IMG/VR virus record: IMGVR_UViG_3300042900_000713 | Span: 39,886-103,885 of that record | DNA length: 64,000 bases | Direction: 5' to 3' (one strand) | From: a virus | Taxonomy: Duplodnaviria > Heunggongvirae > Uroviricota > Caudoviricetes | In this document: positions 1 through 64,000 of the stretch, piece after piece | Layout: every line of letters starts with the position of its first letter | Position numbering within the stretch: the first letter of the stretch is position 1 | Position numbers and translations under genes: made by a program | Notes under the pieces: generated by a model | Database searches by the model: none | The model's input: the letters and a program-made list of their open reading frames with translations, nothing else | Told to the model about the DNA's origin: nothing

Positions 1-34
1 TCGGAATTGTCCTGAATAGTAATTGCCATGATGA

Positions 35-166
35 TCAGATAAGGTGAGCAGGGGAACCGCAGGAACGATAGAAGTCTACCATGCGCAGAGCATCATCTAG
101 AGTGGAGAATGTTTGTGTTCTCCACTCGCAAGCATTGTACGGAGTTTGGTAACGGATTGAAAACAT
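35..166 (-). CDS. hypothetical small protein (43 aa)
   Basis: ATG at 164-166, TGA at 35-37, ATGA-overlap with next minus gene; no recognizable promoter. Confidence 0.25.
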   Translation of the reverse strand: MFSIRYQTPYNACEWRTQTFSTLDDALRMVDFYRSCGSPAHLI

Positions 167-189
167 GATCGTTTTAGAGAGTGTAAAGA

Positions 190-237
190 ATGGGGGAGGG
201 ATTCTCCCCCTTGTGCCAGTTGCTAGATTGTCACCCG
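190..237 (-). promoter_or_regulatory. cassette E1 (box + GGGGGAG hairpin; no clear -10)
   Basis: gggggagggattctccccc + ttgtgccagttgctagattgtcac. Confidence 0.5.
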
Positions 238-488
238 ATCAGGGCAGCGGCGAGACGATCGCGCTTGCGGATGTTAACAATTGACCACTGATTGCGCTTG
301 CCATTACTAGAACGGGTCGCGGTGAGAATACCATCATCTTCCATGTCTACCATTACGGCATGGATTGTACCTTTGTGACGCTTCGGATCCATACCCATAA
401 TGCGCACGAGATCGCTACATGTTTGCGGTCCCTGTTGAATGAGAACGCTGCGGACTGCGATGCGGGTCAGAGCGGAGAAGTTGAGCAT
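231..488 (-). CDS. hypothetical protein, 85 aa (possible winged-helix-like)
   Basis: Internal ATG (486-488) lies immediately after cassette E2; the 166-aa track ORF 231..731 reads through the cassette and is probably artefactual. Confidence 0.5.
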   Translation of the reverse strand: MLNFSALTRIAVRSVLIQQGPQTCSDLVRIMGMDPKRHKGTIHAVMVDMEDDGILTATRSSNGKRNQWSIVNIRKRDRLAAALIG

Positions 489-572
489 CGGTCGGTGTCG
501 GTGTTGACTCTTTAATCCTAGTCGGTCAGGAGGGGGACCCGTGAGTCCCCCGAACCAGTTGTCAGACTGTCC
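489..572 (-). promoter_or_regulatory. PeSL-like cassette E2 (subfamily A)
   Basis: ttgactctttaatcctagtcggtcagg + GGGGGA…TCCCCC hairpin + box ccagttgtcagactgtcc. Confidence 0.6.
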
Positions 573-750
573 CGGCAGCGGGGATCCGTTTCTCAACTTC
601 TCGAGAATTGCGACCGGCGCCAGTGGCAGCATAAAATCGGGTTTTTGCGCCACCGACGCGGGAGCATACGAGTTCGCTACGCTTTGGTTTCGCAGTGGGC
701 AGGATGGTGACGGTGAAAGTCTGACCGTCAATGATCTCGATGGTGTTCAT
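562..750 (-). CDS. hypothetical protein 62 aa; C-terminal ~15 aa encoded by cassette E2
   Basis: ATG after E3 leader; stop inside E2 box (…GTV*). Confidence 0.3.
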   Translation of the reverse strand: MNTIEIIDGQTFTVTILPTAKPKRSELVCSRVGGAKTRFYAATGAGRNSREVEKRIPAAGTV

Positions 751-837
751 TGGTCTCGTGTGCGGTGTTGACTCTTTAATCCTAGTCGGTCAGGAGGGGG
801 GAACCGTGTCCCCCTTGTGCCGGTTGCTAGATTGTCA
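751..837 (-). promoter_or_regulatory. PeSL-like cassette E3 (subfamily A)
   Basis: Near-identical to E4 over ~85 bp including the first codon of the downstream gene. Confidence 0.65.
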
Positions 838-1089
838 CAGCATCTCGATCAGATGCATCATCGTGGTGATCTGAACCGGGGTCTGCCAGATGATGACATC
901 TTCCAACATATTGCCATTCGGGCGCATTACACCAACCTCGAAAGTGTCGTGCTGAATGTCACCTTTGAGTCCAGAATCCTTCGGACCCGCAACTACACTA
1001 ATGGTCCAATAGTTCCGGAAAGTGTACTCTGCGCGAGTGCCACCTTTGACTACACTGTGATCGAAGAAGTTCAGATCGGAGAAGTTCAT
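835..1089 (-). CDS. hypothetical protein 84 aa
   Basis: ATG follows E4 leader; stop in E3 box. Confidence 0.5.
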   Translation of the reverse strand: MNFSDLNFFDHSVVKGGTRAEYTFRNYWTISVVAGPKDSGLKGDIQHDTFEVGVMRPNGNMLEDVIIWQTPVQITTMMHLIEML

Positions 1090-1175
1090 TGGTCTCGTGT
1101 GCGGTGTTGACTCTTTAATCCTAGTCGGTCAGGAGGGGGAACCGTGTCCCCCTTGTGCCGGTTCTTCAAGTGTCT
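1090..1175 (-). promoter_or_regulatory. PeSL-like cassette E4 (subfamily A)
   Basis: ggtctcgtgtgcggtgttgactctttaatcctagtcggtcaggagggggaaccgtgtcccccttgtgccggttcttcaagtgtc. Confidence 0.65.
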
Positions 1176-1366
1176 TGGAGTTTTATTTGGGCATTATTCC
1201 AACGGCATACCGCACGATGTTTTGTGCCACAATCTTTGGTTGATGTGTGGTTATTATCACAAATCACCTTCCACATATCACGAAAATCCCAATCTTCAAT
1301 ACATTTTGCTTTTGCACCACATCTTGCACAAGGGGTAATGGGTGGAGTTTTAATTTTCTGTGCCAT
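1166..1366 (-). CDS. Cys-rich small protein 66 aa
   Basis: ATG follows E5 TATAAT promoter; stop TGA in E4 box. Confidence 0.5.
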   Translation of the reverse strand: MAQKIKTPPITPCARCGAKAKCIEDWDFRDMWKVICDNNHTSTKDCGTKHRAVCRWNNAQIKLQDT

Positions 1367-1446
1367 CAGTTCTCTGTGTGTATGAAACTATTATAAGGCA
1401 TCCAGAGGCATCCAGAGCACCCCTTGTGCCACTGATCAGACTGTCA
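1367..1446 (-). promoter_or_regulatory. cassette E5 (box + TATAAT -10)
   Basis: Minus: CTGATCAGTGGCACAAGG…GCCTTATAATAGTTTCATACACACAGAG…ATG. Confidence 0.6.
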
Positions 1447-1762
1447 CAAGGTATTGCCAGTTCTGATAGGTTTGCTTTACATCATCAGAGAATCTTACCA
1501 GTTCAGGATAACCTTCGCAGCGAATCCAAAGATAACAAATGATGCATAAGTCTTTAACTTGTGCATATGTTTTTTGAATAAGATCTTTACCACCATTCTT
1601 ATACCATTGTGCAATCTTTGTGCAAATGAAGGAAACAACAGCAACAGAAACAGCAACAAAAACAATACAAACATTGATCAGATTGTAAAAGTGTTTTTTG
1701 TACTCGATCTTTGAAAGTACACTGATCAGATCGTCAACGGGAGGAAAAGATGCGGTAAACAT
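1436..1762 (-). CDS. small membrane protein (~108 aa, one TM)
   Basis: Internal ATG at 1760-1762 preceded by E6 and GGGAtgtgtcTCCCC hairpin; hydrophobic stretch VCIVFVAVSVAVVSFI. Confidence 0.5.
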   Translation of the reverse strand: MFTASFPPVDDLISVLSKIEYKKHFYNLINVCIVFVAVSVAVVSFICTKIAQWYKNGGKDLIQKTYAQVKDLCIICYLWIRCEGYPELVRFSDDVKQTYQNWQYLVTV

Positions 1763-1860
1763 TGTTTTCTGATGAGGGGGGAGACACATCCCTCACAAGA
1801 TTTAAGATAACAGAAAATCAGGGGTCGTGGCGATCTTATGTGCCAGTTGTCAGACTGTCC
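1763..1860 (-). promoter_or_regulatory. cassette E6 (box + leader hairpin)
   Basis: atgtgccagttgtcagactgtcc box; GAGGGATGTGTCTCCCCCCTC hairpin before ATG. Confidence 0.5.
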
Positions 1861-1985
1861 ACCTTGGTGACCTTATGGGTCTGATGATGCTGTAGGATAA
1901 GGGGACAATCAGCAAAGACAGCAGAGGGGTATCTGCTTGATCAATCCATCGCCACTGAAGCACCTCTCAAATAGTAAGATAAAAA

Positions 1986-2014
1986 GTATAAAAAAAGGAG
2001 GCATGATTGCCTCC
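1986..2014 (-). terminator. rho-independent terminator (minus strand)
   Basis: Minus: GGAGGCAATCATGCCTCC + TTTTTTTATAC, downstream of 2031..2225. Confidence 0.7.
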
Positions 2015-2030
2015 AAGTTGATGTAATGAA

Positions 2031-2225
2031 TTAGTTGCCTCCTTCGAATAGAATTGCATCAGATTCTTTCAGATCTTCGAGGGTCATTGTACCTGCAGAA
2101 TCACCCTCAAAATCTGAAGTCTGGCACTCAACAACTTCTAAACCAGCGTCTTCGATTTGATCAATCGATGAACCTCGTATCCAGCAATAGCGACCGGCAG
2201 CATCAGCGCAGAGGAAAACTTCCAT
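2031..2225 (-). CDS. hypothetical protein 64 aa
   Basis: ATG (MEVFLC) directly after E7 leader CAAAGACACACCC; intrinsic terminator downstream. Confidence 0.5.
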   Translation of the reverse strand: MEVFLCADAAGRYCWIRGSSIDQIEDAGLEVVECQTSDFEGDSAGTMTLEDLKESDAILFEGGN

Positions 2226-2316
2226 GGTGGTTGGGTGTGTCTTTGGTTGACTCTTTAATCCTAGTCGGTCCAAAGGGGGAACCGAGTCCCCCTTGTGCCA
2301 GTTGTCAGAGTGTCAC
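2226..2316 (-). promoter_or_regulatory. PeSL-like cassette E7 (subfamily A)
   Basis: ttgactctttaatcctagtcggtccaaagggggaaccgagtcccccttgtgccagttgtcagagtgtcac. Confidence 0.65.
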
Positions 2317-2622
2317 AGCAGAATCAAACTCTTCAATCTTACCATCATAAGCAATAAACCAAGTGTGATTTTTCTGATAGACAGATTCATCACCCTTACC
2401 ATTCTCCCGAAGGAGAGCATTAAGGCGAGACTTAGTTGTTTTAGTCTTCCAACCGCAATGATGAATAGTAATGAAACCTTCACCAATCTCGGCAATCTTA
2501 TGACCGTGAAGGTAAACTCGGGAAACTTCGTTACCCTCTTCATACTCAACACGAGTATTATCAAGGGACCAATCCTTACGGTTAAGGATTGCTGCGTTCA
2601 TCAGGGTTTCGATCTTACGCAT
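2305..2622 (-). CDS. hypothetical protein 105 aa
   Basis: ATG after E8 leader; stop in E7 box. Confidence 0.55.
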   Translation of the reverse strand: MRKIETLMNAAILNRKDWSLDNTRVEYEEGNEVSRVYLHGHKIAEIGEGFITIHHCGWKTKTTKSRLNALLRENGKGDESVYQKNHTWFIAYDGKIEEFDSAVTL

Positions 2623-2708
2623 GGTTTGAAGTGGTTTGGTTGACTCTGTAATCTTAAGGGGTCCGAAGGGGGAACCGTGTCCCCCTTGTGCCAGTTGTCA
2701 GAGTGTCA
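2623..2708 (-). promoter_or_regulatory. PeSL-like cassette E8 (A variant, -10 TAAGAT)
   Basis: ttgactctgtaatcttaagg + gggggaaccgtgtccccc + box. Confidence 0.6.
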
Positions 2709-2942
2709 CGCTGCCACTAGTTCAGTCGTGGGGATGAGCATACGCTCAGCAACCCAACGGCGGTAGGTTTGACCAATCGAACCGGTAGGACTTTCAAGGT
2801 AGTTAACAATCACGTCCTCACTTTCAGTGACGAAAGTGTAAACATTATTCAGATTGCCCTGAAAAGTGATGCTAACTTCTTGACCTTCGACATCAACAGA
2901 AGCGATGCAGGAAGATTGTTGCTCAGTAAAAGTGAAGTTCAT
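2706..2942 (-). CDS. hypothetical protein 78 aa
   Basis: ORF ends in E8 box. Confidence 0.5.
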   Translation of the reverse strand: MNFTFTEQQSSCIASVDVEGQEVSITFQGNLNNVYTFVTESEDVIVNYLESPTGSIGQTYRRWVAERMLIPTTELVAA

Positions 2943-3007
2943 GATAATAATAAAAAAAAGGGTTTGTTTGAGGCAGTTTTACATCTTACCTCAGGATGCT
3001 TATAAGG

Positions 3008-3160
3008 TTAGTCTTTATACAGATTATGAATCTTAGAGCGAATGGTGAACACTTGCTCTGGATCATAATCCTCATTATCCAAAGCATGACCAATGAAGTT
3101 GTAAATCATATCCCACTCATCTTCAGTAAAGAACTCTTTAATGGTGTCAGTGGTAGTCAT
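3008..3160 (-). CDS. hypothetical protein 50 aa (MTTTDT… N-terminus duplicated in 3275..3427)
   Basis: ATG after E9 leader CAAAGGCAAACCA; not in ORF track (<60 aa). Confidence 0.4.
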   Translation of the reverse strand: MTTTDTIKEFFTEDEWDMIYNFIGHALDNEDYDPEQVFTIRSKIHNLYKD

Positions 3161-3243
3161 TGGTTTGCCTTTGGTTGACTTACTTAAGATAACAGATCTT
3201 CAGGGTCTTGTGTGAGATCTCGTGCCACTTTGGAAACTGGCAC
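3161..3243 (-). promoter_or_regulatory. PeSL-like cassette E9 (subfamily B; palindromic box GTGCCA-N10-TGGCAC)
   Basis: ggttgacttacttaagata…cgtgccactttggaaactggcac; duplicate of E10. Confidence 0.6.
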
Positions 3244-3274
3244 ATCTCGACGAGATTGTAGTCTCGACTAGATT

Positions 3275-3427
3275 TTACATGCCCAGTAGTTTGTAATTAA
3301 GTTCGGATACTTCACCAACATCTAAACCAGTAATTTCCTGAACCTCATAAGAACTAAGTTGATTAAAGATCATGAGAAGTGCCGCAATCTCGCGGGCAGT
3401 GAATTGATTGGTGTCAGTGGTAGTCAT
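3275..3427 (-). CDS. hypothetical protein 50 aa (MTTTDT…)
   Basis: ATG after E10 leader; E10 is a duplicate of E9 including the first six codons. Confidence 0.4.
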   Translation of the reverse strand: MTTTDTNQFTAREIAALLMIFNQLSSYEVQEITGLDVGEVSELNYKLLGM

Positions 3428-3504
3428 TGGTTTGCCTTTGGTTGACTTACTTAAGATACAGGATTTTCAGGGTCCTGTGTGAGATCGTGTGCCACTTTGG
3501 AAAC
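3428..3504 (-). promoter_or_regulatory. PeSL-like cassette E10 (subfamily B)
   Basis: ~80-bp duplicate of E9 including MTTTDT codons. Confidence 0.6.
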
Positions 3505-3636
3505 TGGCACACGTAGGTTCATTGGTGAGTTAAAAAATCTACGGAATGCAGTAACAATAATGATACCCGTAGAAACTACACCAATCAAACCCAAAAAAGT
3601 AACCGTATCACCAGTGAAGTTGTAAGTTTCAATCAT
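3451..3636 (-). CDS. small membrane protein; C-terminal part read from cassette E10
   Basis: Hydrophobic N-terminal 40 aa; ORF continues through E10. Confidence 0.35.
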   Translation of the reverse strand: MIETYNFTGDTVTFLGLIGVVSTGIIIVTAFRRFFNSPMNLRVPVSKVAHDLTQDPENPVS

Positions 3637-3791
3637 CAGAAATCATGCCCAGAGTTAAGTGATTCGTTGAATGAAGCATCATCGTATCCATCTTCATCAT
3701 CATCACGAAGATAAGGATCATTCTCAAGTTGCTCCACAAGATCAAAACGAGATAGTTCCTCGATTTGATACCTTTGAGTGTAAGGATCCAT
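3636..3791 (-). CDS. acidic small protein ~51 aa
   Basis: ATG (MDPYTQ) after E11 TATGAT promoter/leader. Confidence 0.45.
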   Translation of the reverse strand: MDPYTQRYQIEELSRFDLVEQLENDPYLRDDDEDGYDDASFNESLNSGHDF

Positions 3792-3876
3792 TTGTTGTCT
3801 TTGGTGTGACTTGTTTATCATAGCAGCAGTTTAGAGACTTGCCTAGGTCTGTTGTGCCAGTTCTTATTCTGTCACA
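3792..3876 (-). promoter_or_regulatory. cassette E11 (subfamily D, -10 TATGAT)
   Basis: ttatcatagcagcagtttagagacttgcctaggtctgttgtgccagttcttattctgtcac; ~60 bp near-identical to E20. Confidence 0.6.
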
Positions 3877-4103
3877 ACCTCATAATCATAATCACTTACA
3901 CACCACCCAGAATCATCAGATAGTTTATCTGTCAATGCTTCAACAATGAAGTCAACAAAGTATTCTGGGTCTTCATCAATCTCAACCGTGAAGATCTTAT
4001 TCTCATAAGATTCTTCAACATCAATCATGTAGTTTTCATCTACATCATTGTCACCAGAAAAATCAAACTGAACATTGTTAACTTTAACCTGAACTTCAAT
4101 CAT
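3864..4103 (-). CDS. hypothetical acidic protein 79 aa
   Basis: ATG after E12 leader; stop in E11 box (…VVTE*). Confidence 0.55.
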   Translation of the reverse strand: MIEVQVKVNNVQFDFSGDNDVDENYMIDVEESYENKIFTVEIDEDPEYFVDFIVEALTDKLSDDSGWCVSDYDYEVVTE

Positions 4104-4186
4104 GATGTTTGAGGTGGTTGACTTGTTAATCTTAAGGGATCAGAGGGGGATCTCATGTCCCCCTTGTGCCAGTTGTCAGACCGTCA
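4104..4186 (-). promoter_or_regulatory. PeSL-like cassette E12 (hairpin GGGGGAtctcatgTCCCCC)
   Basis: Compensatory loop change relative to E3/E4 hairpin; -10 TAAGAT; box at fixed 31 bp. Confidence 0.6.
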
Positions 4187-4354
4187 CATCATACTTCATA
4201 AAACTTATAGTGGCGAATCTCTGACTGATAGAATGCTTCATCTTCAGAATCATTACAGAACCCGAGAAGATAGTTGCAAAGTTCGACCCGATGATTGCAA
4301 ACATCTTGCAGAATCTCAGGATTGCGTTGAAAGCAGTTGTTGAAATCGCGAATC
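4187..4354 (-). CDS. Cys-rich small protein 55 aa
   Basis: ATG after E13 leader CAAAGACACCCAAC; stop next to E12 box. Confidence 0.4.
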
Positions 4355-4440
4355 ATGTTGGGTGTCTTTGGTTGACTTGTTTAGTATAAGGCACCCAGAG
4401 CGGATCTTGGGTGCCTGTCTGTGCCAGTTGTCAGACCGTC
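4355..4440 (-). promoter_or_regulatory. PeSL-like cassette E13 (subfamily C, -10 TATACT)
   Basis: Hairpin ggcacccagagcggatcttgggtgcc + box gtgccagttgtcagaccgtcac. Confidence 0.6.
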
Positions 4441-4642
4441 ACATCAGGTCTTCATACTCACCAGAATCCATCGCATCTTCCAGTGCAGTCACCAGACCGT
4501 CGAAGTCTTCAGATGAAGGTAGGATACCAGTGAGAATGTTGACCAGATCACCATACTCTTCGCGGAGTTCGTCCAGATACTCTTTGCGATCAGCGTAACC
4601 GTTATCAGTGTAGACGGACATGAGTGGTTCGGTGTTGAACAA
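4439..4642 (-). CDS. acidic small protein 67 aa (alternative start MSVYT at ~4619)
   Basis: Degenerate cassette upstream; stop in E13 box. Confidence 0.45.
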   Translation of the reverse strand: MFNTEPLMSVYTDNGYADRKEYLDELREEYGDLVNILTGILPSSEDFDGLVTALEDAMDSGEYEDLM

Positions 4643-4712
4643 ATGTAATGTAGCAGCAATTCTCCACCAACACCAGAGTCCTGTGCCACTTCAGGAACCG
4701 TCTGAGAGGTGC
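4643..4712 (-). promoter_or_regulatory. degenerate cassette (box variant gtgccacttcaggaaccgtctga)
   Basis: Box-like sequence upstream of 4439..4642. Confidence 0.35.
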
Positions 4713-4896
4713 CCACAAGGACCTACAGCACCCTTGTAATAGTATTGTATACTCAAAGTACACAAACAAAAAAATAGATCAGGAACCACCCTGATCTACA
4801 TTATACTCAAACACCTACAAATACTTTAATTATAATTTACTCTACTCATTGGGTAACTTTTCTTATAGTGAGGCAAACCCATTCCTCATATTTAAT

Positions 4897-5064
4897 TTAA
4901 GCAGAAACCTCCATCCATTCAATATCATTACGGTAGACAATCATTGGTGATCCGTAATCATCAACCTCATCAACGGCAAAATTAACTGCATGATGTTCTG
5001 ATGTAAAGAACTCCAGATCATCAGGATTAGATTTAGGAGCAACTGACCAGGAAACGAATGCCAT
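4897..5064 (-). CDS. hypothetical protein 55 aa
   Basis: Internal ATG (MAFVSW) after E14 leader CAAACAAACGTC. Confidence 0.4.
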   Translation of the reverse strand: MAFVSWSVAPKSNPDDLEFFTSEHHAVNFAVDEVDDYGSPMIVYRNDIEWMEVSA

Positions 5065-5144
5065 GACGTTTGTTTGGTTGACTTGTTTAGTATAAGGCAC
5101 CCAGAGCGGATCTTAGGTGCCTCGTGTGCCAGTTCTCAAACTGG
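5065..5144 (-). promoter_or_regulatory. PeSL-like cassette E14 (subfamily C)
   Basis: ggttgacttgtttagtataaggcacccagagcggatcttaggtgcc + box. Confidence 0.6.
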
Positions 5145-5315
5145 TCTGCTGTTCTTTGCTGCATGAATCAATTCTTCTTCTGACAGAATGTCAATGTAAC
5201 CATTCGGATAAACACTGCAGAAGTGATCCAGTGCATCATCTGCTTCATCATAAGAAGCATAAACCGCCAGAGTCTCATATGCATCTGGAGTGATCTCAAC
5301 GATGTAGTGTTCCAT
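5136..5315 (-). CDS. acidic small protein 59 aa
   Basis: ATG after E15 leader CAAAGGACACCTCTC; stop in E14 box. Confidence 0.45.
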   Translation of the reverse strand: MEHYIVEITPDAYETLAVYASYDEADDALDHFCSVYPNGYIDILSEEELIHAAKNSRPV

Positions 5316-5400
5316 GAGAGGTGTCCTTTGGTTGACTCTGTAATCATAAGGTACCTACAGGGTCTTCTAGGTGCCTCTTGTGCCAGTTCTTAAAGTGTCC
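5316..5400 (-). promoter_or_regulatory. PeSL-like cassette E15 (hairpin ggtacctacagggtcttctaggtgcc, -10 TATGAT)
   Basis: Different hairpin sequence, same architecture and spacing. Confidence 0.6.
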
Positions 5401-5735
5401 AATTCTTATTTCCAAACACCAAAATATGACTCCTATGTGATAAGATTAAAATACAAAATCTTATCAGGAATCGTCCTGTTATTTTTTATTTCTTACACTT
5501 CTCATCCTAACCGATCTGTTAGAGACTTATAATATGATGTTTCACTGTTTGATTTATTATGTCCTGTTTTATTACGCCGGAGACAGGATATTATGACCAA
5601 CTCCCTCTTTTTATAATGATCAATAACACATAATGTATCATAAGATCATTTGGTTCTTTTAAGATTGTTACCTCTTAGTGCCGTAGCAAGAGTTCAATTG
5701 CTTATCAGAATTAATGTTCTTATGTATCTATTTAG

Positions 5736-5879
5736 TCACATAAACTCTTCAATGAAGTAATCAACTGTAATATCATGAATCTTACAGAATTCTTCTACAT
5801 CATCAGGTAGTTTCTCTAAGATCTCTGATGCTGTAAACTTAACATAGAGATCATAGAATTGGGTTTCATCAAACGCCAT
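5736..5879 (-). CDS. acidic small protein 47 aa
   Basis: ATG preceded by TTGACA-18-TAGACT sigma70-like promoter. Confidence 0.35.
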   Translation of the reverse strand: MAFDETQFYDLYVKFTASEILEKLPDDVEEFCKIHDITVDYFIEEFM

Positions 5880-5980
5880 AAGTGTTTCTGAAGGGGTTTA
5901 GAGGAACTTAAAGATCTTATAGAATACAATTATTCTCAACCGGGACAAACCTAGTCTAGCAGTAACCTGATGGTCTTGTC

Positions 5981-6013
5981 AAGCCTTATGTTAATATTAC
6001 GTAACATAAGGCT
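5981..6013. other. perfect 12-bp-stem hairpin AGCCTTATGTTA-N8-TAACATAAGGCT
   Basis: Lies between genes 6027..6305 and 5736..5879, overlapping the TTGACA -35. Confidence 0.6.
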
Positions 6014-6026
6014 CTTATGCTATCTC

Positions 6027-6305
6027 TTACCCCATCACCAACTCAGGAGACTTAGTAATCCTATGACTAAACATAGCAGTGCATTCAATACTGTAAGGAT
6101 AAGACTGAGAGTTAAACTCTTGAATCACCTCCCAAGTCTCATGTACACACTTAATGATCACTGCACCATCCATTTCAGGATCTTGAAGGTGTGCATTATA
6201 AAAATTACAAGCATATCCAATGGAAGAAGAACAAGAATGTTGATTGAAGAAACCATGCTCGTTGTTCCCAAAACCAATCACCTTATAAAGCGTTTGAGTA
6301 GTCAT
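6027..6305 (-). CDS. hypothetical protein 92 aa
   Basis: ATG after E16 leader CCAAGGACACCCG; the opposite-strand ORF 5970..6347 is a shadow. Confidence 0.5.
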   Translation of the reverse strand: MTTQTLYKVIGFGNNEHGFFNQHSCSSSIGYACNFYNAHLQDPEMDGAVIIKCVHETWEVIQEFNSQSYPYSIECTAMFSHRITKSPELVMG

Positions 6306-6377
6306 CGGGTGTCCTTGGGTTACCTGAGTATCTTACACGCCTTCTAGGGTCTTACAGGCATCTCTCAGACGGTTCTT
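6306..6377 (-). promoter_or_regulatory. cassette E16 (box variant, -10 TAAGAT)
   Basis: cagacggttcttaaagtggcac. Confidence 0.45.
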
Positions 6378-6511
6378 AAAGTGGCACAGCAACTCACCAT
6401 AAGGACTGTCTTATGTCTTATGATGTATTCACAACCAAACGAGGTCTGATGTAGGACCAGATGTAAATGATCGTCACTGAACCTACCAAAAAATAATAAG
6501 AATTAAAACAT

Positions 6512-6538
6512 AAAAAAAGGGTTCCTTATAAGGAACCC
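6512..6538 (-). terminator. rho-independent terminator (minus strand)
   Basis: GGGTTCCttataaGGAACCC + TTTTTTT, downstream of 6546..7058. Confidence 0.7.
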
Positions 6539-6545
6539 TGATGTA

Positions 6546-7058
6546 TCACCAGTTAGATTGGAAGTAATAATCGTTCTCTTCACAATAATCATGACGTAGA
6601 GAACAATTCCACGTTGCTTCATAATCTATGCACAACCAGGAAGGAATATTTTCACCACTAAACTCAAAAACTCTTTGCACTACAAAATCCTCCACACTAT
6701 TGAAATAACCTTCATAAACGTCCTCAAAATGCTTTAGATCATCTAGACTGTAGAGTGAAATAAAGGCATCCACAGCAGCAGGATCGTGATCATCCCGCAG
6801 TTCTTTATACTTTTCAAAGTATTCTAGGTCATTAATGCTATGTTCTTCGATAAAATCGTAGAGATCACTCTTTGAAGCATCTGTATTCTCAAGAACCTCA
6901 AGAATTACCTCAAGGTTCTTAGCATATTCTTCACCAAAGTAATCATAAACAGACAGAACTTCCTCAAGATCCCGACCATCTTCCACAAGATTGTCGATGA
7001 TCTCAACAATCTCAGAAGGAAGAGTTTCCTTATAGTTGGCGGTGAGAGTGATAGACAT
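6546..7058 (-). CDS. acidic protein ~170 aa
   Basis: Internal ATG (MSITLT) after E17; intrinsic terminator downstream at 6512-6538. Confidence 0.55.
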   Translation of the reverse strand: MSITLTANYKETLPSEIVEIIDNLVEDGRDLEEVLSVYDYFGEEYAKNLEVILEVLENTDASKSDLYDFIEEHSINDLEYFEKYKELRDDHDPAAVDAFISLYSLDDLKHFEDVYEGYFNSVEDFVVQRVFEFSGENIPSWLCIDYEATWNCSLRHDYCEENDYYFQSNW

Positions 7059-7166
7059 TGAAGTTGGTTGGTAGTGTGGTCGGTTGGTTGCCCTTCCGAT
7101 GCACTTACTATACGGCATCAGAAGGGCGGTCTTATGGGATTTTAGACCAGTTTGCGAGGTGTCACA
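7059..7166 (-). promoter_or_regulatory. cassette E17 (box + -10 TATAGT)
   Basis: ccagtttgcgaggtgtcac box; GATGCcgtatagtaagtGCATC. Confidence 0.5.
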
Positions 7167-7362
7167 TTGCCAGAATAAGATTTGCGACACGCTCTTCTCC
7201 AGGAAGTTCCTCCAAACGATTTGAAACCTCCTCAAACTGTTGCATGATGTTTAGATAATATGCAGAGAGATGTGGATTCTCTTCATATACAGACTGTTCC
7301 TTATCACACAATACACTTATAATGTCTAGAAGTTCACCAGATGTCAGGGAGATGGAAGTCAT
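7162..7362 (-). CDS. hypothetical protein 66 aa
   Basis: ATG after E18 (TTGACA in hairpin loop, -10 TATATT). Confidence 0.5.
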   Translation of the reverse strand: MTSISLTSGELLDIISVLCDKEQSVYEENPHLSAYYLNIMQQFEEVSNRLEELPGEERVANLILAM

Positions 7363-7456
7363 GAGATTTCAGTGGTGTGTAACAAATGTAATATAAGGGT
7401 TCTATGGGGGATCTGTCAACCCCCAGAACCATTAGCAATCCTTATGTGTCAGACAC
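7363..7456 (-). promoter_or_regulatory. cassette E18 (hairpin GGGGGttgacagaTCCCCC with TTGACA in loop; -10 TATATT)
   Basis: TTGACA-18-TATATT on the minus strand. Confidence 0.55.
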
Positions 7457-7610
7457 CAAAATCCTCTACATATGACTCTACACTCTCAGCAGGTTCTAGG
7501 TCAAATACTTTCTCAAAATCAATATCCTTGGCATTAAAATCTGAAAATACATTAAACTCCAAGGTTACACGAACCTTTTTCTTTTGTGCTTGAAGAAATG
7601 CAACTGACAT
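7449..7610 (-). CDS. hypothetical protein ~53 aa
   Basis: Internal ATG (MSVAFL) preceded by TTGACA-17-TATAGT. Confidence 0.45.
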   Translation of the reverse strand: MSVAFLQAQKKKVRVTLEFNVFSDFNAKDIDFEKVFDLEPAESVESYVEDFGV

Positions 7611-7631
7611 AAGAACTCCGTGTGGTTGATC

Positions 7632-7670
7632 TGAAGGTACTATACGATGATATGAGAGGTTTGTCAAGGG
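7632..7670 (-). promoter_or_regulatory. sigma70-like promoter TTGACA-17-TATAGT (minus strand)
   Basis: Minus strand CCCTTGACAAACCTCTCATATCATCGTATAGTACC; drives 7449..7610. Confidence 0.55.
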
Positions 7671-7768
7671 TGTTGAGAGTATGTATGTGAGTCTCATGAG
7701 AAATGTGAGTCTTATGAGGTTTTATGTGTATTTTTATGTCCGGGGTCTGGGAAAAATATCGGGCCTGC

Positions 7769-7797
7769 TTGACAAAAATGCCCTCGTGTGATATAAT
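7769..7797 (+). promoter_or_regulatory. perfect consensus sigma70 promoter TTGACA-17-TATAAT (plus strand)
   Basis: ttgacaaaaatgccctcgtgtgatataat; faces the iteron arrays and the HNH gene. Confidence 0.6.
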
Positions 7798-7877
7798 TAC
7801 TTCCAAGATCACAAGGATCTGAAGGGTATAAGTTACATAAGTTACATAATAATCTGATGAATCTGATGTATTTTAAG

Positions 7878-8033
7878 AACATAAGAACCATAATATACAC
7901 ATAAGATTACATAAGAACCATAAGACTACATAAGAACCATAAGATTACATAAGAACCATAAGACTACATAAGAACCATAAGATTACATAAGAACCATAAG
8001 ACTACATAAGAACCATAAGATTACATAAGAATA
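7878..8033. repeat. tandem 19-bp direct repeats TACATAAGAACCATAAGAY (~7.5 copies, 38-bp higher-order unit)
   Basis: Six perfect alternating GAC/GAT copies 7908-8021 plus degenerate flanking copies. Confidence 0.85.
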
Positions 8034-8098
8034 AAGTTTTCCACAAGTATAAAGAGTTTTCCACAAGTATAAAGAGTTTTCCACAGGTTTTCCACAAC
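8034..8098. repeat. tandem 20-bp repeats AGTTTTCCACAAGTATAAAG (2.5 copies; TTTTCCACA x4)
   Basis: Immediately upstream of the HNH gene. Confidence 0.8.
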
Positions 8099-8162
8099 TA
8101 CAGATTGTCTCCATTTACTACCCTACTTTCACCTATATACAAAAAAGTATGAGAAAATCAAT

Positions 8163-8714
8163 ATGTTTCAGAAGGTCACAAAGAAGATCTCTGATATTGA
8201 AGGTATGGAAAACTATAAGTTCTATTATGTTACCACCGATGGAGAGATCTATTCAACCAAATATAAGAAACCAAGAAGATTAAAGGAACAATGGTCTAAT
8301 GGTAATCAATCTTATAGAGTAGTTCAACTCTCTAATGGCAAGGGTAATCACAGATCCTTTTATATTCATCGTATTGTTGTAGAAGCATGGTTACCAAATC
8401 CAACAGACTCATGGGGTATTCAACATATTGACGGAAATGTTGAAAATAATGCTCTATCCAACCTAAGATGGATTGGTAGAAAAAAGGAAAGAGATGGTCT
8501 AATAGGTTTAGATACTGATCAATTAGAATTAAGTAAAGATCTAAGTGATTATATTCGTTTAGTACACGATGCTGCAATTAGAAAAAACATTCCTGTTCCT
8601 GATACATATGAGTTCTTTCATAAAATCTTAAATGAATCATTGAATGAGTACATCAATCGTTATGGTCTCAAGAAGACAATGTACTTGTTAGAGAATTCAA
8701 AAGAAACAATCTAA
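8163..8714 (+). CDS. HNH homing endonuclease (NUMOD4 + HNH_3 family)
   Basis: YKFYYVTTDGEIYS (NUMOD4-like) and IHRIVVEAWL…HIDGN…NLRW motifs; only convincing plus-strand gene. Confidence 0.8.
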   Translation: MFQKVTKKISDIEGMENYKFYYVTTDGEIYSTKYKKPRRLKEQWSNGNQSYRVVQLSNGKGNHRSFYIHRIVVEAWLPNPTDSWGIQHIDGNVENNALSNLRWIGRKKERDGLIGLDTDQLELSKDLSDYIRLVHDAAIRKNIPVPDTYEFFHKILNESLNEYINRYGLKKTMYLLENSKETI

Positions 8715-9101
8715 CGTAACTTGAGAAGGTGTTCCATCAAACTTATAATGATACGTAAGAGCATCTGCTTTTACATAATGATCATGATTTACTGATACAC
8801 CAAGAAGATCACACAGTTCCTTATGATTATCTTCTTGATATTCAATTGCATATAACATATGATTCAGAACATGCTCTTCTGAATGATACAAACATAAAAG
8901 TTCCTTAAGACGCACAATGAAATTACCGGAACCAGCACACAGATCTAAAAACTTGAAATTTGGATTCTTGAGTGTTTCTACTGGTATTTCTGCTAACATC
9001 TCATTGACCAATACTGATGGAGTAAAGACTTCACCAGTATTATCAATTCGGTCTTGAGTTCTTTCAAGACTTGAACCTACATTCTTAACCTTTTTTGACA
9101 T
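8697..9101 (-). CDS. DNA methyltransferase, SAM-binding half (motifs X and I)
   Basis: EVFTPSVLV (motif X) and LDLCAGSGNF (FxGxG); overlaps upstream ORF by 17 nt in another frame. Confidence 0.6.
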   Translation of the reverse strand: MSKKVKNVGSSLERTQDRIDNTGEVFTPSVLVNEMLAEIPVETLKNPNFKFLDLCAGSGNFIVRLKELLCLYHSEEHVLNHMLYAIEYQEDNHKELCDLLGVSVNHDHYVKADALTYHYKFDGTPSQVTLDCFF

Positions 9102-9924
9102 AATACGGATTTGGTATAACTTTTAACATATCACAAACTGTACGGAATCCTCCACTAATTTGACATGCCCTACGATAATTATCTGCCTCACTTGAATTCA
9201 AATATTCAATAATATCATCTGCTTCTTCTTTTGAATCCACTAAAATGTACATACAATTATCAGACACACCATATTGCCCGTCATCATAATACGGATAGAA
9301 GTTTCCACCTTCACGGAACACAACCTTTTTCTTTGTTGCTTCTGGTTCTTCTGTCTTATTATAGCATAGATTCAGTTCTCCTGATGCGGTAGTCTTGTTG
9401 ATACTCACAAATGCACCATCAAAGGCAATCATTGGATCATAAGTCTTTGAACGGCAAATGTGTCGCCATGCTCTTCCAATTTGTGGGTTCAGACGAGGAA
9501 TTGAGGAATCAGTATTCAGGTATTTCTGAAGTAAGTCGAGACTATGATTGGGAATAAAGGGATAGTCACGTAAATCAACATCAGTCCAGTCTTCAGATTC
9601 TTCAAAACGCACCTGTGTCGGTCCTGTACGGGGTGTCTTGTGAAGAACGTACCAGTCATAAGGTGTTCCTGCCTTAAAGGTCTTTTTACCCTCTACGGCG
9701 GAGTGAATGGAGAGTTTCTTTACCTGATTGTCAATTAGTAGATGGCGATGTGGATTATTTGGTTTTCTTAGACCAGGTGGATGTACGGAAATCATCAGAC
9801 CATTATCTTTTGTCAGTTCATATTGAATCTGAGCAAAATCCCCATAGGTACTGCTGCCCGTATTATGAGAATCCAAAGAATATGGTGGATTGGATATTGT
9901 TACATCAAATTGAATTGCGGTCAT
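9085..9924 (-). CDS. DNA methyltransferase, catalytic/TRD half (NPPY motif IV)
   Basis: ISNPPYSLDS near the N-terminus; with 8697..9101 forms a beta-class motif order (IV-TRD-X-I). Confidence 0.55.
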   Translation of the reverse strand: MTAIQFDVTISNPPYSLDSHNTGSSTYGDFAQIQYELTKDNGLMISVHPPGLRKPNNPHRHLLIDNQVKKLSIHSAVEGKKTFKAGTPYDWYVLHKTPRTGPTQVRFEESEDWTDVDLRDYPFIPNHSLDLLQKYLNTDSSIPRLNPQIGRAWRHICRSKTYDPMIAFDGAFVSINKTTASGELNLCYNKTEEPEATKKKVVFREGGNFYPYYDDGQYGVSDNCMYILVDSKEEADDIIEYLNSSEADNYRRACQISGGFRTVCDMLKVIPNPYYVKKG

Positions 9925-9985
9925 TGGAGTTGTTTATTATAGGGTCGTCTGAGATGTTCCGTGTGTCAGTTGTTCAGGTGTCCAT
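9925..9985 (-). promoter_or_regulatory. cassette E19 (box variant + TATAAT)
   Basis: Minus: CTGAACAACTGACACACGG…CCCTATAATAAACAACTCCAATG. Confidence 0.5.
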
Positions 9986-10648
9986 GAAGGACAAAATACT
10001 TTCACTTTGCCCATAGATTCTGTTTTTAGTCATTTCAAAATATTCTGTGTTCATTTCAATTCCAATGAAGTTTCTACCACACTGCTTAGCAGCAACACCA
10101 ATCGCACCACTCCCCATACAGGGATCCAATACTGTATCACCAACATTTGAACTTGCCTCAATCAACCTTGACATAAGTTTCACTGGTTTAGGTGTGGGGT
10201 GATCCTTGTAGTGTTCAATAGAATTACGCCATACGGCAGACTTACAATGCTCATTAAACACCGCTCCAGACTTCTTGGCAAATACACAATTTTCAATGCT
10301 CGATAACCAGATATGTTGCCCATTCATCGGAGAAGGATTAGTTTTTTCCCATATACAGTGCCTTACAGATAATCCATGATTTATCAGGTGACTGCGAATA
10401 TGTGAAACTTGAACCGAACCACAGAAAATATAAATGCTTCCAGAAGTCACACGAACAACTTCATCGATAAAGTCATCCAGTGGAAATGTAATAATATCTG
10501 CATGACTCTTATCGAGGTTTCTTAATCCACCACTTTTACGATTTACCTCATCATATGGTATATCCGTAAGAGTAAGAGAAATGCTCCCGTCAGCAAGTGA
10601 TGGGAGCACATTCATACAGTCTTCATTGTATAATTTTACATTATTCAT
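9974..10648 (-). CDS. beta-class DNA N6-adenine/N4-cytosine methyltransferase (CcrM/HinfI-like)
   Basis: LYNEDCMNVLP…LTLTDIPY (motif IV) and VLDPCMGSGAIG…IGIEMN (motif I). Confidence 0.8.
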   Translation of the reverse strand: MNNVKLYNEDCMNVLPSLADGSISLTLTDIPYDEVNRKSGGLRNLDKSHADIITFPLDDFIDEVVRVTSGSIYIFCGSVQVSHIRSHLINHGLSVRHCIWEKTNPSPMNGQHIWLSSIENCVFAKKSGAVFNEHCKSAVWRNSIEHYKDHPTPKPVKLMSRLIEASSNVGDTVLDPCMGSGAIGVAAKQCGRNFIGIEMNTEYFEMTKNRIYGQSESILSFMDT

Positions 10649-11273
10649 AGTTGAAAATAATTGTACTTGGACATACCTTAATTAGGCGCCCCCAATCAAT
10701 GGTATAACTAATTGTATCATAACTTTTATTTTTTGCAATCTTGCGGCGGCACTCATTAAGAGGGAAACGATTTTTATCAAGACCATTTTTCAATTCTTGA
10801 CGCATCACAAGTGCTGCTTTTTTATGAAAAGGAAGTATATAAAGTATAGCATCATTAATCTTATGATTGCAAATTGCCCATCCTTTTACGATTGGTTTTT
10901 TAGAATTAAATCGAATATAATCCTGACTTACAGTTTCGGCAAGAAAATCATCCCAAGTTGCATTTGGATCACGGAATTTATAATCAAGTGTAAATCCCGT
11001 TTTTACAATCCTACGAGTCTTAATACAAATTAGATTGAATGTAGTATCTACTCCTAACCTGTTTTTAAATTTAGATACGCTGTCATTACCATAATTGTCC
11101 TCAAAAGATTCGAAGTCAATTCTCAAACCAAGTTTCTCAAACTCAATATTCAATTGGTGAATGACTTCAAGATGCTCACCATTTTCAATGATTTTCTTTT
11201 CTTTTTTAATAGATTGTTGAAAATCATGAAGTTTATGATTTTTTAGATAAGGACGCTGAATAGTGTAAGTCAT
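10641..11273 (-). CDS. hypothetical protein 210 aa (possible methyltransferase partner or nuclease)
   Basis: ATGA-coupled to the MTase gene; E20 TATAAT promoter upstream. Confidence 0.6.
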   Translation of the reverse strand: MTYTIQRPYLKNHKLHDFQQSIKKEKKIIENGEHLEVIHQLNIEFEKLGLRIDFESFEDNYGNDSVSKFKNRLGVDTTFNLICIKTRRIVKTGFTLDYKFRDPNATWDDFLAETVSQDYIRFNSKKPIVKGWAICNHKINDAILYILPFHKKAALVMRQELKNGLDKNRFPLNECRRKIAKNKSYDTISYTIDWGRLIKVCPSTIIFNYE

Positions 11274-11366
11274 TGTTGGTCTTAGGAGATTAGTGCTGAT
11301 TACCTTGTTATTATAGCAGCAGTTTAGAGACTTGCTTAGGTCTGTTGTGTCAGTTCCTAATGCACC
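11274..11366 (-). promoter_or_regulatory. cassette E20 (subfamily D, TATAAT)
   Basis: ttattatagcagcagtttagagacttgcttaggtctgttgtgtcagttcctaatgcacc. Confidence 0.6.
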
Positions 11367-11381
11367 GCAGGAGGTGAGAGT

Positions 11382-11588
11382 TTAGGTGCATTCAATTACC
11401 TCAGCAATAGTTTCAACATCCCAACCTGGTAATATGCTATACATCCATTCCATGTGGTCATCAAATTCAGAATCTTCTAACTCAAGAACACGATTGATTC
11501 GTTCACTTACTGCAAGTGCTTCATCTTTTGTATCAAACTTTAAAAGACAAGTTTGTGTTTCTGTAACTAAAACATCGTAAGTCATCAA
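11382..11588 (-). CDS. acidic small protein 68 aa
   Basis: ORF ends in E20 box. Confidence 0.45.
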   Translation of the reverse strand: MMTYDVLVTETQTCLLKFDTKDEALAVSERINRVLELEDSEFDDHMEWMYSILPGWDVETIAEVIECT

Positions 11589-11746
11589 TTTTCCTCAGGA
11601 TAAAGTTTCCAACCATCAGCATAAAGTCCAAGTTCTTCACATCGGACTTCATAGGCAATTCGTTGAAGTAGACGCAGATCCATATCTTCCACTGATTTGA
11701 TGATAGAACGGCGGATTTGCTTGTCCTGGACCGTATCGGTGACCAT
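11585..11746 (-). CDS. small protein ~53 aa
   Basis: Internal ATG (MVTDTV) after E21 TATAAT promoter. Confidence 0.4.
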   Translation of the reverse strand: MVTDTVQDKQIRRSIIKSVEDMDLRLLQRIAYEVRCEELGLYADGWKLYPEEN

Positions 11747-11828
11747 GTGTGGTGTTCTTGATACCTCTGTATTATAGGGGCACACAGGAGCATGTGGAGT
11801 GGTGTGTGTGCCAGTTTGAGAAGTGGAT
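11747..11828 (-). promoter_or_regulatory. cassette E21 (box + TATAAT)
   Basis: gtgccagtttgagaagtggatc box; CCCCTATAATACAGAGG. Confidence 0.55.
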
Positions 11829-13258
11829 CAGAAAAGTTTACCGTGTGGTGCAAAAATGTCACTTAATTTACGATTCTTCTTTAATGAAATGTAGAGCATG
11901 TCAGTCCAAAATTCTTTTTGATCTTTTTGCTCCAAAGATTCTGATAAAAACTCAAGTTGCATCAATTTACTGATTGCAATGTTTTTATTTTTAGTTTCAT
12001 CTGAGTTGAATAAATCTTCAATGTATTGAGAAAATTCCTTTCTATTTTTAATATCTGTCTTTACTCTTTTACGCTTTATCTTTACAAATAAAGTTTCATA
12101 TTTTTTTTGCACTCCTTGCTTTTTAAATTCCTCTAATGTATTTGGATATTTGCTATAGTTATTTTCAAATTTTTTATCTAATAAAGTTTCAACCAAATCA
12201 ACTGGAGCCTTTCCTCCTCTTCCACCTGAATCTTTGATATTACTCTCAAATTTTAAATTTGATATTTTTTTATCTGATCCAGAGTTACTTTTAATTTGTA
12301 TTTTATTTTTATCCAGAGTTACTTGAGATTGCTCTACATATTCTTTTGTACCCTTCTGGTACATATTATATTCTATTTCTATTTTATCTACATTATACTC
12401 ATCATCCATATCTTCACTATTTAAGAGAAAATCTTTCATATTTACATAAACAAATCTTGCTTGATTAGCAGTAACCTTTTTAAGAGAAACTCCAATTAAA
12501 TATTCTTTTTTTATTAAATTTCTAAGAATATCATTTAATTCTGATAATGTTTGTGTTTTGGGTTTTCCTTGGATTGATTGTGATAAGATATCTTTAATTT
12601 CAGATTTTTTATCTTTACGAACAATCCATATGTCACTTGGATTCCAAGTTTCATATCTACCAGAATATACCTTCTTCAAACAGATTTTAATAAATTTAGT
12701 AAAATTATCCCCACTCTCTTTATATTCAATTTTTTCCCATTCTTTACCTTTAAATCTTTCTGTTATTTTTTTATTTTGCTTTAGATAAGATTCAAACCAT
12801 TCTGTTGGAATATGATTATTATTAAATATCTTTTTTAATTCAAGATATTCTGGATCATTTTTAACATCTTTAAGTGATTCAAAAGTTACGTTACCAATTA
12901 GTGATCTGTTGAAAATCCAAACAGATCCATCTTCTTGAGTTTTGGTAGTGAGTATTGGTGATTGTTTAGTAATAAACTTTATATCAATTTTTTGGGTTAC
13001 TATTTTACCAGATTTTTTTTCTTTATAGAGAATGGTGATAATTTTATTACTCTTATTTGCATAATTTAAAGTTGCTGTTGGATCTATTTTTTTCAAAGTT
13101 GCTGGCAATTTAATTAATTTTACAACATCAGAATAAGAACTATCAAACCTAGATTTTGATAGTTCTATATCAATTTCTCCATATTTAATTGAAATATCTA
13201 CGTTTACATCTGTATAAACCTTATCTTCTAATAAAGTCAATATTTCTTTTTCTTTCAT
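11828..13258 (-). CDS. Lys-rich 476-aa protein of unknown function on an AT-rich island
   Basis: Long ORF; GC content far below neighbours; stop in E21 box. Confidence 0.6.
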   Translation of the reverse strand: MKEKEILTLLEDKVYTDVNVDISIKYGEIDIELSKSRFDSSYSDVVKLIKLPATLKKIDPTATLNYANKSNKIITILYKEKKSGKIVTQKIDIKFITKQSPILTTKTQEDGSVWIFNRSLIGNVTFESLKDVKNDPEYLELKKIFNNNHIPTEWFESYLKQNKKITERFKGKEWEKIEYKESGDNFTKFIKICLKKVYSGRYETWNPSDIWIVRKDKKSEIKDILSQSIQGKPKTQTLSELNDILRNLIKKEYLIGVSLKKVTANQARFVYVNMKDFLLNSEDMDDEYNVDKIEIEYNMYQKGTKEYVEQSQVTLDKNKIQIKSNSGSDKKISNLKFESNIKDSGGRGGKAPVDLVETLLDKKFENNYSKYPNTLEEFKKQGVQKKYETLFVKIKRKRVKTDIKNRKEFSQYIEDLFNSDETKNKNIAISKLMQLEFLSESLEQKDQKEFWTDMLYISLKKNRKLSDIFAPHGKLF

Positions 13259-13300
13259 GGGTTTAATCCTCGAATTTATTTTTAATACTTGAGAATGTCT

Positions 13301-13696
13301 TTATCTAAACCTCTTCGGTATCTTTGGTTTCTGTACTGTTCCTGTAGTATTTGAAACTCTTTTAGATGCATACTCTGGATCCATCACTATTGAATAGTGT
13401 CTTCTTCCTAATGCATCAGTACCTCTTTGCCCTTGAGTTTTAACTGCCTTTGCACCTTTTTCTGGTTGGTCTTTAATGGACTTCTTAGGTACTAACATTG
13501 TGACATTTGATGTCTTTTCACCTTTTCTCTTCGCAAATCCACGAGCAGTGTTAGGGTGAGTGGCAGCATGTACCTCATCACCCTTGTATCCTGATTTTTT
13601 GATCTTTTCAGCAGTATCTGATGATGTACCATGATGTACTCTTACCATCTTCAATCGTTTTTCTGCTTCAGAGATAAACTGCGAATATGTTTGCAT
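13301..13696 (-). CDS. basic protein (paralog family with 45167..45580 and 47332..47667)
   Basis: N-terminus MQTYSQFISEAEK resembles MKTFQEFMMIAEA and MKSFSVFMEDVA; Lys/Arg-rich. Confidence 0.55.
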   Translation of the reverse strand: MQTYSQFISEAEKRLKMVRVHHGTSSDTAEKIKKSGYKGDEVHAATHPNTARGFAKRKGEKTSNVTMLVPKKSIKDQPEKGAKAVKTQGQRGTDALGRRHYSIVMDPEYASKRVSNTTGTVQKPKIPKRFR

Positions 13697-14044
13697 TCAA
13701 TTATTTTCAAGAATCTCATTTACCCAATCTTCACTGATATTCATTGCCATTACTTCAGCACTCCTAACATTATCAGCATATCCTTCTACGAACAGATATT
13801 CTGCAACTGATTCAAATACACTAGAACCATCTTTTCTCTTCAGTCCTTGTGATTTTAATTTTGCTCTTCCTGCTTTCTGTTTTGTTGCTTTTTCAGCTGC
13901 TTCCCTTCTTCTTTGAATGGCATCCGATTGTGCAAATTGCGTTGCTTCATCAGGTTCATCGTTTTCGCGTTCAACCAAATGATTCACATTTTCATTAAGA
14001 ATGTGTGCATTAGTAATATTAAAATAATTGTCGGAAGTAAACAT
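13697..14044 (-). CDS. hypothetical protein sharing an EGYAD…MAMNISEDW motif with 44435..45109
   Basis: LFVEGYADNVRSAEVMAMNISEDW vs LLDEGYADTEESATAIMANMSEDW. Confidence 0.55.
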   Translation of the reverse strand: MFTSDNYFNITNAHILNENVNHLVERENDEPDEATQFAQSDAIQRRREAAEKATKQKAGRAKLKSQGLKRKDGSSVFESVAEYLFVEGYADNVRSAEVMAMNISEDWVNEILENN

Positions 14045-14101
14045 AATACGAAAGAATATCTTTAGTATTATTTAGTTTCATTATTAATTGACCATCTAAC
14101 A

Positions 14102-14425
14102 TCATTCAAACTCTTTCCGCAATTTCTCATACTCTTTGCGTCGGTGTTCTTTTGATACGATTTTAGCAGCATCTTTGATTTGTTTTTCTTTCTCCAGTTG
14201 CTTCATTCGTTTCTCATACTCCTTGTCGTTTTCTTCACGATGCTTATAGAGATAAAAAACTTCGTGGTCTTGAGTCCATTGATCACTCCCCATTTCAATA
14301 CCTTCCCAACCCTTATCTAATTTAGATTGAAGTTCGGAAATAATATTTTCAAGAGAATCTTCAAAGTAAGATTCGCAATATCTTTCGGTTTCTTTGACTT
14401 GAATGCGGTTAGGTTGTTTAGTCAT
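14102..14425 (-). CDS. hypothetical charged protein 107 aa
   Basis: Minus ORF in compact array. Confidence 0.55.
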   Translation of the reverse strand: MTKQPNRIQVKETERYCESYFEDSLENIISELQSKLDKGWEGIEMGSDQWTQDHEVFYLYKHREENDKEYEKRMKQLEKEKQIKDAAKIVSKEHRRKEYEKLRKEFE

Positions 14426-14436
14426 CGTTCAATAAT

Positions 14437-14739
14437 TTAAATAAAGGAAAATTCGGGGTCTTTAACTGCGAGAACTATTTTAGAATGTTCTCTCACTCTT
14501 TCTCTCATATAACTCATATAATCCAATTCCTCTACATCTTTCCAAATACCATTGGTATGAGAACGCACCCATTCAAGATACCTACGACGAACACCCTCGT
14601 GCCCACCATCAGGTTCTTTGGTTTCTGGATTATAAGACAAACACATCCAAGTGATAAAGGTTGGTGTCTGCCAGAGGTCAATATCACAATCGGTTGTCTT
14701 ATCGGTCAAAGTTAGATTCATACTCATCGCTCTGCCCAA
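14437..14739 (-). CDS. hypothetical protein 100 aa
   Basis: Minus ORF in compact array. Confidence 0.5.
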   Translation of the reverse strand: MGRAMSMNLTLTDKTTDCDIDLWQTPTFITWMCLSYNPETKEPDGGHEGVRRRYLEWVRSHTNGIWKDVEELDYMSYMRERVREHSKIVLAVKDPEFSFI

Positions 14740-14984
14740 TCCCTCAAATCAATTACTTCATACCAATCACAATTCCTATCATACTCTCCACCTTTTGCGA
14801 CATAGGTTGTGTGAGTGGATTTGATTTCTCCTTTGTTTTTACCTTTGGAATAATAATCGTGAATTTCTTTAAACTCTACTTGTTCCCGTGCTTCCTTTTC
14901 AGTTTCATAGCACCCAATCCAGTCTCCAGTGCCGCTTTCTGGATAATAATAATCTCCTACAATCAATAAAAATGGTTTTCTCAT
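14724..14984 (-). CDS. hypothetical protein 86 aa
   Basis: ATG after E22 (-10 TATACT). Confidence 0.5.
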   Translation of the reverse strand: MRKPFLLIVGDYYYPESGTGDWIGCYETEKEAREQVEFKEIHDYYSKGKNKGEIKSTHTTYVAKGGEYDRNCDWYEVIDLRDWAER

Positions 14985-15066
14985 TTCAGTTCGTTGGTTG
15001 TTCTTTCATAGTATAGTATCCCACACACCATCCCAGAGCACCCCTTGTGCCGGTTCTTCAAGTGTC
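14985..15066 (-). promoter_or_regulatory. cassette E22 (box + TATACT)
   Basis: ccccttgtgccggttcttcaagtgtc. Confidence 0.55.
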
Positions 15067-15288
15067 TCCCCTCACTTCCTCATAAGTCGTCACATCTAAA
15101 CGGGATTTGCCTACCCACATTTTACCACAAGAAAGGCAATTCACTTTGAAAGTTGTTATATTTGCATCGGGGTTAGTATTCACTCCATTTTTATCATAGA
15201 CTGGAATATATGATGCAAGAGTTGATGATCCACCACTATGAGAAAAAGCACAATCCTCTCTAGGACATTCTGGATTTGGGTTTTTCAT
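15058..15288 (-). CDS. Cys-rich zinc-ribbon-like small protein
   Basis: CPRED…CLSCG; stop in E22 box. Confidence 0.5.
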   Translation of the reverse strand: MKNPNPECPREDCAFSHSGGSSTLASYIPVYDKNGVNTNPDANITTFKVNCLSCGKMWVGKSRLDVTTYEEVRGDT

Positions 15289-15983
15289 TCTGGAATACTC
15301 TTCAAAGCATTCTCAATAGTATCAAGAATTTCAGGAATCACATCACTATGCTTCCTCACAGTCTCAAAATCTTTCAGTGCCTGTGATTTTAGAGTTGGTT
15401 TTGGACGACGATACTCACGGAGATATGGAACCAAATGTTCTTGGTCGGTACAGTTCAACTCAATTGAAACCCATTCAATACACCTTTCCAGTTCCTCATC
15501 AGCAGCGAGTTGCTGAAGATACTGGATATTCTCTCGGAGACACTCTACAACTTTCTCTGGTGTTGGAGTTTTTCCTTTCCATTCCCAAAGAGCAGGACTA
15601 TCACCACCAAGTTCATCAATCAATCCTGAGAGTGCTGTTGCCCATCGTTTGGTCTCAATTTCCACCATATTAATTGGTTTGGGTTGTTTTGGATACATAG
15701 GTTCCTCTGTGTTTTGTGTTACGAATACTTTGAGCGTTTTTCCATCATCCTGTAGCGATGTGGTGATTTTATTGTACGGGTTCCAGTGCACATACTCTCT
15801 TGTATCTGTGATTACTTCAACTCTTGTGATTACTGGTTTTGGGGTCCTGAGAGCGTCAATATAACGGTCAAGAACAGCATCTGCTCTCACCATATAGGTG
15901 GCGGCAGGAATCTCCCCTATAGCCGCAAAGTTGCGTATTTCAATCAGACTCTCTGCGAGTTCTTTCGTTAGATTGTTAATCAT
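15285..15983 (-). CDS. hypothetical protein 232 aa
   Basis: ATGA-coupled minus ORF. Confidence 0.6.
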   Translation of the reverse strand: MINNLTKELAESLIEIRNFAAIGEIPAATYMVRADAVLDRYIDALRTPKPVITRVEVITDTREYVHWNPYNKITTSLQDDGKTLKVFVTQNTEEPMYPKQPKPINMVEIETKRWATALSGLIDELGGDSPALWEWKGKTPTPEKVVECLRENIQYLQQLAADEELERCIEWVSIELNCTDQEHLVPYLREYRRPKPTLKSQALKDFETVRKHSDVIPEILDTIENALKSIPE

Positions 15984-16273
15984 TTTAGTTTCTCTATATG
16001 TCGTTTAGCAAATTCACTCATTTTTTTAAGTTCATCTCGTCCCTCATCACTCAAAAAGTATTCGGCATCATTTACCCAGGTGCTCGCCCCAGAACTGTCT
16101 ATTTTTATCTCTGGTTTATAAGGTTTCTTTTTAATATCCTCGTATCTTTTTTTAACATCATCATAAGTTTTAATAGCATCATATCTACTAGGATTGAAGG
16201 CATTTGCGATAGTATAAAATCCTTCTCCAATAGAAGCAAATCCCATAGAAATATATTTAAGAAAGTTAGTCAT
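15980..16273 (-). CDS. hypothetical protein 97 aa
   Basis: ATGA-coupled. Confidence 0.55.
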   Translation of the reverse strand: MTNFLKYISMGFASIGEGFYTIANAFNPSRYDAIKTYDDVKKRYEDIKKKPYKPEIKIDSSGASTWVNDAEYFLSDEGRDELKKMSEFAKRHIEKLK

Positions 16274-16449
16274 TGGAGCGCCTCCAGTTCATCAGCATAC
16301 TTATAAAGAATACCAGGATACCCATTCATAGTGTCTGGGACGGTTCGCAAAGCAGTCACAAGTGCCTCACGCATATCATCTGTGGGTTCCTGGGTAAGTT
16401 CTCCACAAAAGGCGTCCCAGATTTTTTGTGTCCTCTCAGTGATGGTCAT
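16270..16449 (-). CDS. hypothetical protein 59 aa
   Basis: ATGA-coupled at both ends; not in ORF track. Confidence 0.4.
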   Translation of the reverse strand: MTITERTQKIWDAFCGELTQEPTDDMREALVTALRTVPDTMNGYPGILYKYADELEALQ

Positions 16450-16682
16450 TTCCGTGCCTCATAATAATATTTTGCATCTATTCCACAAGTATCAATTGTA
16501 GAATAACTGATTCTTTCGCAAGAGCAGAATGGTTGGACACTCTTTCCAGACACCAAATCATTACCTCTCGGTCTTACGCACCTAGCATACTCAAGTCCGT
16601 CTCCAAACCCAAGGGTGAAAATTATTTCAGCAATTTCGGGGCGGCAGTGCTTACAATTTTTACAGTATTTGAGGTCGGTCAT
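16446..16682 (-). CDS. Cys-rich small protein (CxxC x3)
   Basis: CKNCKHC…CVRP…CSCE. Confidence 0.5.
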   Translation of the reverse strand: MTDLKYCKNCKHCRPEIAEIIFTLGFGDGLEYARCVRPRGNDLVSGKSVQPFCSCERISYSTIDTCGIDAKYYYEARK

Positions 16683-16969
16683 TAATTTAGTGAATGATTA
16701 GGGTCAGTGTGTCCTGTTGCTGGAGTCCAAAGAACAGAGAGTTTTTTACCTTTTGTTGAGATGTTTATGTGGTCTATTTGTCCGCTTTTGCGTGTGATAC
16801 CAATCCACATCGCATCATCATCAAGTCTTTCTGCGTGAAACATCTCAATATCCTGAACGATAATCTCATCAGGATTTTTAGTTTCCTGTTTTGGGAAATC
16901 TGTCCTATTCTCCCGTTCCCTATGTTCTGCTATATCCAACATTTCCTCATAATTCAACGGTTTCGTCAT
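16682..16969 (-). CDS. hypothetical protein 95 aa
   Basis: Coupled minus ORF. Confidence 0.5.
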   Translation of the reverse strand: MTKPLNYEEMLDIAEHRERENRTDFPKQETKNPDEIIVQDIEMFHAERLDDDAMWIGITRKSGQIDHINISTKGKKLSVLWTPATGHTDPNHSLN

Positions 16970-17151
16970 TCTTCCTCCATCTCAAAACTCATATCATAAT
17001 ATGGCCCTAGTACTTCTGCTTTACTATAACACCAATTACAAAACTCCATACTTTCTATCATATCAACATCCCAACCACAACATTCCACGGCAGTATGAAG
17101 TGTAGAAAGAAACTCTGGAGTAAGAAGTTCTTTTAGTTCTTGTTTCGCCAT
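16966..17151 (-). CDS. hypothetical protein 61 aa
   Basis: Coupled minus ORF. Confidence 0.45.
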   Translation of the reverse strand: MAKQELKELLTPEFLSTLHTAVECCGWDVDMIESMEFCNWCYSKAEVLGPYYDMSFEMEEE

Positions 17152-17378
17152 AATAGTTCAAGTTCATCACAAATAGCATCAATTTCGTGAATAGCATCAT
17201 CCCAACCATTCACATAACTTACGTGACAATCATCCCTCCAATTTACATTCTCATTAGTTCCCGAAATAAGTTCTCGTAGTTTCTCAAGAGTTTCTTTGAG
17301 TGCCCAGGCAGTATTATGATGTTTGCTATTGGAGATTACCCGTAGGAGTTCTTCTGCGATTTGTTGATTTGTAGTCAT
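17133..17378 (-). CDS. hypothetical protein 81 aa (MTTNQQIAEELL…)
   Basis: Coupled minus ORF; its 5' end is duplicated at 17950-17985. Confidence 0.5.
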   Translation of the reverse strand: MTTNQQIAEELLRVISNSKHHNTAWALKETLEKLRELISGTNENVNWRDDCHVSYVNGWDDAIHEIDAICDELELLWRNKN

Positions 17379-17542
17379 TTTAGTGCATCAATAAATGTGT
17401 TATACATCCAAGAGATTACGAGTGCTTGTGCCCAAGTGAGAGGAAAGAAAGACACAAGTGCCCAACCAACTAATCCTATAACAACATAAAATCCAATTGT
17501 TTCACCAATCTTTTCGGCAGACTTTTCAGTCATTTTAGTCAT
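17375..17542 (-). CDS. small membrane protein 55 aa
   Basis: ATGA-coupled at both ends; FYVVIGLVGWALVSFFPLTW hydrophobic. Confidence 0.4.
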   Translation of the reverse strand: MTKMTEKSAEKIGETIGFYVVIGLVGWALVSFFPLTWAQALVISWMYNTFIDALK

Positions 17543-17883
17543 TCCACACCCTCACTCATAAGAACTTTAAGAGCATCCCATTCATCCGTAGTCAGCATAT
17601 CTTTCACTTTCTCTATAACTTCTTTACTTGATTCTCGTTTCTGAATTTCTTCTGTGGTATAATACTGAGCGGGTTTTCCATCTGCATCACCATAAGGAAT
17701 TGCATCATACCAACCTTGGTTTGGGAATAGTTTACATAATGCGCCTATATTTACATACCTTGGTCTCTCATTTTCTACAATATCTTGAATATGAGACCAC
17801 GCAACATCTTCTGCGGTCTCACTGTCATCAGCAACTACCATTACATCGTAAATAACAGAGATGGGATAAAGTTTTTTCGTCAT
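17539..17883 (-). CDS. hypothetical protein 114 aa
   Basis: Coupled minus ORF. Confidence 0.55.
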   Translation of the reverse strand: MTKKLYPISVIYDVMVVADDSETAEDVAWSHIQDIVENERPRYVNIGALCKLFPNQGWYDAIPYGDADGKPAQYYTTEEIQKRESSKEVIEKVKDMLTTDEWDALKVLMSEGVE

Positions 17884-17949
17884 TTGGAGTTCCTCTTGTG
17901 TGTATGGGAAATAGAATTGGGAGTAGATGGATTTGCACCATCATTGCTA

Positions 17950-17985
17950 AGTAGGAGTTCTTCTGCGATTTGTTGATTAGTCATT
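17950..17985 (-). repeat. duplicated gene 5' end (copy of 17340-17378)
   Basis: gtaggagttcttctgcgatttgttgatt(t)agtcat; encodes MTNQQIAEELL then diverges into a 34-aa ORF. Confidence 0.7.
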
Positions 17986-18483
17986 TCAGTTCTCCACCAC
18001 TTTGATTTCTTGAGTGTAAGAACTTCTATTTACAAAGCAGTCATCAAGCACTTCAGGTTCAGAATAATACTCCACATATCCTTCTTCTGATGCTTCAAAC
18101 CCATTTTCTTCACAACACATAAAATACTCTTCAGGAGTATAAATCACAGTGCGAATAATCTTCACAAGTTTTAGATTGGGATAGTTCTTCTCTTCCCTCT
18201 TGAGACGGTCAATCTCCTTCTGCATTTCTGCAATCTGATTTTCCAGTTGTTCGTATTTTTTCATAGGTTTGATTTCCTCAATGTGAATGATGTCTCCTGC
18301 GGTGGGTTCATCGGAATCTAACTCAAAACCATCATAGGTATGCTGACACTCATAATCACCTTCATCATTTTTATAATAATAAGGGTTGCCTGTAGCATTC
18401 TTTGTTATTTTACCTTCACAAATACATCCATTCCTCAAAGTCACTCGGACATTCTTATCAACAAACTGTGAAAGGTCAATCAT
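17986..18483 (-). CDS. hypothetical protein 165 aa with coiled-coil segment
   Basis: ATG after E23 TATAAT promoter. Confidence 0.55.
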   Translation of the reverse strand: MIDLSQFVDKNVRVTLRNGCICEGKITKNATGNPYYYKNDEGDYECQHTYDGFELDSDEPTAGDIIHIEEIKPMKKYEQLENQIAEMQKEIDRLKREEKNYPNLKLVKIIRTVIYTPEEYFMCCEENGFEASEEGYVEYYSEPEVLDDCFVNRSSYTQEIKVVEN

Positions 18484-18563
18484 TGTGGTTCTGTGTGTAT
18501 GAGTGTATTATAGGGTATTATGGACGGTTGTGGAGTTCCCTTGTGACGGTTCAAAGAGTGTCC
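18484..18563 (-). promoter_or_regulatory. cassette E23 (subfamily E: TATAAT + CATACACA leader)
   Basis: gtgtatgagtgtattatagggtat…cttgtgacggttcaaagagtgtcc. Confidence 0.6.
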
Positions 18564-18569
18564 TACCCC

Positions 18570-18731
18570 TCAAGTTCTCCATCCAATATCAGTGATTTTA
18601 TCTTCAAGTCGGGAGCACAAGGATTCCAAATCTTCAATCTTACATTCTAATCTAAACTTCGAATCATATTCAAGTTCATAAATGCGGTCTTCAAGTTGTT
18701 GAAATCGTTGTTCAAGTTGTTCTTCAGTCAT
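18570..18731 (-). CDS. coiled-coil small protein 53 aa
   Basis: Overlaps upstream gene start; stop in E23 box. Confidence 0.35.
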   Translation of the reverse strand: MTEEQLEQRFQQLEDRIYELEYDSKFRLECKIEDLESLCSRLEDKITDIGWRT

Positions 18732-18975
18732 TTTCAAGTTCCTTTGCTATTTTTTTAATCCAAATAATATCAAGTGCATCTGCTTTTCTTCCTGTTGCTC
18801 TACCCCATTTATTATAATGAACTCCACCACCATTTCCTAAATCAAATACAAAAGGACGGTCATCATCTGGATGCCTATGAAGCATTACAATTTTACCATA
18901 AAAAGTTTTATCGTCTCTGCGAACAACCTTGACAACATATCCAACACATTCTTCAAGGTCAACAAGTTCAGTCAT
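18724..18975 (-). CDS. hypothetical protein 83 aa
   Basis: Coupled minus ORF. Confidence 0.5.
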   Translation of the reverse strand: MTELVDLEECVGYVVKVVRRDDKTFYGKIVMLHRHPDDDRPFVFDLGNGGGVHYNKWGRATGRKADALDIIWIKKIAKELEND

Positions 18976-19207
18976 TCAAAACATCTCCAAGTTTAATGTC
19001 TTTGTTTCTCTGGTCTTTATGATACACCAAGCAATCCTTATTCCATCCCGATTCTTTCAGTACGATGTGGTTATAGGGAGTAGCATTAACATCTTTAAGG
19101 TATTCAGTATCCATAATCGCCTGCTCAAAAGTTCTTGCTTGTGTAGAATCTTCTGCTAAAACCCAACCAGATTTGGTAACTTCAACATAAAATAGTTTTT
19201 GAGTCAT
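18968..19207 (-). CDS. hypothetical protein 79 aa
   Basis: Coupled minus ORF. Confidence 0.5.
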   Translation of the reverse strand: MTQKLFYVEVTKSGWVLAEDSTQARTFEQAIMDTEYLKDVNATPYNHIVLKESGWNKDCLVYHKDQRNKDIKLGDVLND

Positions 19208-19527
19208 TTGTTCTCTCCTAATGTTTTTTTAAATTGATGTGAATAGTTCATTTCCGACCAAATATCATTCAGTTCTGCCCAGAATACTTCAGGATTTGAG
19301 TGATACCGTCTATCAGTCATACGATAAGACCACGCCTCAAAGGCATAATGAACGCTCTTCCATCCACAGATATACCTATCCAACCACAGAGGAGTCCAAT
19401 CGTCATTTCGGTAATCAAATGGATTCCAGCGATAATGAGGTTGACACCACTCATCCCAGGCATTTGTGTGTCCTTGAAGATAGTTGTAGGTATTGACCCA
19501 CCGTTTGTATTTTTCAAGTAGGTTCAT
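19204..19527 (-). CDS. Trp-rich hypothetical protein 107 aa
   Basis: Coupled minus ORF. Confidence 0.5.
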   Translation of the reverse strand: MNLLEKYKRWVNTYNYLQGHTNAWDEWCQPHYRWNPFDYRNDDWTPLWLDRYICGWKSVHYAFEAWSYRMTDRRYHSNPEVFWAELNDIWSEMNYSHQFKKTLGENK

Positions 19528-19685
19528 TCGTCAGTCTCCAAGTAATCACCAGTAGTATAAAGAAATAAAACACCAGTTAAAACCAGAGCAGAAATCCAAA
19601 GATTACCATCAGAAATTGTGTTTACTCCAATACCCAGAAAGATAAGTAGAGGTATTTGAAGTAGGAATTTGAATACAAATTTCAT
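19524..19685 (-). CDS. small membrane protein 53 aa
   Basis: ATGA-coupled; two hydrophobic segments. Confidence 0.35.
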   Translation of the reverse strand: MKFVFKFLLQIPLLIFLGIGVNTISDGNLWISALVLTGVLFLYTTGDYLETDE

Positions 19686-19686
19686 T

Positions 19687-19956
19687 TTAGTTCATCATCC
19701 AACAGTTGTTTTCATCATCCCAGTGCCGACTATCGTAAAACCTAAAATCTACACTATATCCAAAAAGACCAACCCCTACATTAACTCCTGCGTGGTCGGT
19801 TCTAGTTTTCCAAGAAAATTCAAAGGAAACTATATCAGCAGAGCGAAAGAAGTCAAAATCCCAATACTTATGACGAAATGGAGTTTTACGAGTAGTAGAC
19901 CAGATGTTTCCCCACCTATCAATCGGAAGTTCAATTTTGAAGTTAAAGTTAATCAT
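19687..19956 (-). CDS. Trp-rich hypothetical protein 89 aa
   Basis: Coupled minus ORF. Confidence 0.5.
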   Translation of the reverse strand: MINFNFKIELPIDRWGNIWSTTRKTPFRHKYWDFDFFRSADIVSFEFSWKTRTDHAGVNVGVGLFGYSVDFRFYDSRHWDDENNCWMMN

Positions 19957-20261
19957 TTTAGTTCATCTCCTTTATTAAGAATATCAGTCAGTTGATTTAT
20001 GATTTTATCCAGTTTCCTACCATTACCCAAATATTGAGTATCAGCATCCCACAAATAACAGGCAAGACTTTCAAGTTGAGGAATAATCATAGCACGAATT
20101 TGTTGTTCTTTAGTCATCAGTAATTCTCATCAACATGAAGTTCAGATTCATCTTCTCTACCTTTATCATACATTTCTCGGGCAAACTTTAAGAGTGGTTC
20201 GTTTACAAATTCATCAAGTCCACAGGTTATAGCAAGTTTAAAAATTTCTGCATCAGTCATT

Positions 20262-20651
20262 TCATTCTCCAATAAGTTCTACAAAGTCTCTAAAGTAGTT
20301 ATAGACTTCAAGGTAACCTAAAGAGTGTCCGTGTTCCCAAGCGAGTTCAAAACATTTGAACCTTTTAGGATTATTAGTCACACCATAGTCTTCAAACAAA
20401 TCATTCTTGAACTCTTCGTGAAGTTTAGTACTTTCAGTATCATATTGTTTGAGATGTGCTTTACATGCTTCTTCATCCAAAACTTCTTGAATGACTGCAT
20501 TAGGATATTCTTCTTTTAGTTCTGCTTTATCCTTTTCCCAAGTAGGACCAGACCAAAGAACTACACCCTTATCATAAACATAAGAGGTGATGTAATCCTT
20601 TTTGTTGGGATAAAAAGTTTGTGGTTTGGAATAATAATCAAAAGGTTTCAT
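20262..20651 (-). CDS. hypothetical protein ~130 aa
   Basis: Internal ATG (MKPFDYY) with GGAGAACTGAAATG RBS directly after stop of 20653..20874. Confidence 0.5.
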   Translation of the reverse strand: MKPFDYYSKPQTFYPNKKDYITSYVYDKGVVLWSGPTWEKDKAELKEEYPNAVIQEVLDEEACKAHLKQYDTESTKLHEEFKNDLFEDYGVTNNPKRFKCFELAWEHGHSLGYLEVYNYFRDFVELIGE

Positions 20652-20652
20652 T

Positions 20653-20874
20653 TCAGTTCTCCTTGAAGAGTTTGTAGATGGCATCAGCAATAGCAAGTGC
20701 TTCTTCCTTTCCCATACAAATATGTTGAATTCGTTTATCACCTCGTTCAGTATCTTCTTCCCAATAAGAAATGGTGCATCCATCGCATCCCCCATCAAGG
20801 TGAGTATCCTCTACATTATACCAAAAATCTTGGTGTTGTTGAATGCGAACTTGGTTTGTGATTTCAATAGTCAT
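20653..20874 (-). CDS. Cys-containing hypothetical protein 73 aa
   Basis: ATG after E24 TATAAT promoter. Confidence 0.5.
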   Translation of the reverse strand: MTIEITNQVRIQQHQDFWYNVEDTHLDGGCDGCTISYWEEDTERGDKRIQHICMGKEEALAIADAIYKLFKEN

Positions 20875-20957
20875 TTGGAGTTTGTCTTGTGTATGAGTGT
20901 ATTATAAGGCATCTGGTGACCCTGTGGAGGGTGTTTGTGCCGGTTTCTCAAGTGTCC
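20875..20957 (-). promoter_or_regulatory. cassette E24 (subfamily E; TCCACA-17-TATAAT)
   Basis: ~80% identical to E25 over 80 bp. Confidence 0.65.
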
Positions 20958-21145
20958 CCAACAGAGTTGAGAGCAAGACCAATTCTACTAATTTTATTTT
21001 CTAAACTATTGTAATACTGATAAACATAATTATCATCAAGATTATCATTTTTTGCTTTCCTCACAAGAGCAAGCAAATCGTTAATCTCATAATTACTAAA
21101 GGGTTCTACCGTCCATTCACCGATAGATACAACTTTTTTAGTCAT
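20948..21145 (-). CDS. hypothetical protein 65 aa
   Basis: ATG after E25; stop in E24 box. Confidence 0.45.
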   Translation of the reverse strand: MTKKVVSIGEWTVEPFSNYEINDLLALVRKAKNDNLDDNYVYQYYNSLENKISRIGLALNSVGDT

Positions 21146-21227
21146 CAGGTGTCTTTGTGTGTATGAATGTATTATAGGGCATCTGGTGCCCCTGTGAAGT
21201 ACCCTTGTGCCGGTTTCTCAAGTGTCC
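21146..21227 (-). promoter_or_regulatory. cassette E25 (subfamily E; TTCACA-17-TATAAT)
   Basis: gtgtatgaatgtattatagggcatctggtgcccctgtgaagtacccttgtgccggtttctcaagtgtcc. Confidence 0.65.
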
Positions 21228-21257
21228 TCGTTCTCTATTTCCGAATAGCGAATAATA

Positions 21258-21443
21258 TCATAATGCTTGGTATTCATCAAAACCTTCTGGGTTAAAATGT
21301 CCTATAGTAAGTTTAATTGTTTCACCAGTAAGTTCGTGTTTTAATACAACTCTGTGTGAATATTGTTTCACTACGATATAAGCATCATTAGAGGTTTTAT
21401 GCTTCCATCTGGAATTTATTTCAAGTTGTCTCATAATCATCAA
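21258..21443 (-). CDS. hypothetical protein 61 aa
   Basis: Stop in E25 box. Confidence 0.45.
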   Translation of the reverse strand: MMIMRQLEINSRWKHKTSNDAYIVVKQYSHRVVLKHELTGETIKLTIGHFNPEGFDEYQAL

Positions 21444-21467
21444 AATCTCTGGGTTCTACAAGTGTCC
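21444..21467 (-). promoter_or_regulatory. box remnant E26 (ctacaagtgtcc)
   Basis: Half-box at the 3' boundary of GIY-YIG cassette copy 1. Confidence 0.3.
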
Positions 21468-22139
21468 TTATTCTAATCTTTTTCTTTTGGAAGTATCAAT
21501 ACCTTTTGCTTTTTGATACTTTGTTAGATTTCCCGCATTAGTTATAAATCCAGTTTCAAGGCATTCCCATCGTTGTGCGGCAACTTTTTTTCCAGTTTCA
21601 CTTAATTGCTCTGTTGTAAGTCTGTGAATACCTATTTTTAGTTTTCTTCTCGTTAGCAAACTTTGTCTTGCTGTTTTTTGTCGTTGTTCTTTGGTTAAAC
21701 CACAAATACCAACACCAAGTTCTTTTACTTTTGCTCCACCTTTTTTTGCATTTTCTATTGTTTCTTCTTTTGTAAGTGAGTGAATACCAAGTTTCAATTC
21801 AGTTATTTTTTGACCTCCTTTTCTTCCTGCTATTCTTGCTTGTTTTATTGATATTGTTCCCGCACAACTTTCATTTAGACACCAGTTATCAGTATTATAA
21901 ACTGGTTTTATCAATCTTTGTTCTACTTTATTTGCTTCTATCCAACTTTCATCAGTAAAAGAAAATACTTCCAATATTTGTTTCTTTGGAGTATAAAGTT
22001 CCCAGCACCATTTATGAGTTTCAGGAGAACCCCAATACTCCTCATCAAATCTTTTTTCCTTATGAACTCCATAATAGTAATATGGAACTTCTTCAAATGT
22101 GATTTTATACAAGTATATTCTTGGACTATAAGAAGTCAT
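21468..22139 (-). CDS. GIY-YIG-like homing endonuclease with C-terminal NUMOD3-like repeats (copy 1)
   Basis: RIYLYKITFEEVPYYYYGVH (GIY…YIG spacing); repeated GIHSLTKEE / GICGLTKEQ modules; paralog of 42291..43088. Confidence 0.7.
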   Translation of the reverse strand: MTSYSPRIYLYKITFEEVPYYYYGVHKEKRFDEEYWGSPETHKWCWELYTPKKQILEVFSFTDESWIEANKVEQRLIKPVYNTDNWCLNESCAGTISIKQARIAGRKGGQKITELKLGIHSLTKEETIENAKKGGAKVKELGVGICGLTKEQRQKTARQSLLTRRKLKIGIHRLTTEQLSETGKKVAAQRWECLETGFITNAGNLTKYQKAKGIDTSKRKRLE

Positions 22140-22166
22140 AGTTCTACTTTACTAATACGGCATTAC

Positions 22167-22174
22167 TATTTATA
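22167..22174 (-). promoter_or_regulatory. T4-type late promoter motif TATAAATA upstream of GIY-YIG copy 1
   Basis: ~30 nt upstream of the ATG at 22139. Confidence 0.55.
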
Positions 22175-22175
22175 C

Positions 22176-22198
22176 AAGAAAAGGTGCCCGAAAGCACC
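22176..22198 (-). terminator. terminator hairpin GGTGCttcgGGCACC + T-rich tail (GIY-YIG cassette copy 1)
   Basis: Conserved with copy 2 at ~43135-43155. Confidence 0.5.
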
Positions 22199-22242
22199 CA
22201 ATCTATACTTATTGAAATTGCCGTATCAGTAAGCATCTTTAT

Positions 22243-22491
22243 TTATGTAGTTTCATTTTCTTCCTCTATCACATCATCAAGTTCTTGAACATTACTCTCA
22301 AATTTTATAAATCTCAAATTATTCAAGTCCTCTAAAAGTTCATTCTTTCTTTCATTTATCTTTTGAATTTCTTCTTTGCTTTCTTCTGTATCACTTATGC
22401 TGTTTTCATACCATACAAGATACTGTTCGCAACCCTCAATCTCTTCAAGAACAAGTTTCTCACACCTTTCAATTGTTTCTATGAGTTTCAT
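22243..22491 (-). CDS. acidic hypothetical protein 82 aa
   Basis: Minus ORF. Confidence 0.5.
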   Translation of the reverse strand: MKLIETIERCEKLVLEEIEGCEQYLVWYENSISDTEESKEEIQKINERKNELLEDLNNLRFIKFESNVQELDDVIEEENETT

Positions 22492-22690
22492 TTAGTTTCT
22501 CCTGTGCTTTACGACGAGCATCATATAATTCCCGAAGTCGTTGAGACCTCTCCCCTCGTTTCTTAACTTGTTCTGGACTATTATACCACGCACTATTATA
22601 TCCGTGCTCTGGGCATTCTGGATTTAGATTTTTATTGTCTGATACTGTGGTTCCTATTTTGATATGAGAACAGGTGCAGGTAGAGTTCAT
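22469..22690 (-). CDS. hypothetical protein 73 aa
   Basis: Minus ORF. Confidence 0.45.
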   Translation of the reverse strand: MNSTCTCSHIKIGTTVSDNKNLNPECPEHGYNSAWYNSPEQVKKRGERSQRLRELYDARRKAQEKLNETHRNN

Positions 22691-22691
22691 T

Positions 22692-22970
22692 TCAAACCTC
22701 CAAAATCACAACTTCTTTTCTTTCCATAGCAATTTCACCATCTACCAACTTACCATCAATCTCGTCTCTATACTCACAAGTATTTTCAGTAAATGAGTAG
22801 TATTCAATATTACTCTGCCACTTGGTAGTATAAACACAATGATGTATGCGGGATTGACGAATTACAAACTCATCCTCAATGTGCTCTCTATAGTTGTCCT
22901 TATAAACAATCAGGACTTCCATATCATCTGGGTAGTTCTCCAAAAGTGCTTTTAGATGTATAAGTTTCAT
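22692..22970 (-). CDS. member of MKxKxLKxLLExxPDDMEV small-protein family (92 aa)
   Basis: N-terminus MKLIHLKALLENYPDDMEV shared with 22974, 23500 and 23909 genes. Confidence 0.5.
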   Translation of the reverse strand: MKLIHLKALLENYPDDMEVLIVYKDNYREHIEDEFVIRQSRIHHCVYTTKWQSNIEYYSFTENTCEYRDEIDGKLVDGEIAMERKEVVILEV

Positions 22971-22973
22971 AAT

Positions 22974-23207
22974 TCAATAAAGCAAAAGGACATCTGTATT
23001 CACTCTTTGAAAATTCCAATAATCATCACTGTCTTCTTTATAATATAATGTATATTCAGTAGGGTTATTTAAATATGCAGGTCCCACTGTTGCTGTTATA
23101 ACTACCAAGTCTATTGTTCTATTATAGTCACTACTCCCATCATCTGTAACAATTTCCATATCTTCTGGAAATTTTTTTAATTTTTCTATAAGGTCTTTGA
23201 TTTTCAT
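22974..23207 (-). CDS. member of MKxKxLKxLLExxPDDMEV family (77 aa)
   Basis: MKIKDLIEKLKKFPEDMEI…DVLLLY. Confidence 0.5.
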   Translation of the reverse strand: MKIKDLIEKLKKFPEDMEIVTDDGSSDYNRTIDLVVITATVGPAYLNNPTEYTLYYKEDSDDYWNFQRVNTDVLLLY

Positions 23208-23217
23208 AAGTTAACAA

Positions 23218-23496
23218 TTAGTAACGAACGTCATAAAGTTCTTCCACTTTCTCAATACAGGGGCAGTAAAAATCCATTCTTGTTTTTTCTACGAAGCAAC
23301 CAACTTTAAACATATGGGGAGTTAAACTAAAAGGACTTCTCCAAGAAATCCAATCCTGCCTTTGATTACACCAATAGATGCATTTATAATAAAGATTTAT
23401 ATCCTCATAAGTCGTCAAGTAATATCCAGATTTACTTGGTTTTGTCTCTGGATATTTCGTCCAATCTTCTGTTGGGATGTTGCTATAGTTTTTCAT
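23218..23496 (-). CDS. Cys/Trp-rich hypothetical protein 92 aa
   Basis: Minus ORF. Confidence 0.5.
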   Translation of the reverse strand: MKNYSNIPTEDWTKYPETKPSKSGYYLTTYEDINLYYKCIYWCNQRQDWISWRSPFSLTPHMFKVGCFVEKTRMDFYCPCIEKVEELYDVRY

Positions 23497-23499
23497 AAG

Positions 23500-23733
23500 T
23501 CAATAAAGCAAAAGAACATCTTTTTTAACTCTTCTCCAACTTAAATCATCATCAAGGTCTTTTTTATAATACATCAACATTAGAGGGTCATTTAAATCTT
23601 CAGGATATACTGTTGCAGTTATAACTTCTGAATCTATTTCAGTATCATAGAACATATGGGAAGAAATATCTTTAACCACTTCCATATCATCTGGGTAGTT
23701 CTCCAGAAGTGCTTTTAGATGTTTGATTTTCAT
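23500..23733 (-). CDS. member of MKxKxLKxLLExxPDDMEV family (77 aa)
   Basis: MKIKHLKALLENYPDDMEV…DVLLLY; closest to 22974..23207. Confidence 0.5.
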   Translation of the reverse strand: MKIKHLKALLENYPDDMEVVKDISSHMFYDTEIDSEVITATVYPEDLNDPLMLMYYKKDLDDDLSWRRVKKDVLLLY

Positions 23734-23912
23734 CGTTCCGCAACTACCTCAAAATCTTTCATAGAAATTCGTTTTTTCATCCAATTACTTTTAGCAAGAA
23801 TACCTTGATTCGGAAAATAAGGAATTGCTATAAGAGTGTAATAGGGAAACCTCAAAATGTTCTGATAAAGAGTGTAAAGGCATCCATCTTTTTTGTATCT
23901 GTAAAGTTTCAT
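23730..23912 (-). CDS. hypothetical protein 60 aa
   Basis: ATGA-coupled. Confidence 0.4.
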   Translation of the reverse strand: MKLYRYKKDGCLYTLYQNILRFPYYTLIAIPYFPNQGILAKSNWMKKRISMKDFEVVAER

Positions 23913-24202
23913 CGTTCAACAACCTCAAGAACAAGAACATCTTTTTTAGTTAGAGGGATATCTTCATAAATTTTCTGTCCATCTTTATAGTCCGTCCTTG
24001 CATGATATGTATCAGTAAAAAACTTACCGTAAACTTCTTCTTTGAGTCTCCATTTAGTCGGAAAGGAACAGTATCCCAGTTCCCTATTATCAACTACAAA
24101 ATCATTTTCATAAACAACATATAAATCCGAAGAGTAATGAAGGACGACCTCCATATCATCGGGAAACATTTCTAAGAGTTCTTTTAGTTCTTTGTTTTTC
24201 AT
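23909..24202 (-). CDS. member of MKxKxLKxLLExxPDDMEV family (97 aa)
   Basis: MKNKELKELLEMFPDDMEV. Confidence 0.5.
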   Translation of the reverse strand: MKNKELKELLEMFPDDMEVVLHYSSDLYVVYENDFVVDNRELGYCSFPTKWRLKEEVYGKFFTDTYHARTDYKDGQKIYEDIPLTKKDVLVLEVVER

Positions 24203-24381
24203 TTCGGTGCTTTATGAGAGTTGATATGATAGTAATTCAAGTAATACCAAAAAAGATTTCTCATTCGGTCTTCATTTGTAAATCCGTCAATATGTGGATA
24301 CATATGACTTCTCCAAGAATACACACAATATTCCAATAGGTGAATGGAAGTGTAGATAGTCCATTTAGTATTTTTAGTCAT
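24199..24381 (-). CDS. hypothetical protein 60 aa
   Basis: ATGA-coupled. Confidence 0.4.
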   Translation of the reverse strand: MTKNTKWTIYTSIHLLEYCVYSWRSHMYPHIDGFTNEDRMRNLFWYYLNYYHINSHKAPK

Positions 24382-24563
24382 TCTTCCTCATCAAGTGTGG
24401 CGAGTAATTTTACGATATGATAGTATTCCTTATAATGCTCCGAGTTATTAAAATGCTCCACAGCATCTTCATAAGACAAATACATTATCTCATTTGTCTT
24501 ATGTAAGTCAGTATATACTTTGCCGTCTCGGCGTTTTTGCATAATCACCCAAAAATTAGTCAT
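24378..24563 (-). CDS. hypothetical protein 61 aa
   Basis: ATGA-coupled. Confidence 0.45.
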   Translation of the reverse strand: MTNFWVIMQKRRDGKVYTDLHKTNEIMYLSYEDAVEHFNNSEHYKEYYHIVKLLATLDEEE

Positions 24564-24698
24564 TTTTAAATCCTTTGTGTTTGATTTCTGTTTTTAGTGT
24601 GTGGTGCATTCTTAACTTTGACCGCCTTTCTATTTCTTTTTTTATATTATCAAGTATTTCTTCTGCTGTTTGAGGTTCCCAACTCTGGTTATTCATTT

Positions 24699-24890
24699 TC
24701 ACCAATCCATCATTCGTCCTGCTTTTGTGTCTGTGTAAATCATCACATATCCTGTGCTATAAGGATTGTTTTTACATTCGTAGTAATGCACTTTTGCTCC
24801 ATTTTCATCAGTAGTTCTTCCAACATACTTTGCGTCTCCTCTTCCATCAACACTCTCCCCATCAAAGAGACAATACCAAGTTTCATTCAT
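24699..24890 (-). CDS. hypothetical protein 63 aa
   Basis: Minus ORF. Confidence 0.45.
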   Translation of the reverse strand: MNETWYCLFDGESVDGRGDAKYVGRTTDENGAKVHYYECKNNPYSTGYVMIYTDTKAGRMMDW

Positions 24891-25057
24891 TTCATCATTC
24901 TATAAGTAAGTGGATAGTTGCAGTTGATGTGATTGAAGAAGTCCCAGGCGGGTTGTTCGTCTTCATCATAATAACCAAGCATCACAGTATCATACCATTC
25001 ATCCCAGCAAATTCCAAACCAGTAGAAACCATAAGAGAGTTTATCAAAGAAGTTCAT
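24887..25057 (-). CDS. Trp/Tyr-rich small protein 56 aa
   Basis: ATGA-coupled; further short coupled ORFs likely fill 25058-25404. Confidence 0.35.
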   Translation of the reverse strand: MNFFDKLSYGFYWFGICWDEWYDTVMLGYYDEDEQPAWDFFNHINCNYPLTYRMMK

Positions 25058-25404
25058 TTTCTTTCATAAGTTTTTGGATTTTCTCCTTACCATATTCTGT
25101 AAGTTTTCTTTTATTGTATCGTAATTCTTCTACTTCTTCTTTGGATAAATTCAACCAAGGAGTATCATCGGGAACTGGGAGATTGGGTTCAGTCATAATA
25201 ACACCCTTTTCCATTCCAAATATAGTCTGGTTGAGAATACTCTAAAACTCTTTTATATAATTTGGTTTCTCCTTCCGTATAAACTTCAACAGAATGAGTT
25301 TTCAAGTATTCTTCCATTTGTTTGTGGATTTTTACTCCCCTTTCATATACTTCTTGGTTAGTCATAATGTTTTTGTGTGTTTGTGTAAGAAAACTTGGTT
25401 GAAT

Positions 25405-25593
25405 TCATTCTCTTCCCCTAAATGTATCTGCGATTTCATCTGGAAGTAGAAATGAACCCATCCAACTATCATCTCTAGCAAAGTTACGACATTCAACTGA
25501 AAATGCCCTAATCACTGCTTTTCGCAGTTCATCTTCCGGCATATTCATAATATCTTCCTTCATACATCCACTATACCCAGTTGCGATAGTCAT
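25405..25593 (-). CDS. hypothetical protein 62 aa
   Basis: Minus ORF. Confidence 0.45.
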   Translation of the reverse strand: MTIATGYSGCMKEDIMNMPEDELRKAVIRAFSVECRNFARDDSWMGSFLLPDEIADTFRGRE

Positions 25594-25784
25594 TTTGTTT
25601 TCTCCGTGAGTTTTAGATACTGATATTCAACCTTACATTTTGCTGGTTGTTCCATACAGTAGATGATACCTTTGTTTCTTCCAGTATCTTCTCCTATATT
25701 AAAACCTATAGAATATACCCCAGCAAGACAAGCAGCAAAAGCAGAAACTACTGGAGCAACCCACCAATCATCATTGTACATCAT
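25590..25784 (-). CDS. small membrane protein 64 aa
   Basis: VAPVVSAFAACLAGVYSIGF hydrophobic; after E27 (-10 TATACT). Confidence 0.45.
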   Translation of the reverse strand: MMYNDDWWVAPVVSAFAACLAGVYSIGFNIGEDTGRNKGIIYCMEQPAKCKVEYQYLKLTEKTK

Positions 25785-25863
25785 TCATTCCTTGGTTTCT
25801 CACAGTATAGCAGAAGGCACACCACCTCACCAGAGACAGTGTGACGGTTCTTCAAGTGTCCTC
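25785..25863 (-). promoter_or_regulatory. cassette E27 (box + TATACT)
   Basis: gtgtgacggttcttcaagtgtcc. Confidence 0.55.
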
Positions 25864-26106
25864 AACTATGAGACAATAATGACACTGAAAAGCAAACACA
25901 TCTTTGTCGTGTGTTTTTTTCTCCTCATTTTCATACCAAGAATACACAACTTCATACCAAGGGTCTGTGCTTCCATAAGAATTGAGACCTTCAACAGTCA
26001 CAATACCACCAGAAGCACCAATCCAACGAGAACCAACTTGAATTTCTTCCCCTTTAAAAATGTGACCGACTATAAATTTGTGTCCGTTTTCGATTTTAGT
26101 TTCCAT
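25852..26106 (-). CDS. paralog A1 (METKIENGHKFIVGHIFKGEE…) 84 aa
   Basis: ~60% identical to 30377..30640; -10 TATGAT upstream; stop in E27 box. Confidence 0.5.
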   Translation of the reverse strand: METKIENGHKFIVGHIFKGEEIQVGSRWIGASGGIVTVEGLNSYGSTDPWYEVVYSWYENEEKKTHDKDVFAFQCHYCLIVEDT

Positions 26107-26140
26107 CAGTCCTTTGCGTGTATGAGAGTATCATAGCACC
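26107..26140 (-). promoter_or_regulatory. -10/leader module E28 (TATGAT + CTCATACACGCAAAG) without box
   Basis: Same leader as E29. Confidence 0.45.
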
Positions 26141-26484
26141 TTTGGTGGTGGGTTGGGGTCTGCAGGGACAGTTTGTGAATTGGACTTTTTAAGTTTGAGA
26201 GGTGGTTTGGGTTCTGGACAGTTCAAATTGGGTTCAAGATATTCCACTTTATCTTTTTGACTATATTTAAAATCATCACGAATTATTGCATTCGCCCAAC
26301 CCTCATCTCTATAAGGTCCATCAACAATATTCAACCAAACCCACAGAACTTTCTTTTGTGGGCAATACAAAACTGTTCCATCACCTTTGGTGACTTTTTT
26401 AAGTCTATAGTTATTCATTGGGTCTTGTTCTGGTAGGAAATCTTCACGGATTACTCGTGCTTTAGGGAATTCTGGTTTATTCAT
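26131..26484 (-). CDS. hypothetical protein 117 aa
   Basis: Minus ORF. Confidence 0.5.
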   Translation of the reverse strand: MNKPEFPKARVIREDFLPEQDPMNNYRLKKVTKGDGTVLYCPQKKVLWVWLNIVDGPYRDEGWANAIIRDDFKYSQKDKVEYLEPNLNCPEPKPPLKLKKSNSQTVPADPNPPPKVL

Positions 26485-26813
26485 TTTTCATCATCCCAAG
26501 GTGCTTTACGAGATAACAAATCAGAAAGACCTTGATTAAACTTTGGAGGTTCGGCAAGTCTCGCCTGAAGAGCATCAAAGTCTGTTGGAGACAATAAAAT
26601 TGTTTCGGGTTTCGCATCTCTGCCCCATATTTTCTGGAATTGGTATTTGTAGTGCATATCATAATACCCAGAATTCAAAGAAGTCCAAAATTGAAACTGC
26701 AAATGATTATCATCAAATCTATATACGGAATGGCGTATAAATCTATACCACCACCATATCGGTTTTCGTTGAAGAAACTTATTATCAAGTATAAGTCTGT
26801 TTAGAAATCTCAT
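26481..26813 (-). CDS. hypothetical protein 110 aa
   Basis: ATGA-coupled. Confidence 0.5.
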   Translation of the reverse strand: MRFLNRLILDNKFLQRKPIWWWYRFIRHSVYRFDDNHLQFQFWTSLNSGYYDMHYKYQFQKIWGRDAKPETILLSPTDFDALQARLAEPPKFNQGLSDLLSRKAPWDDEK

Positions 26814-27016
26814 TCTTCAACCTCCATTAGATTGTATTCATCATCACAAGAGTATCCACATTTCTTACACTTATAAACATCAATCATATTTAAAGTTTTG
26901 TGGTTTAGTGGAGTTGGACCCGAAAAGCAAACTCTTTCGTTAAACACTCCACCTGGATTTATAGCAATTCCTATTTGAATTTCACCTTTACATTCAGGGC
27001 ATACTAGGTTAATCAT
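26810..27016 (-). CDS. zinc-ribbon small protein ending …EVEE
   Basis: CPEC…CKKCG; junction GAGGTTGAAGAATGA. Confidence 0.5.
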   Translation of the reverse strand: MINLVCPECKGEIQIGIAINPGGVFNERVCFSGPTPLNHKTLNMIDVYKCKKCGYSCDDEYNLMEVEE

Positions 27017-27150
27017 TCTTCAACCTCATTTTCCTTTACTTCATCCAACCAACTGTAATTAGATTTAAGAAAAATATCTGGAATATAAGGACAATAAAAG
27101 ACACCATCTTCCCACCCTATCTTTACTTTAGGGAAACTAGTTTCAATCAT
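27013..27150 (-). CDS. small protein 45 aa ending …NEVEE
   Basis: Bounded by two conserved EVEE*/ATGA junctions; not in ORF track. Confidence 0.35.
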   Translation of the reverse strand: MIETSFPKVKIGWEDGVFYCPYIPDIFLKSNYSWLDEVKENEVEE

Positions 27151-27365
27151 TCTTCAACCTCCCATTCCTCTACACGAAACATATTGCGATAGCGTTGATA
27201 CTCATCAGTTTTACGATACTCTTCATCACAATAATAATCATAATCTTTTAGAAGTTTATCTATCTTCTCATTTGCCCGTTCTTCTGTTGAAAAGATATTA
27301 CAGATGTTTAGACTTGTAATTCCAGGTCCACTATCGTAATCTTCCACTACGACATAAATTTTCAT
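27147..27365 (-). CDS. MKIYVV…EVEE family protein (72 aa)
   Basis: Shares N-terminus MKIYVV and C-terminus EVEE with 27652..27891. Confidence 0.5.
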   Translation of the reverse strand: MKIYVVVEDYDSGPGITSLNICNIFSTEERANEKIDKLLKDYDYYCDEEYRKTDEYQRYRNMFRVEEWEVEE

Positions 27366-27616
27366 ATAATCATAATGTCCCTTACTTCACGACCTTCATA
27401 TTGTTTTTTTCTCCATTCAAGGAACAGTTCTTTGAGTTCCTTATCTTGAGGATAAAAAACTGGGTTCCAAATTCCACCCAAATAATTTTCCCAATTTTCT
27501 CCAAATTCATCGGTCGTCCTATAAACTGGATAATCTGGGTCATCAGTTTTCACATACCAAGTCAAAGTCTTTGAGACTTCTGTGATTTTCATTTTGTTTC
27601 TTCCAGTTTTTTCCAT
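27362..27616 (-). CDS. hypothetical protein 84 aa
   Basis: ATGA-coupled. Confidence 0.5.
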   Translation of the reverse strand: MEKTGRNKMKITEVSKTLTWYVKTDDPDYPVYRTTDEFGENWENYLGGIWNPVFYPQDKELKELFLEWRKKQYEGREVRDIMII

Positions 27617-27651
27617 TCTTCATATCTTAAGTATTTACAAAATGAATTTAG

Positions 27652-27891
27652 TCATTCTTCAACCTCAACTTCTTCTACTTTATATAACCAACGGGGAAAA
27701 TCTTCTTTTACAAATTTAATTGCTTCTTCTTTACTAACTTCCTCATTAGCAATATAATCTTTAATCTGCATTAGATACTCATTATCTCTTAATTGCTTTG
27801 ATTTTGATTGTGCTTTTTTCTTTGAGATGTATGCAGAATGAATTGCATTATAAGACGCATAACGATTATCAATTACGACATAAATTTTCAT
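27652..27891 (-). CDS. MKIYVV…EVEE family protein (~79 aa)
   Basis: Internal ATG (MKIYVVIDN) ATGA-coupled to 27888..28124. Confidence 0.5.
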   Translation of the reverse strand: MKIYVVIDNRYASYNAIHSAYISKKKAQSKSKQLRDNEYLMQIKDYIANEEVSKEEAIKFVKEDFPRWLYKVEEVEVEE

Positions 27892-28124
27892 ATATTCGCA
27901 ACCTCCGCCCATATTCCATCTACGGTCATAGCATAAAATTTTGGATAGTTTCTCAACATACGAACACACGCTGATGCTGCTGCCCAAGTATCAAAGATTG
28001 GTTGCTCAAAATAAGGACATTCTTCAATTGGTTGTTTGATTACTTGATATCTAACAGTCCAGGTGTTTCGGTCAAGAAACTCGGTGATTGAGTAGTCTTT
28101 TAAAATTTCAGGTTGTTCGGTCAT
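27888..28124 (-). CDS. hypothetical protein 78 aa
   Basis: Coupled. Confidence 0.5.
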   Translation of the reverse strand: MTEQPEILKDYSITEFLDRNTWTVRYQVIKQPIEECPYFEQPIFDTWAAASACVRMLRNYPKFYAMTVDGIWAEVANI

Positions 28125-28390
28125 TTTGTTTCCTCAAGTTCTTTTGCGGTGGTCTTGATGTATTGCATTGCGGCATTCCAACCATTCTCCCAATCATCTG
28201 GAGTAGTTCCCTGAATATGCTCTGCAGATAGCATTCCTTGTTCTGCAGCGGCACGGAGAGCGGCAGCAGCGATTGTGTGAGCGTCAGCAGGGCACAGATT
28301 ACCCCAATCCCAATACACCTGTTTAACAGCGTCAGAGACTACTTGTGTGGCGGGAGAGAGTGGTTTTTCAAACATTTTCAAGTTCCTCAC
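28121..28390 (-). CDS. hypothetical protein 89 aa
   Basis: Coupled. Confidence 0.5.
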   Translation of the reverse strand: MRNLKMFEKPLSPATQVVSDAVKQVYWDWGNLCPADAHTIAAAALRAAAEQGMLSAEHIQGTTPDDWENGWNAAMQYIKTTAKELEETK

Positions 28391-28556
28391 AAAGTTCTAA
28401 AATATCAGGACAGTGAATAATACCAGGAGATACTTGCAACTGATTTATAAGTTCTTTGAATGCAACAGCAAGGGCACGATGTTCGTGAAAAGGTTTTTGT
28501 AGACAATACTCTTCCTCCCAAGCATCATAAATTTTCTGTGCTCTTTCAGTCATCAA
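28368..28556 (-). CDS. hypothetical protein 62 aa
   Basis: Minus ORF. Confidence 0.45.
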   Translation of the reverse strand: MMTERAQKIYDAWEEEYCLQKPFHEHRALAVAFKELINQLQVSPGIIHCPDILELCEELENV

Positions 28557-28722
28557 AATTCCTCCATAATTAGAACACCCCGAAGAGTACTTTTAATAAA
28601 CCACCCATCCTCTTCATCCCAACAACAACCGACAAGTGCCTCTGCAATATCATCCGCTTCTACATCGGTTTCTACTGAAAGAGTTGTAAGTGCTTCAATA
28701 ATGAGATTAAGTTTTTCTTCCG

Positions 28723-29088
28723 TCATAGTCCAAACCTATTATAAAGATACACTTGTGCTTTCCCCTTTGTTTGAACTACAATGTTATAACCGAGTTTAAT
28801 AATAATAGTTGCTAAATTGTTTCCGTGTTGTTTAGCAGCACTCCAATTATGAGGATAATGGTCTATAAACTCCACACCTTTACCTGGATTTTCAAGTGCT
28901 TCTGTGATACTTTTGAGATAAAGTGTGGTAGTTCTTCCAGTTCCTCTGGTTGTTGCTTCTTCGTATTTTTTAGTAAGGTTATCTACTCTTTCCATTAATG
29001 AAACTGGGACTTTATCATAGTCAATAAAATCACTTACTTCTTCAAGTGATTTGTAAAGTTCTTGTGCGAGTTGTTTGTATTCATTCAT
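28723..29088 (-). CDS. hypothetical protein 121 aa
   Basis: Minus ORF. Confidence 0.5.
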   Translation of the reverse strand: MNEYKQLAQELYKSLEEVSDFIDYDKVPVSLMERVDNLTKKYEEATTRGTGRTTTLYLKSITEALENPGKGVEFIDHYPHNWSAAKQHGNNLATIIIKLGYNIVVQTKGKAQVYLYNRFGL

Positions 29089-29432
29089 TTGTGATACTTC
29101 AAAATCATTTTGAGTGTTGTTGCAGGAGACATATCATCTTCAAGTTTATGAGGTTGCAGAAGTTCTACAAGTTCCTCATATTTCTCTTTGTAGTTAGTTC
29201 CCAAATCTACATTCTTATCACACAGAGCATCTTTAAGAATTCTCAAGGATGCTTCTATTTTATCTGGATGGTTTGAAGGTGAGTATTGAAATGCATCAAA
29301 TACAGCACTCATCCATTCCGGGGGATATGCATACTTATGAAGAACTTTTCGGACTTCATCTTCGTCTAAAGTGTAGCGGAAATGATATACTGGGAAACCT
29401 ACTCCCATTTCTTTACAATACTCAAATTTCAT
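29085..29432 (-). CDS. hypothetical protein 115 aa
   Basis: Coupled. Confidence 0.5.
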   Translation of the reverse strand: MKFEYCKEMGVGFPVYHFRYTLDEDEVRKVLHKYAYPPEWMSAVFDAFQYSPSNHPDKIEASLRILKDALCDKNVDLGTNYKEKYEELVELLQPHKLEDDMSPATTLKMILKYHK

Positions 29433-29628
29433 TTTGCCCCTCTTGTTGGTCTAATCGTTTCTCAAGTTTCTCAATCCTATCACACAATTCCGTGATAATA
29501 CTAATCAAGGAAGGATAGTAAATGGTTTCCGTATCATCACCATCATTCATATCAATATACTTGGAATAGTAGAGTTCCTTTCCAAAGTCTCGGTCAGTAG
29601 TCATTTTCATCTCCAATAAGGTTAGCAA
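29422..29628 (-). CDS. hypothetical protein 68 aa
   Basis: Minus ORF. Confidence 0.45.
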   Translation of the reverse strand: MLTLLEMKMTTDRDFGKELYYSKYIDMNDGDDTETIYYPSLISIITELCDRIEKLEKRLDQQEGQNEI

Positions 29629-29890
29629 GGTCTTGAACGGTCATTTTACGAAGGTCTTCAAGCATAATAGTATTTTCTTGTACATTTCTTAATCCTTGTT
29701 TATATCCAAAATCATATCCTTCTTTTTCTGCCTCACGGTATGCTCCATGCCATTCTATATTTAAATTTCGTAGACTTCTATGACTTTCAATTAATTGGAC
29801 AAGAGACATATTGTCCCTAGTGCCGTAGTAGTATTTTCCGTGAATTTCTTTAGAGTAATCTTCAAGTAGTTGTTCGTCTTCAGTCATCAA
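29594..29890 (-). CDS. hypothetical protein 98 aa
   Basis: Minus ORF. Confidence 0.5.
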   Translation of the reverse strand: MMTEDEQLLEDYSKEIHGKYYYGTRDNMSLVQLIESHRSLRNLNIEWHGAYREAEKEGYDFGYKQGLRNVQENTIMLEDLRKMTVQDLANLIGDENDY

Positions 29891-30168
29891 AATTCCTCCA
29901 CAATTAAAACATCATTTACATAGGTAATACCAGTTTTATCAAGTTCTTCTTTTGCTTTTTGTGCATCCATAGCATCAAGTTTTCTACCCAAATAATCTCC
30001 AATATCAACCTCACAATACTCGGAGCAATAATCAGGCAGAGTATCAATCAAATAATCCTCAACACCACAAAGAATTTGAATTGCTTTGCGTTTGTGTTGT
30101 TCAGTAATCTCGGTATCGGGTCGTGCGATAATTTGAGTGATGTGATTAAAGAGTTCGTCCATAGTCAT
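29887..30168 (-). CDS. hypothetical protein 93 aa
   Basis: Coupled. Confidence 0.5.
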   Translation of the reverse strand: MTMDELFNHITQIIARPDTEITEQHKRKAIQILCGVEDYLIDTLPDYCSEYCEVDIGDYLGRKLDAMDAQKAKEELDKTGITYVNDVLIVEEF

Positions 30169-30380
30169 TTAAATCCCTCACAATCAGCATCAAGATATTC
30201 TACCACAGGTTTTCTTATAGTATCACAAAGGGTTTTCTTTGCTTCCTCATAAGAATGGAACCCCTCGTAATAGTCATTCCAAGCATACATATTAATCCAA
30301 ATAAGACCCAAGATTTTCCTTTGGGGATAAAATCTTACAAATTCCCCGTCTGTAAGTTTTGCAATACGATAGTTTTTCAT
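30165..30380 (-). CDS. hypothetical protein 71 aa
   Basis: Coupled. Confidence 0.5.
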   Translation of the reverse strand: MKNYRIAKLTDGEFVRFYPQRKILGLIWINMYAWNDYYEGFHSYEEAKKTLCDTIRKPVVEYLDADCEGFK

Positions 30381-30640
30381 TTCAGTTCCTCACAAATCAT
30401 ACAGTATTTACATTGAAAAGAAAAATGGTCTTTATCGTTGGTTTTCTTTTCTCCATTTTCATACCAAGAATACACAACTTCAGTCCAAGGGTCTATGCTT
30501 CCATATTGATTAAGACCTTCAATCGTTACAACAGTTTTACCACCACCAGCACCAATCCACCGAGAACCAACTTTGAGTTCTTCTGCTTTGAATATGTGGC
30601 GAACAATTGCTTTATGCCCGTTGATGATTTCAGTTTCCAT
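30377..30640 (-). CDS. paralog A2 (METEIINGHKAIVRHIFKAEE…) ~87 aa
   Basis: Internal ATG after E29 (-10 TATGAT); paralog of 25852..26106. Confidence 0.5.
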   Translation of the reverse strand: METEIINGHKAIVRHIFKAEELKVGSRWIGAGGGKTVVTIEGLNQYGSIDPWTEVVYSWYENGEKKTNDKDHFSFQCKYCMICEELK

Positions 30641-30720
30641 CGGTTTGCTTGTGTATGTGAGTATCATAGCAGAAACACACCACCCCACAAGGAGCAGTGT
30701 GCCGGTTCTTCAAGTGTCCT
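30641..30720 (-). promoter_or_regulatory. cassette E29 (box + TATGAT)
   Basis: gtgtatgtgagtatcatagcag…gtgtgccggttcttcaagtgtcc. Confidence 0.6.
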
Positions 30721-31057
30721 ACTTAAGGAGTTCTTCAGGGGACTTTTGAGTGCAAATTTGGTACTGGTTCCCTTCGGTTGCGGTGTGGCGAAGGCATTCA
30801 TTCCACCGAGGGTCGGGAGTTACATTAGAATACTTTGTAGACCAGTCATACCAGCGATTTGCGTGAGGAAGATAGACATTCACTCGCACAAGTCGTTGAT
30901 TAGAAAACCACGCCTTACACTGAACTCCTTCAAATACACGACCACGATTGTTATAATAAACATTACAAGTCGTAGAACGATATACTGTTTGTGAATATGC
31001 AGGAAGAGTGAATAGAAAAACTGAAGCAGCAAGAAGAAGGTTTTTCATAAGTATCAA
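30719..31057 (-). CDS. secreted protein with signal peptide (112 aa)
   Basis: MKNLLLAASVFLFTLPAYS… ; stop in E29 box. Confidence 0.55.
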   Translation of the reverse strand: MILMKNLLLAASVFLFTLPAYSQTVYRSTTCNVYYNNRGRVFEGVQCKAWFSNQRLVRVNVYLPHANRWYDWSTKYSNVTPDPRWNECLRHTATEGNQYQICTQKSPEELLK

Positions 31058-31123
31058 GGTAGAAGGTCAAGAAGAATTGCAAACTCCCAGCACAGGAGAA
31101 TTGCTGTAAAGGAATTAAAGAGA

Positions 31124-31330
31124 TTAATTTGGGTCATTATAATGTTCAAGAATTGCCTTCGCCATCGCAATTACAAGGTCTTTACTTCCAATAGACAAGT
31201 CTTCTCGTGCTCCTTTATGACAAGCAGTCAGGAAAAGTCCGTCATCATCTAGTGTGACCTCTACACGCTCATTTTCAGTTGTGAATACATCAATTTTACT
31301 GCGGATTACATTAGACATTTCAGTTCTCAA
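31124..31330 (-). CDS. hypothetical protein 68 aa
   Basis: Minus ORF. Confidence 0.45.
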   Translation of the reverse strand: MRTEMSNVIRSKIDVFTTENERVEVTLDDDGLFLTACHKGAREDLSIGSKDLVIAMAKAILEHYNDPN

Positions 31331-31492
31331 ATTTCAGGTGATTACGGCAATACTCAAATCGTTTCCATTCCTCATCAGAAAAATTGTCCGAAGCATAAGG
31401 AATACCTACGACATAAGCACAAACCTTGTTGAGTTTTTCGGATGGGTCGTTGCTTGATGCGATAAGAGCACTTGCAAGAAATTCAATCATTT

Positions 31493-31585
31493 TGGATGGG
31501 TGGTTCCTTTGCGGTTATGAAGTCATTATAGCAGAAAACACACCACACCCGAAGGTGTAGTGTGCCGGTTCTTAAAGCGTCACTT
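31493..31585 (-). promoter_or_regulatory. cassette E30: box + terminator-like hairpin + T-run + TATAAT
   Basis: Minus: CCGGCACACTACACCttcgGGTGTGGTGTGTTTTCTGCTATAATG. Confidence 0.6.
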
Positions 31586-32398
31586 GCTAGTGAAAACACC
31601 GTCAGAAAGTGAAAGGACGTTAGCACCGTTGATAAGAATCTTCTGAATGCTACCATTCTTCATTGCTTCACGCAAAATTTCATTCTGCTGATACTTTAGA
31701 TATTCTGGAGTGATGGTAGATGCAATAGACTTATTCTCATTTGCCTTCAGTTCAGCAGTTCGGTTCTTCACAATCTGCTCTCGTTCGGCAGATTGAGCAG
31801 TCACAACACGATTTACAGCATCCACCAAATCAGCAGGAAGGTCTGCTTTCACAACAACCACAGATTCAATCTGAATTTTACCCGCAAGGTCATTCTTCTC
31901 CAGAGACAGATTCAGGTTATTCTTAATAGTATCTTGTATCTTGTCAAGGGAACTATTTACTTCCAGAGCAGGATATTCATCAACTGATTGATTGACCGCA
32001 GAAGTAATCAAACGCTTAATGAAAGTAGACATTAGTTCAATTTGACCATTATCACTAAAGGAATGATTAGAAGTATCATATCCACTATAAAACTCATAAA
32101 GTGATGATGGCGACAAACTATAAGTAACAACAACATCCATATCTTTCATAATGGTGTTGTCTTTAGTTTTTGGAGTTAGGTCATTTGATTGAACTGTAAT
32201 CTTTCGGGTGTTGAAGACCTTAATGCTACCAAAGCCGTCATAGTGAATTCCAGGCAAAAGAATTTCATTTGTTACTTGACCACTGAAATTCGTATAAAGA
32301 CCATTCTCACCAGTGCTAATCGTAGTGAATTGTCCAGCAGTAAATGCAAGAACAATCACACCAGCACCGATACCAATACCAAGTTTTGCGAGAGACAT
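31580..32398 (-). CDS. SPFH/band-7 (prohibitin-like) membrane protein
   Basis: N-terminal TM (IGIGAGVIVLAFTAG), Ala/Glu-rich coiled C-terminus typical of SPFH domains; stop in E30 box. Confidence 0.55.
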   Translation of the reverse strand: MSLAKLGIGIGAGVIVLAFTAGQFTTISTGENGLYTNFSGQVTNEILLPGIHYDGFGSIKVFNTRKITVQSNDLTPKTKDNTIMKDMDVVVTYSLSPSSLYEFYSGYDTSNHSFSDNGQIELMSTFIKRLITSAVNQSVDEYPALEVNSSLDKIQDTIKNNLNLSLEKNDLAGKIQIESVVVVKADLPADLVDAVNRVVTAQSAEREQIVKNRTAELKANENKSIASTITPEYLKYQQNEILREAMKNGSIQKILINGANVLSLSDGVFTSK

Positions 32399-32594
32399 AA
32401 TTAAAAAAAAGTTAGTTAGTTAAGGAAAAAATCAATCAGAAGTTAAACCAGCGTAAATAAATGCTATTGCAACAAAAAGCAAAAGAGCGAGAGGAATCAT
32501 TTTGAGAAAGAACAACACTGGAAGTCCTCTCAAAAGAAGAATGTAGAGTAGAGCAGATACTCCTACTAAAATACCAAGAATTCGTACTACCACA

Positions 32595-32660
32595 TTGGAG
32601 TTTTCAAATCAACAAACATAGTATAGGGTGAATTGGTCGGTTATGCAAGGGGTCTTGTGC
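32595..32660 (-). promoter_or_regulatory. cassette E31 (box + TATACT)
   Basis: cttgtgccagttcaacgagtggcaac. Confidence 0.5.
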
Positions 32661-32664
32661 CAGT

Positions 32665-32943
32665 TCAACGAGTGGCAACTTTTAAAATAATCACATCAAA
32701 AGTAGGAGTATCATATAATATAAAAACTGATGCTTTCACCAAAAACTTATCATCCAAAGTATGAATCACAAAGGTAAGAGGCCATGCTTCTTCCCATCCA
32801 CATTTACCATAATAAAACAGTTTTGCCGCTTCTTCCACAATATCTTCAATTGTCTTATCATAAGGATTCAGAATTGAAAATCTCTCAAAATCAGAAGCAA
32901 GTTCTAAAATTGAAAACTTGTAGTGACGGTTAAGTGTTTTCAT
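32665..32943 (-). CDS. hypothetical protein 92 aa
   Basis: ATG after E31 (-10 TATACT). Confidence 0.5.
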   Translation of the reverse strand: MKTLNRHYKFSILELASDFERFSILNPYDKTIEDIVEEAAKLFYYGKCGWEEAWPLTFVIHTLDDKFLVKASVFILYDTPTFDVIILKVATR

Positions 32944-33302
32944 TGATCTATGAGATGTTCCTCGGTAGTTATACTCACAATCGTATAATCACCAGTCGCA
33001 ATCAACAAATTCGCAACAGCAATCGCCTTGGGCATCGTCTTATGATACTGCCAGCGTCGTTCCAGATCATTTTTGTAGTAGTAATCAATACGATACCGTG
33101 TAGTTTGTTCCACCCATTTATTTAAGTCCTTATCATAGGTTTTGCCCCTTGTAAGTTCGTCAATATTCAGAGTGGGTTCATTATCACCATTCTCATTTTC
33201 CCAAAATTCATCATAGCATTCGCCGGGACATTGTGAGAATGATGGTTGGTCTTTAGTCATTTTCCAAAAATCCCCCAAATAATATAAACAATCAAGTAGC
33301 AT
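32940..33302 (-). CDS. hypothetical protein 120 aa
   Basis: Coupled. Confidence 0.5.
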   Translation of the reverse strand: MLLDCLYYLGDFWKMTKDQPSFSQCPGECYDEFWENENGDNEPTLNIDELTRGKTYDKDLNKWVEQTTRYRIDYYYKNDLERRWQYHKTMPKAIAVANLLIATGDYTIVSITTEEHLIDQ

Positions 33303-33387
33303 ATACCGACACCTAACGCAAACTTTGTGTCTTTAATTCCATGTACTATCCAGATGTTTGCAAGGATTAATAGGATTTGAGAATTAG

Positions 33388-34047
33388 TCATTTGAGTTTC
33401 TCCATTAGAGCATCACGATAAGAATTATATCCATCATCCCAATCATCATCACCAACAACCCTAATAGCATCAGGCATCCACTCCATAAACATTTGAATAA
33501 ACCTCTCTACTTCTTCTTCATAAAGTTCACTACTCCTATTCTTTGGATTTTCCCATTTAAAAGCGAAATTAAACTCCCATTTCTTAAGAAGGTTTTTGAG
33601 TGTTAGTGTTTCGGGTTCTTGTTCATCAAACACCCCATTTTGCTTTGCAGTCTTCATAGCATCTTTGAGACTTTTTTCAGTTTCTTCTGGAGTTTGAGGT
33701 TTAGGTTCCCAATTAGATTTCAGGAGTGTTTTTGGGTCAACATACCAATTGCTCTCTTTGAGTTTTTCTAGTGGAGTTGGTTGAAACTTACTCACTCTTT
33801 CTTCTTTTGCGGCATTATATCCCTGTTGGAAGGAAATCCAACTATCTTCATTACCAATAGTCCATACACCATTCTCACGACCTTTTGGGTAATGACCGTA
33901 AACTCTTTTGAATGCTTCTTTGCAAGGAGTTTTATGATTTTGAAGTTCTTCAAGAAAAGACAGTTTTGCTTCTAATACTTTGATTTCTGCTTTTGTTTTT
34001 TCAATTTCTTGTGCTCCGATTTCTGCTTTTTCGTTTGGGAAAGTCAT
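33388..34047 (-). CDS. hypothetical protein 219 aa
   Basis: ATG after E32 TATAAT promoter. Confidence 0.55.
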   Translation of the reverse strand: MTFPNEKAEIGAQEIEKTKAEIKVLEAKLSFLEELQNHKTPCKEAFKRVYGHYPKGRENGVWTIGNEDSWISFQQGYNAAKEERVSKFQPTPLEKLKESNWYVDPKTLLKSNWEPKPQTPEETEKSLKDAMKTAKQNGVFDEQEPETLTLKNLLKKWEFNFAFKWENPKNRSSELYEEEVERFIQMFMEWMPDAIRVVGDDDWDDGYNSYRDALMEKLK

Positions 34048-34128
34048 TTGAGGTCTTTGTGTGTATGAGAGTATTATAGGGCATCAGGACACAAAGTTCA
34101 AGTGCCTCTGTGACGGTTCAAGGAGTGT
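34048..34128 (-). promoter_or_regulatory. cassette E32 (subfamily E; TTGAAC-18-TATAAT)
   Basis: gtgtatgagagtattatagggcatcagg…ctgtgacggttcaaggagtgtcc. Confidence 0.6.
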
Positions 34129-34130
34129 CC

Positions 34131-34319
34131 TCAATAATCCGTATAAGTTTTCAGTTCTCCACACTTTTTACATCGTAGAGTGTATTTGGAACCAATGGGA
34201 AAGTGTTTTCCTGTTAAAATATCTTCAGGAGTAACCTCAAAATCAAATACTTTTTTCTTGCCTTCTATCTCCCATTCGTGAAAGCATCCAGTCAGTAGAA
34301 ATTCAAGTAGTTTTTTCAT
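34131..34319 (-). CDS. zinc-ribbon small protein ~62 aa
   Basis: Internal ATG (MKKLLEF) ATGA-coupled; CxxC…CKKCG; stop in E32 box. Confidence 0.45.
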   Translation of the reverse strand: MKKLLEFLLTGCFHEWEIEGKKKVFDFEVTPEDILTGKHFPIGSKYTLRCKKCGELKTYTDY

Positions 34320-34483
34320 CCTATGCGTTTCCAGGGTTCCGTAAATACAATCCAGTTTTCTATATTGTGGGACATTTGGGCAGTCCAATGCTGATTATCA
34401 GTATCAATAGCATCAAGATAATGAATTCTAGTCTTGGGGTCAATTACACGAGTAATGTGTATGAATTTTGTTGGTTTAGTCAT
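34316..34483 (-). CDS. hypothetical protein 55 aa
   Basis: ATGA-coupled at both ends. Confidence 0.35.
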   Translation of the reverse strand: MTKPTKFIHITRVIDPKTRIHYLDAIDTDNQHWTAQMSHNIENWIVFTEPWKRIG

Positions 34484-34764
34484 TTAATCCTCTCAATTTC
34501 TGTAATGCGTTTCATAAAACTATCATCACCAAGATCGCCGGAGTACAAATAGTCAATTGCCCTCATAATTTCCGACATCTTACGGAGATGGGGCACTTGC
34601 GTTTTGAGATATTCAATTACCTCTTCACTATGATTGGGAAACCAACCCTCATCATACCTTCCTTCAGGTTTCCCATTGACTAAAATTTCTTCTTGTAGTT
34701 CATCAGCAAACTGATATACTTTGTAGTATTCATAACCGTTGTCGTTAAAATGCCCACCAGACAT
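34480..34764 (-). CDS. hypothetical protein 94 aa
   Basis: Coupled. Confidence 0.5.
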   Translation of the reverse strand: MSGGHFNDNGYEYYKVYQFADELQEEILVNGKPEGRYDEGWFPNHSEEVIEYLKTQVPHLRKMSEIMRAIDYLYSGDLGDDSFMKRITEIERIK

Positions 34765-34793
34765 AGAAAATCTCCTTTATGTATAAATTTAGA

Positions 34794-35336
34794 TCAACCT
34801 TTATGATTTTTATCAAATGGTGCCTTGAAGTAATGATTTGCCGAACTATGAAATACAATTAAACCTTCAACATTCATAAAACCAGGCGAGGCAAGAGAAC
34901 CTTTTCCTTGGAGTTCATACATTAAGTGATTAATCACAGCAGTATCAAACTCTCCAGTATAAAGAGTAGGAACAACATAGCAACATTCTGGTTTGTTTTC
35001 TTCATTCCAGATATTTACATTAAACAAGGAGAAACGCTTCTCACCTTTTGGAAGATTATAACCTCGTTGAATACCACTTCCCCACCATTCTCCGTGATGA
35101 CGACCAGGACCAAGTTTCATCAGTTCGCTCTTATTTTCAGATGCCCAACGACGAAAACCAAAGTTGTCGGCATCCTCACTCAACCAACGATTACGACTGC
35201 CGATAAACATATCTCCATCGTCAGTGATGTAGATAAGACCATTGGTTCCGTCAATCTTTTCGGTGACTACGCATTCTTTATGAAGACGGGGAATCTTGGG
35301 AAAGGGAATAAATTCAGGGTAAACAGTTAGACTCAT
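34794..35336 (-). CDS. Rnl2-like RNA ligase-family nucleotidyltransferase (adenylyltransferase domain only, 180 aa)
   Basis: Motif [10 protein letters not shown] (KxDG lysine), motif IV-like NVEGLIVF, motif V-like FKAPF…K. Confidence 0.65.
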
Positions 35337-35658
35337 TAGTTTTGTCTCCTTTAAGTTGATTACAAGTGTAGCACATTGGTTGAAGATTTTCTAAATCATT
35401 TGACCCACCTTTTGATTTGGGGAAAATATGGTCTACAGTCAGTGGGAGAAAATCTTCAGTATAAACATCCCAGTGTTTGGATTTACCTTTGTCTATTCCT
35501 CTTGCAAGAATAGTTCCTTCAATTCCACAGGAGACGCAGATACATCCTTTTTCAGCGAATACCTTCAGTCGTCTATGTGTTTTGAAAGGAGAATCTTGAA
35601 GAGATGAAATGTCTTTGATTGTATCCAGAGTGTATGAAAATTGTGGAATGAAAGTCAT
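35314..35658 (-). CDS. HNH endonuclease
   Basis: CxxC…[28 protein letters not shown] motif; ATG after E33 (-10 TATGAT). Confidence 0.75.
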
Positions 35659-35740
35659 TGAGGGTGCGTTCTTACCCTACTATCATATGGCATCCTGTGA
35701 GGCAGTGGAGTCGTCTTGGGACAGTTCTTCAAGTGTCTTT
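35659..35740 (-). promoter_or_regulatory. cassette E33 (box + TATGAT)
   Basis: gggacagttcttcaagtgtc. Confidence 0.5.
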
Positions 35741-35928
35741 TTGATTTCTTTGAGATTATTCAGGTGTTGCTTTTTCTCTTCCAAATCAGATTGTAGTTGT
35801 GACCTGAACTGATATTCAGATTTATGAATGGGTTCGTAGTTTATTTCTTCCTTAAGGTCAAGAGAAAGTTCTTCCAAGTATGATTCAAATTCTTCTATGA
35901 TATGATTGAGAGTATTAAGGGGTTTCAT
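35683..35928 (-). CDS. coiled-coil acidic protein 81 aa
   Basis: Stop in E33 box. Confidence 0.45.
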   Translation of the reverse strand: MKPLNTLNHIIEEFESYLEELSLDLKEEINYEPIHKSEYQFRSQLQSDLEEKKQHLNNLKEIKKTLEELSQDDSTASQDAI

Positions 35929-36158
35929 TCAACGTAATAGATTTTTTCTTTTGGTTTTCCAATTTGACGATTCAGAAACTTACGAGCACTTTCAATCGTC
36001 TCAAACTCTATTTTCTTTGGAAACATATTAAATTCCATAAAAGGAAACCAAAAAAAGATAAACTTTCGCTCTTGAGGAACAAAAACCATATTACCACTGA
36101 TATTTTGTTGTTCTATGATCCGATGAGCTTTGAGCATTATCCCACAACACGAACACAA
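35925..36158 (-). CDS. hypothetical protein 77 aa
   Basis: Coupled. Confidence 0.45.
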   Translation of the reverse strand: MCSCCGIMLKAHRIIEQQNISGNMVFVPQERKFIFFWFPFMEFNMFPKKIEFETIESARKFLNRQIGKPKEKIYYVE

Positions 36159-36451
36159 ACACTAGCTCGTCCTTGATCCACAGATGCAATTTTAGAAAAT
36201 GCCCCATAGCTTAGATCAATTCCAGCACCAGAATCATAAGGACCACGATCATTTACTGTCACATATACTTGTCGCCCATTATCTTGATTCGTAACCCGGA
36301 GACGAGTTCCCATACGATAATAAGGATGAGCAGCAGTATTTGCATAAGCATTAAAGGTCCTTCCTGATGCAGTGACTTGACCATGAAATCCGTCACCAAC
36401 ACCATAAAAAGTAGCAATAGTGCAAGTAAGTCCAGCAATCAAAGTAATCAT
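36137..36451 (-). CDS. RlpA-like double-psi beta-barrel (DPBB) protein with signal peptide
   Basis: TFYGVGDGFHGQVTASGRTF…TAAHP…GTRLRVTN…GRQVYVTVNDRGPY…GIDLS matches RlpA/expansin-like DPBB consensus. Confidence 0.65.
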   Translation of the reverse strand: MITLIAGLTCTIATFYGVGDGFHGQVTASGRTFNAYANTAAHPYYRMGTRLRVTNQDNGRQVYVTVNDRGPYDSGAGIDLSYGAFSKIASVDQGRASVCVRVVG

Positions 36452-36504
36452 AAAAATTTAAGTCTCCTTTAGTTTAGTTTTATGTTTTGGACGTTGTTGA
36501 TTTA

Positions 36505-36855
36505 TCAGAGATGTTCTTCAATCAGTTGTGCGATTTCTTCAAATGTTTTGCCGGCATCATTCAACTCAGCAAGGGATAATTCTTCTTTAATAAGTGGATT
36601 TGGCATATCAAGACCCGCCCATTTTTTCACAGATTCAGGAAGAGTAATGGATGCCTCATCAAAATAGTAATAAGTAAATGGAATCGCATCTTCGGTAAGT
36701 TGAATAATCCATTTATTGCCAGTTTGTTTTGCATAAACATCACACAATACACCAAGACAACAGAATCCGTTAGGAGACCGAAGATTTCCTTGTGTTTGAC
36801 TGTATTCGTTGGATCGTAGAGCAGTGACCCATTGTTGCTTGATTTGTGAATTCAT
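36505..36855 (-). CDS. hypothetical protein 116 aa
   Basis: Minus ORF. Confidence 0.5.
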   Translation of the reverse strand: MNSQIKQQWVTALRSNEYSQTQGNLRSPNGFCCLGVLCDVYAKQTGNKWIIQLTEDAIPFTYYYFDEASITLPESVKKWAGLDMPNPLIKEELSLAELNDAGKTFEEIAQLIEEHL

Positions 36856-36871
36856 TTTAATAAGTTTCAGT

Positions 36872-37135
36872 TTAATTTACTAATAGCAGGAAGGCATCCA
36901 AGATCTTTCGCATCTTAGACTTTGGTTTCTCATATGGTCTCTGTTCCCATTCAAGACCATCGGGACCACATTTACCATCTGATTTTCTTAGTTTTTCACA
37001 GTCTTCTCTCCATGTAGTAACTTCACCTTTCACATAATCAGTTGTATCATATGTGAATTTACCACACCAGGCAAAATAGATAGTATCTGGATTGATACAG
37101 TGCTTGCAAGTAATGCAGGATTTGATTTCAGACAT
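36872..37135 (-). CDS. Cys-rich protein 87 aa
   Basis: CITCKHC…CGKF…CEK; ATG after E34 (-10 TATACT). Confidence 0.5.
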   Translation of the reverse strand: MSEIKSCITCKHCINPDTIYFAWCGKFTYDTTDYVKGEVTTWREDCEKLRKSDGKCGPDGLEWEQRPYEKPKSKMRKILDAFLLLVN

Positions 37136-37213
37136 GATGTGTTTGGTTGACTTGTTTAGTATAGGATGTCTTGATCGTCTGTGAGAGACCCTTGTGCCAG
37201 TTGATCAGGTGAC
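37136..37213 (-). promoter_or_regulatory. cassette E34 (subfamily C leader, TATACT)
   Basis: ggttgacttgtttagtatagg…cccttgtgccagttgatcaggtgacc. Confidence 0.55.
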
Positions 37214-37455
37214 CTCTTGGCATTCATTTCATCTTCAATTTTACCACGCTCATAGCATCCACTCAGGTACAGTGGAGCAACCAGAATGCCCATAAGTCCA
37301 GCACCACTCGCAAAACCCCTAATATCATTACTCTTATTCAGTCCTGCAAGTCCACCCATAAGAAGAAATGCGATGAGAAGAGCAGTACCTGGATGATCAC
37401 CACAGGAATCAAGATGTCCAATTCCTTTGATTGTGCGACGAATTGTTTGAATCAT
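37156..37455 (-). CDS. small membrane protein 99 aa
   Basis: Two hydrophobic segments; stop in E34 box. Confidence 0.5.
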   Translation of the reverse strand: MIQTIRRTIKGIGHLDSCGDHPGTALLIAFLLMGGLAGLNKSNDIRGFASGAGLMGILVAPLYLSGCYERGKIEDEMNAKRSPDQLAQGSLTDDQDILY

Positions 37456-37964
37456 TTGTTATCAGGAACGATGTCGATTTGTTCAAAAATACCGATACAA
37501 ATATCACTCAAAAGATTTTCATCCATTTGTCCCATTCGTTCAATCAAAAACCTATTGATTACACTCACCGTAGTTTCAATATATTCTTCATCAGTTTCAA
37601 TATACTTTACTGCCTCGCCAAGAAGAGCATCGGCAAGTTTGGCAATCGTAGCGTCAGAGAGTTGTTGAGTCATTGCTTTTTGAGGTTGTTTGAGTTCAAT
37701 TTTTACAATATCAAGTAGAGACCGTTGCATACTTAGGTCATTAATACCTTCTTGAGTATAAGTAAAAGGTTGACCGCAAGGATGTTCAAAACAATATGAA
37801 TATGAGTGTGCACCATATTTTTTGATTGTCGTCACATACTCTTCATCATTACGAAGAGTAATATAAACTTCCTTATTAACGAACTCTTCAAGATTAATCA
37901 TTTGTTTTTTGTTGTTGTTATTATTTTTATATTCAATTATCTGCATACTGCCAATCACAACCAC
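37452..37964 (-). CDS. hypothetical protein 170 aa
   Basis: Coupled. Confidence 0.55.
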   Translation of the reverse strand: MVVIGSMQIIEYKNNNNNKKQMINLEEFVNKEVYITLRNDEEYVTTIKKYGAHSYSYCFEHPCGQPFTYTQEGINDLSMQRSLLDIVKIELKQPQKAMTQQLSDATIAKLADALLGEAVKYIETDEEYIETTVSVINRFLIERMGQMDENLLSDICIGIFEQIDIVPDNK

Positions 37965-38373
37965 CAGGAGTGACTACAGTTTCATTTCCGTCATACTCAT
38001 CAATTTTGTATATTCCATCAACTTCCTCAATTTGAAGGTCCGCATGATCACCATTTGCTTTCTTTCCAAGTTCTTCTACAACTTGAATTAGAGCAGGATC
38101 ATGACGAGAGACATTCATATAATACCAAGTTTGCTCAGAGTGTGCTTTATTATAAGCAACCCGTTCATCCATAGACATAGCACAGAACTCGTTTGAGCTT
38201 TTATGTTTGATACGTTCTGCAGGAGAAACTAACCAAACAGTAAACATACCCATGATTTTAGGTTTATTGTCTTCAATCCAAACTTGTTGCCCTTTGATGT
38301 CCCAATAACGTTGACATGCTTCTTTGCTGAGACCGAAACCACCGTAGCAGTTGTTGTAAACGACTTTTGCCAT
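37933..38373 (-). CDS. hypothetical protein 146 aa
   Basis: ATG after E35 (-10 TATACT). Confidence 0.55.
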   Translation of the reverse strand: MAKVVYNNCYGGFGLSKEACQRYWDIKGQQVWIEDNKPKIMGMFTVWLVSPAERIKHKSSNEFCAMSMDERVAYNKAHSEQTWYYMNVSRHDPALIQVVEELGKKANGDHADLQIEEVDGIYKIDEYDGNETVVTPGGCDWQYADN

Positions 38374-38456
38374 GAGTGCTGTATGTGTACTTTAATAGTA
38401 TAGGGTGAATTGAATCAGTTGTCAGTGGTCAGTGTGCCAGTTCAATAAGTGTCACA
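38374..38456 (-). promoter_or_regulatory. cassette E35 (box + TATACT)
   Basis: cagtgtgccagttcaataagtgtcac; 31-bp spacing. Confidence 0.55.
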
Positions 38457-38629
38457 TCATAATCCTGCCAGTGAGAGGTGAAGTAGTTATAATGACTGTC
38501 AACGTCTTTTTGATTCATTTCAAGTTCTTTACCCCATCGCTTACACAACCAGTTATTCTCAACGATTAGATAAAACTCATAAGTCTCTTCATTCTCAAAA
38601 TCTTTAACTTTGAAGGATTGAGTAATCAT
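38429..38629 (-). CDS. hypothetical protein 66 aa
   Basis: Stop in E35 box. Confidence 0.45.
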   Translation of the reverse strand: MITQSFKVKDFENEETYEFYLIVENNWLCKRWGKELEMNQKDVDSHYNYFTSHWQDYDVTLIELAH

Positions 38630-38832
38630 AGTGCTGGTTCAATTCCGTTATCAAGAAAAACATAATCATACCTTTCGCCGTATTCTTCACAGAGAGATGC
38701 AATCGTATTCTTTCTCATAAATCTACGAGACATTGCTTCTTCGGCAAGTTTGTAAATTTCGTTGTAGTCCAGGTCTTTGCAAACTTCTTGAGAAAGAAAC
38801 TTTGCGAGTTTAAGAGATACTTCAGTACTCAT
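38626..38832 (-). CDS. hypothetical protein 68 aa
   Basis: Coupled. Confidence 0.45.
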   Translation of the reverse strand: MSTEVSLKLAKFLSQEVCKDLDYNEIYKLAEEAMSRRFMRKNTIASLCEEYGERYDYVFLDNGIEPAL

Positions 38833-39016
38833 TCAAAACCTCCTTATACCTTTTAACTTCGTGATTGCATTTGCTACAGTGAAGAACCCCATCCCAGTCA
38901 TCGTGAATACTGGTTTCTTTGTAGTATCCTTCATCACATTTCTCACAATCTTTTTCCATACGGTCAATGTGAGTATAAAAATCCAGTTGCTGTTCTGGGT
39001 TCATCATTCTCCCCAC
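38822..39016 (-). CDS. zinc-ribbon small protein 64 aa
   Basis: CEKCDEG…CSKCNHE. Confidence 0.45.
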   Translation of the reverse strand: MGRMMNPEQQLDFYTHIDRMEKDCEKCDEGYYKETSIHDDWDGVLHCSKCNHEVKRYKEVLNEY

Positions 39017-39261
39017 CCTTCAAAGTATTCTGTAAAGAAACCAAATGCTAAACCAAATTTGTATTGTTGAAAATCTACACTAAAAAGAGAAGAACCGAAA
39101 AAAGAAAACAAGATGTTAATACCACCAGAAGAATGAATTATACCACCAGGAGTTTCATAATTTACCCAAAGTAGTGCTCGGTTCTTGATAATACCAAACT
39201 GCAAAGTGCGATCTACTTCACCATTAGTCCAAATTTTCTTATCAAATTGAAAGAGTTGCAT
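39004..39261 (-). CDS. hypothetical protein ~85 aa
   Basis: Internal ATG just after stop of 39263..39556; track ORF begins at TTG. Confidence 0.4.
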   Translation of the reverse strand: MQLFQFDKKIWTNGEVDRTLQFGIIKNRALLWVNYETPGGIIHSSGGINILFSFFGSSLFSVDFQQYKFGLAFGFFTEYFEGWGE

Positions 39262-39262
39262 T

Positions 39263-39556
39263 TCAATATTCCTCAATAAAAATGTAACCAACACCACCAC
39301 AGGTTTCGCAAGGATAAAGATAACATTCACCCCAAGAATACTCTGGGTAATCATCAACTACGAAGTTTGTAGCAAATACTTCACTAACATCTTTAAAATC
39401 TTCCAGTTCGTTAGGGTCGTCTGCTGAAACATAATGAAGTGTCCAAGATTTTCCGTGAGTTTCGCAATCAGGGCACTTACGAATTTCTGTTACACCTTTA
39501 ATGATGTTACGAAGTTCATCTGCGTCAAGCGTAATTCCGTTTTCAGAGCGTTGCAT
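39263..39556 (-). CDS. Cys-rich protein 97 aa
   Basis: CPDCETHG…CETCGG. Confidence 0.5.
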   Translation of the reverse strand: MQRSENGITLDADELRNIIKGVTEIRKCPDCETHGKSWTLHYVSADDPNELEDFKDVSEVFATNFVVDDYPEYSWGECYLYPCETCGGVGYIFIEEY

Positions 39557-39558
39557 TA

Positions 39559-39819
39559 TCAGTGAGAAAAATAAAGAACTTGGTCTAGAACATCTTGAAT
39601 ACCTTGTTCGGTGGTAATCAAGTTTGCGGCGACTTTAGATTTGAGATAAGTGTTTGGAGTTTGAATCCAGTGCCTCATCGCATCATAATCCCCACCGCAC
39701 AATGAGTAAAGATGCTTAAAGATTTCAAGAAACTTTACATCATCATACCAATCGGTGACTCCTAAAATTTCACCTGCCTTTCCAGCAGACTTTTGAAGTA
39801 GGTGTTTATCAGAAATCAT
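39559..39819 (-). CDS. hypothetical protein 86 aa
   Basis: Coupled. Confidence 0.5.
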   Translation of the reverse strand: MISDKHLLQKSAGKAGEILGVTDWYDDVKFLEIFKHLYSLCGGDYDAMRHWIQTPNTYLKSKVAANLITTEQGIQDVLDQVLYFSH

Positions 39820-40685
39820 ACTCGAAATCCGTGTTGTTGTGCTTGGGCGATGATGTTCTCGTAGGAATGAGAAGTCAACTCAATATCTCGGTCATACAGA
39901 AAATCCTCTGCGTCTTCTGCAAGAGTTTCTTTAGAAACTTTAAGAATACCTTTTTCCAAGTATCCATAATCCCTTGATTCAGTCACAGATTTAGTTTTCC
40001 CACAAACATCGCACTTTCCTGTCCAATGTGAAGAACAACCGACAGAATATTCACCATACTTAGTTCCACATTGGTTACATACTTGATATGCTTCTTGAAG
40101 AGTCTTCGCAGTAACCGAAGTTTCTGTAGGAAATTCTACGAACATAGGCATAGCATCCAGTTCCTCATCAGTATACTGTGGATTATCAGGATTCTGAGTA
40201 AGGGAAAGTCGTGCTTCAAGATCTTTGATTTTGGAGAGTGATTCCTCATAAGTTTCCATCAACGATACATAATCTTTACTACTATACAACTGCTTATCTT
40301 GCAGTTCGTATTCTTCCATCAGTTTATCCAGATACATCTTTTCGTTAGAATCGCTGAAAGCAAGACGACAGGCACCGTCCATAATACTGTATTCGGCAAA
40401 TCCAACAGCACGAAGAAAACCCCGGAAGAGATCATAATATTGATGCACATTTAGATCTTGTGCAGGTGCCTCAATCGTGATTGTATGCTTATCAACGATT
40501 TCTGGGAAATACTTACTCGGAGTTGATTCGGAATCGTTGACGTAAGAAAACTGGACTTTTGCGTTGTAGGACATAATGAGTTGCGTTTCAATGTAGTTAC
40601 TATAAAACCCTTGACGGCAAAAGTCAAGGGTTAGTGGGCGGTTCAGAAACTGTCTACTCTCCCCAATACTCATAAAGAAATCCAT
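39816..40685 (-). CDS. hypothetical protein 289 aa with C-terminal zinc-finger
   Basis: CNQCGTKYGEYSVGCSSHWTGKCDVCGK. Confidence 0.6.
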   Translation of the reverse strand: MDFFMSIGESRQFLNRPLTLDFCRQGFYSNYIETQLIMSYNAKVQFSYVNDSESTPSKYFPEIVDKHTITIEAPAQDLNVHQYYDLFRGFLRAVGFAEYSIMDGACRLAFSDSNEKMYLDKLMEEYELQDKQLYSSKDYVSLMETYEESLSKIKDLEARLSLTQNPDNPQYTDEELDAMPMFVEFPTETSVTAKTLQEAYQVCNQCGTKYGEYSVGCSSHWTGKCDVCGKTKSVTESRDYGYLEKGILKVSKETLAEDAEDFLYDRDIELTSHSYENIIAQAQQHGFRV

Positions 40686-41097
40686 TTGGAGTTGAGTAGT
40701 GAATATGAACTACTGTGCTACAACTACGAATATAGGACGAACACACAGGGCAGGGTCTCGCATTTCGTAGTTCTTGTCCTCCGTGACCACCTACACGACA
40801 AACAATAATTGTATCAGCATCTTCTTTTGCTTTTATAAGAACTCGCAACTCTCCGTGAAGGTAGATTTTATTTTCCAGTTGTGGTTCGTTGAAAATCCTT
40901 GCAGCATTCTGTGCCGCCCAATACTGAATTGGGTGAGTAATTTCATAAGAATTTACAGCAGAAGCAATAATACGATTTTTCTTCAAAAGAATCGCACCAA
41001 TCTTCTTCGGTGCGTCTGAAGACATAGAAACTGCATATGCTTGCTTAAGTATTTCCCTCTTCAGTGGAGACTTTGTTGCCAAGATTTGCGATTTCAT
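40654..41097 (-). CDS. cytidine/dCMP deaminase-fold protein (start may be internal ATG at ~41025)
   Basis: LHGELRVL (H[AG]E zinc motif) and RPCPVCSSYI (PCxxC); T4-type phages encode dCMP deaminase. Confidence 0.6.
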   Translation of the reverse strand: MKSQILATKSPLKREILKQAYAVSMSSDAPKKIGAILLKKNRIIASAVNSYEITHPIQYWAAQNAARIFNEPQLENKIYLHGELRVLIKAKEDADTIIVCRVGGHGGQELRNARPCPVCSSYIRSCSTVVHIHYSTPNGFLYEYWGE

Positions 41098-41275
41098 TAG
41101 AAAGTTCAGTTAGATCGTTTCGGTCTAAAACTATTAAATCATTTTGTGCTGTGTATGTCCTCACATAATCACAGGAGAGTGAGAGGATTGCAGATACTAA
41201 CTTTGATTCTGTATCTGCACCAGCATTTCTTGCATCCCACACTCGGGTCATAAACTCTTGTGCTTTGTCACTCAT
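41045..41275 (-). CDS. hypothetical protein ~76 aa
   Basis: Internal ATG (MSDKAQEF) 2 nt after stop of 41268..41897. Confidence 0.4.
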   Translation of the reverse strand: MSDKAQEFMTRVWDARNAGADTESKLVSAILSLSCDYVRTYTAQNDLIVLDRNDLTELSNEIANLGNKVSTEEGNT

Positions 41276-41897
41276 TTTCTTTAATGTTGTAGATATAATG
41301 GTTTGAAGTTTCAAATGTTCTTGTGTTTTCCACAGAATATACAGTAGTATCAATCTCATATCCAGGGTTTTTGGAGATGCGATTGAATGTCCAAGCACTA
41401 TCATACCATATAATCCTGTTGTTTGGATAGGCATAATAGTTACCAGTTTCTACCTTGAATAAATGAGCACACTTATGTTCTGGCGTTTCAGAATAATTGA
41501 AATCAGTCATTCCTTTATTCTCAAATCCCCAGTCAAGTGTGAACATATAGTTACCTTGAACTTTAGTATTGTCTGGACGAATAAGTTCTGCTTTCAATCC
41601 AGCAAGACGATTTCTTCGTTGAACATCAATATAAGAAGAAAAACAGTCCCAATACATTATTTGATTGAGTGGTTCTATTTCAGCATCAGGTTTCCAACAA
41701 AGTGAGTGTAATGGTCTGCGTGTCCAGTTTACGCCATTTTCCAAAAAACACTCAAACAATGGAACTCTTTTTTCCATTGATGCCACGGAATGAACATCAC
41801 ATTTCGTAACTTCTCCGTGACCTTGTTGGTGATTATATAAAAATTCATTACGAATGTAACAAGACCAATCTGGTAGATTATGATTTAGATAAGACAC
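41268..41897 (-). CDS. hypothetical protein 209 aa
   Basis: Long minus ORF. Confidence 0.55.
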   Translation of the reverse strand: MSYLNHNLPDWSCYIRNEFLYNHQQGHGEVTKCDVHSVASMEKRVPLFECFLENGVNWTRRPLHSLCWKPDAEIEPLNQIMYWDCFSSYIDVQRRNRLAGLKAELIRPDNTKVQGNYMFTLDWGFENKGMTDFNYSETPEHKCAHLFKVETGNYYAYPNNRIIWYDSAWTFNRISKNPGYEIDTTVYSVENTRTFETSNHYIYNIKENE

Positions 41898-41900
41898 TAA

Positions 41901-42179
41901 TTAATTCTTCTCAAAGTTGTTTCTAAATTCTTCTAATTTTTCTGGTTCATTAAGAACTGTATTAAGACCATATTGAGCAATAAATGAATTAAGAACTGGA
42001 TCGTCTACAGATTCCTCAAGATAAAGTCCACTCACCTTATTGTAGAAGTTCTCAACATCTTCAGTGACATAAGTACCAGTATCACTATCTAATCCTGACT
42101 TTGCATATGAATATAAGGCATTAGTAAGGATTTCAAGTTCTTGCTCGGACAGTTGAAAAGTAACTTTGTATTGTGACAT
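41901..42179 (-). CDS. hypothetical protein 92 aa
   Basis: Minus ORF. Confidence 0.5.
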   Translation of the reverse strand: MSQYKVTFQLSEQELEILTNALYSYAKSGLDSDTGTYVTEDVENFYNKVSGLYLEESVDDPVLNSFIAQYGLNTVLNEPEKLEEFRNNFEKN

Positions 42180-42290
42180 TTGGTTTAATGTTTTCTTTAT
42201 TTAGAATCAATTAAGTTTTTTAGGTTTGCTGCACTCATTACACACAGTAGAAAATCCGTACTTAAAGCGTTCGATTTTTTGAAAGTGTCC

Positions 42291-43088
42291 TTATGACATT
42301 CGTATTCTTTTAGAAGTATCTATACCTCTTTTGTTTTGATACCGGGTAAGTGGTCCTGATGTTGATACATATCCAGTTTCAAGGCACATCCATTTTTGTG
42401 AGTTTGTTATTTTACTACCTATTTTACCACCTATTTTACCATTTTCAATTGTTTGTTCTGCAGTTAATCCAAAAATTCCTACACCAAGTTCTTTTGTTTT
42501 TTTACCACCCTTTTTATTATATTTTTTACCATTTTCCATTCTTTGTTCTGGGGTAAATCCGCATATTCCTATACCAAGTTCCTTTGCTTTTTTACCAGCT
42601 TTTTTACCATCTTCCGTCATTTGTTCTTTTGTTCTTCCACAAATCCCTGTTTTATTTTCCTTATGTTTTTGTCCTGATATTTTCCCACCTTTTTTACCAT
42701 CTTTGGTCATTTGTTCTTTTGTTCTTCCGTGAACTCCTATACCAAGTTCTTTTGTTTTTTTACCAGTTATTTTACCTGAATTTCTACAAATTTCTAAAGA
42801 AACCTTACCACCACAATTTTTATTAAGACACCATTTATCAGTATTATAAAATGATTTAATCAATCTTGTTTCAACTTCTTGTGCTTTAATCCATCCTTCA
42901 TCTGTATAAGAAAAGACTTCAAGTATTTGTTTCTTTGCTGTATAAAAATTCCAGCACCACTTATGAGTATATGGGGAACCCCAGTATTCCTCACCAAACT
43001 TCGTTTCCTTATGAACTCCATAGTAATAGTAAGGAACTTCCTCAAAAGTAATTTTGTATATGTAAATTCTTGGACTTTGTGAAGTCAT
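42291..43088 (-). CDS. GIY-YIG-like homing endonuclease with expanded NUMOD3-like repeat array (copy 2)
   Basis: RIYIYKITFEEVPYYYYGVH; six or more KELGIGxxGxTxEQ modules; ~75% identical to copy 1 over the N-terminal 100 aa. Confidence 0.7.
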   Translation of the reverse strand: MTSQSPRIYIYKITFEEVPYYYYGVHKETKFGEEYWGSPYTHKWCWNFYTAKKQILEVFSYTDEGWIKAQEVETRLIKSFYNTDKWCLNKNCGGKVSLEICRNSGKITGKKTKELGIGVHGRTKEQMTKDGKKGGKISGQKHKENKTGICGRTKEQMTEDGKKAGKKAKELGIGICGFTPEQRMENGKKYNKKGGKKTKELGVGIFGLTAEQTIENGKIGGKIGSKITNSQKWMCLETGYVSTSGPLTRYQNKRGIDTSKRIRMS

Positions 43089-43113
43089 CGTTATTCTATA
43101 AGAACTGCATTAT

Positions 43114-43121
43114 TATTTATA
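43114..43121 (-). promoter_or_regulatory. late promoter motif TATAAATA upstream of GIY-YIG copy 2
   Basis: ~28 nt upstream of the ATG at 43088. Confidence 0.55.
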
Positions 43122-43134
43122 AAAGTTTATAATA

Positions 43135-43155
43135 GAAAAGGTGCCCGGAAGCACC
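43135..43155 (-). terminator. terminator hairpin GGTGCttccgGGCACC + T-rich tail (GIY-YIG cassette copy 2)
   Basis: Paralog of the 22176-22198 element. Confidence 0.5.
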
Positions 43156-43199
43156 TAATCTTGTCCGTAGAGAATTGCAGTTCCTATAGACAATATTAT

Positions 43200-43433
43200 T
43201 TATTCATCTATTTTAATAGGTTTATCGCAAGAATTGCAATAATAACTAAATCCAGTCTTAAAGTATTTAACTGACTGAAAGTTTTCCAAATTCAGTGGTT
43301 TGGTTTCTTTGCACCGAGAACAAGTTCGTTCAGCGGGGAGTGATGATAATGTCTTTTGCACCTTGAGTTTTGATGTGATTTTCCCAAAAAATCGCTCCCT
43401 CCAGGTCAAGAAAAATTGCAGTGTGCTGAACAT
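43200..43433 (-). CDS. Cys-rich small protein 77 aa
   Basis: CSRC…CNSC. Confidence 0.45.
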   Translation of the reverse strand: MFSTLQFFLTWRERFFGKITSKLKVQKTLSSLPAERTCSRCKETKPLNLENFQSVKYFKTGFSYYCNSCDKPIKIDE

Positions 43434-43472
43434 AAGTTTTTTTCTTTGGTTTGAGATAAATGACTTCGTATT

Positions 43473-43658
43473 TCATTTTTCGCTTTCTTTGAGTAGTTTA
43501 ATTTTATCAAATTCTTTGGGATAAATCAAGATGCATACCTCTTTCAGTCTTTCTTCTGGATACTTATTAATACAAACTGTAATGTACGAGTTACATATAA
43601 ACTGAATAGTACCAACATAATCTTTATACTGAACCACAAGACCTTCATAAAATGTCAT
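43473..43658 (-). CDS. hypothetical protein 61 aa
   Basis: Minus ORF. Confidence 0.45.
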   Translation of the reverse strand: MTFYEGLVVQYKDYVGTIQFICNSYITVCINKYPEERLKEVCILIYPKEFDKIKLLKESEK

Positions 43659-44347
43659 TGAAACCTCTTTAGAACCTTATTGTTAATATCATAAAGACCA
43701 AGAGCGCCATCAGGAGAACCACACTCTGGATCCAATACAATAGAGTTTTCATTCATAAAAACTGTATGATAATGACCCGAAACAAGTACATAATCTTGTG
43801 TTCGGTTGTTCTTCCACCATTCAATTCTTTGCTTTTTTTCTCGCTGAATTGGACCGTAGAGCATTGTAGACTTTGTGGATCTATTCAATCTATCTTCATA
43901 TATTAGACAATAATCATCATACTCAGGAACTTCAATACGACTTGAAAAGTATGCGTGTGCAACTCGGTATTCTATTTGATTTTTATCCTGAAATACCACA
44001 CCATAAGGCATTGTATTAAGAAACTCATACAATTCTTCCAAAGAAATATTAGAGTTCTCAAAGTCATTTAGAGTTCTTTGAAGATCTTCACCAATAAAAA
44101 CGTTATTACCTTTTAAATGACGGAGTAATTTGTTTTGATGATTGGATTGAAGACAAATCGCAGAGTTATTCTCAATTTGTTCTTTGACCTGATTATATAC
44201 GGAAACGGAGTTAGTGTTTTCTACACGAGAATCAAATAGGTCTCCCAGAAACAATGGAGTTAAATTGTGATTAATACAATACTCCAGTGCAGATTTCAGT
44301 AAATGTGCCTGAGAATGCACATCACTGATTAATGCAAATGACTTCAT
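43655..44347 (-). CDS. calcineurin-like metallophosphoesterase (candidate RNA-end healing phosphatase)
   Basis: LISDVHSQ (DxH), FLGDLFD (GDxxD), LQSNHQ (GNH-like), VSGHYH; ATG after E36 terminator/TATAAT module. Confidence 0.7.
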   Translation of the reverse strand: MKSFALISDVHSQAHLLKSALEYCINHNLTPLFLGDLFDSRVENTNSVSVYNQVKEQIENNSAICLQSNHQNKLLRHLKGNNVFIGEDLQRTLNDFENSNISLEELYEFLNTMPYGVVFQDKNQIEYRVAHAYFSSRIEVPEYDDYCLIYEDRLNRSTKSTMLYGPIQREKKQRIEWWKNNRTQDYVLVSGHYHTVFMNENSIVLDPECGSPDGALGLYDINNKVLKRFQ

Positions 44348-44428
44348 TGAATTTTTCTTGGTTATGAAAACATTATACCATAAAAAAGAGGGTCTTGAGA
44401 ACCCTCTGTGTGCCAGTTTGAAAAGTGG
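44348..44428 (-). terminator. E36: box + intrinsic terminator hairpin + T6 overlapping extended -10 TGGTATAAT
   Basis: Minus: AACTGGCACACAGAGGGTTCTCAAGACCCTCTTTTTTATGGTATAATG. Confidence 0.65.
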
Positions 44429-44434
44429 TTTTAA

Positions 44435-45109
44435 TCAACGAAGTCCATATTTTTTGATATCTGCTTGTGCATCATCTCTTGCTTGAAGTTCTTTACCTTT
44501 TCTATATTCGCTACCAGATCCTGCTCTATTTTTTCTTGCTTGTGATGTTGAACGCTTACGCCATTCTGGTGTATCCACCATATTAGAAAGACTACGAAGA
44601 ATAATTTCTTTATCACCACCAAGTTTTTTTGCCTGTCTTTCAATTTTACCACGATTCATTTTTTTGAATCCCTCATCAAGAACTTCTTCACAAATACTCT
44701 CCTTCCAATCTTCACTCATATTCGCCATAATAGCAGTTGCTGACTCTTCAGTATCAGCATAACCTTCATCAAGAAGATGTGTGAGGATTAGGTCGTAGAG
44801 GTCTACTTCTTCTTTTCTAGTGTTCCCATGAATTGGTTCCAGTCCTCGTCTACGACGGGATTTATTACCAGCACCTCTGTCTCCAAAATCAGAATATCTT
44901 TCTCCTTTGCCACCTGTTGATTTTTTATCTCGTGGACGTTCATCGCGAACTCCAACATTAAAAGCAGTGGCACGATCTCTTGATGATACATATGGACTAT
45001 GTTGTTTTGCAATCATCTTGTCCTTACGAGGACCATCCATCATTGCCTCATCAAGTTCATAAACACCTTGATATGCGTCTAGAAGATCTAGAAATTCTCT
45101 TGCGTTCAT
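44435..45109 (-). CDS. basic Arg/Lys-rich protein 224 aa
   Basis: TATAAATA 19-26 nt upstream of ATG; shares EGYAD…MANMSEDW motif with 13697..14044; stop in E36 box. Confidence 0.55.
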   Translation of the reverse strand: MNAREFLDLLDAYQGVYELDEAMMDGPRKDKMIAKQHSPYVSSRDRATAFNVGVRDERPRDKKSTGGKGERYSDFGDRGAGNKSRRRRGLEPIHGNTRKEEVDLYDLILTHLLDEGYADTEESATAIMANMSEDWKESICEEVLDEGFKKMNRGKIERQAKKLGGDKEIILRSLSNMVDTPEWRKRSTSQARKNRAGSGSEYRKGKELQARDDAQADIKKYGLR

Positions 45110-45127
45110 TTTACAAATACGTTTTAG

Positions 45128-45135
45128 GTATTTAT
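45128..45135 (-). promoter_or_regulatory. late promoter motif TATAAATA
   Basis: ~20 nt upstream of the ATG of 44435..45109. Confidence 0.5.
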
Positions 45136-45166
45136 AAAAAAAAGAATCCTCTCTTTTTGAAGTGGA

Positions 45167-45580
45167 TCATCTATTTTTATTTAATCTTTCTACATGCTTT
45201 TTATTTAATCTTTCTACATGCTTTTTATGTCCCTCTTCATCTCTATAAATGTGTCTACCGGGAACTGTTAGGTTATATCCAAGTCTATCTTTTCCACCAT
45301 GCCATTTATCTTTTCTTAAAAATTTATCAGCATTTTGTTTAGCAAAAGTCCTTTTACCTTTTTCAGTTTTCTTTTCTTTAAATCCCTTTGATTTTTGTTG
45401 AGGTCCAATAACCTTAATTGCAGTTATCATATTACTAAATCTACTATCAGAGTCCCTTTCACCACGCTCTCTTTTAGCTTTATCTCTTGCAAGATGTCTC
45501 TTCATTTGAGATTGCATTTTAGGTTCATTCATTGGCTTAAATGCTTCAGCAATCATCATAAACTCCTGAAAGGTTTTCAT
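45167..45580 (-). CDS. basic protein 137 aa with tandem KKHVERLNK repeat
   Basis: TATAAATA ~30 nt upstream; 27-bp tandem duplication at the 3' end. Confidence 0.55.
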   Translation of the reverse strand: MKTFQEFMMIAEAFKPMNEPKMQSQMKRHLARDKAKRERGERDSDSRFSNMITAIKVIGPQQKSKGFKEKKTEKGKRTFAKQNADKFLRKDKWHGGKDRLGYNLTVPGRHIYRDEEGHKKHVERLNKKHVERLNKNR

Positions 45581-45610
45581 ATTAACAAATACTTTTTAGA
45601 TATTTATAAA

Positions 45611-45618
45611 TTTTAATC
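45611..45618 (-). promoter_or_regulatory. late promoter motif TATAAATA
   Basis: ~30 nt upstream of the ATG of 45167..45580. Confidence 0.5.
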
Positions 45619-45637
45619 ACTCAAATAGATTCCCATA

Positions 45638-46093
45638 TTATCCTCTAATAATAGTATCAAAACCCTCCTCGTTTGTTGGAAGTTCATATTCTTTTATCAT
45701 TCTCTCAAGGACTTCTGGTGGAATGACTTTACCTGGTCTTTGGGTATTTCTTTTGAGTGCTGTTTCTAATGATACCACAAAGTACACTGCTGTTTTTTTA
45801 TAAGTATCTGGAATATGCTTAAGTTTCTCACGTCTTTGCTTCTTGGTCAAATTTGTTTGATCCCAAATTATACTCTTACCATCTTCTATTGCTTGCCTAA
45901 GAACCTTCATCATAGCAATCTGTGCGAACCTTATGTTTCCTTTAAAAACAGTATTATAAGATTGCTGGCGTTCTTTTGCGACCTCTTGAAGAATGTCATC
46001 AGAAGAAACGCGAACATATTTTTTGTATTTTGGATCATTGGAGAAGGTTGATTTTCCTGCAGTAGGAATGCCAACAAGCATTATCAGTTCCAT
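45638..46093 (-). CDS. polynucleotide 5'-kinase (T4 PseT kinase-domain-like, P-loop)
   Basis: Walker A GIPTAGKST near the N-terminus; 151 aa; overlaps the RNA ligase gene by 10 nt. Confidence 0.7.
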   Translation of the reverse strand: MELIMLVGIPTAGKSTFSNDPKYKKYVRVSSDDILQEVAKERQQSYNTVFKGNIRFAQIAMMKVLRQAIEDGKSIIWDQTNLTKKQRREKLKHIPDTYKKTAVYFVVSLETALKRNTQRPGKVIPPEVLERMIKEYELPTNEEGFDTIIRG

Positions 46094-47244
46094 TTCAAGT
46101 TACCCCACATCCAACGAGCACTTTCAATTTTCGTTTGGGAACTCAAAGATTTTCCAATCATTTTTATCAATACCTCTTGAGAACCTTTACCCGCTTTCAT
46201 TTCATACATTATAGGAACATATTTAGTCAGCAAGATTTTCTGGACGAACTCAACAGCGAAGTCTTTCTTATCAGGATACTTTGTATTTCCAGTCACAAAG
46301 AGTTCCGCCAAATCACAGGCAACGTCTTCCAGACCCACCCAGAATGCCCTCTCAAAAGAGCGTAGGCGTTGAGCGTCCTCTGGTGTCAGCAGCGGCACCA
46401 AATCGTCTACAGAGTCGTCTAGGATGGTCTGAAGGACATTCTTCTCCTGACTGATGCTGTCTTTGGAGCGGTGGCGAAGCACATAATCATCTGCCTTGAT
46501 CTTAATCATATGACCAGAATCAAAACGAATTACCACACCCTCCAAGTCTTCCCATTTACGGATGTGTTCTACAATCTTGGTGATGTCTTTGTCATCACCA
46601 GCAATTGCTTTGACTATAGGAATATTCCATGATTCGGTATATCGCTTCATAATATCATAGGGAACATATTCACCAGTATTTAAATAACGAATGCCAGTCA
46701 GAATCAGTTGATCTTCAGGATAATCAATGACAATACGATTCTTACGAGAGCACCATTCAAAAATAGGAGTGGTTCCCTTTTGGATACATTTATTAATAAA
46801 GGTGGAATAGTGTGATTTATCAGAAATGAACGCTTCTGCTTGTTCAGAAATATCAGTAACACCTGCCTTGGTTGCGAGGAGGAAACCCTCTTTGGTGGAA
46901 ATATGACGAATCATGGATCCATCAAGTTTCTCTAGAACAACGTGAGGTTCATACAGATTGATTCTATTCAGTTGAGTTTCTTCCTTCTCACCAGCATTAA
47001 AGAATTTATTGTATGGTCTTGAAATAAGAACTCCATTATCATCAAAAATCAAACCACGACATTCCCGACGAACAGAAGAACCTACAGGGTCATTAGAGTC
47101 CCACTTAAAGGTTTCCTCAAGTGCGACCATATACTGAATTACGGTGTAACCTTCTTTCTCCATTACCCGGAACTCATCTCTACCTTCAATATGAGGAAGA
47201 ACGTCATGAATGGTTTTAATTTCTGGGAAGTCGTAATTCATCAT
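46084..47244 (-). CDS. rnlA: RNA ligase 1 (T4 RnlA-like)
   Basis: ECRGLIFD…, motif I EKLDGSM (KxDG), IFEWC; length 386 aa like T4 Rnl1 (374 aa); TATAAT after terminator hairpin upstream. Confidence 0.8.
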   Translation of the reverse strand: MMNYDFPEIKTIHDVLPHIEGRDEFRVMEKEGYTVIQYMVALEETFKWDSNDPVGSSVRRECRGLIFDDNGVLISRPYNKFFNAGEKEETQLNRINLYEPHVVLEKLDGSMIRHISTKEGFLLATKAGVTDISEQAEAFISDKSHYSTFINKCIQKGTTPIFEWCSRKNRIVIDYPEDQLILTGIRYLNTGEYVPYDIMKRYTESWNIPIVKAIAGDDKDITKIVEHIRKWEDLEGVVIRFDSGHMIKIKADDYVLRHRSKDSISQEKNVLQTILDDSVDDLVPLLTPEDAQRLRSFERAFWVGLEDVACDLAELFVTGNTKYPDKKDFAVEFVQKILLTKYVPIMYEMKAGKGSQEVLIKMIGKSLSSQTKIESARWMWGNLKWN

Positions 47245-47322
47245 TACTTTGATTTATAAGGTCATTATAGCAAAAAAGGAGGGCGTTGAAACCCTCCTTG
47301 TACCAGTTTAAAAATTGTCTAC
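47245..47322 (-). terminator. E37: terminator hairpin + T6 + TATAAT (degenerate box)
   Basis: Minus: GGAGGGTTTCAACGCCCTCCTTTTTTGCTATAATGACC. Confidence 0.65.
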
Positions 47323-47331
47323 TACAGAAGG

Positions 47332-47667
47332 TTATGGTGATGGAGTAGAATTTTGTTTTTTGTTTTTTACTGTTCGTGCAATTTGTTTTACAAGATCAAC
47401 AGTTCCTTTCACTGCTTGAGTTACATTACGTGATGTTTGTGCAGACTTTGCTTTAGCATTTTGTCTTTGATATTCTTTTCTTTTTTTGAGTGCTTCTGCT
47501 TTTTCTTGTTGTGCCCGAAATAGTTGAGATGTAATTTTTCTTTTAGTTTTTGATTTTTTTCTTGCTGCCCTAGTTAAATCTACGGATCTTTTTTCACGAG
47601 CATCTGATTCTGCCTTAGCAGTTGCAACATCTTCCATAAACACAGAAAAGGATTTCATAAGCACCAA
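47332..47667 (-). CDS. basic Lys-rich protein 111 aa (MKSFSVFMEDVA family)
   Basis: Paralogous N-terminus; intrinsic terminator downstream. Confidence 0.5.
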   Translation of the reverse strand: MVLMKSFSVFMEDVATAKAESDAREKRSVDLTRAARKKSKTKRKITSQLFRAQQEKAEALKKRKEYQRQNAKAKSAQTSRNVTQAVKGTVDLVKQIARTVKNKKQNSTPSP

Positions 47668-47909
47668 AAACTCTTCTAGTATTTATTTAAAGTTCTTCGT
47701 GATAAGGCATAAAGACATATTCTTCAGGTTCTTCACCCTCAACCACAAACTCTTCAAAAATTGCATGTGAGTCATCAAAGTGTTCTTTATTCACAAGATA
47801 TTGCATTCGGTTACAATAAAACTCTTCAATTTGGTAGATGCTCAAGTTGCGCTCTGCTTGTGTCATGTAAAATACTACTTCAAAATTTATACAGTTTGAT
47901 CGTGATTAA

Positions 47910-48146
47910 TTAAGTTGCAAATGCTTCCACCACACGAGATTCTTCATTTTCCACAAGAGCAAATTTTTCTGCTTTCACAATATATTCACGAAGTTTTGGG
48001 TAGTATTCTTCATACCCTTGATATTCATAATGATTAGAAATTAAGACAAAACACTCATCATCAGTTTCAGCAATAACATTCCATAGTCCCCCGTATTCCG
48101 AACAGGGAAAACTGATTGCGTGGTCAACGATATACAGATATTTCAT
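47910..48146 (-). CDS. hypothetical protein 78 aa
   Basis: Minus ORF. Confidence 0.45.
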   Translation of the reverse strand: MKYLYIVDHAISFPCSEYGGLWNVIAETDDECFVLISNHYEYQGYEEYYPKLREYIVKAEKFALVENEESRVVEAFAT

Positions 48147-48233
48147 TAGTTTGGGTAAATTACTCCTTAATTGTAGTAGAGTTTTGTGTTTTAGTCAAGA
48201 GTAGTTGGCGTTTAGTTTCTGTAGTCATTAATT

Positions 48234-48512
48234 TCAGTCTATAGTAGTAAAACGGTCACTCCAAAGAATGTAGAACCTTTCGCTAAGGTTCTGAAGCATG
48301 GTATATCGTTGAACGATTTCGCTGTCAATTGGAAGATCAACCATACCATAAGGACAAGCAAAATCAAAAGAAGTTGACGCTTGCATGAGAACTTCATTAA
48401 TCAGTTCGTGTTCGGCAAAGGTCAAGAGAACTTGAATGTCACCTTGAGCAATGTGAGAATCTTCGTTGGTGTCTTCAACAACCGGATAGTTGGGAGTAGG
48501 AAGAGAAATCAT
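48234..48512 (-). CDS. hypothetical protein 92 aa
   Basis: ATG after E38 TATAAT. Confidence 0.5.
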   Translation of the reverse strand: MISLPTPNYPVVEDTNEDSHIAQGDIQVLLTFAEHELINEVLMQASTSFDFACPYGMVDLPIDSEIVQRYTMLQNLSERFYILWSDRFTTID

Positions 48513-48590
48513 AATTTGATTTTGTTTACAAGGTTATTATAGAGTGTTTGAGTGAGAAGTGAGAGCATCCTTGTGCCAGTTTAGCAATCG
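48513..48590 (-). promoter_or_regulatory. cassette E38 (box + TATAAT)
   Basis: ccttgtgccagtttagcaatcgccac; 31-bp spacing. Confidence 0.55.
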
Positions 48591-48717
48591 CCACTCTCCA
48601 GGCAGGCACTGACATCCTGAATTTCCTTTGCCTTGCGCGTGAGTTCCTTAAGATGCAGTGAGAGGATGTTGAGATCGTCTTCTGTGCGTCCCATAAGAGC
48701 ATCATAGACTCTCTCAA
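48526..48717 (-). CDS. hypothetical protein; C-terminus read through cassette E38
   Basis: ORF continues through box and -10 until TAA in TATAATAA. Confidence 0.35.
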   Translation of the reverse strand: MRESMMLLWDAQKTISTSSHCILRNSRARQRKFRMSVPAWRVAIAKLAQGCSHFSLKHSIITL

Positions 48718-48789
48718 AGGCCGCTGCGGTTTGTAATGTGAGTTGTCTTTCCATTATTTGATATTATGTTAATGAAGGAATAAATTTTT

Positions 48790-49299
48790 TCATTTTTGAC
48801 GAACCTGTTCTACTTTAGTTTGGTTACCATCAAGATTATATTCTTTATTTAAATCTTTATTCCACACAGTTCCGTGAATAAAACCAACGCCACCAAAAAC
48901 AATAGCGGCGATCAGAATGGCGGCACCTCTTTTAACTTCATCTTCAGTGGCATCATCATTATCAGCGAAATCAGAAATGTTAAGTCCTACAATTTTCTGA
49001 GTCAACCAAGTTGCACCAGCACCATAAGCAGTCATAAGAATCAAAGGAGTAAAATACAAAAGAAGGGCTGAACCTCCAAGAAGTCCCATCAACCAAATAC
49101 CACCAGATCCACCACTAAAGTCTAGACTGCTTCCACCAGAATTTTCACGAATCTCACGGAGGTTGATGATTTGTTCTGCACCATAAACATTTTGAAGTTG
49201 TTCTTTTGCTCCACCAGAGGTGCTTGCACCAACTTCAATGTCAACATAACCAGATTTACTCCCAAGCCAGCATTTTGCCGTCCAACGTCGTGATGCCAT
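48790..49299 (-). CDS. Gly-rich membrane protein 169 aa (2-3 TM)
   Basis: Hydrophobic segments IWLMGLLGGSALLLYFTPLILM and AAILIAAIVFGGVGFI; ATG after E39 terminator/TATAAT. Confidence 0.55.
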   Translation of the reverse strand: MASRRWTAKCWLGSKSGYVDIEVGASTSGGAKEQLQNVYGAEQIINLREIRENSGGSSLDFSGGSGGIWLMGLLGGSALLLYFTPLILMTAYGAGATWLTQKIVGLNISDFADNDDATEDEVKRGAAILIAAIVFGGVGFIHGTVWNKDLNKEYNLDGNQTKVEQVRQK

Positions 49300-49384
49300 A
49301 ATAAGATTCCTTTGAGTTACTGTGTAATTATACTAAAAAAGGGTTGCTTGTGACAACCCCCTGTGACAGTTTTTAAATTGGCTC
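49300..49384 (-). terminator. E39: box variant + terminator hairpin + T6 + TATAAT
   Basis: Minus: GGGGGTTGTCACAAGCAACCCTTTTTTAGTATAATTAC. Confidence 0.6.
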
Positions 49385-49547
49385 AACCACCCCGTTCCTG
49401 AAGAGACCTTACCATCAATTTGGAAAATTTTTCCATTTGTTCAAAATGGACTGTTGCTGGATTATCGTTGATTGCTAGTTTAAGTGCGATTAGTTCTTCC
49501 CATTCTTCAGTACTTAATGGTTTAACATTAAATGTAGTAAATGTCAT
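49383..49547 (-). CDS. hypothetical protein 54 aa with late-type promoter
   Basis: TATAAATA 30 nt upstream of ATG; stop in E39 box; plus ORF 49420..49605 is a shadow. Confidence 0.4.
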   Translation of the reverse strand: MTFTTFNVKPLSTEEWEELIALKLAINDNPATVHFEQMEKFSKLMVRSLQERGG

Positions 49548-49577
49548 TTTATCTTATAAATTTGCACATTGTAACAG

Positions 49578-49585
49578 TATTTATA
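49578..49585 (-). promoter_or_regulatory. late promoter motif TATAAATA
   Basis: 30 nt upstream of the ATG of 49383..49547. Confidence 0.5.
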
Positions 49586-49628
49586 CAATTATGTTGGTTT
49601 GCTAACAATTTATTGTAAAACTCAATAA

Positions 49629-49853
49629 TTACATCTCACCAAAGAACGGACCAAAAGATCCGCTGCTGCCAAATTTACGACTATCTAATTTTTCTAGAAG
49701 GATTTGAGTTTTTTCAATGCTATCAACAGCATAAATTAGATCAGCAATTGATTTGATTACCAACGGACTCTCATTTCTTGAGGCAAAAGAAAGTGCATTT
49801 TTTAGATGACTTTGTGCTTCTAATAGTTCTTCTTTGACTTTTTCGGAAAGCAT
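49629..49853 (-). CDS. hypothetical protein 74 aa
   Basis: Minus ORF. Confidence 0.45.
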   Translation of the reverse strand: MLSEKVKEELLEAQSHLKNALSFASRNESPLVIKSIADLIYAVDSIEKTQILLEKLDSRKFGSSGSFGPFFGEM

Positions 49854-49874
49854 TTTAATCTCCAGTTAATAGTA

Positions 49875-50075
49875 TTAATTTAGTTTAGTTTGTGGATTAA
49901 GTAAAGTACGGCAATCCTCCTCTGGAAGCATACACATAGCGCAGGATGCAATTTGATAGACATCTTCTTTTGAAAGTCCGTCCAGTGTCATACAGGGTCC
50001 GTCTCCAAAGGCAATAGAAAAACTATAACCATCATCAGGGTGGCAGGAACCACAAGTTTGGATTTGTTTTTTCAT
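49875..50075 (-). CDS. Cys-rich small protein 66 aa
   Basis: CGSCHPDD…CAMC. Confidence 0.45.
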   Translation of the reverse strand: MKKQIQTCGSCHPDDGYSFSIAFGDGPCMTLDGLSKEDVYQIASCAMCMLPEEDCRTLLNPQTKLN

Positions 50076-50593
50076 TAAAACTCATTCATTCCAAGAGGTC
50101 CAGTTACTTTTTTAAGAAGAAAACTACCATCACCTCGATCTATCCATACTACCTCATCACCGGTTTTAAGATTTGCTTCCTCTAACAGGTCGTCAGGAAA
50201 TTGAATATAATAGTCATCCACACCATTTTCAATTTTTCGCTCAATAGGAAGACGCCACTTGACTACCTTATCTGGTTTAGGTTCTTCTGGAGATAGTTTA
50301 GAAAGATATTCCATATCACTATGTCCCCAGGGTGGCATACAATCATCAATTTCTTGTTGCTTGACTTTACTTACAGTTTCTTTCCAGGCATCTTTAAACT
50401 TTGTATCAAATTCTTGAAGATAATACTGAAGATACTCATCTACAGCATACATAAGAGTTTCTGTTTTCTTTAAATTATGATTCTCAAGAGCATCTATTGC
50501 ACTATCCAGAATCTCACGGGCACTACAGATTTTTGATGATACAGACTCAAGTTCGTTGAGTGAGTTCCACACCTTTTGATAATCAAGAGTCAT
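50075..50593 (-). CDS. hypothetical protein 172 aa
   Basis: Coupled. Confidence 0.55.
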   Translation of the reverse strand: MTLDYQKVWNSLNELESVSSKICSAREILDSAIDALENHNLKKTETLMYAVDEYLQYYLQEFDTKFKDAWKETVSKVKQQEIDDCMPPWGHSDMEYLSKLSPEEPKPDKVVKWRLPIERKIENGVDDYYIQFPDDLLEEANLKTGDEVVWIDRGDGSFLLKKVTGPLGMNEF

Positions 50594-50752
50594 TTTGATT
50601 TAGTCTGTTTTGGATTGCTTGTTGAATTATAACCTGGATTTCAGAAGAAGTAAAGTGATTCATAAATGCCCAAGTAGGGTCATTTTTATCCCAATCCATC
50701 GTATAAGACCCATCAGTATTTTGAGTAATTTTAAGAGAATCTATTTCTTGAG

Positions 50753-51001
50753 TCATTGATAACTTTCCATTACAATATCAATACGAGCATCTACTGCATT
50801 AATAGAATGTATGGTCTCACATAAAACATTTGTAGTCTCAATGTTCGCCTCCTCAAGGCATTTAATGTCCTCAAGAGCACCATTATACTTTTCTTCAAGA
50901 ACATTCATTCTTTCTTCAAGTTCTTGAATGATTTGATATAAACTAGGCGATGCATTTTCATTACCATAACGAGAAATCATATAATCATAAAAATTTTTCA
51001 T
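50753..51001 (-). CDS. coiled-coil protein ~82 aa
   Basis: Internal ATG (MKNFYDY) ATGA-coupled to 50998..51312. Confidence 0.45.
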   Translation of the reverse strand: MKNFYDYMISRYGNENASPSLYQIIQELEERMNVLEEKYNGALEDIKCLEEANIETTNVLCETIHSINAVDARIDIVMESYQ

Positions 51002-51312
51002 TTTGGTTTTTTGATTTGCTGAAAGGGAACATTGAGAGTATCTGCATAAGTAACCGGGCATTCTGACGTTGAACCGTAAGTAATAACCCATTTGTTCAGA
51101 AGTATTATAGCACATTCCTTGCGATATGCAAATGCTTGCTTGCGTTGGTCAAAGTACTCTTGTGATTTGAAAGGAAGGGTCTCTGCATCCTCAAGAAGTG
51201 AATACTCAATAGTGTTCACAAAGTTTAAGTAAGTTTCTTTAAGTTCTTCTGTTGGGTTTTTTACCAGACATTCAATAAGTTCTTCAATGTTCATTTTTTG
51301 GTTTTGTATCAA
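50998..51312 (-). CDS. hypothetical protein 104 aa
   Basis: Coupled. Confidence 0.5.
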   Translation of the reverse strand: MIQNQKMNIEELIECLVKNPTEELKETYLNFVNTIEYSLLEDAETLPFKSQEYFDQRKQAFAYRKECAIILLNKWVITYGSTSECPVTYADTLNVPFQQIKKPK

Positions 51313-51526
51313 ATACTTTATAAGAATCTTTCACTAATTTATATCGTTTGAGATATGAGTCGCAATGTTCCTTACAAACAAAAAAGCATCTTTTAAAATC
51401 CTTACCTTCCATAAACTCCAAAGTTACAGGAAAGCTTTCGTGAAAAGTTTCGGATAGGACTAATACACTTGCAGGAGATTTTAGAGTTGGATTTTTTTGA
51501 ATTTTTGTTGGTTGTTTTCGTTTCAA
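51284..51526 (-). CDS. Cys-containing protein 80 aa
   Basis: Minus ORF. Confidence 0.45.
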   Translation of the reverse strand: MKRKQPTKIQKNPTLKSPASVLVLSETFHESFPVTLEFMEGKDFKRCFFVCKEHCDSYLKRYKLVKDSYKVFDTKPKNEH

Positions 51527-51692
51527 TCAGTTTCCTCATAAAGTTGTTGAGATTTTTCGTAACCCATTCGATAAGCAGTTTTTAACCATTCCATCATAGA
51601 ATCTCGATTTTGTGTCTCATAGTCAGTCCAAAATCTTTCAGCACGGATGTGAAAACCTTCTTGTTCATAAAACCAATTTTCAAATTCATCTT

Positions 51693-51917
51693 TCATTGTT
51701 CAGTAAAAAGTTTCTTATAGTATTCATTGTACCTCATGTAAGAGGTAATGGAAGGTTTAAATCCTAAAGAGTTACAACACTCAATGTAAAGGTTAAAGTT
51801 GTACCAGGGAGTTGAATTGCACAATGCAGGGTAGTTTTTATTAGTGTACCCCATATTTTTTCGTAAGTCAATCATAAATTCTAACTTTTTTTTAGATAAA
51901 GTAAAAATTCTGTTCAA
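51693..51917 (-). CDS. hypothetical protein 74 aa
   Basis: Minus ORF. Confidence 0.45.
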   Translation of the reverse strand: MNRIFTLSKKKLEFMIDLRKNMGYTNKNYPALCNSTPWYNFNLYIECCNSLGFKPSITSYMRYNEYYKKLFTEQ

Positions 51918-52165
51918 TTAACCTTTGATAATTTGTCATTTAATTCTTTTTCAAGATCTTTTGCTATCCTGTCATATTTGAGATTCTGTGTCCAAGTGGT
52001 AATAAAGTTATTAGGATGAAATCTTACCATCCATAAAAATCTTACCATATTTATTTTCATCATTTTGACGACCAATAGAAAATAATCGACAACATTCTGG
52101 TCTGTAATCATTACATACAAAACAATTCCCAATACAAGAAGCAATCCGTAATTAAGTGAAAGCAT
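51914..52165 (-). CDS. small membrane protein 83 aa
   Basis: LLLVLGIVLYVMI hydrophobic. Confidence 0.4.
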   Translation of the reverse strand: MLSLNYGLLLVLGIVLYVMITDQNVVDYFLLVVKMMKINMVRFLWMVRFHPNNFITTWTQNLKYDRIAKDLEKELNDKLSKVN

Positions 52166-52238
52166 ATATCTGTTTATGATGTGAAAATATTTATTAATCT
52201 AAATGTAAATCACCGACTACTTTATTCAAATGGTGAAG

Positions 52239-52442
52239 TCATTTGTCAATCCTCCAGTGCTCATTACCTTCCCGTTGTATCCAAAAAAAATATTTCCTAT
52301 TTATTGAAGCAAGAAAAATCATATTACCATTTTCCTGCTCCACTTCGCAAGCGTGAAAAGATTGCATAATGTTTGAGAACCTGTTCTTTGCTTTGGAACT
52401 CAAAGGAGTCACATTTACAAATTTTTTCTTGGTCACAATCAT
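52239..52442 (-). CDS. hypothetical protein 67 aa
   Basis: Minus ORF. Confidence 0.4.
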   Translation of the reverse strand: MIVTKKKFVNVTPLSSKAKNRFSNIMQSFHACEVEQENGNMIFLASINRKYFFWIQREGNEHWRIDK

Positions 52443-52466
52443 TTGGTTGGTTGCTTTATGAGTATA

Positions 52467-52670
52467 TTATACAAGATTTTTGGGTTCTTTGGTGAACCTT
52501 GTGACACCTGTAGGATTGTCCTCACGGTGCTTCTTGATAAAAATGTTTGCCTGGCGAACCGTGCTCACATCTTCCAGTTGCTCACCATTGTAAATAATGA
52601 CAAATCTCTTTCCCCAAGGGACTGTTGCATACCCATCCTCAAGAATAAATCCTCCCGTCTTACTTGCCAT
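52467..52670 (-). CDS. hypothetical protein 67 aa
   Basis: Minus ORF. Confidence 0.45.
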   Translation of the reverse strand: MASKTGGFILEDGYATVPWGKRFVIIYNGEQLEDVSTVRQANIFIKKHREDNPTGVTRFTKEPKNLV

Positions 52671-53238
52671 AATAATCTAAGTCCTCGGTGTAACGCTTCA
52701 ATATAGTAATACATAATTCGTTGTAGAACTCCATATTCTCACTCAGTTGTTCGGGTGAACTGTCAAAATCATTCGTGAGTAATTCAATAGTTCGTTGAGA
52801 AGGAATATCTGCAAACAGAAGAGTTAAACCTGCAACAATATAAGAAGCAGTATGATGCCCCGGAGAAATATTAGGCATCCCAATGATCTCATCAAATGGT
52901 TTGGGTTCAATTTCCTCATATTGAGGCATGTTCTCACTATACCAGGAAATTGCCCCCATACCACACATATAGACACAACCTTTGAGAAGATAGTCCTGTG
53001 CTTCCGCAGTCATTGTAGAAAGGTATTCTCTCTTTGGAACTTCACCTTTCTTGAGTGCTTCAGTAACTTCATCAGGAGTATCATCAAACTCGTGATCCTC
53101 ATGAAGAATATTTGAAAGGTCATGTCGTTTAATTAAGCACTCAAAAAATTGGAGTGAAAATTCAGTGGTCTCTTCAGTTTCTTTCTTAACTTCAGCAATA
53201 CGAGACTGAAGTGCCTTGATGTCAAATTTTTCTTCCAT
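52660..53238 (-). CDS. hypothetical protein 192 aa
   Basis: Minus ORF. Confidence 0.55.
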   Translation of the reverse strand: MEEKFDIKALQSRIAEVKKETEETTEFSLQFFECLIKRHDLSNILHEDHEFDDTPDEVTEALKKGEVPKREYLSTMTAEAQDYLLKGCVYMCGMGAISWYSENMPQYEEIEPKPFDEIIGMPNISPGHHTASYIVAGLTLLFADIPSQRTIELLTNDFDSSPEQLSENMEFYNELCITILKRYTEDLDYYGK

Positions 53239-53807
53239 TATTCAGTGAGAAATTGTTTTTCGTAGTTTAAAAGTTCTTGTGGTGTTTCTATGTAGTTACT
53301 GACAGAATCTGTTGGTTTATGATACCAGTTTCTACCGTAGTTTCGCTTCATCAGTTGAATATCTAAATGTTGATACTTTTTATCAGTAGGAACATAAATC
53401 TTGAAGTCACCTTTTTGATTTGATGTCAGTAATGAGAGTTGGCGATTCTCTTCTGAGGTGATATCAACAGTTGTACATGCAATGTAAAAGAGTTTCTTAA
53501 ATTGATCATATTCATTCAAGTAAATCTCTGAGTGATCCATAATCATTCTTCCCATAAATTGAGGAGAATAGCAATGATCTTTACAGAGTGGCCATTTGGA
53601 ATCCTCTTGTTTTTTCTGAAGAGCAGTGAGTGTAATGTACCCTGAAGGAATGGAGAGAGCGTGTACTAGATCGTAATAAGGTCTTGTAACTCCTCGTAGT
53701 ACGTCTTTGTCGTTTAGTTTTGACCTCCATAGATCTAGATTTGATGTGAGTGCATTGAACGCAATGAGACAGTAAGTATCAATACGATATTGAGTTGTAG
53801 GTTTCAT
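53238..53807 (-). CDS. hypothetical protein 189 aa
   Basis: Coupled. Confidence 0.55.
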   Translation of the reverse strand: MKPTTQYRIDTYCLIAFNALTSNLDLWRSKLNDKDVLRGVTRPYYDLVHALSIPSGYITLTALQKKQEDSKWPLCKDHCYSPQFMGRMIMDHSEIYLNEYDQFKKLFYIACTTVDITSEENRQLSLLTSNQKGDFKIYVPTDKKYQHLDIQLMKRNYGRNWYHKPTDSVSNYIETPQELLNYEKQFLTE

Positions 53808-53810
53808 GAA

Positions 53811-55169
53811 TTACTTTTTGATTACGTCAGCAACGAAGTTACCCTTTACAAATACCTCGTCAACCACATTCTGCACACGGCGAGCAGTTGCAATGCCAAC
53901 TTTGTTATTGTACACGGGAATGACCACTTTGCCAAATGGTTTGATGTAGTTAGAGAAATCACCTGGTTCCAGTTCACCAGACTTCATACGGGCAGTATCA
54001 TCAGGATTCACCCGAATGCAACGACCAATGCTCTGAACAGTAGAGATAAAGTTTTGTTGACGAAGAAAGATACAAGACTGAATACCAGGAACACTGATAC
54101 CCTCGGTGAGAATACCAATATGTAGAACAACAAACTTACGATTGGAGTCAGCACCATACTCACTCAACGTATCCAGAAACTCAGTACGTGAAACCTTACG
54201 CTTACCCACATATGCTCCCAACTTGGAGGTAATATGCAGAACTTCATAACCATTGTCGTGCATTTCCTCCATAAAGGAAGTTTCAGAGAGCATCTTTATC
54301 ATTACTTTGGTGTTCGGTGCCACCACCAGAACCTTGTTCATATCATCATCATTAAAAATAGTATCACATAGAGTGTAGAAGTCACGTTCGTGTGCAGTTT
54401 CTTTGTCACGGAATGAACCAACTTCCGTCACCGCAACCACAGGAGGAAGAATACTACCATTGAGAAGCAGTTCAGGTGCCTTGACATTATGAATCTTGGA
54501 ACCAAATACCTCAGCATTATTGTTACCGGGTTTTGATGCAACTTGACTGAACTTAGGAGTTGCAGTGAGAGAATAGAAGTTCTTTGCAGTCTTACTGATT
54601 GCCTCTACAGCATCAAAGAACTTACCATTTACGGCATTATGACATTCATCCAAGTAAACAACATCAATGTCCAGTTCTGCTTTTACAATTTTATCCAGAG
54701 AATGATAAGTGGTAAAGATGAGTTTGTGACCTTCTGTCTTCTCATGCCAGTAAGCAAGTTCTAGAAAGTCAGTGATACGAGTGTGCTTGGTTTCACCACT
54801 ATGAATGTGGGCGATAGAAGCATTATCAATAAACTTCTCAAACTCTTCGCTGAGTTGCTGGCAAAGAACTAGTTTCGGAGCAACCACTAGAATGGTCTGG
54901 TTACTTTCACCTTCGGTGAAACGATGCTTCGCATCGGCAATAATCATAATAGTTTTACCCGCACTAGTAGGAGCGACTGTAAGCATCCTAGAGTGCTGTC
55001 GCATCAGTCCAAAGACTTCTTGCTGGTGAGGACGCAAATCAAACATGGGTAGTTTCCTTGTGTACGAGATCATTATAGCAGTAAAAAAGTCCACTAGGAG
55101 GTTCCCAGTGGACGGTTTCTTAAGTGGTTCAGAGGCTTTAGAGATACAATTGTTTCTCAAAAGGAACAA
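53811..55169 (-). CDS. superfamily 2 DEAD/DEAH-box helicase (ResIII-like)
   Basis: Motif I APTSAGKT, motif II LDECH, motif III-like SLTATP; ATG after E40 terminator/TATAAT. Confidence 0.75.
   Translation of the reverse strand: MFLLRNNCISKASEPLKKPSTGNLLVDFFTAIMISYTRKLPMFDLRPHQQEVFGLMRQHSRMLTVAPTSAGKTIMIIADAKHRFTEGESNQTILVVAPKLVLCQQLSEEFEKFIDNASIAHIHSGETKHTRITDFLELAYWHEKTEGHKLIFTTYHSLDKIVKAELDIDVVYLDECHNAVNGKFFDAVEAISKTAKNFYSLTATPKFSQVASKPGNNNAEVFGSKIHNVKAPELLLNGSILPPVVAVTEVGSFRDKETAHERDFYTLCDTIFNDDDMNKVLVVAPNTKVMIKMLSETSFMEEMHDNGYEVLHITSKLGAYVGKRKVSRTEFLDTLSEYGADSNRKFVVLHIGILTEGISVPGIQSCIFLRQQNFISTVQSIGRCIRVNPDDTARMKSGELEPGDFSNYIKPFGKVVIPVYNNKVGIATARRVQNVVDEVFVKGNFVADVIKK
55050..55120 (-). 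terminator. E40: box variant + terminator hairpin + T6 + TATAAT
   Basis: Minus: GTCCACTgggaacctcctAGTGGACTTTTTTACTGCTATAATG. Confidence 0.6.
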
Positions 55170-55187
55170 ACCTATTCTACACAGTTT

Positions 55188-55613
55188 TTATAGGGTTGTC
55201 AAGTAATTTAAATATTCTTGATAAAGTTCATTTTCTCTTTTATATGCTGCTATTTCATGTGATTGTTGATAATACTCCAAATCTTCCATACACTCACCCA
55301 TATAATACCTTTTGGAGGACTTGAGTTTCAGTTCCCCCTTTACCCACTGTAGAATATGTTCACACTCATGTAAAAGTGTTTTCACATAGGTTTCCTTATC
55401 CAAGTGTGTATCCAGTTCTATTAGGAAACTTCTTGGACGATATGATCCTTCAGCAATATCACAATATCCATAAGCACCGTCTTTTTTCAAACTTCGGTGA
55501 AGAACTTCAATATCCAGTTTGTGTCGAGGAAGATACTCAGACACAAACCAACACACTACTTTTTTGCAAAGACGCTTGGAATAACCGTATCCAGTGGTTT
55601 GTAGAAAAATCAT
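55188..55613 (-). CDS. small HExxH protein (possible zinc metallopeptidase fold)
   Basis: LLHECEHILQW; ATG after E41 hairpin/TATAGT. Confidence 0.45.
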   Translation of the reverse strand: MIFLQTTGYGYSKRLCKKVVCWFVSEYLPRHKLDIEVLHRSLKKDGAYGYCDIAEGSYRPRSFLIELDTHLDKETYVKTLLHECEHILQWVKGELKLKSSKRYYMGECMEDLEYYQQSHEIAAYKRENELYQEYLNYLTTL

Positions 55614-55734
55614 TTAGAAAGAATTGAGAATGGTGTAGGTAACACGAGTTCCCCAGTTCATAAGAATCATAAAGGATCCTACGAAAAGCAGTCTCTCAAG
55701 GGTTGAAAAGGTCATCAGGTCTCTTGGGTTGCTC

Positions 55735-55798
55735 ACATACTATAAAGCACCTTGCAGGTGATCCTGAAGGTGCTTGTGACGGTTTGTGGAGTGGTTCT
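55735..55798 (-). promoter_or_regulatory. E41: box variant + hairpin + TATAGT
   Basis: Minus: GCACCTTcaggatcacctgcAAGGTGCTTTATAGTATG. Confidence 0.5.
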
Positions 55799-57041
55799 AG
55801 ATCTCTACAGGTCCTGGGTATCTTGGTCCATCTTTAAGAGCAACTAGGTGAGTATTGACTACAGCAATCTTGGTTCCCTCCCACCAACTAGTTTCTAGTC
55901 TCATAGATGAAAACCTTATATCAGTATTACGAATGAACACTGCTTTGTTTTTATTTGTATAATATGGGAAACTATCTTCATTCCAAAAAGATATATGAGT
56001 TGGATCACACCAAGCACCATTACCTTCTGTAGATGGGACTTCAATAAATGCCCACCCTCCAGGTGCTAGAACACGATGTATCTCCCTCATAGTTTTAATA
56101 GGATCTCTTAAGTGCTCAATCACATGAGAAGCATTGAGTACTCCAACACTATTATCTTCTAAAGGAATACCATCGTTTAAATTGCAAGTAATATCTCCAT
56201 CTTCTTGATCTATAGTGGTATATCCTTCTTTAGGGAATAAACCGCCACCCATATCAATTTTTAATAGTCCTTTATCATCAGCATCCTTTTCCGCAAGTCG
56301 TTGTGCATACTGATTATGGAGTTCTTTAGTTTTAATTTGAATTGCTTCATTTCTTTCTAGGAAACTATTATCTCCAGTAATTCTGTAAATATAAAGAACT
56401 TTAGGAATATGATAAAAATTAGTTTCAAGATAAGTTTTTATCATCAATTCATGGTCATCACATATAGAAAGTTCTACATTATGCCCACCAATTTGATGAT
56501 AAACATCCCTTTTCCATGCTCTTACATGATCTGGAGCATACCAAATATAAGAAAGTGAGTGACTAGATGGTTCAAAAGAATTCATCGCAATCAGTTTCTT
56601 ACCATTCCAGTCATAATTCGTATAAGTCCAACCAAATACGGGACCATAGGGAACAAACTTATCTTCCATATGATAAGTTGCATTATTACTATAAACAAAA
56701 CCACACTCTGGATTATTTTCAAATGCTATTTCAAGTTCGTTTAAGCAATCTGGAGTAAGAATGTCGTCATGGTCAACTTCAACAAGAACATCTCCAGTTC
56801 CTAATGAGAATGCTTTATTTTTTACATATCCGATGTTAGTATTGTTTTCTTTGTCTTCGAAGATTTTTACTTTGCTATCTTTTGTGATTTTTTGCGAAAG
56901 TTGATTTTTAGTTAAAGATCCATTTAAATAAAGAATCCATTCCCAGTCATCGTGAGTTTGTTTTGTGATGCTCTCATAGAGTTCATCAAGATAAGAATGT
57001 TGTTTATGTGAAGGCGTAATAATACTAAATTTCATTTTCAA
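55797..57041 (-). CDS. bifunctional glycosyltransferase family 2 / class I SAM-methyltransferase
   Basis: N-terminus FSIITPSHK…, VEVDHDD (DxD); C-terminus LEDNSVGVLNASHVIEHLRDP…VLAPGGWAFIEV (Methyltransf_11-like). Confidence 0.7.
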   Translation of the reverse strand: MKMKFSIITPSHKQHSYLDELYESITKQTHDDWEWILYLNGSLTKNQLSQKITKDSKVKIFEDKENNTNIGYVKNKAFSLGTGDVLVEVDHDDILTPDCLNELEIAFENNPECGFVYSNNATYHMEDKFVPYGPVFGWTYTNYDWNGKKLIAMNSFEPSSHSLSYIWYAPDHVRAWKRDVYHQIGGHNVELSICDDHELMIKTYLETNFYHIPKVLYIYRITGDNSFLERNEAIQIKTKELHNQYAQRLAEKDADDKGLLKIDMGGGLFPKEGYTTIDQEDGDITCNLNDGIPLEDNSVGVLNASHVIEHLRDPIKTMREIHRVLAPGGWAFIEVPSTEGNGAWCDPTHISFWNEDSFPYYTNKNKAVFIRNTDIRFSSMRLETSWWEGTKIAVVNTHLVALKDGPRYPGPVEI

Positions 57042-59860
57042 TCAAAGAAGAATAAGTGAAATAATCTTGAGTTAGTTAGGTCTGTTCCAAAGTATTCATT
57101 TGCAGAGTGAATACATTTTGCATCAAAAAGAACCAGACGATTAAAAACATTGCCAGCGGTGTCTACAAGTTGAAATTTGGTCTTATCATAATAACCACCT
57201 TCAAAAACATTAGTATCTTTAAAATCATTTTCATTTCTTAATTTTGTATCTTTATGAGCATACAAAGAAGTCCCACAAGAGAATGGTGCATCAGGAGTTA
57301 GATATACCATACCGGCAAGTGTTTGTCCATCGCAGTGATACACTAGAGAATCTTCTGCTGTGCAATACTGAAATCTACCACACATTCCGTGAGTTTCAGT
57401 CCAGTTTGTAATCTTTTTCCCTATAATTTTCTCAAATGCTTCCTTCGTTCCTGGGGCAATATACTGTTGATTTGAACGACTGCCTTTATAGTAATTAAGA
57501 TTTGGTTCAAATTCTTGTTGAAGAGCAAATTCTCTTACAGCATATGGGTCAGCATAAAAATCATCTACAATCCAAAGTCTCGGTTTGGTTGTTGTATTAA
57601 TAGTGAATGAGTTAATAGTTTTTTCTTCACTGACCTTTAACAGAGCATAGTTATGAAGATTTTGTGGGCAATCCCCACTATCTTGATAGATGTTGGTATC
57701 AATTAAGAAGTAATAATCTGGAAATGGAAGTTTTCTTTCCGGATCTACGAGTCTTGTTGTTTGCTCCAGCATCTTATCATACTGCTTTAGTTCATCATAA
57801 GTTTGAGCAAGATATACAATGTGCTCATTTCTTACTGGGCAGTATTTTTCTGCTTTATGAAACCATTCTATTGCTTTCTCATAATTTCCAAGATACTTAT
57901 ACCCAAGACCAATAGAGAATGTAGAGAAATAAGACATCTCGTGAATACCTTGTGCATTTACGTGCTTTAGATATTCTTCAAAGTAGAAAATAAATCTGCG
58001 GGCAAACTCTTTTGAGTGTGCTTCTTTTAAGGGATAAAAATTTCCTCCATAACAATCTTGATAAGATTTTGCAATATACCAGAAGTGATAAGTATCCGTG
58101 AGCATTGTTTCTTCACGAATCATTTTTTCTTCAAGTTTAAGTGCATCAGTAATATACTTAGTTCTTATAGTATAACTTTCCCCATCACTGGTTCCCGACA
58201 TTCTTAAACCGCGAGGAAGATTTAATCTCTCAAAGTTCTCTCCTTTATCATTATCCAGATAAATGATTTCGTGAGCGAGATCGTGTTGAAATCTCCAGGG
58301 TAGTTTTGCATTCCAAATCCAGGCACGATAGTAGATACAACCAGGATTAACTGCAGTTACATGAAAACTTTCAGTATTAGTATTATAGAAATAAGACCAA
58401 TCAAAATCTTCGTCTACTTCTAGATATTCATCACAATCCATTTTCATGATCCAATCACACCCGTGGTCATTACGAAGTGTGGTTTGAAGTAAATGGTCTC
58501 GGTTCCAACCAAAACCAACCCAACCTTCCTCAATATTATAAATGAAACCAGGAATGTTCTTATCTGCAAAAAACTCTTTTACAATATCTGGTGTTCCGTC
58601 AGTGGAACCATTATCTTGAAATACATAAAAATCAATATGTCTCCAGACACTCTCAAGCATTCTACGAATACCCTTCGCTTCATTCTTAAACATAGAAATC
58701 ATACAGATATTTGTACGGATTTCTTGCCCAGACTTGTGTGCCCGAAGAAAGTTATAGTATCCTAGATACTCGTTGAGCATTAGAACTGAACCTTGTTTCG
58801 ATGCTTCTTCCGCATAAATTCCGTCTGCTTCGTAAATATGAGCAAAACGAAGGTTCTTTGCAACACTCCAACGAACCATGTATTGTGAAGTATCAATCTG
58901 TGCAATTTTAGGAGTGTCTGTGGGTGCAGTGCGAGGTTCATCATTTGCCCAGACCTGACCCCAAGTAATGATTGAAGCATCACTGTTGAGGTGTGATTGA
59001 ATATTGCTCCACCAATTTGGATGAATTATATTATCATCATCTAAAATATAAACCCAATCATTATCACTTGGATTTAACTGATTCTTAATATATTCTAGAC
59101 CAATATTGCGATTTGGATTTCCCCAGAACCCAGTCTCTTGTGAATGAATAACAGTAGCATTTTCTACTGTGTGCTCATTCTTTACAGTATCATCAAATAC
59201 TACAACCCATTCACATTCTCTCGGAACTGAACCTACAATAAACTCAAGATTAAAAGGTCTACGAGAAGGAGTGACGATGAATACTTTTGAGTTCAATTCA
59301 ACCTCGGTCTTCTCATAAACCCAACAAGTTTCTTGTGTGGTAATTTTATTTCCAAGAACTTCTTGAACTGCCTTTTCAACTCCAGGAAAATCGACATTAA
59401 GATAATCGTGCCCAGCAATTACGCCCCCTTGCTTTACTTTTGGGAGCCAAGAAATTATATCGTCTTTTACATCTTGGTATTCGTGTGAAGCATCAATAAA
59501 AACAAAGTCTAATGAGTTGTCTTCAAATTGCTTGACTCCTTGTAGTGATTTTGCACGAATACCTTTATAATACTTTCTTACTGGTTCCATATTATTCAGG
59601 AAAGTATCGTAAAGATTAGAAGTGTCCATTTCATATTGTTCGTGTTCAACACTTCCTTCCCACGTATCCACACAGTATAAATCAATATCTTTTCCCGAGT
59701 TTGCAATTTCTACCGCCATATAAGCAGAAGACATTCCTTTCCAAGAACCAATCTCTACAAATTTACTTCCAGATGAAAATCTTTTCACCATAGAACTATA
59801 AAGTTCTGGATAATTAAACCAGACTTCACCGAATTGCGATTGGTTGTAAATGTGGTTCAT
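57038..59860 (-). CDS. 940-aa multidomain enzyme: N-terminal SAM-methyltransferase, two GT-A glycosyltransferase modules, TPR-like segment, C-terminal 2OG-Fe(II) oxygenase-like domain
   Basis: FVEIGSWKGMSSAYMA (MTase), YILDDDN (DxD), FQDNGSTDGT (GT2), YHCDG…NRLVLFDAKCIHSA (oxygenase-like). Confidence 0.7.
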   Translation of the reverse strand: MNHIYNQSQFGEVWFNYPELYSSMVKRFSSGSKFVEIGSWKGMSSAYMAVEIANSGKDIDLYCVDTWEGSVEHEQYEMDTSNLYDTFLNNMEPVRKYYKGIRAKSLQGVKQFEDNSLDFVFIDASHEYQDVKDDIISWLPKVKQGGVIAGHDYLNVDFPGVEKAVQEVLGNKITTQETCWVYEKTEVELNSKVFIVTPSRRPFNLEFIVGSVPRECEWVVVFDDTVKNEHTVENATVIHSQETGFWGNPNRNIGLEYIKNQLNPSDNDWVYILDDDNIIHPNWWSNIQSHLNSDASIITWGQVWANDEPRTAPTDTPKIAQIDTSQYMVRWSVAKNLRFAHIYEADGIYAEEASKQGSVLMLNEYLGYYNFLRAHKSGQEIRTNICMISMFKNEAKGIRRMLESVWRHIDFYVFQDNGSTDGTPDIVKEFFADKNIPGFIYNIEEGWVGFGWNRDHLLQTTLRNDHGCDWIMKMDCDEYLEVDEDFDWSYFYNTNTESFHVTAVNPGCIYYRAWIWNAKLPWRFQHDLAHEIIYLDNDKGENFERLNLPRGLRMSGTSDGESYTIRTKYITDALKLEEKMIREETMLTDTYHFWYIAKSYQDCYGGNFYPLKEAHSKEFARRFIFYFEEYLKHVNAQGIHEMSYFSTFSIGLGYKYLGNYEKAIEWFHKAEKYCPVRNEHIVYLAQTYDELKQYDKMLEQTTRLVDPERKLPFPDYYFLIDTNIYQDSGDCPQNLHNYALLKVSEEKTINSFTINTTTKPRLWIVDDFYADPYAVREFALQQEFEPNLNYYKGSRSNQQYIAPGTKEAFEKIIGKKITNWTETHGMCGRFQYCTAEDSLVYHCDGQTLAGMVYLTPDAPFSCGTSLYAHKDTKLRNENDFKDTNVFEGGYYDKTKFQLVDTAGNVFNRLVLFDAKCIHSANEYFGTDLTNSRLFHLFFFD

Positions 59861-60549
59861 AACTTAGCTCTTTCCTCAATAAGTTTTAAAATTTCTTGAT
59901 TCAGTTCTTGCCCTTTTGATGGGGCATAAAGTGCTCTGGGTCTTGGGTCAGTTCCTTCTGGTGGATCAGTAAGATAATAAACTGCCAGACTCTTTCTATA
60001 AACTCCTTCTGGACAAGTCATTGGAGTTGCAAATCCGTGCCAGGAATTGTGAGTTGTATCAAATAAAACTGCACGATTAAAGATATTATCTACTGTAACT
60101 ATCTTTTCATCCGGTTTATTTATTAAATTATTATGAGACCAAAATTCAAGATTACCACCCCATTCTACATTCCAATTTTGAGTTGTATAAATGATAAGAT
60201 TTAATTTTCTTTGAAGTTTTAATTTAGGATGAATTGAATAATCTAGATGGACATTTAATTTACCATTTTTTCCAAGTAAATGTAACCCACCACCATGCAA
60301 TCCAATATCAGGGTATAGTGTTTTTATTCCTGTTATTTCTTTGAGTTTTTCAATAAACTCTGGAGAATTTAAATATGCAAAAGTTTTATAAGTTTCTGGT
60401 CCAAAATAATACCAGTTATTACAAGATCTTTTAACTTCCAGTTGGTTGTTATATTCAAACCACGCTGGGCAATTATATTCTGGAAATTCTTGTTCTATTC
60501 TTTTTGCTCTTTCAATATCAAAAAAATTATCTATGATATGATATTTCAT
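59857..60549 (-). CDS. 2OG-Fe(II) oxygenase-like protein
   Basis: NVHLDYSIH (HxD) and NRAVLFDTTHNSWHGF; homologous to the C-terminal domain of the 940-aa protein. Confidence 0.55.
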   Translation of the reverse strand: MKYHIIDNFFDIERAKRIEQEFPEYNCPAWFEYNNQLEVKRSCNNWYYFGPETYKTFAYLNSPEFIEKLKEITGIKTLYPDIGLHGGGLHLLGKNGKLNVHLDYSIHPKLKLQRKLNLIIYTTQNWNVEWGGNLEFWSHNNLINKPDEKIVTVDNIFNRAVLFDTTHNSWHGFATPMTCPEGVYRKSLAVYYLTDPPEGTDPRPRALYAPSKGQELNQEILKLIEERAKL

Positions 60550-60699
60550 ATATGCTCATAATCTGTTCTTGAATGTATTTATTATACGTCTCATATGCTT
60601 GTGATCTTCCTGGACCCCAAATAATTCCAATTGCTCCTGGTACTTCTTGAGCAACATAAACACTTAAAGTATCAAGCGTATTCGTCAAGGTGAGAGGGA

Positions 60700-61500
60700 T
60701 TAAATGCCGAACCGTGCTCTCATCGCCAAAAAGTTTTGTGAGATTTCTGATGCTGTGAGTGCTCTGTTGTATAATTTGTACGAATACATTATTCCATTAA
60801 AGGATCTAGCAAAGTTTGTATCCAATCCTGCTGTTATTCTTGTTAGGCTATCTCCAAATATTCTAGTTGTTGATAAAGAACTTCGTATAAAGATACCATT
60901 AATATAATATGAAAATCCATTTGTAGTTTTGATTACAACTAAATGGCATATATTTGGATAACTAGTATAATTCACCAATATTGTTGGGGCAAAATTATTG
61001 TTATGTACTCCTACTACAAATCCGTTAGTTCCAAAACAAAACTGATATCCTGCGTAGGCACTATTGTTATAATTGTAATAAGTATCACCAGATAGTCCAT
61101 TTCCAGACCTATTTCCATAATATGATGTTCCAGAAAGACTTTCAGTATAGGAGGCATATATGGTTGAGTTTGCTTTTAACCAATATTCATACGTAAGTGA
61201 ACCCTCAATTTGTGCAGTTGTTAAATTAGGAGCAATATTGGTAACATAATCATCAACCCCATCAAAACTCAAAGAACCACCATTAGACGCATTATAACCC
61301 ACACCATTCACAAGAGTTCCATTATTTCCATTACCACTCAAATCAGTCCAAGTCGTTCCAGAACCTCCATAAGAACTTGAAACTCCCGCATCCAGATTCA
61401 ATACTAATCCAGACTGAACTACTCCTTTGGTTGCAACGTGAGTTCTTCCTGTGTTTGTGAGTGCTGCCCAGTTCTTTTCAACACCACCATAAACACCCAC
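60700..61500 (-). CDS. LamG/concanavalin-A-like jellyroll domain protein (paralog 1 of 3)
   Basis: TWTDLSGNGNNGTLVNGVGYNASNGGSLSFDGVDDYV … YNRALTASEISQNF. Confidence 0.6.
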   Translation of the reverse strand: MGVYGGVEKNWAALTNTGRTHVATKGVVQSGLVLNLDAGVSSSYGGSGTTWTDLSGNGNNGTLVNGVGYNASNGGSLSFDGVDDYVTNIAPNLTTAQIEGSLTYEYWLKANSTIYASYTESLSGTSYYGNRSGNGLSGDTYYNYNNSAYAGYQFCFGTNGFVVGVHNNNFAPTILVNYTSYPNICHLVVIKTTNGFSYYINGIFIRSSLSTTRIFGDSLTRITAGLDTNFARSFNGIMYSYKLYNRALTASEISQNFLAMRARFGI

Positions 61501-61501
61501 C

Positions 61502-61756
61502 TTACATTACCTCCATAGGTGCAGACCATTCTGGAGTGTTTAAAATATCTAAAATCTCTTCATAAGTGTAATACCCCTGAATGGTTGTGAGTGCCTGTAC
61601 TGATGGTGGTGGAGTTTCTCCGTCCCACTTTACAAACGTCAAAGTTTCATCCACAGATTTTCTTACAGTCTCGGCGGAAGTTTCTAATACCTGTGAGAAA
61701 TCAATAAGATTGAGTTCTGATGTTGCAAAGATGCAAAAGTTTCTATCGTCGTACAT
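61502..61756 (-). CDS. hypothetical protein 84 aa
   Basis: Between LamG paralogs. Confidence 0.45.
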   Translation of the reverse strand: MYDDRNFCIFATSELNLIDFSQVLETSAETVRKSVDETLTFVKWDGETPPPSVQALTTIQGYYTYEEILDILNTPEWSAPMEVM

Positions 61757-61773
61757 ATTAGTTTTTTAAATAT

Positions 61774-62514
61774 TTATGTGAGACCATAACGTCCTTTAAG
61801 AGCATCATAGTTTTGTTTTACTTCTGTTGCGGAGAGTGCTCTGTTGTATATTTGGGTGTTGGAGATGTTGCCTTTAAAAATTCGTGAACCAAAAAAACTA
61901 AAACGAATTTGCGCAATAAACAAATCTCTATTGATTATATAATTAACGTTACCATTACTAGCAGTTCCCGTATATACTTGGATGCCATTTTTATATCCCA
62001 ATAACGATGTTCCATTTTTGGCATAAGTTATATTTTGCCAAACTGAAGTTGTAATTTGAATACCTTTTCCTGCGCCAATTCCACCTCCACCAGTAGGTTG
62101 AAAGGTTGCTCCGTCGTGCCAAGCAAGATAAAAATATCTGTTTGTAGTTGCATCTTCAGATTGTAACACCCATCCCTGATTAAAACTAGTAGTGGCGTGA
62201 TCAAAATCTATCATTGAAACAAGTGCAAGAGTTTGAACTGCGGGATTAACCCAAACAGATAAAGTAAAATTTTGGTTGCGAATAGTTGAGGGATTAGTTA
62301 ATGAAGTATAATCATCAACCCCATCAAAAACAAAAGACCCATAATTGCTTCCACTATATCCCACTCCATTCACAAGAGTTCCATTATTTCCATTACCACT
62401 TCTATCAAACCAAGTCAGTCCAGATTTTGGATAAGACCTTGCATTTGCCGCATCAAGATATAAGACTAATCCTGATGTTACTCCCAGTGGTTCTTTTGCT
62501 CCGTGCATTAACAT
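61774..62514 (-). CDS. LamG-like domain protein (paralog 2)
   Basis: LTWFDRSGNGNNGTLVNGVGYSGSNYGSFVFDGVDDYT … YNRALSATEVKQNY. Confidence 0.6.
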   Translation of the reverse strand: MLMHGAKEPLGVTSGLVLYLDAANARSYPKSGLTWFDRSGNGNNGTLVNGVGYSGSNYGSFVFDGVDDYTSLTNPSTIRNQNFTLSVWVNPAVQTLALVSMIDFDHATTSFNQGWVLQSEDATTNRYFYLAWHDGATFQPTGGGGIGAGKGIQITTSVWQNITYAKNGTSLLGYKNGIQVYTGTASNGNVNYIINRDLFIAQIRFSFFGSRIFKGNISNTQIYNRALSATEVKQNYDALKGRYGLT

Positions 62515-62539
62515 TTTTTATTTCCTCTTCTTTTTATAT

Positions 62540-63232
62540 TCAAAGACCATAGCGGGACTTGGTTGCATTATAGTTTTGTTTGACTTCTGCTGCGGAGAGT
62601 GCTCTGTTGTATCTAAAATAATTATAAACATTCCCTTGCCCATTTCTACCTCCTTGTTGATCACTTCCAATCCAAGTGGATACTGGAGAAGGTGTTGTTG
62701 TTCTTGTAATTGATGTGGTGTTAGTAATCATAAGAGTTCCGTCAATATATACTTTATGCTCGTTGCTACCATTTGTAGTGTAAACATACATATGAGGAAT
62801 TGTTATATCAGATAAAGTAGTAATCCTACCAATCTGGGTAAATGTTACAGAAGAACTTAAAACATAAAACTCTATATCTCTAGTTGCACCATAATAATTA
62901 TTTGGATGTATGATATGTCCATTTGCCTGTCTAGAAGAAGAAATCCAACCATCCTTATTCCAAGTTGTAGTGACAGATTTTGCCCACACTATAACTGTTT
63001 CAGCATAAGGATTAGCAAGATTATATGTAACATAATCATCAACCCCATCAAAAACCAAAGAACCCTTATTAGCACTAGAATATCCAACCCCATTCACAAG
63101 AGTTCCAGTATTACCACGACCACTCAAATCAGTCCAAGTGGTTCCAGACCCTGGATAAGACTTTGGATTTGCTGCGTCTAAACAAAGAACGAGATTATCT
63201 GTTATTATTTTTGGATTGTAATTTATCGCCAA
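62540..63232 (-). CDS. LamG-like domain protein (paralog 3)
   Basis: TTWTDLSGRGNTGTLVNGVGYSSANKGSLVFDGVDDYV … YNRALSAAEVKQNY; GATAAATA ~28 nt upstream. Confidence 0.6.
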   Translation of the reverse strand: MAINYNPKIITDNLVLCLDAANPKSYPGSGTTWTDLSGRGNTGTLVNGVGYSSANKGSLVFDGVDDYVTYNLANPYAETVIVWAKSVTTTWNKDGWISSSRQANGHIIHPNNYYGATRDIEFYVLSSSVTFTQIGRITTLSDITIPHMYVYTTNGSNEHKVYIDGTLMITNTTSITRTTTPSPVSTWIGSDQQGGRNGQGNVYNYFRYNRALSAAEVKQNYNATKSRYGL

Positions 63233-63265
63233 CTTTATTTCACCTGTTTCTTATGAGAGTATTTA

Positions 63266-63628
63266 TCAAATTTTATGAATCTTAATTTCTTTATAAAATG
63301 AGTGAGTGAGTTCATTAATTTCTTTTTTGATTCTTGCTCGTTCATCATTAGTTCGATAAACACTTCTTGCAAGTTCAATAAAATGAGAAGAAAAATCTTT
63401 AGTTCTTTCTAATTTTCTTAAATCATCTTCAATCTTCCATAGTTTTTGATTGACTTCTTTAAGTTTTTGTAAATATGACGAAAGATATACCTGATGATTT
63501 TTTGCAATTTCAATAAGATCATTTAGTTCTTGGGTAATGAAACTACTAGATGAATGTTCTGACTTGATTTGGAGAATAGTAATCTTATCTAATAGTTCAC
63601 CGACTGATGTTTGAATGTTTATTTTCAT
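63266..63628 (-). CDS. coiled-coil protein 120 aa
   Basis: Minus ORF. Confidence 0.5.
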   Translation of the reverse strand: MKINIQTSVGELLDKITILQIKSEHSSSSFITQELNDLIEIAKNHQVYLSSYLQKLKEVNQKLWKIEDDLRKLERTKDFSSHFIELARSVYRTNDERARIKKEINELTHSFYKEIKIHKI

Positions 63629-63661
63629 TTATGAAGACTCATAATAATATTTTTTTAATTC

Positions 63662-64000
63662 TCATAAAACCTCTTGAACTTTATTTTTAATTTTAAGTAT
63701 TCTATTACTCCACCATTTCCTTACATCTTGAGAACTTACTTTACTATCTAGAGTATTTAATACATCACTCCAAGTTTCGGCAAAAATCCAAGGAGGATTG
63801 TCTTCATATTTGAAAGTATTTTCTATTTCTTTTTGTATTCCAACTACAATAGGAATTGCTCCATTCATTGATGCCTCATAAAGACGAAAACAATCCAGAG
63901 AAGAATTACCACGACCACAAGGAACAAAAGTAGATTGAGAATATACTTTACACATTAGTTCTTTTGATAATGAGTCTCCAATCATATAAGGTGTAATTTG
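63662..64000 (-). CDS. partial gene running off the window end
   Basis: ORF open at the right edge. Confidence 0.4.
   Translation of the reverse strand, partial: QITPYMIGDSLSKELMCKVYSQSTFVPCGRGNSSLDCFRLYEASMNGAIPIVVGIQKEIENTFKYEDNPPWIFAETWSDVLNTLDSKVSSQDVRKWWSNRILKIKNKVQEVL

What the first reader, a model, noticed from the sequence alone, without database searches (positions are those of the whole stretch)
489..55798. Genome-scale family of at least 40 promoter / stem-loop (PeSL-like) intergenic cassettes delimiting single-gene modules
Almost every intergenic gap on the minus strand carries the same three-part module. (1) A ~22-bp box, TGTGCCRGTT-N7-TGTCMC on the plus strand, that contains or abuts the upstream gene's stop codon. 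(2) A GC-rich stem-loop whose sequence differs between copies while pairing is preserved (gggggaaccgtgtccccc; gggggatctcatgtccccc; ggcacccagagcggatcttgggtgcc; ggtacctacagggtcttctaggtgcc; gagggttctcaagaccctc; gggttgcttgtgacaaccc), a covariation signature. (3) A sigma70-type -10 hexamer TATAMT, then a conserved leader (AGTCAACCAAAG or CATACACAAAG) and the next ATG. This matches the architecture of the mobile promoter-early stem-loop cassettes reported for other T4-type phages, here at unusually high density, with clear subfamilies and near-identical copies (E3/E4; E9/E10; E11/E20; E24/E25). They plausibly drive early transcription of each small accessory gene and act as recombination substrates that shuffle those genes.
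Basis: partly seen in the sequence, partly recalled or inferred. Interest (0 to 1): 0.85.

Follow-up and report, generated by a model that had tools for sequence, protein, structure and literature searches.

The report
Cyanophage promoter cassettes with nested hairpins
The repeats are real: about 38 compact promoter units of an uncultured T4-like cyanophage, each with a palindromic upstream box held at a fixed distance from a -10 element and a start codon, about half with a terminator-like hairpin packed between; the design is shared by cultured cyanophages, so it is a variant of a known kind, not a new system.

Summary
A matrix scan finds 38 boxes on the minus strand (235-55798) against about 1 in shuffles.

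Three spacings are rigid:
- box to -10: 29-31 nt
- -10 to ATG: 19-28 nt in 30 of 38 copies
- the upstream stop codon usually lies inside the box

The "22-bp box" is an imperfect 24-bp palindrome, TGTG(a/c)CAsTT-N4-AAsTGGCACA. Its dyad sits near -54.5. Its two halves do not covary as a stem, so it is a DNA protein site, not an RNA structure.

The same bipartite element occurs in at least 118 IMG/VR contigs (492 unique copies) and in cultured Syn9 and S-SRM01. Of 70 matching phage records, 66 are cyanophages. It is probably the early-gene regulatory element reported for Syn9 in 2016. I could not read that paper.

Hairpins are optional (17-18 of 38; 44% pooled) and vary in register. Some are canonical terminators. 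One class shows compensatory changes.

The PeSL-like reading is right on architecture. "Almost every gap" and "single-gene modules" hold only for 1-5.4 kb. A recombination role is plausible (80-nt identical cassettes beside unrelated genes) but not specifically supported.

Verdict: new variant of a known kind.

The parts
55732..55798 (-). cassette: box 55798-55775, spacer 30 with 13-bp hairpin (-18.4 kcal), -10 TATAGT 55744-55739; next long ORF starts at 55613
52443..52523 (-). cassette: box 52523-52500, spacer 28, -10 TATAAT 52471-52466, ATG 52442
49300..49385 (-). cassette: box 49385-49362, hairpin plus T-run (terminator-like, holds TTGTCA -35-like hexamer), -10 TATAAT 49332-49327, ATG 49299
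48513..48595 (-). cassette without hairpin: box 48595-48572, -10 TATAAT 48541-48536, ATG 48512
47245..47322 (-). cassette: box 47322-47299, hairpin plus T6 terminator, -10 TATAAT 47269-47264, ATG 47244 (RNA ligase RnlA-like gene)
44348..44432 (-). cassette: box 44432-44409, hairpin plus T6 terminator, TGgTATAAT extended -10 44377-44372, ATG 44347
38374..38456 (-). cassette without hairpin: box 38456-38433, -10 TATACT, ATG 38373
37136..37216 (-). cassette without hairpin: box 37216-37193, -10 TATACT, leader AAGTCAACCAAA, ATG 37135
35659..35740 (-). cassette without hairpin: box 35740-35717, -10 TATGAT, ATG 35658 (HNH endonuclease gene)
34048..34132 (-). cassette: box 34132-34109, weak hairpin (-8.8), -10 TATAAT, leader CTCATACACACAAAG, ATG 34047
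32613..32679 (-). cassette without hairpin: box 32679-32656, -10 TATACT 32625-32620; long ORF starts only at 32398
31491..31584 (-). cassette: box 31584-31561, hairpin whose 5' arm starts in the box, then GTTTTCTGC, TGcTATAAT, ATG 31490
30641..30721 (-). cassette: box 30721-30698, hairpin (-12.6), TGcTATGAT, ATG 30640
25785..25863 (-). cassette: box 25863-25840, weak hairpin (-7.9), -10 TATACT, ATG 25784
21146..21229 (-). cassette: box 21229-21206, -10 TATAAT, leader TTCATACACACAAAG, ATG 21145
20875..20959 (-). cassette, 84% identical to the one at 21229 with unrelated flanks: box 20959-20936, -10 TATAAT, ATG 20874
18484..18565 (-). cassette without hairpin: box 18565-18542, -10 TATAAT, ATG 18483
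14985..15069 (-). cassette without hairpin: box 15069-15046, -10 TATACT, ATG 14984
11747..11830 (-). cassette: box 11830-11807, -10 TATAAT, ATG 11746
11274..11355 (-). degenerate copy: right half-site only (AACTGACACA from 11355), 31 nt after the 9-mer AACTGACAC (30 by the measure used for the other copies), TGcTATAAT, leader AACAAGGTAATCA, ATG 11273
   Evidence: below the matrix threshold
9925..9985 (-). cassette with spacer 20 nt (one helical turn shorter): box 9985-9962, -10 TATAAT, ATG 9924 (methyltransferase-like gene)
7059..7166 (-). weak copy (12 bits): box 7166-7143, -10 TATAGT, ATG 7058
6306..6388 (-). weak copy (13 bits): box 6388-6365, -10 TAAGAT, ATG 6305
5316..5402 (-). cassette: box 5402-5379, long hairpin GGCACCTAG...CTGTAGGTACC ending at the -10 (TATGAT), leader AGTCAACCAAAGG, ATG 5315
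5065..5148 (-). cassette: box 5148-5125, long hairpin (-14.7), -10 TATACT, ATG 5064; whole module homologous to L107 665-905
4622..4705 (-). cassette: box 4705-4682, -10 TACATT (29 or 34 nt, tandem TACATTACATT), ATG 4621
4357..4443 (-). cassette: box 4443-4420, long hairpin (-16.9), -10 TATACT, ATG 4356
4104..4188 (-). cassette: box 4188-4165, GGGGGA...TCCCCC hairpin, -10 TAAGAT, ATG 4103
3792..3876 (-). cassette without hairpin: box 3876-3853, TGcTATGAT, ATG 3791
3428..3511 (-). cassette with near-perfect 24-bp palindromic box 3511-3488, -10 TATCTT, ATG 3427
3161..3244 (-). cassette 94% identical to 3511; the downstream genes share the same opening codons (probable paralogues; downstream identity 0.61 is near the background maximum 0.58): box 3244-3221, -10 TATCTT, ATG 3160
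2623..2710 (-). cassette: box 2710-2687, GGGGGACACGGTTCCCCC hairpin, -10 TAAGAT, ATG 2622 (Kyano_Gp96 family gene)
2226..2317 (-). cassette: box 2317-2294, GGGGGACTCGGTTCCCCC hairpin, -10 TAGGAT, ATG 2225
1790..1862 (-). cassette without hairpin: box 1862-1839, -10 TATCTT, ATG 1789
1367..1448 (-). cassette: box 1448-1425, -10 TATAAT, leader TTTCATACACACAGAG, ATG 1366
1090..1177 (-). cassette: box 1177-1154, GGGGGACACGGTTCCCCC hairpin, -10 TAGGAT, ATG 1089; about 80 nt identical to cassette 839 with unrelated flanks
751..839 (-). cassette: box 839-816, same hairpin, -10 TAGGAT, ATG 750
489..574 (-). cassette with decayed box (11.7 bits) 574-551, hairpin (-15.9), -10 TAGGAT, ATG 488
167..235 (-). 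cassette just outside the finding's range: box 235-212, GGGGGAGAATCCCTCCCCC hairpin, poor -10 (TACACT at 26 nt), ATG 166

Best explanation
Each cassette is a compact intergenic transcription unit boundary of the type used by T4-like cyanophages. It is about 85-90 bp long and has four parts in fixed register.

1. A 24-bp imperfect palindrome, TGTG(a/c)CAsTT-N4-AAsTGGCACA, overlaps the stop codon of the upstream gene. If the -10 hexamer is at -12 to -7, the palindrome occupies about -66 to -43 and its dyad is near -54.5. I infer that it is bound on double-stranded DNA by a dimeric factor that helps host RNA polymerase use a promoter with a weak or missing -35. The geometry resembles an activator site contacting polymerase from about -55.

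2. A 29/30-bp spacer has almost no sequence constraint. In about half of the copies it therefore also encodes a GC-rich hairpin. That hairpin lies in the 3' untranslated tail of the upstream transcript and acts there as an intrinsic terminator or 3'-end protector. Where a -35-like hexamer exists, it can sit in the hairpin loop.

3. A -10 hexamer follows.

4. A short CA-rich leader of about 16-20 nt follows, then the ATG.

Shown: the sequence anatomy, the rigid spacings, the lack of stem-type covariation in the box, the excess of foldable spacers, and the distribution in cyanophages.

Inferred: promoter activity, early timing, an activator rather than a repressor, and termination at the hairpins.
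For: - The box is far above chance: 38 copies against about 1 and 28 against 0.1.
- Box-to-(-10) spacing is 29-31 nt in the window. Among 707 strong boxes pooled from IMG/VR loci, 348 strong -10s sit at 29 or 30 nt. The only far outliers are 20 and 41 nt, one helical turn either way.
- The -10-to-ATG distance is 19-28 nt in 30 of 38 copies.
- The two box halves are not complementary beyond chance. The central variable positions are the same base, with 106 Watson-Crick pairs against 203 expected. The upstream stop codon falls at different positions and frames. So neither an RNA stem nor a coded peptide explains the conservation.
- Spacers fold better than shuffles in 17 of 38 window copies and 44% of 492 pooled copies. 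Mean energy is -8.0 against -4.3 kcal/mol.
- Three hairpins are called terminator-like by an independent scan, at 44407, 47299 and 49362.
- The long-hairpin class has changes on both sides at all 12 pairs, with 0 of 500 shuffles as high.
- A -35-like hexamer is present in 33% of copies against 9% of shuffles. In S-SRM01 copies TTGAAA sits 17 nt from the -10 inside the hairpin.
- The same element is in Syn9 upstream of g32 and several small genes, with 0 in shuffles. S-SRM01 has at least 10 copies in 20 kb. At least 118 IMG/VR contigs carry it. 66 of 70 matching phage records are cyanophages.
- No Rfam family matches.
Against: - No transcript data were available. Start sites, timing and termination are all inferred.
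- The factor that would bind the box is unidentified.
- A factor that must act before any phage protein is made has to be host-encoded or carried in the virion. Nothing here shows either.
- The same-base correlation at the two central positions does not fit a simple symmetric dimer site.
- About a third of copies have a usable -35, so the box may modulate rather than be required.
- Most GC hairpins in 1-5 kb lack a U-tract, so termination there is uncertain.
- The link to the published Syn9 early element rests on my memory of an abstract. The paper could not be read.
Confidence: 0.7

Rival explanations
1. The cassettes exist mainly as PeSL-type mobile recombination modules. Their about 80-100 bp of shared sequence is the substrate for homologous exchange, or the target of a specific recombinase. 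This exchange excises, inserts and swaps the ORFans between them. Promoter function is carried along.
For: - Cassette pairs are 84-94% identical while their flanks are at background identity: 1177/839, 2710/2317 and 21229/20959.
- In the alignment the identity block runs from the right half of the box to the ATG and stops there.
- Homologous genes occur in a different order in related contigs. In L107 the homologue of gene 7162-7362 is joined to module 4896-5134 about 8 nt from the box right half.
- PeSLs are defined with this architecture and GGGG...CCCC stems (PMC2839356).
Against: - Homology breakpoints are enriched 2.6-fold at boxes but also 2.2-fold at gene junctions without a cassette. 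Per junction the rates are 0.79 and 0.68.
- 16 contigs of the same population from other samples are collinear, with no indel at any cassette.
- The box, the -10 and the spacings are conserved across phages whose cassettes share no recent ancestry. This points to selection for function, not only to copying.
Confidence: 0.15
2. The palindromic box is an operator for a phage-made repressor that switches this gene class off at the transition to the next phase. The promoters themselves need only the -10, with or without a weak -35 or extended -10.
For: - The palindromic shape is typical of operators.
- A third of copies have a -35-like hexamer and 19% have TGn, so some promoters might work unaided.
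- The element marks one gene class in a phage with temporal classes. This last point is established knowledge for T4-like cyanophages.
Against: - An operator upstream of -43 does not overlap polymerase's core contacts.
- A repressor would not obviously require a spacing fixed to within 1 bp, nor outliers at exactly one helical turn.
- Two thirds of copies lack any -35.
Confidence: 0.12
3. The box works in RNA, as a hairpin, a processing site or a stability element in the 3' end of the upstream message.
For: It lies at the very end of the upstream ORF, and perfect-palindrome copies such as 3511-3488 could fold.
Against: - There is no excess complementarity between the halves, and there is anti-complementarity at the variable positions. 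The commonest left half gives an A.G mismatch.
- The distance to the -10, a DNA signal for the next gene, is fixed.
- No Rfam match was found.
Confidence: 0.03

Closest known systems
Early-gene regulatory element of T4-like cyanophages (Doron et al. 2016, ISME J, Syn9 and P-TIM40)
   Same: - The same phage family is involved. The window's helicase is 42-48% identical to those of Kyanoviridae.
- The element found here is present in the Syn9 genome upstream of g32 and of small genes at 48.5-53 kb, with the same spacing and a similar GTCAAAG leader.
- It is found almost only in cyanophage records, including two with host NATL2A.
- It is abundant in viral metagenome contigs. From my memory of the abstract, the paper states the same for its element.
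   Different: - I could not read the paper, so identity with the published motif is unverified.
- The density here is far higher: 38 in 56 kb, against about 8 credible copies in the 177 kb of Syn9.
- Hairpins nested in the spacer are frequent here. The Syn9 copies listed show few obvious ones.
PeSLs (promoter-early stem-loops) of T4-like phages RB49/phi1, T4/PST and KVP40/nt-1 (Arbiol 2010; Comeau 2014)
   Same: [quoted passage not shown]
- They are dense in regions of small ORFans.
- Stems are often G-run/C-run.
- The stem-loop may overlap the -35 or lie between -35 and -10 (PMC2839356; PMC4122927).
- Near-identical copies flank unrelated genes.
   Different: - PeSLs have a near-consensus sigma70 -35/-10 pair and an AT-rich upstream region. 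Here the -35 is absent in two thirds of copies, and the upstream region is a GC-containing palindrome at a fixed distance.
- Only about half of the copies have a stem-loop.
- Indel association and mini-circles are not shown here.
- A study of S-PM2 judged dense PeSLs absent from that cyanophage (PMC4503421).
Ogr/Delta/B-dependent late promoters of P2, P4 and 186
   Same: - Promoters have a poor -35 and an upstream element of dyad symmetry beginning TGT and ending ACA (TGT-N12-ACA; PMC3931495).
- From my own knowledge, that element is centred near -55 and is read by an activator that contacts the alpha subunit.
- The dyad here is at about -54.5 by inference from the spacings.
   Different: - The dyad here is TGTG-N16-CACA, 24 bp rather than 18.
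- No protein with the Ogr cysteine pattern is encoded in the window.
- Those are late promoters of temperate proteobacterial phages.
- This is a functional analogy only.

Membership tests
PeSL (Arbiol 2010; Comeau 2014) | Early-type promoter with a -10 hexamer a short, fixed distance before the downstream start codon | tested here: met
   A -10-like hexamer is present in all 38 copies. The ATG lies 19-28 nt after it in 30 of 38.
PeSL (Arbiol 2010; Comeau 2014) | Sigma70-like -35 hexamer 17 +/- 1 bp upstream of the -10, with an AT-rich region upstream of it | tested here: not met
   At least 4 of 6 matches to TTGACA occur in only 33% of 492 copies, and in 38% of window copies. The upstream region is the GC-containing palindrome, not AT-rich.
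PeSL (Arbiol 2010; Comeau 2014) | Stable stem-loop within or next to the promoter, acting as terminator for upstream transcription | tested here: inconclusive
   A hairpin better than 95% of shuffles occurs in 17 of 38 copies. Only 3-6 have a U-tract. Termination itself was not measured.
PeSL (Arbiol 2010; Comeau 2014) | Concentrated in hyperplastic regions between small genes of unknown function | tested here: met
   There are about 154 mostly small minus-strand genes, nearly all without family matches. 17 cassettes lie in 5.4 kb.
PeSL (Arbiol 2010; Comeau 2014) | Associated with insertions, deletions and replacements between close relatives; mini-circle formation | tested here: inconclusive
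   Same-population contigs are collinear. Breakpoints against distant relatives are no more frequent per junction than at cassette-less junctions. Mini-circles cannot be tested here.
Cyanophage early-gene regulatory element (Doron 2016) | Present upstream of genes in Syn9 and conserved among T4-like cyanophages and in metagenomes | tested here: met
   Syn9 sites are at 1132, 48558, 51000, 51211, 52996, 127492 and 148742. S-SRM01 has at least 10. 66 of 70 phage records are cyanophages. At least 118 IMG/VR contigs carry it.
Cyanophage early-gene regulatory element (Doron 2016) | Lies upstream of mapped early transcription start sites; sequence equals the published motif | not testable with these tools
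   The paper and its start-site tables are not held. No open paper searched gives the motif.
P2 Ogr-type activator-dependent promoter | Dyad TGT-N12-ACA | tested here: not met
   The dyad here is TGTG-N16-CACA. The consensus for P2 is from PMC3931495.
P2 Ogr-type activator-dependent promoter | Small zinc-finger activator (CX2CX22CX4C) encoded by the phage | tested here: not met
   A pattern search of the window's ORFs finds four zinc-ribbon-like proteins, none with that spacing. Only 64 kb of the genome was seen.
Sigma54 promoter (TGGCAC-N5-TTGC) | GC dinucleotide 12 bp after the GG of TGGCAC, start site about 12 bp further on | tested here: not met
   Reading the copies, no conserved TTGC follows TGGCAC at N5. 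Instead a TATAAT-type hexamer follows at 30 nt. From my own knowledge, cyanobacteria lack sigma54.
Intrinsic (Rho-independent) terminator | GC-rich hairpin followed directly by a U-tract | tested here: met
   This is met for cassettes 44432, 47322 and 49385 and plausibly 31584 and 30721. In the pooled set, 52 of 223 hairpins have at least 4 T in the next 8 nt. It is not met for most hairpins in 1-5 kb.

The most novel reading that the evidence does not exclude
The box-plus-(-10) unit defines a distinct promoter class. An as yet unknown dimeric factor, either a host protein or one delivered with the virion, binds about 54 bp upstream in rigid register and replaces -35 recognition. This would let cyanophages that lack Alt, Mod, MotA and AsiA capture host polymerase at once. 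Freeing the -43 to -13 interval from sequence constraint then allows the terminator of the upstream gene to be written inside the promoter of the next gene. The about 500 natural variants collected here would define the factor's recognition code.
Probability: 0.35. Interest if true: 0.7.

Novelty: new variant of a known kind. Interest (0 to 1): 0.5.

Why it matters
T4-like cyanophages kill a large share of marine and freshwater picocyanobacteria. They lack the T4 proteins that redirect host polymerase, so how their first genes are switched on is not settled.

This window and its relatives provide three things:
- a precise anatomy of that promoter type: a 24-bp palindrome, a spacing fixed to 1 bp, and a dyad near -54.5
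- hundreds of natural variants of the element
- two cultured systems, Syn9 and S-SRM01, that carry it

Together these make the search for the binding factor a direct experiment.

The window also shows an economical layout. The stop codon, the upstream promoter element, the terminator hairpin and the -10 overlap within about 60 bp. That is useful for annotating uncultured cyanophage genomes and for designing compact expression units.

It is not a new kind of system.

Tried and rejected
- Sigma54 reading of TGGCAC: rejected. No TTGC at N5, and a TATAAT follows at 30 nt.
- Box as RNA stem or cruciform: rejected by the lack of complementarity between its halves.
- Box as a conserved C-terminal peptide: rejected because the stop codons fall at several positions and frames.
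- One conserved hairpin register: rejected. Column-wise complementarity over 278 gapless spacers is weak in every register.
- Known RNA families and tRNAs: none found.
- Close relatives among deposited phages by megablast: none found.
- Structural variants at cassettes within the same population: none found. Contigs from other samples are 99.7-100% identical and collinear, and the apparent differences were gene-calling differences.
- Breakpoint enrichment at cassettes: not specific.
- Literature: the Doron 2016 paper is not held. Seven other papers that cite it or discuss cyanophage transcription give no motif sequence. The S-SRM01 paper does not mention promoters. A search for TGGCAC with cyanophage found nothing relevant.
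- Ogr-like zinc finger in the window: not found.
- I did not use the genome-contig scan to look for the box in host genomes. An exact pattern specific enough to avoid hundreds of chance hits would have missed a degenerate host regulon.

Full report
**What the window is.** All long ORFs run on the minus strand. A DEAD/DEAH-box helicase at 53811-55169 is 42-48% identical to helicases of Kyanoviridae. The best match is the freshwater Synechococcus phage S-SRM01. An RnlA-type RNA ligase and several methyltransferase and glycosyltransferase genes are present. One small gene belongs to Pfam Kyano_Gp96. No deposited phage is similar at the DNA level. The same sequence occurs in several metagenome assemblies. 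The window therefore comes from an uncultured T4-like cyanophage.

- I pooled 492 unique copies from this window and from IMG/VR contigs and built a position matrix.
- That matrix finds 38 boxes above 8 bits on the minus strand between 235 and 55798. Shuffles give about one.
- One more copy, at 11355, has only the right half.
- The finding's coordinates, 489 and 55798, are the two ends of this series.

**Anatomy on the transcribed strand.** The unit reads as follows: a 24-nt box TGTG(a/c)CAsTT-N4-AAsTGGCACA, a spacer, a -10 hexamer, a leader, then ATG. Three distances are tight.
- Box to hexamer is 29-31 nt in 28 window copies.
- Hexamer to the ATG of an ORF of at least 35 aa is 19-28 nt in 30 of 38 copies.
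- The stop codon of the upstream gene starts inside the box in 19 of 28 assignable cases.

Across all fetched loci there are 707 strong boxes. Among them, 348 strong -10 hexamers sit at 29 or 30 nt, and 30 more at 28 or 31 nt. The only far outliers are one at 20 nt (window 9985) and one at 41 nt. These are one helical turn shorter and longer. Precision of this kind is a property of double-stranded DNA read by a protein assembly.

**What the box is.** It is an imperfect inverted repeat. The copies at 3511 and 3244 are nearly perfect 24-bp palindromes and match the pattern on both strands. The two halves show no more Watson-Crick complementarity than independent columns would give. At the two central variable positions they carry the same base: C/C 225 times and G/G 97 times. 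Complementary bases occur 106 times against 203 expected. The commonest left half gives an A.G mismatch with the right half. A stem in RNA, or a cruciform, is therefore not what is conserved. Coding cannot explain it either, because the stop codon falls at several positions and frames. If the hexamer is at -12 to -7, the box spans about -66 to -43 and the dyad lies near -54.5. TGGCAC recalls sigma54 promoters, but no TTGC follows at N5 and a TATAAT-type hexamer follows at 30 nt.

**Where else it occurs.**
Many of these carry 5-14 cassettes per 10-15 kb on one strand. Several contigs are 170-284 kb long.
- The cultured phage Syn9 carries the element with the same spacing and a similar leader. 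It lies upstream of gene 32 and of small genes at 48.5-53 kb, and at 127.5 and 148.7 kb. Shuffled sequence gives none.
- S-SRM01 has at least ten copies in the 20 kb after its helicase. Its genome paper says nothing about promoters.
- A consensus cassette run by blastn against 50,697 phage records hits 70 records. Of these, 66 are cyanophages, including two whose host is Prochlorococcus NATL2A.
- From memory, the abstract of Doron et al. 2016 reports a novel regulatory element for early genes of Syn9 and P-TIM40 that is abundant in cyanophage genomes and metagenomes. I think this is that element. I could not read the paper, and no open paper I searched gives its sequence.

**The hairpins.**
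- In the window, 17 of 38 spacers fold better than 95% of their own shuffles, and 18 reach -8 kcal/mol.
- In the pooled set the fraction is 44%, with a mean of -8.0 against -4.3 kcal/mol for shuffles.
- The 5' arm starts within 0-5 nt of the box. Two shapes recur.
- The first shape is a short GC stem followed by a T-run. An independent scan calls it terminator-like at 44407, 47299 and 49362.
- The second shape is a 11-12-bp stem that fills the spacer and ends at the hexamer.
- No single register is conserved.
- In the long class, all 12 pairs show changes on both sides: 72 cells against 22 in shuffles, with 0 of 500 shuffles as high. Slid partners drop to 32-60% paired. Those sequences were chosen because they fold in that register, so the percentage paired is partly built in. 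The variety of pair types is not.
The stem is optional.
- The hairpin lies upstream of the inferred start site. It is therefore part of the upstream transcript's 3' tail, 15-25 nt after that gene's stop codon.

**The -35.** A hexamer with at least 4 of 6 matches to TTGACA at 16-18 nt occurs in 33% of copies, against 9% of shuffles. At least 5 of 6 matches occur in 13%, against 1%. This holds equally in copies with and without hairpins. In S-SRM01 and several contigs the hexamer TTGAAA sits in the hairpin loop exactly 17 nt from the -10. Two thirds of copies have nothing recognisable. The generic two-hexamer scan finds few of the cassettes in 1-6 kb. A TGn extended -10 occurs in 19% of copies, and a (G/A)TGCC(C/T) block abutting the hexamer in 26%.

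**Density and modules.** I called about 154 minus-strand genes in 1-56500. That gives one cassette per four genes. In 1-5.4 kb there are 17 cassettes, one per gene. Elsewhere runs of overlapping genes lie between cassettes. Of 47 gaps of at least 60 nt, 26 or more hold a cassette. Rough gene calls leave 12 cassettes unassigned to such a gap. About 21 gaps hold none. Five of the empty gaps carry the T4-type late octamer TATAAATA.

**Mobility.**
- Some cassettes are much more alike than their surroundings. The pairs 1177/839, 2710/2317 and 21229/20959 are 84-89% identical with flanks at background identity.
- In the alignment, 839 and 1177 are identical for about 80 nt, from the right half of the box to the codon after the ATG, and unrelated outside that block. 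The hairpin sequence is not constrained across the family. Shared hairpins therefore mean recent copying or gene conversion.
- Direct repeats of this length are adequate substrates for T4-type recombination, according to the discussion in PMC2839356.
- Related contigs share single genes at 67-85% identity in a different order. In L107 the homologue of gene 7162-7362 is joined to module 4896-5134 about 8 nt from the box right half.
- However, ends of homology blocks are enriched 2.6-fold at boxes and 2.2-fold at junctions without a cassette. Per junction the rates are 0.79 and 0.68.
- Contigs of the same population from other samples show no rearrangement.
- Exchange at cassettes is plausible but not shown to be special.

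**How it most likely works.** A dimeric factor binds the palindrome about 54 bp upstream. It helps host polymerase open a promoter defined mainly by its -10. The interval between the two is free to vary and often doubles as the terminator or 3' stabiliser of the preceding gene. A short CA-rich leader precedes the start codon. The closest mechanistic precedent I know is the Ogr-dependent late promoter of phage P2. That promoter has a dyad TGT-N12-ACA (PMC3931495). From my own knowledge it is centred near -55, has a poor -35, and is read by an activator that contacts the alpha subunit. The dyad here is longer, and no Ogr-like protein is seen, so this is analogy, not membership. If the genes are early, the factor must be a host protein or arrive with the virion. 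That step is inference. A repressor operator is the main alternative for the box. An RNA role is unlikely.

**Verdict.**
- The finding is real and well described in outline.
- The PeSL comparison is apt for the architecture.
- The promoter itself is the cyanophage type, not a plain sigma70 promoter.
- Two claims are overstated (density and single-gene modules), and one is untested (recombination).
- It is a new variant of known kinds. I score interest at 0.5.

Noticed in passing
window 49585, 45608, 45136, 43121, 22174 (minus strand): The T4-type late-promoter octamer TATAAATA occurs five times on the minus strand and never on the plus strand. Each copy lies in an intergenic gap that lacks a cassette. 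Late-class genes therefore seem to be interspersed among the cassette-driven ones.
   Followed up: partly
window 1-4000: This segment is 44.6% GC, against 34-39% elsewhere. It is also where every gene has its own cassette and where the -10 hexamers are weakest (TAGGAT, TAAGAT, TATCTT). Contigs with similar cassettes (L082, L094) are 41-43% GC. The segment may come from a different lineage.
   Followed up: no
L129 3957-7652 (beyond window position 1): The JGI contig Ga0453103_0000019 was aligned indirectly, through L131 (100% identity over 4,854 nt), not to the window itself. By coordinate mapping it corresponds to window 1-3956 in reverse and continues past the window's low end. It holds at least six more cassette-like repeats there, at L129 4073-5548.
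   Followed up: partly
pooled cassettes; in the window e.g. 3511-3488 and 2317-2294: The two central variable positions of the palindromic box carry the same base (C/C or G/G) far more often than complementary bases: 106 Watson-Crick pairs against 203 expected. Neither a stem nor a simple symmetric dimer site predicts this.
   Followed up: partly
window 21468-22139 and 42291-43088: These two genes of 223 and 265 aa are paralogues. Both match the same stretch of L026, L093 and L007. Each is preceded by TATAAATA rather than by a cassette.
   Followed up: no
window 35314-35658: An HNH endonuclease gene sits directly behind cassette 35740 (Pfam HNH, E = 3e-12). S-SRM01 also has an HNH gene and a NUMOD3 gene in its cassette region.
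   Followed up: no
window 2014-1997, 4799-4774, 43156-43139, 55113-55089 (minus strand): Strong hairpin-plus-T-run terminators lie outside any cassette. The ones at 2014 and 4799 are followed by long non-coding stretches (1863-2030 and 4706-4896) inside the cassette-dense segment.
   Followed up: no
window 5400-5735: About 330 nt contain no ORF of at least 40 aa on the minus strand. The stretch is AT-rich and has several short inverted repeats, unlike the tightly packed surroundings.
   Followed up: no
window 57038-59860: A 940-aa protein combines a methyltransferase domain, a glycosyltransferase domain and a C-terminal domain annotated in phage families as minor coat protein (DUF6445). It is followed by a 412/414-aa glycosyltransferase-methyltransferase fusion. 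No cassettes occur upstream of 55.8 kb.
   Followed up: no
window 38822-39007, 43200-43433, 49875-50075, 1166-1366: Several very small proteins carry four-cysteine zinc-ribbon patterns. None has the Ogr spacing. They were not examined as candidates for the box-binding factor.
   Followed up: no

What the first reader, a model, noticed from the sequence alone, without database searches (positions are those of the whole stretch)
3141..3455. Cassette duplications extend into coding sequence, creating genes with identical N-termini and unrelated bodies
E9 and E10 share ~80 bp including the first six codons, so MTTTDT begins both 3008..3160 and 3275..3427. E3 and E4 share the start codon context (cattggtctcgtgtgcggtgttgactc). 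17340-17378 is copied at 17950-17985, giving the pseudo-start MTNQQIAEELL. Several ORFs (562..750, 3451..3636, 48526..48717, and the 231..731 read-through) acquire C-terminal tails from cassette sequence. This is direct evidence that the cassettes mediate illegitimate or homologous recombination that fuses and swaps gene ends.
Basis: seen in the sequence. Interest (0 to 1): 0.6.

Follow-up and report, generated by a model that had tools for sequence, protein, structure and literature searches.

The report
Promoter cassettes recombining into phage genes
Two neighbouring small genes of a freshwater T4-like cyanophage begin with the same six codons because the repeated promoter cassette in front of each is copied between the two sites by recombination, and one copying event ran about 16 bases into the gene; this is a cyanophage version of the known "PeSL" gene-shuffling cassettes of T4-type phages.

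Summary
The core observation is real. Window 3141-3244 and 3408-3511 (- strand) are a 104-nt direct repeat, with the last 52 nt identical. It covers a whole intergenic cassette plus ATG and 16 more bases, so ORF 3008..3160 (A) and ORF 3275..3427 (B) both start MTTTDT and are otherwise unrelated. Among 703 pairs of cassette-led gene starts the next longest shared run is 6 nt.

The cassettes are about 35 copies of an early-promoter/hairpin module: a TGTGaCA-N10-TGGCACA box, a 28-31-nt spacer that often forms a hairpin, TAnnnT, an A/C-rich leader, then ATG. The phage is a T4-like cyanomyovirus.

Metagenomic sister strains and relatives show:
- Cassette alleles move between the two slots.
- Whole cassettes are swapped between identical flanking genes.
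- Chimeric cassettes occur.
- B is absent, cassette-less, or has other neighbours in relatives.
- The membrane-protein gene 3451..3636 lost its native stop and carries a 21-aa cassette-encoded tail.

MTTTDT is native to the A family. B's own start is MTDT(DT), so only one or two residues changed.

Two sub-claims (231..731 and 48526..48717) are ORF-calling artefacts. The 17.3/17.9-kb repeat is real but does not lie in a cassette.

Verdict: a PeSL-like system in a cyanophage, a new variant of a known kind, of moderate interest.

The parts
3408..3511 (-). Repeat copy E10. It holds the 24-nt palindromic box TGTGCCAGTTTCCAAAGTGGCACA (3488-3511), a 29-nt spacer, the -10-like TATCTT (3453-3458), the leader AAGTAAGTCAACCAAAGGCAAACCA, the ATG (3425-3427) and 16 more bases of ORF B.
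   Evidence: (D19).
3141..3244 (-). Repeat copy E9. Same architecture as E10 (box 3221-3244 with a final G, -10 3186-3191, ATG 3158-3160) plus 16 more bases of ORF A. It differs from E10 at 8 positions, all between -33 and -62.
3275..3427 (-). ORF B, 50 aa, MTTTDTNQFTAREI... One source names it a helix-turn-helix protein. Relatives start MTDTNQF (no cassette upstream), MTDTDTNQF or MDTTNTNQF (cassette upstream).
3008..3160 (-). ORF A, 50 aa, MTTTDTIKEFFTEDEWDMIYNF... MTTTDT or a near variant of it is conserved in most of 25 homologues, down to 73% identity, so this family owns the shared hexapeptide.
3451..3636 (-). Small membrane-protein gene (TM). Residues 1-40 match a 43-position phage family. 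The last 21 residues (NLRVPVSKVAHDLTQDPENPVS) are mostly read from cassette E10, and the stop is the TAA overlapping the -10 element.
   Evidence: The 244-aa gene of L020 carries a near-identical tail (A-Q for A-H).
3245..3274 (-). The 30-nt 3' trailer of ORF B (aatctagtcgagactacaatctcgtcgaga). It travels with B in every context seen.
4357..4446 (-). Cassette in front of gene 4189..4356. In sister strain L019 its core is replaced by a different cassette subtype, while both flanks are identical. In L018 its 5' 67 nt (100% identical) are fused to an E10-type 3' end in front of B.
751..838 (-). Cassette E3, in front of gene 562..750.
   Evidence: (D1).
1090..1176 (-). Cassette E4, in front of gene 835..1089. 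It shares a 50-nt exact run with E3 upstream of ATG but only one codon inside the gene.
489..573 (-). Cassette in front of the real gene 231..488. The listed 231..731 ORF is a read-through artefact of ORF listing.
   Evidence: D1.
17950..17984 (-). Copy of the first 11 codons of gene 17133..17378. It opens a 34-aa relic ORF (17880..17984) that ends at the ATGA start overlap of gene 17539..17883, just after a half cassette (CCATACACACAAGAGGAACTCCAA).
17343..17378 (-). Start of gene 17133..17378, the second copy of that repeat. The two copies flank two genes.

Best explanation
What the region is. The window is the early, hyperplastic region of a freshwater T4-like cyanomyovirus. Most of its small genes are separated by copies of one regulatory cassette. 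Read on the - strand, a cassette has these parts:
- A box, TGTG(A/C)CA-N10-TGGCACA. Its left half usually supplies the TGA stop of the upstream gene.
- A spacer of fixed length (28-31 nt) that is often a G+C-rich hairpin of variable sequence.
- A -10-like TAnnnT.
- An A/C-rich leader without a Shine-Dalgarno sequence.
- The ATG of the next gene.

Inferred function: an early promoter, with a terminator or stabilising hairpin in many copies.

How the shared start arose. Because the copies are alike, they recombine. ORF B is flanked by two nearly identical copies, E10 and E9. Non-reciprocal homologous recombination (gene conversion) between these two slots has moved cassette alleles back and forth among strains. 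In the window's lineage, one tract ran past the ATG and ended in the 10-nt stretch ACTGACACCA that A and B already shared. This gave B the exact first 19 nt of A, so both begin MTTTDT.

How the tail arose. Earlier, a cassette copy was placed into the ATGA stop/start overlap that couples TM to B in relatives. This uncoupled B, removed TM's stop codon and left TM with a cassette-encoded tail.

Shown: the repeat, the allele exchange between slots, the cassette swaps and chimeras, the alternative gene neighbours, the native ends of A, B and TM.

Inferred: promoter and terminator activity, the enzymology of the exchange, and the order and direction of individual events.
For: Anatomy:
- 35 cassettes were found. 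The box-to--10 spacer is 28-31 nt in 34 of 35, the -10 element is TAnnnT, and the hairpin z-score is below -1.5 in 20 of 35.
- The strict pattern occurs 31 times on the - strand and 4 times on the + strand.
- The same family occurs in S-SRM01 (about 16 convincing copies among 24 loose-pattern hits), in DSL-LC02 and in marine Syn9 (2 full copies).

Phage type:
- An RnlA-like protein is 59% identical to that of Synechococcus phages B3/B23. A helicase is 48% identical to that of S-SRM01.

Recombination:
- Window E10 and L019 E9 are identical over all 103 cassette and start positions; they differ only at the first gene-body base. The orthologous E9 copies differ by 7.
- Window and L019 differ at 136 of 2361 positions. 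47 of these lie in three cassettes, and none lies in the B body or in TM. B nevertheless differs by a contiguous 3-nt patch at codons 2-3.
- The cassette at 4357-4446 is replaced by another subtype between identical flanks.
- L018 carries a chimeric cassette, with the crossover in GTCAACCAAAG.
- Gene contexts of B and A seen in relatives:
  - TM-B coupled by ATGA with no cassette (L012-L017)
  - A-TM-B (L013-L015)
  - TM-cassette-A without B (L154/L155)
  - a 244-aa gene-cassette-B (L020)
  - other neighbours (L018, L141)
- In L152 the A and B starts differ by 1 nt but carry a different sequence from the window's (ACCAAC/ACCGAC), as expected for concerted evolution.

Ownership of the shared start:
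- MTTTDT or a near variant occurs in most of 25 A homologues. B homologues start MTDT, MTDTDT or MDTTNT.

Not an assembly error:
- The sequence was checked in three of nine collinear contigs from other samples (L001, L003, L008) and is identical there.
Against: - The direction of the 3-nt patch is not settled. Three close strains and L152 carry ACCGAC. The more distant L141 carries GACACC, which is nearer the A type.
- At least two transfers between the slots are needed to explain the data. Their order is inferred, not observed.
- How cassette E10 first arrived between TM and B is unknown. Its left junction shows no homology.
- There are no transcript data for this phage, so promoter and terminator roles rest on sequence architecture alone. 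No conserved -35 element exists.
- A third of the cassettes have no convincing hairpin.
- A nuclease-driven process is not excluded. An HNH gene or a GIY-YIG-like gene sits next to the cassette in L141 and L020.
Confidence: 0.75

Rival explanations
1. The exchanges are started by a site-specific enzyme rather than by general homologous recombination. A homing endonuclease or recombinase would recognise the palindromic box or a nearby site, and the shared codons would be a co-conversion tract from repair of the break.
For: - The box is a 24-nt perfect or near-perfect palindrome at E9, E10, L013 and L141.
- In L020 a 244-aa gene lies directly against cassette E10. It has a GIY...YIG-like N-terminal motif (my reading) and a sub-threshold NUMOD3 match.
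- In L141 an HNH gene lies directly upstream of the cassette-B module.
- The window carries an HNH gene on the opposite strand at 8163..8714.
- Arbiol et al. left both homologous and site-specific recombination open (PMC4122927).
Against: - Crossover points are spread over the cassette: the box edge, the hairpin region, the GTCAACCAAAG leader and inside the gene. This fits homology-guided exchange better than one cut site.
- Most cassettes have no endonuclease gene nearby.
- The L020 gene has no family assignment above threshold.
Confidence: 0.12
2. The identical start results from selection, not copying. An A/C-rich, unstructured ATG-ACT-ACC-ACT-GAC-ACC start would be favoured for translation from a leader without a Shine-Dalgarno sequence, so the first codons would be a functional part of the cassette.
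For: - Many cassette-led genes start ATGAC(T/C). Thr/Asp-rich starts recur in the window, S-SRM01 and DSL-LC02 (MT.., MTDT, MVTDT, MTTTFA).
- The A and B families both have MT(D/T)T-type starts in distant relatives.
Against: - Selection on peptide or composition does not predict identity at every synonymous site over 19 nt.
- It does not predict a contiguous 3-nt polymorphic patch between strains whose B bodies are identical.
- It does not predict the 103-nt identity of window E10 with L019 E9.
- No other pair among 703 + 1577 exceeds 9 nt.
Confidence: 0.04
3. Ordinary tandem duplication of a gene together with its cassette, followed by divergence of the two gene bodies.
For: Both ORFs are exactly 50 aa long and lie 267 nt apart.
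Against: - Identity drops from 100% to random within a few bases at +20.
- BLASTP aligns only the hexapeptide.
- A and B have separate homologue families with different contexts.
- In relatives they are not adjacent, or B is missing.
Confidence: 0.02
4. Assembly artefact: a repeat collapsed or chimerically joined during metagenome assembly.
For: Contigs of this population often break inside cassettes, at window positions 5106, 2287 and 2700.
Against: - Nine contigs from JGI, ENA and NCBI assemblies of other samples are collinear with this region at 99.5-100% identity. The three checked directly (L001, L003, L008) give the identical E10-B-E9-A sequence.
- The perfectly identical tract is only 52 nt, shorter than a sequencing read.
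Confidence: 0.02

Closest known systems
PeSL (promoter-early stem-loop) cassettes of T4-type phages RB49/phi1, T4/PST and KVP40/nt-1 (Arbiol et al. 2010, PMC2839356; Comeau et al. 2014, PMC4122927)
   Same: - Short conserved composite regulatory modules lie in the intergenic spaces of hyperplastic early regions.
- They end at the ATG of the next gene.
- They sit at insertions, deletions and replacements of small ORFan genes between close relatives.
- Crossovers map inside the cassette, including between -10 and ATG.
- Chimeric cassettes result.
   Different: - There is no conserved -35 hexamer and no Shine-Dalgarno sequence.
- A conserved, partly palindromic box lies about 30 nt upstream of -10.
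- The hairpin lies between the box and -10, where -35 would be, instead of upstream of the promoter.
- The box supplies the upstream gene's stop codon.
- The host is a cyanobacterium.
- Here one exchange tract is seen to extend into the coding sequence, and cassette sequence is translated as protein tails.
- Mini-circles were not tested.
PmSL (promoter-middle stem-loop) variant in Vibrio phage nt-1 (PMC4122927)
   Same: A cassette in which the -35 element is replaced by another upstream recognition element, together with a -10.
   Different: In nt-1 the element is a Mot box (TGCTT) at about -30. Here the box ends about 30 nt upstream of -10, and no MotA-like system is known in cyanophages (own knowledge).
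Early promoter motif of T4-like cyanophages, mapped in Syn9 by Doron et al. 2016 (ISME J, PMC5029184; not held, so recalled only)
   Same: The same box-N30-TATTCT-AGAGTCAAAG architecture occurs at least twice in the small-gene region of Syn9. The cassette promoter is therefore probably the general early promoter of this phage family.
   Different: I could not read the paper, so identity with the published motif is unverified. Dense arrays of recombining copies have not been reported for cyanophages in the papers I could search. S-PM2 was said to lack them (PMC4503421).
Co-conversion of flanking markers by free-standing homing endonucleases of T-even phages (seg and mob genes; own knowledge)
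   Same: Short patches of sequence are copied between co-infecting or repeated sequences next to intergenic endonuclease genes.
   Different: No endonuclease gene lies next to E9 or E10 in the window, and the exchange points are scattered.

Membership tests
PeSL cassettes (Arbiol 2010; Comeau 2014) | Repeated conserved motif in intergenic spaces of hyperplastic, small-gene early regions of a T4-like phage | tested here: met
   About 35 copies on the coding strand. T4-like cyanophage markers are present.
PeSL cassettes (Arbiol 2010; Comeau 2014) | Sigma-70-like promoter with -35, N17 and -10 | tested here: not met
   A -10 element (TAnnnT) is present in all copies. The -35 position is not conserved: 11 of 34 cassettes have at least 4 of 6 matches, against 14% at random positions. 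The consensus scan picks up only 3 cassettes.
PeSL cassettes (Arbiol 2010; Comeau 2014) | Stem-loop just upstream of the promoter | tested here: inconclusive
   A hairpin is present in 20 of 35 cassettes (z < -1.5). It lies between the upstream box and -10, not upstream of the whole promoter. A T-run follows in only 4.
PeSL cassettes (Arbiol 2010; Comeau 2014) | Shine-Dalgarno sequence and start codon at the 3' end | tested here: not met
   The ATG is always present. The leader is A/C-rich (GTCAACCAAAG or CATACACACAAAG) with no GGAG-like element.
PeSL cassettes (Arbiol 2010; Comeau 2014) | Located at insertions, deletions or replacements of genes between close relatives, with crossovers inside the cassette | tested here: met
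   L019 cassette swap; L018 chimeric cassette; L020 replacement ending at the box edge; L154 lacks B plus one cassette.
PeSL cassettes (Arbiol 2010; Comeau 2014) | Formation of mini-circles by recombination between flanking cassettes | not testable with these tools
   This needs inverse PCR or long reads from infected cells or lysates.
T4-like cyanophage early promoter (Syn9) | Same motif upstream of experimentally mapped early transcription starts | tested here: inconclusive
   The architecture is found twice in Syn9 at about 48.57 and 51.01 kb. The published start sites could not be consulted.

The most novel reading that the evidence does not exclude
The 24-bp box (TGTGCCA-N10-TGGCACA) is held at a fixed distance from -10 in freshwater and marine T4-like cyanophages. 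In this reading it is the binding site of a dimeric phage or host protein that replaces -35 recognition at early promoters. The same protein-DNA complex, or an endonuclease that targets it, would actively start the exchanges. The cassettes would then be true mobile elements that carry stop, terminator, promoter, leader and start as one unit, and would not be merely passive patches of homology.
Probability: 0.12. Interest if true: 0.7.

Novelty: new variant of a known kind. Interest (0 to 1): 0.42.

Why it matters
- It extends the PeSL model of modular gene shuffling from enterobacterial, Yersinia and Vibrio T4-type phages to T4-like cyanophages. There, dense arrays had been reported as absent in the only paper I could find that addresses the point (PMC4503421).
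- It supports the model with population-level evidence: allele hopping between slots, cassette swaps and chimeras.
- It shows two side effects on proteins: homogenised first codons, and cassette-encoded C-terminal tails when the box loses its built-in TGA.
- For annotation and assembly of cyanophage metagenomes, the cassettes explain three things: contig breaks, spurious read-through ORFs, and the rapid turnover of ORFan genes.
- The effect on proteins in this particular case is small, one or two residues.

Tried and rejected
- Megablast of window 1-12000 against the phage collection found nothing.
- Rfam (gathering thresholds) and tRNA scans of the whole window found nothing.
- tblastn of ORF B against isolated phages found nothing.
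- Nine contigs carrying the exact A and B proteins proved to be the same population, so they gave no alternative junctions.
- The contexts of the 81-aa gene 17133..17378 are identical in all 7 contigs shown, so the ancestral state of the 17.3/17.9-kb repeat could not be recovered.
- A blastn search with one cassette found only S-SRM01 among isolates, because the cassettes are too short and variable for BLAST.
Single matches there may be chance matches; I relied only on loci with several cassettes.
- I looked for a -35 element and for a reading in which hairpin extrusion brings TTGAAG or CTGACA to 17 nt from -10. The spacing does not fit (by reading).
- Sigma-54 (TGGCAC-N5-TTGC), NtcA (GTA-N8-TAC), CRP (TGTGA-N6-TCACA) and RpaB HLR1 readings of the box were rejected by inspection of spacing and sequence.
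- The Doron et al. 2016 paper could not be retrieved. Literature searches for a described cyanophage cassette found none.
- Pfam and PHROGs gave no function for A, B or the L020 244-aa gene.

Full report
**1. Where we are**

Almost all genes of the window lie on the - strand. Marker proteins place it in a T4-like cyanomyovirus:
- An RnlA-type RNA ligase (46084..47244) is 59% identical to that of Synechococcus phages B3/B23.
- A helicase (53811..55169) is 48% identical to that of the freshwater phage S-SRM01, and more than 400 cyanophage records match it.

No isolate is close at the DNA level. Nine contigs from metagenome or environmental assemblies (JGI, ENA and NCBI records; at least the named relatives come from lakes and reservoirs) are 99.5-100% identical and collinear with window 1-7675. 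The phage is therefore a natural population sampled many times.

**2. The cassette**

On the - strand the small genes are separated by a repeated module. I catalogued 35 copies. Each copy contains, in order:
- A box whose consensus is G.CA.T....AACtGGCACA. In the first 5 kb it reads TGTGACA-N10-TGGCACA, an imperfect palindrome.
- A spacer of 28-31 nt in 34 of 35 copies.
- A TAnnnT hexamer (consensus TATAAT).
- 19-36 nt of A/C-rich leader, of either the GTCAACCAAAG type or the CATACACACAAAG type.
- The ATG.

Further properties:
- The spacer folds into a hairpin more stable than shuffled sequence (z < -1.5) in 20 of 35 copies. Stem sequences are quite different between copies, and a T-run follows in four.
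- No -35 element is conserved.
- The strict pattern occurs 31 times on the - strand and 4 times on the + strand.
- The left half of the box usually holds the TGA or TAA that ends the upstream gene. A stop closes two or more reading frames within the last 30 nt of the box in 19 of 34 copies.
- The constant distance between box and -10, despite variable hairpins, argues that the box works on DNA as part of the promoter. This is an inference.

The same architecture is found elsewhere:
- In S-SRM01, about 16 convincing copies in its small-gene region.
- In DSL-LC02.
- Twice in marine Syn9.
- In many IMG/VR contigs with several copies each.

It is therefore probably the general early promoter of T4-like cyanophages. 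I could not check this against the published Syn9 start sites.

**3. The observation**

I aligned the two units on their ATGs.
- E9 (3141-3244) and E10 (3408-3511) match from -84 to +20.
- The last 52 nt are identical.
- Eight differences lie between -33 and -62.
- Identity is random outside the repeat.
- The 19-mer ATGACTACCACTGACACCA occurs twice, against 0.02 expected.
- Over 703 pairs of cassette-led starts in the window, the exact run after ATG is 16 nt for this pair and 6 or less for all others.
- In 1577 within-locus pairs from related contigs the maximum is 9.

The event is therefore real and exceptional. E3/E4 share 50 nt upstream but only one codon in the gene. The proteins A and B share nothing beyond MTTTDT.

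**4. Who owns the hexapeptide**

A homologues:
- 29 clusters were found, down to 73% identity. Of the 25 read, most begin MTTTDT or a near variant (MTNTDT, MTTTET, MTTTDA).
- A few have MNQAIGNHAV or another start.
- S-SRM01 has MKTTTHPIKDFF.

B homologues:
- They begin MTDTNQF where B is coupled to the preceding gene without a cassette.
- They begin MTDTDTNQF or MDTTNTNQF where a cassette precedes B.

The exact MTTTDT of the window's B is thus the A version. It differs from B's usual cassette-linked form by one amino acid (D3T) and three adjacent bases.

**5. Evidence that recombination did it**

(a) L019 is a sister strain, 94.7% identical over 2.36 kb.
- It differs from the window at 136 positions. 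47 of these lie in three cassettes, and none lies in the B body or in TM.
- B nevertheless differs by the contiguous patch ACTACC/ACCGAC at codons 2-3.

(b) L019's E9 copy is identical to the window's E10 copy at all 103 cassette and start positions. The orthologous E9 copies differ by 7, and the two copies within one genome differ by 6-9. An allele has therefore moved between the two slots.

(c) The cassette at 4357-4446 is replaced in L019 by another subtype, between identical flanks.

(d) In L018 the cassette before B is a chimera. Its first 67 nt are 100% identical to window 4363-4429, and its last bases are of E10 type. The switch lies in GTCAACCAAAG, which is the -10-to-ATG zone where Arbiol et al. 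mapped mini-circle crossovers.

(e) In L152 the A and B starts are again nearly the same (ACCAAC/ACCGAC) but differ from the window's, as expected if the first codons evolve in concert with the cassette.

(f) Gene order varies, with cassettes at the joints:

| Locus | Arrangement |
|---|---|
| L013-L015 | A-TM-B, coupled by ATGA overlaps |
| S-SRM01 | A-TM |
| L154/L155 | TM-cassette-A, without B |
| Window, L019, L152 | TM-E10-B-E9-A |
| L020 | 244-aa gene-E10-B-E9-A |
| L018, L141 | other neighbours |

B with its 30-nt trailer is 92-94% identical between L012-L015 and the window, while the neighbouring TM is 77% identical. The homology starts at ACTGACACCA. This 10-mer is shared by the native starts of A and B, and it is where the converted tract ends.

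**6. Protein tails**

- In five relatives TM ends ...SP(L/Y)RK* at 42 aa. In L012-L017 its TGA overlaps B's ATG.
- In the window, L019, L152 and L154 the cassette sits in that overlap. The stop is gone, and TM runs to the TAA inside TATCTTAA, which adds 21 residues.
- TM matches a 43-position PHROG only over residues 2-40.
- The unrelated 244-aa gene of L020 ends with a near-identical tail, RVPVSKVAQDLTQDPENPVS (Q where the window has H).
- Several A homologues carry 14-18-aa tails that are translations of a downstream box. Examples are WHFKNWHTGSC..., from TGGCACTTTAAGAACTGGCAC, and CDTLRTGT... (the back-translation is my reading).
- The E9/E10 subtype has a perfect palindrome (TGTGCCA instead of TGTGACA). 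It therefore lacks the built-in TGA, which explains why tails arise at this subtype.

**7. Sub-claims that fail**

- 231..731 is only the longest ORF across a cassette. The gene starts at ATG 488.
- 48526..48717 is an out-of-frame ORF over the real gene 48581..48754.
- The repeat at 17343-17378 and 17950-17984 is real. It leaves a 34-aa relic ORF next to a half cassette, and the two copies flank two genes. The repeat itself is gene sequence and not cassette. All 7 contigs shown have the same arrangement.

**8. Comparison with the known**

The system works like the PeSLs of T4-type phages (PMC2839356, PMC4122927). It meets two of their criteria, namely location and association with indels. It fails two others: it has no -35 element and no Shine-Dalgarno sequence. 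The hairpin is placed differently, and mini-circles are untestable here.

The only paper I found that discusses PeSLs in a cyanophage states that S-PM2 lacks a dense array. The S-SRM01 genome paper does not mention promoters or motifs.

I therefore class it as a new variant of a known kind.

**9. Limits**

- The direction and order of individual transfers are not resolved.
- The first arrival of E10 between TM and B has no visible homology at its left end.
- Function as promoter and terminator is inferred from architecture only.
- A nuclease-initiated process is not excluded.

Noticed in passing
window 22692-24202 (- strand): Four tandem paralogous small genes (92, 77, 77 and 97 aa) start MK..L..LLE.(F/Y)P(D/E)DME(V/I). 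The first 61 nt of 22692..22970 (92-aa subtype) and of 23500..23733 (77-aa subtype) are 90% identical, although the bodies belong to different subtypes. This is a second N-terminal patch exchange, here between true paralogues and without a cassette (D11).
   Followed up: partly
window 7874-8044: A tandem array of about nine 19-nt units (CATAAGAACCATAAGAYTA) lies in a gene-poor stretch, next to an HNH endonuclease gene on the opposite strand (8163..8714) (D3).
   Followed up: no
L020 516-1250; L141 126-740: Endonuclease-type genes sit directly against the cassette-B module in two relatives. L020 has a 244-aa gene with a GIY...YIG-like motif and a weak NUMOD3 match, whose ORF ends inside the cassette. 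L141 has an HNH gene on the opposite strand.
   Followed up: partly
window cassettes generally, e.g. 2297-2316, 2690-2709, 4168-4187: The left half-site of the box (TGTGACA, followed by TCTGAC) doubles as the stop codon of the upstream gene in two reading frames. Where the box is a perfect palindrome (TGTGCCA) the stop is lost and proteins gain cassette-encoded tails, as also seen in A homologues P0013, P0022, P0023 and P0026.
   Followed up: partly
L150 about 48572; L151 about 1014 (Syn9 48.57 and 51.01 kb): The marine phage Syn9 carries the same box-N30-TATTCT-AGAGTCAAAG architecture, so the cassette promoter is conserved across freshwater and marine T4-like cyanophages.
   Followed up: partly
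window 60700-63232: Three tandem paralogous genes (266, 246 and 230 aa) share 74-83% identical segments. The first one, the only one scanned, matches virion-structural PHROGs (D4 and D16).
   Followed up: no
window 21460-22139 and 42283-43088: Dispersed paralogues about 72-73% identical, 20.8 kb apart. The second carries internal tandem repeats with 78- and 90-nt spacing at 42420-42794 (D2, D6, D20).
   Followed up: no
L012 8148-8215: After B's stop and 20 nt of trailer lies a 3' fragment of a second TM-like gene (…IVTAFRRYYSSPLRK*). It is joined by ATGA to a DUF7326 gene and is another recombination scar.
   Followed up: no
window 5106, 2287, 2700: Several independent metagenome contigs of this population end inside cassettes, so the repeats break short-read assemblies.
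   Followed up: no
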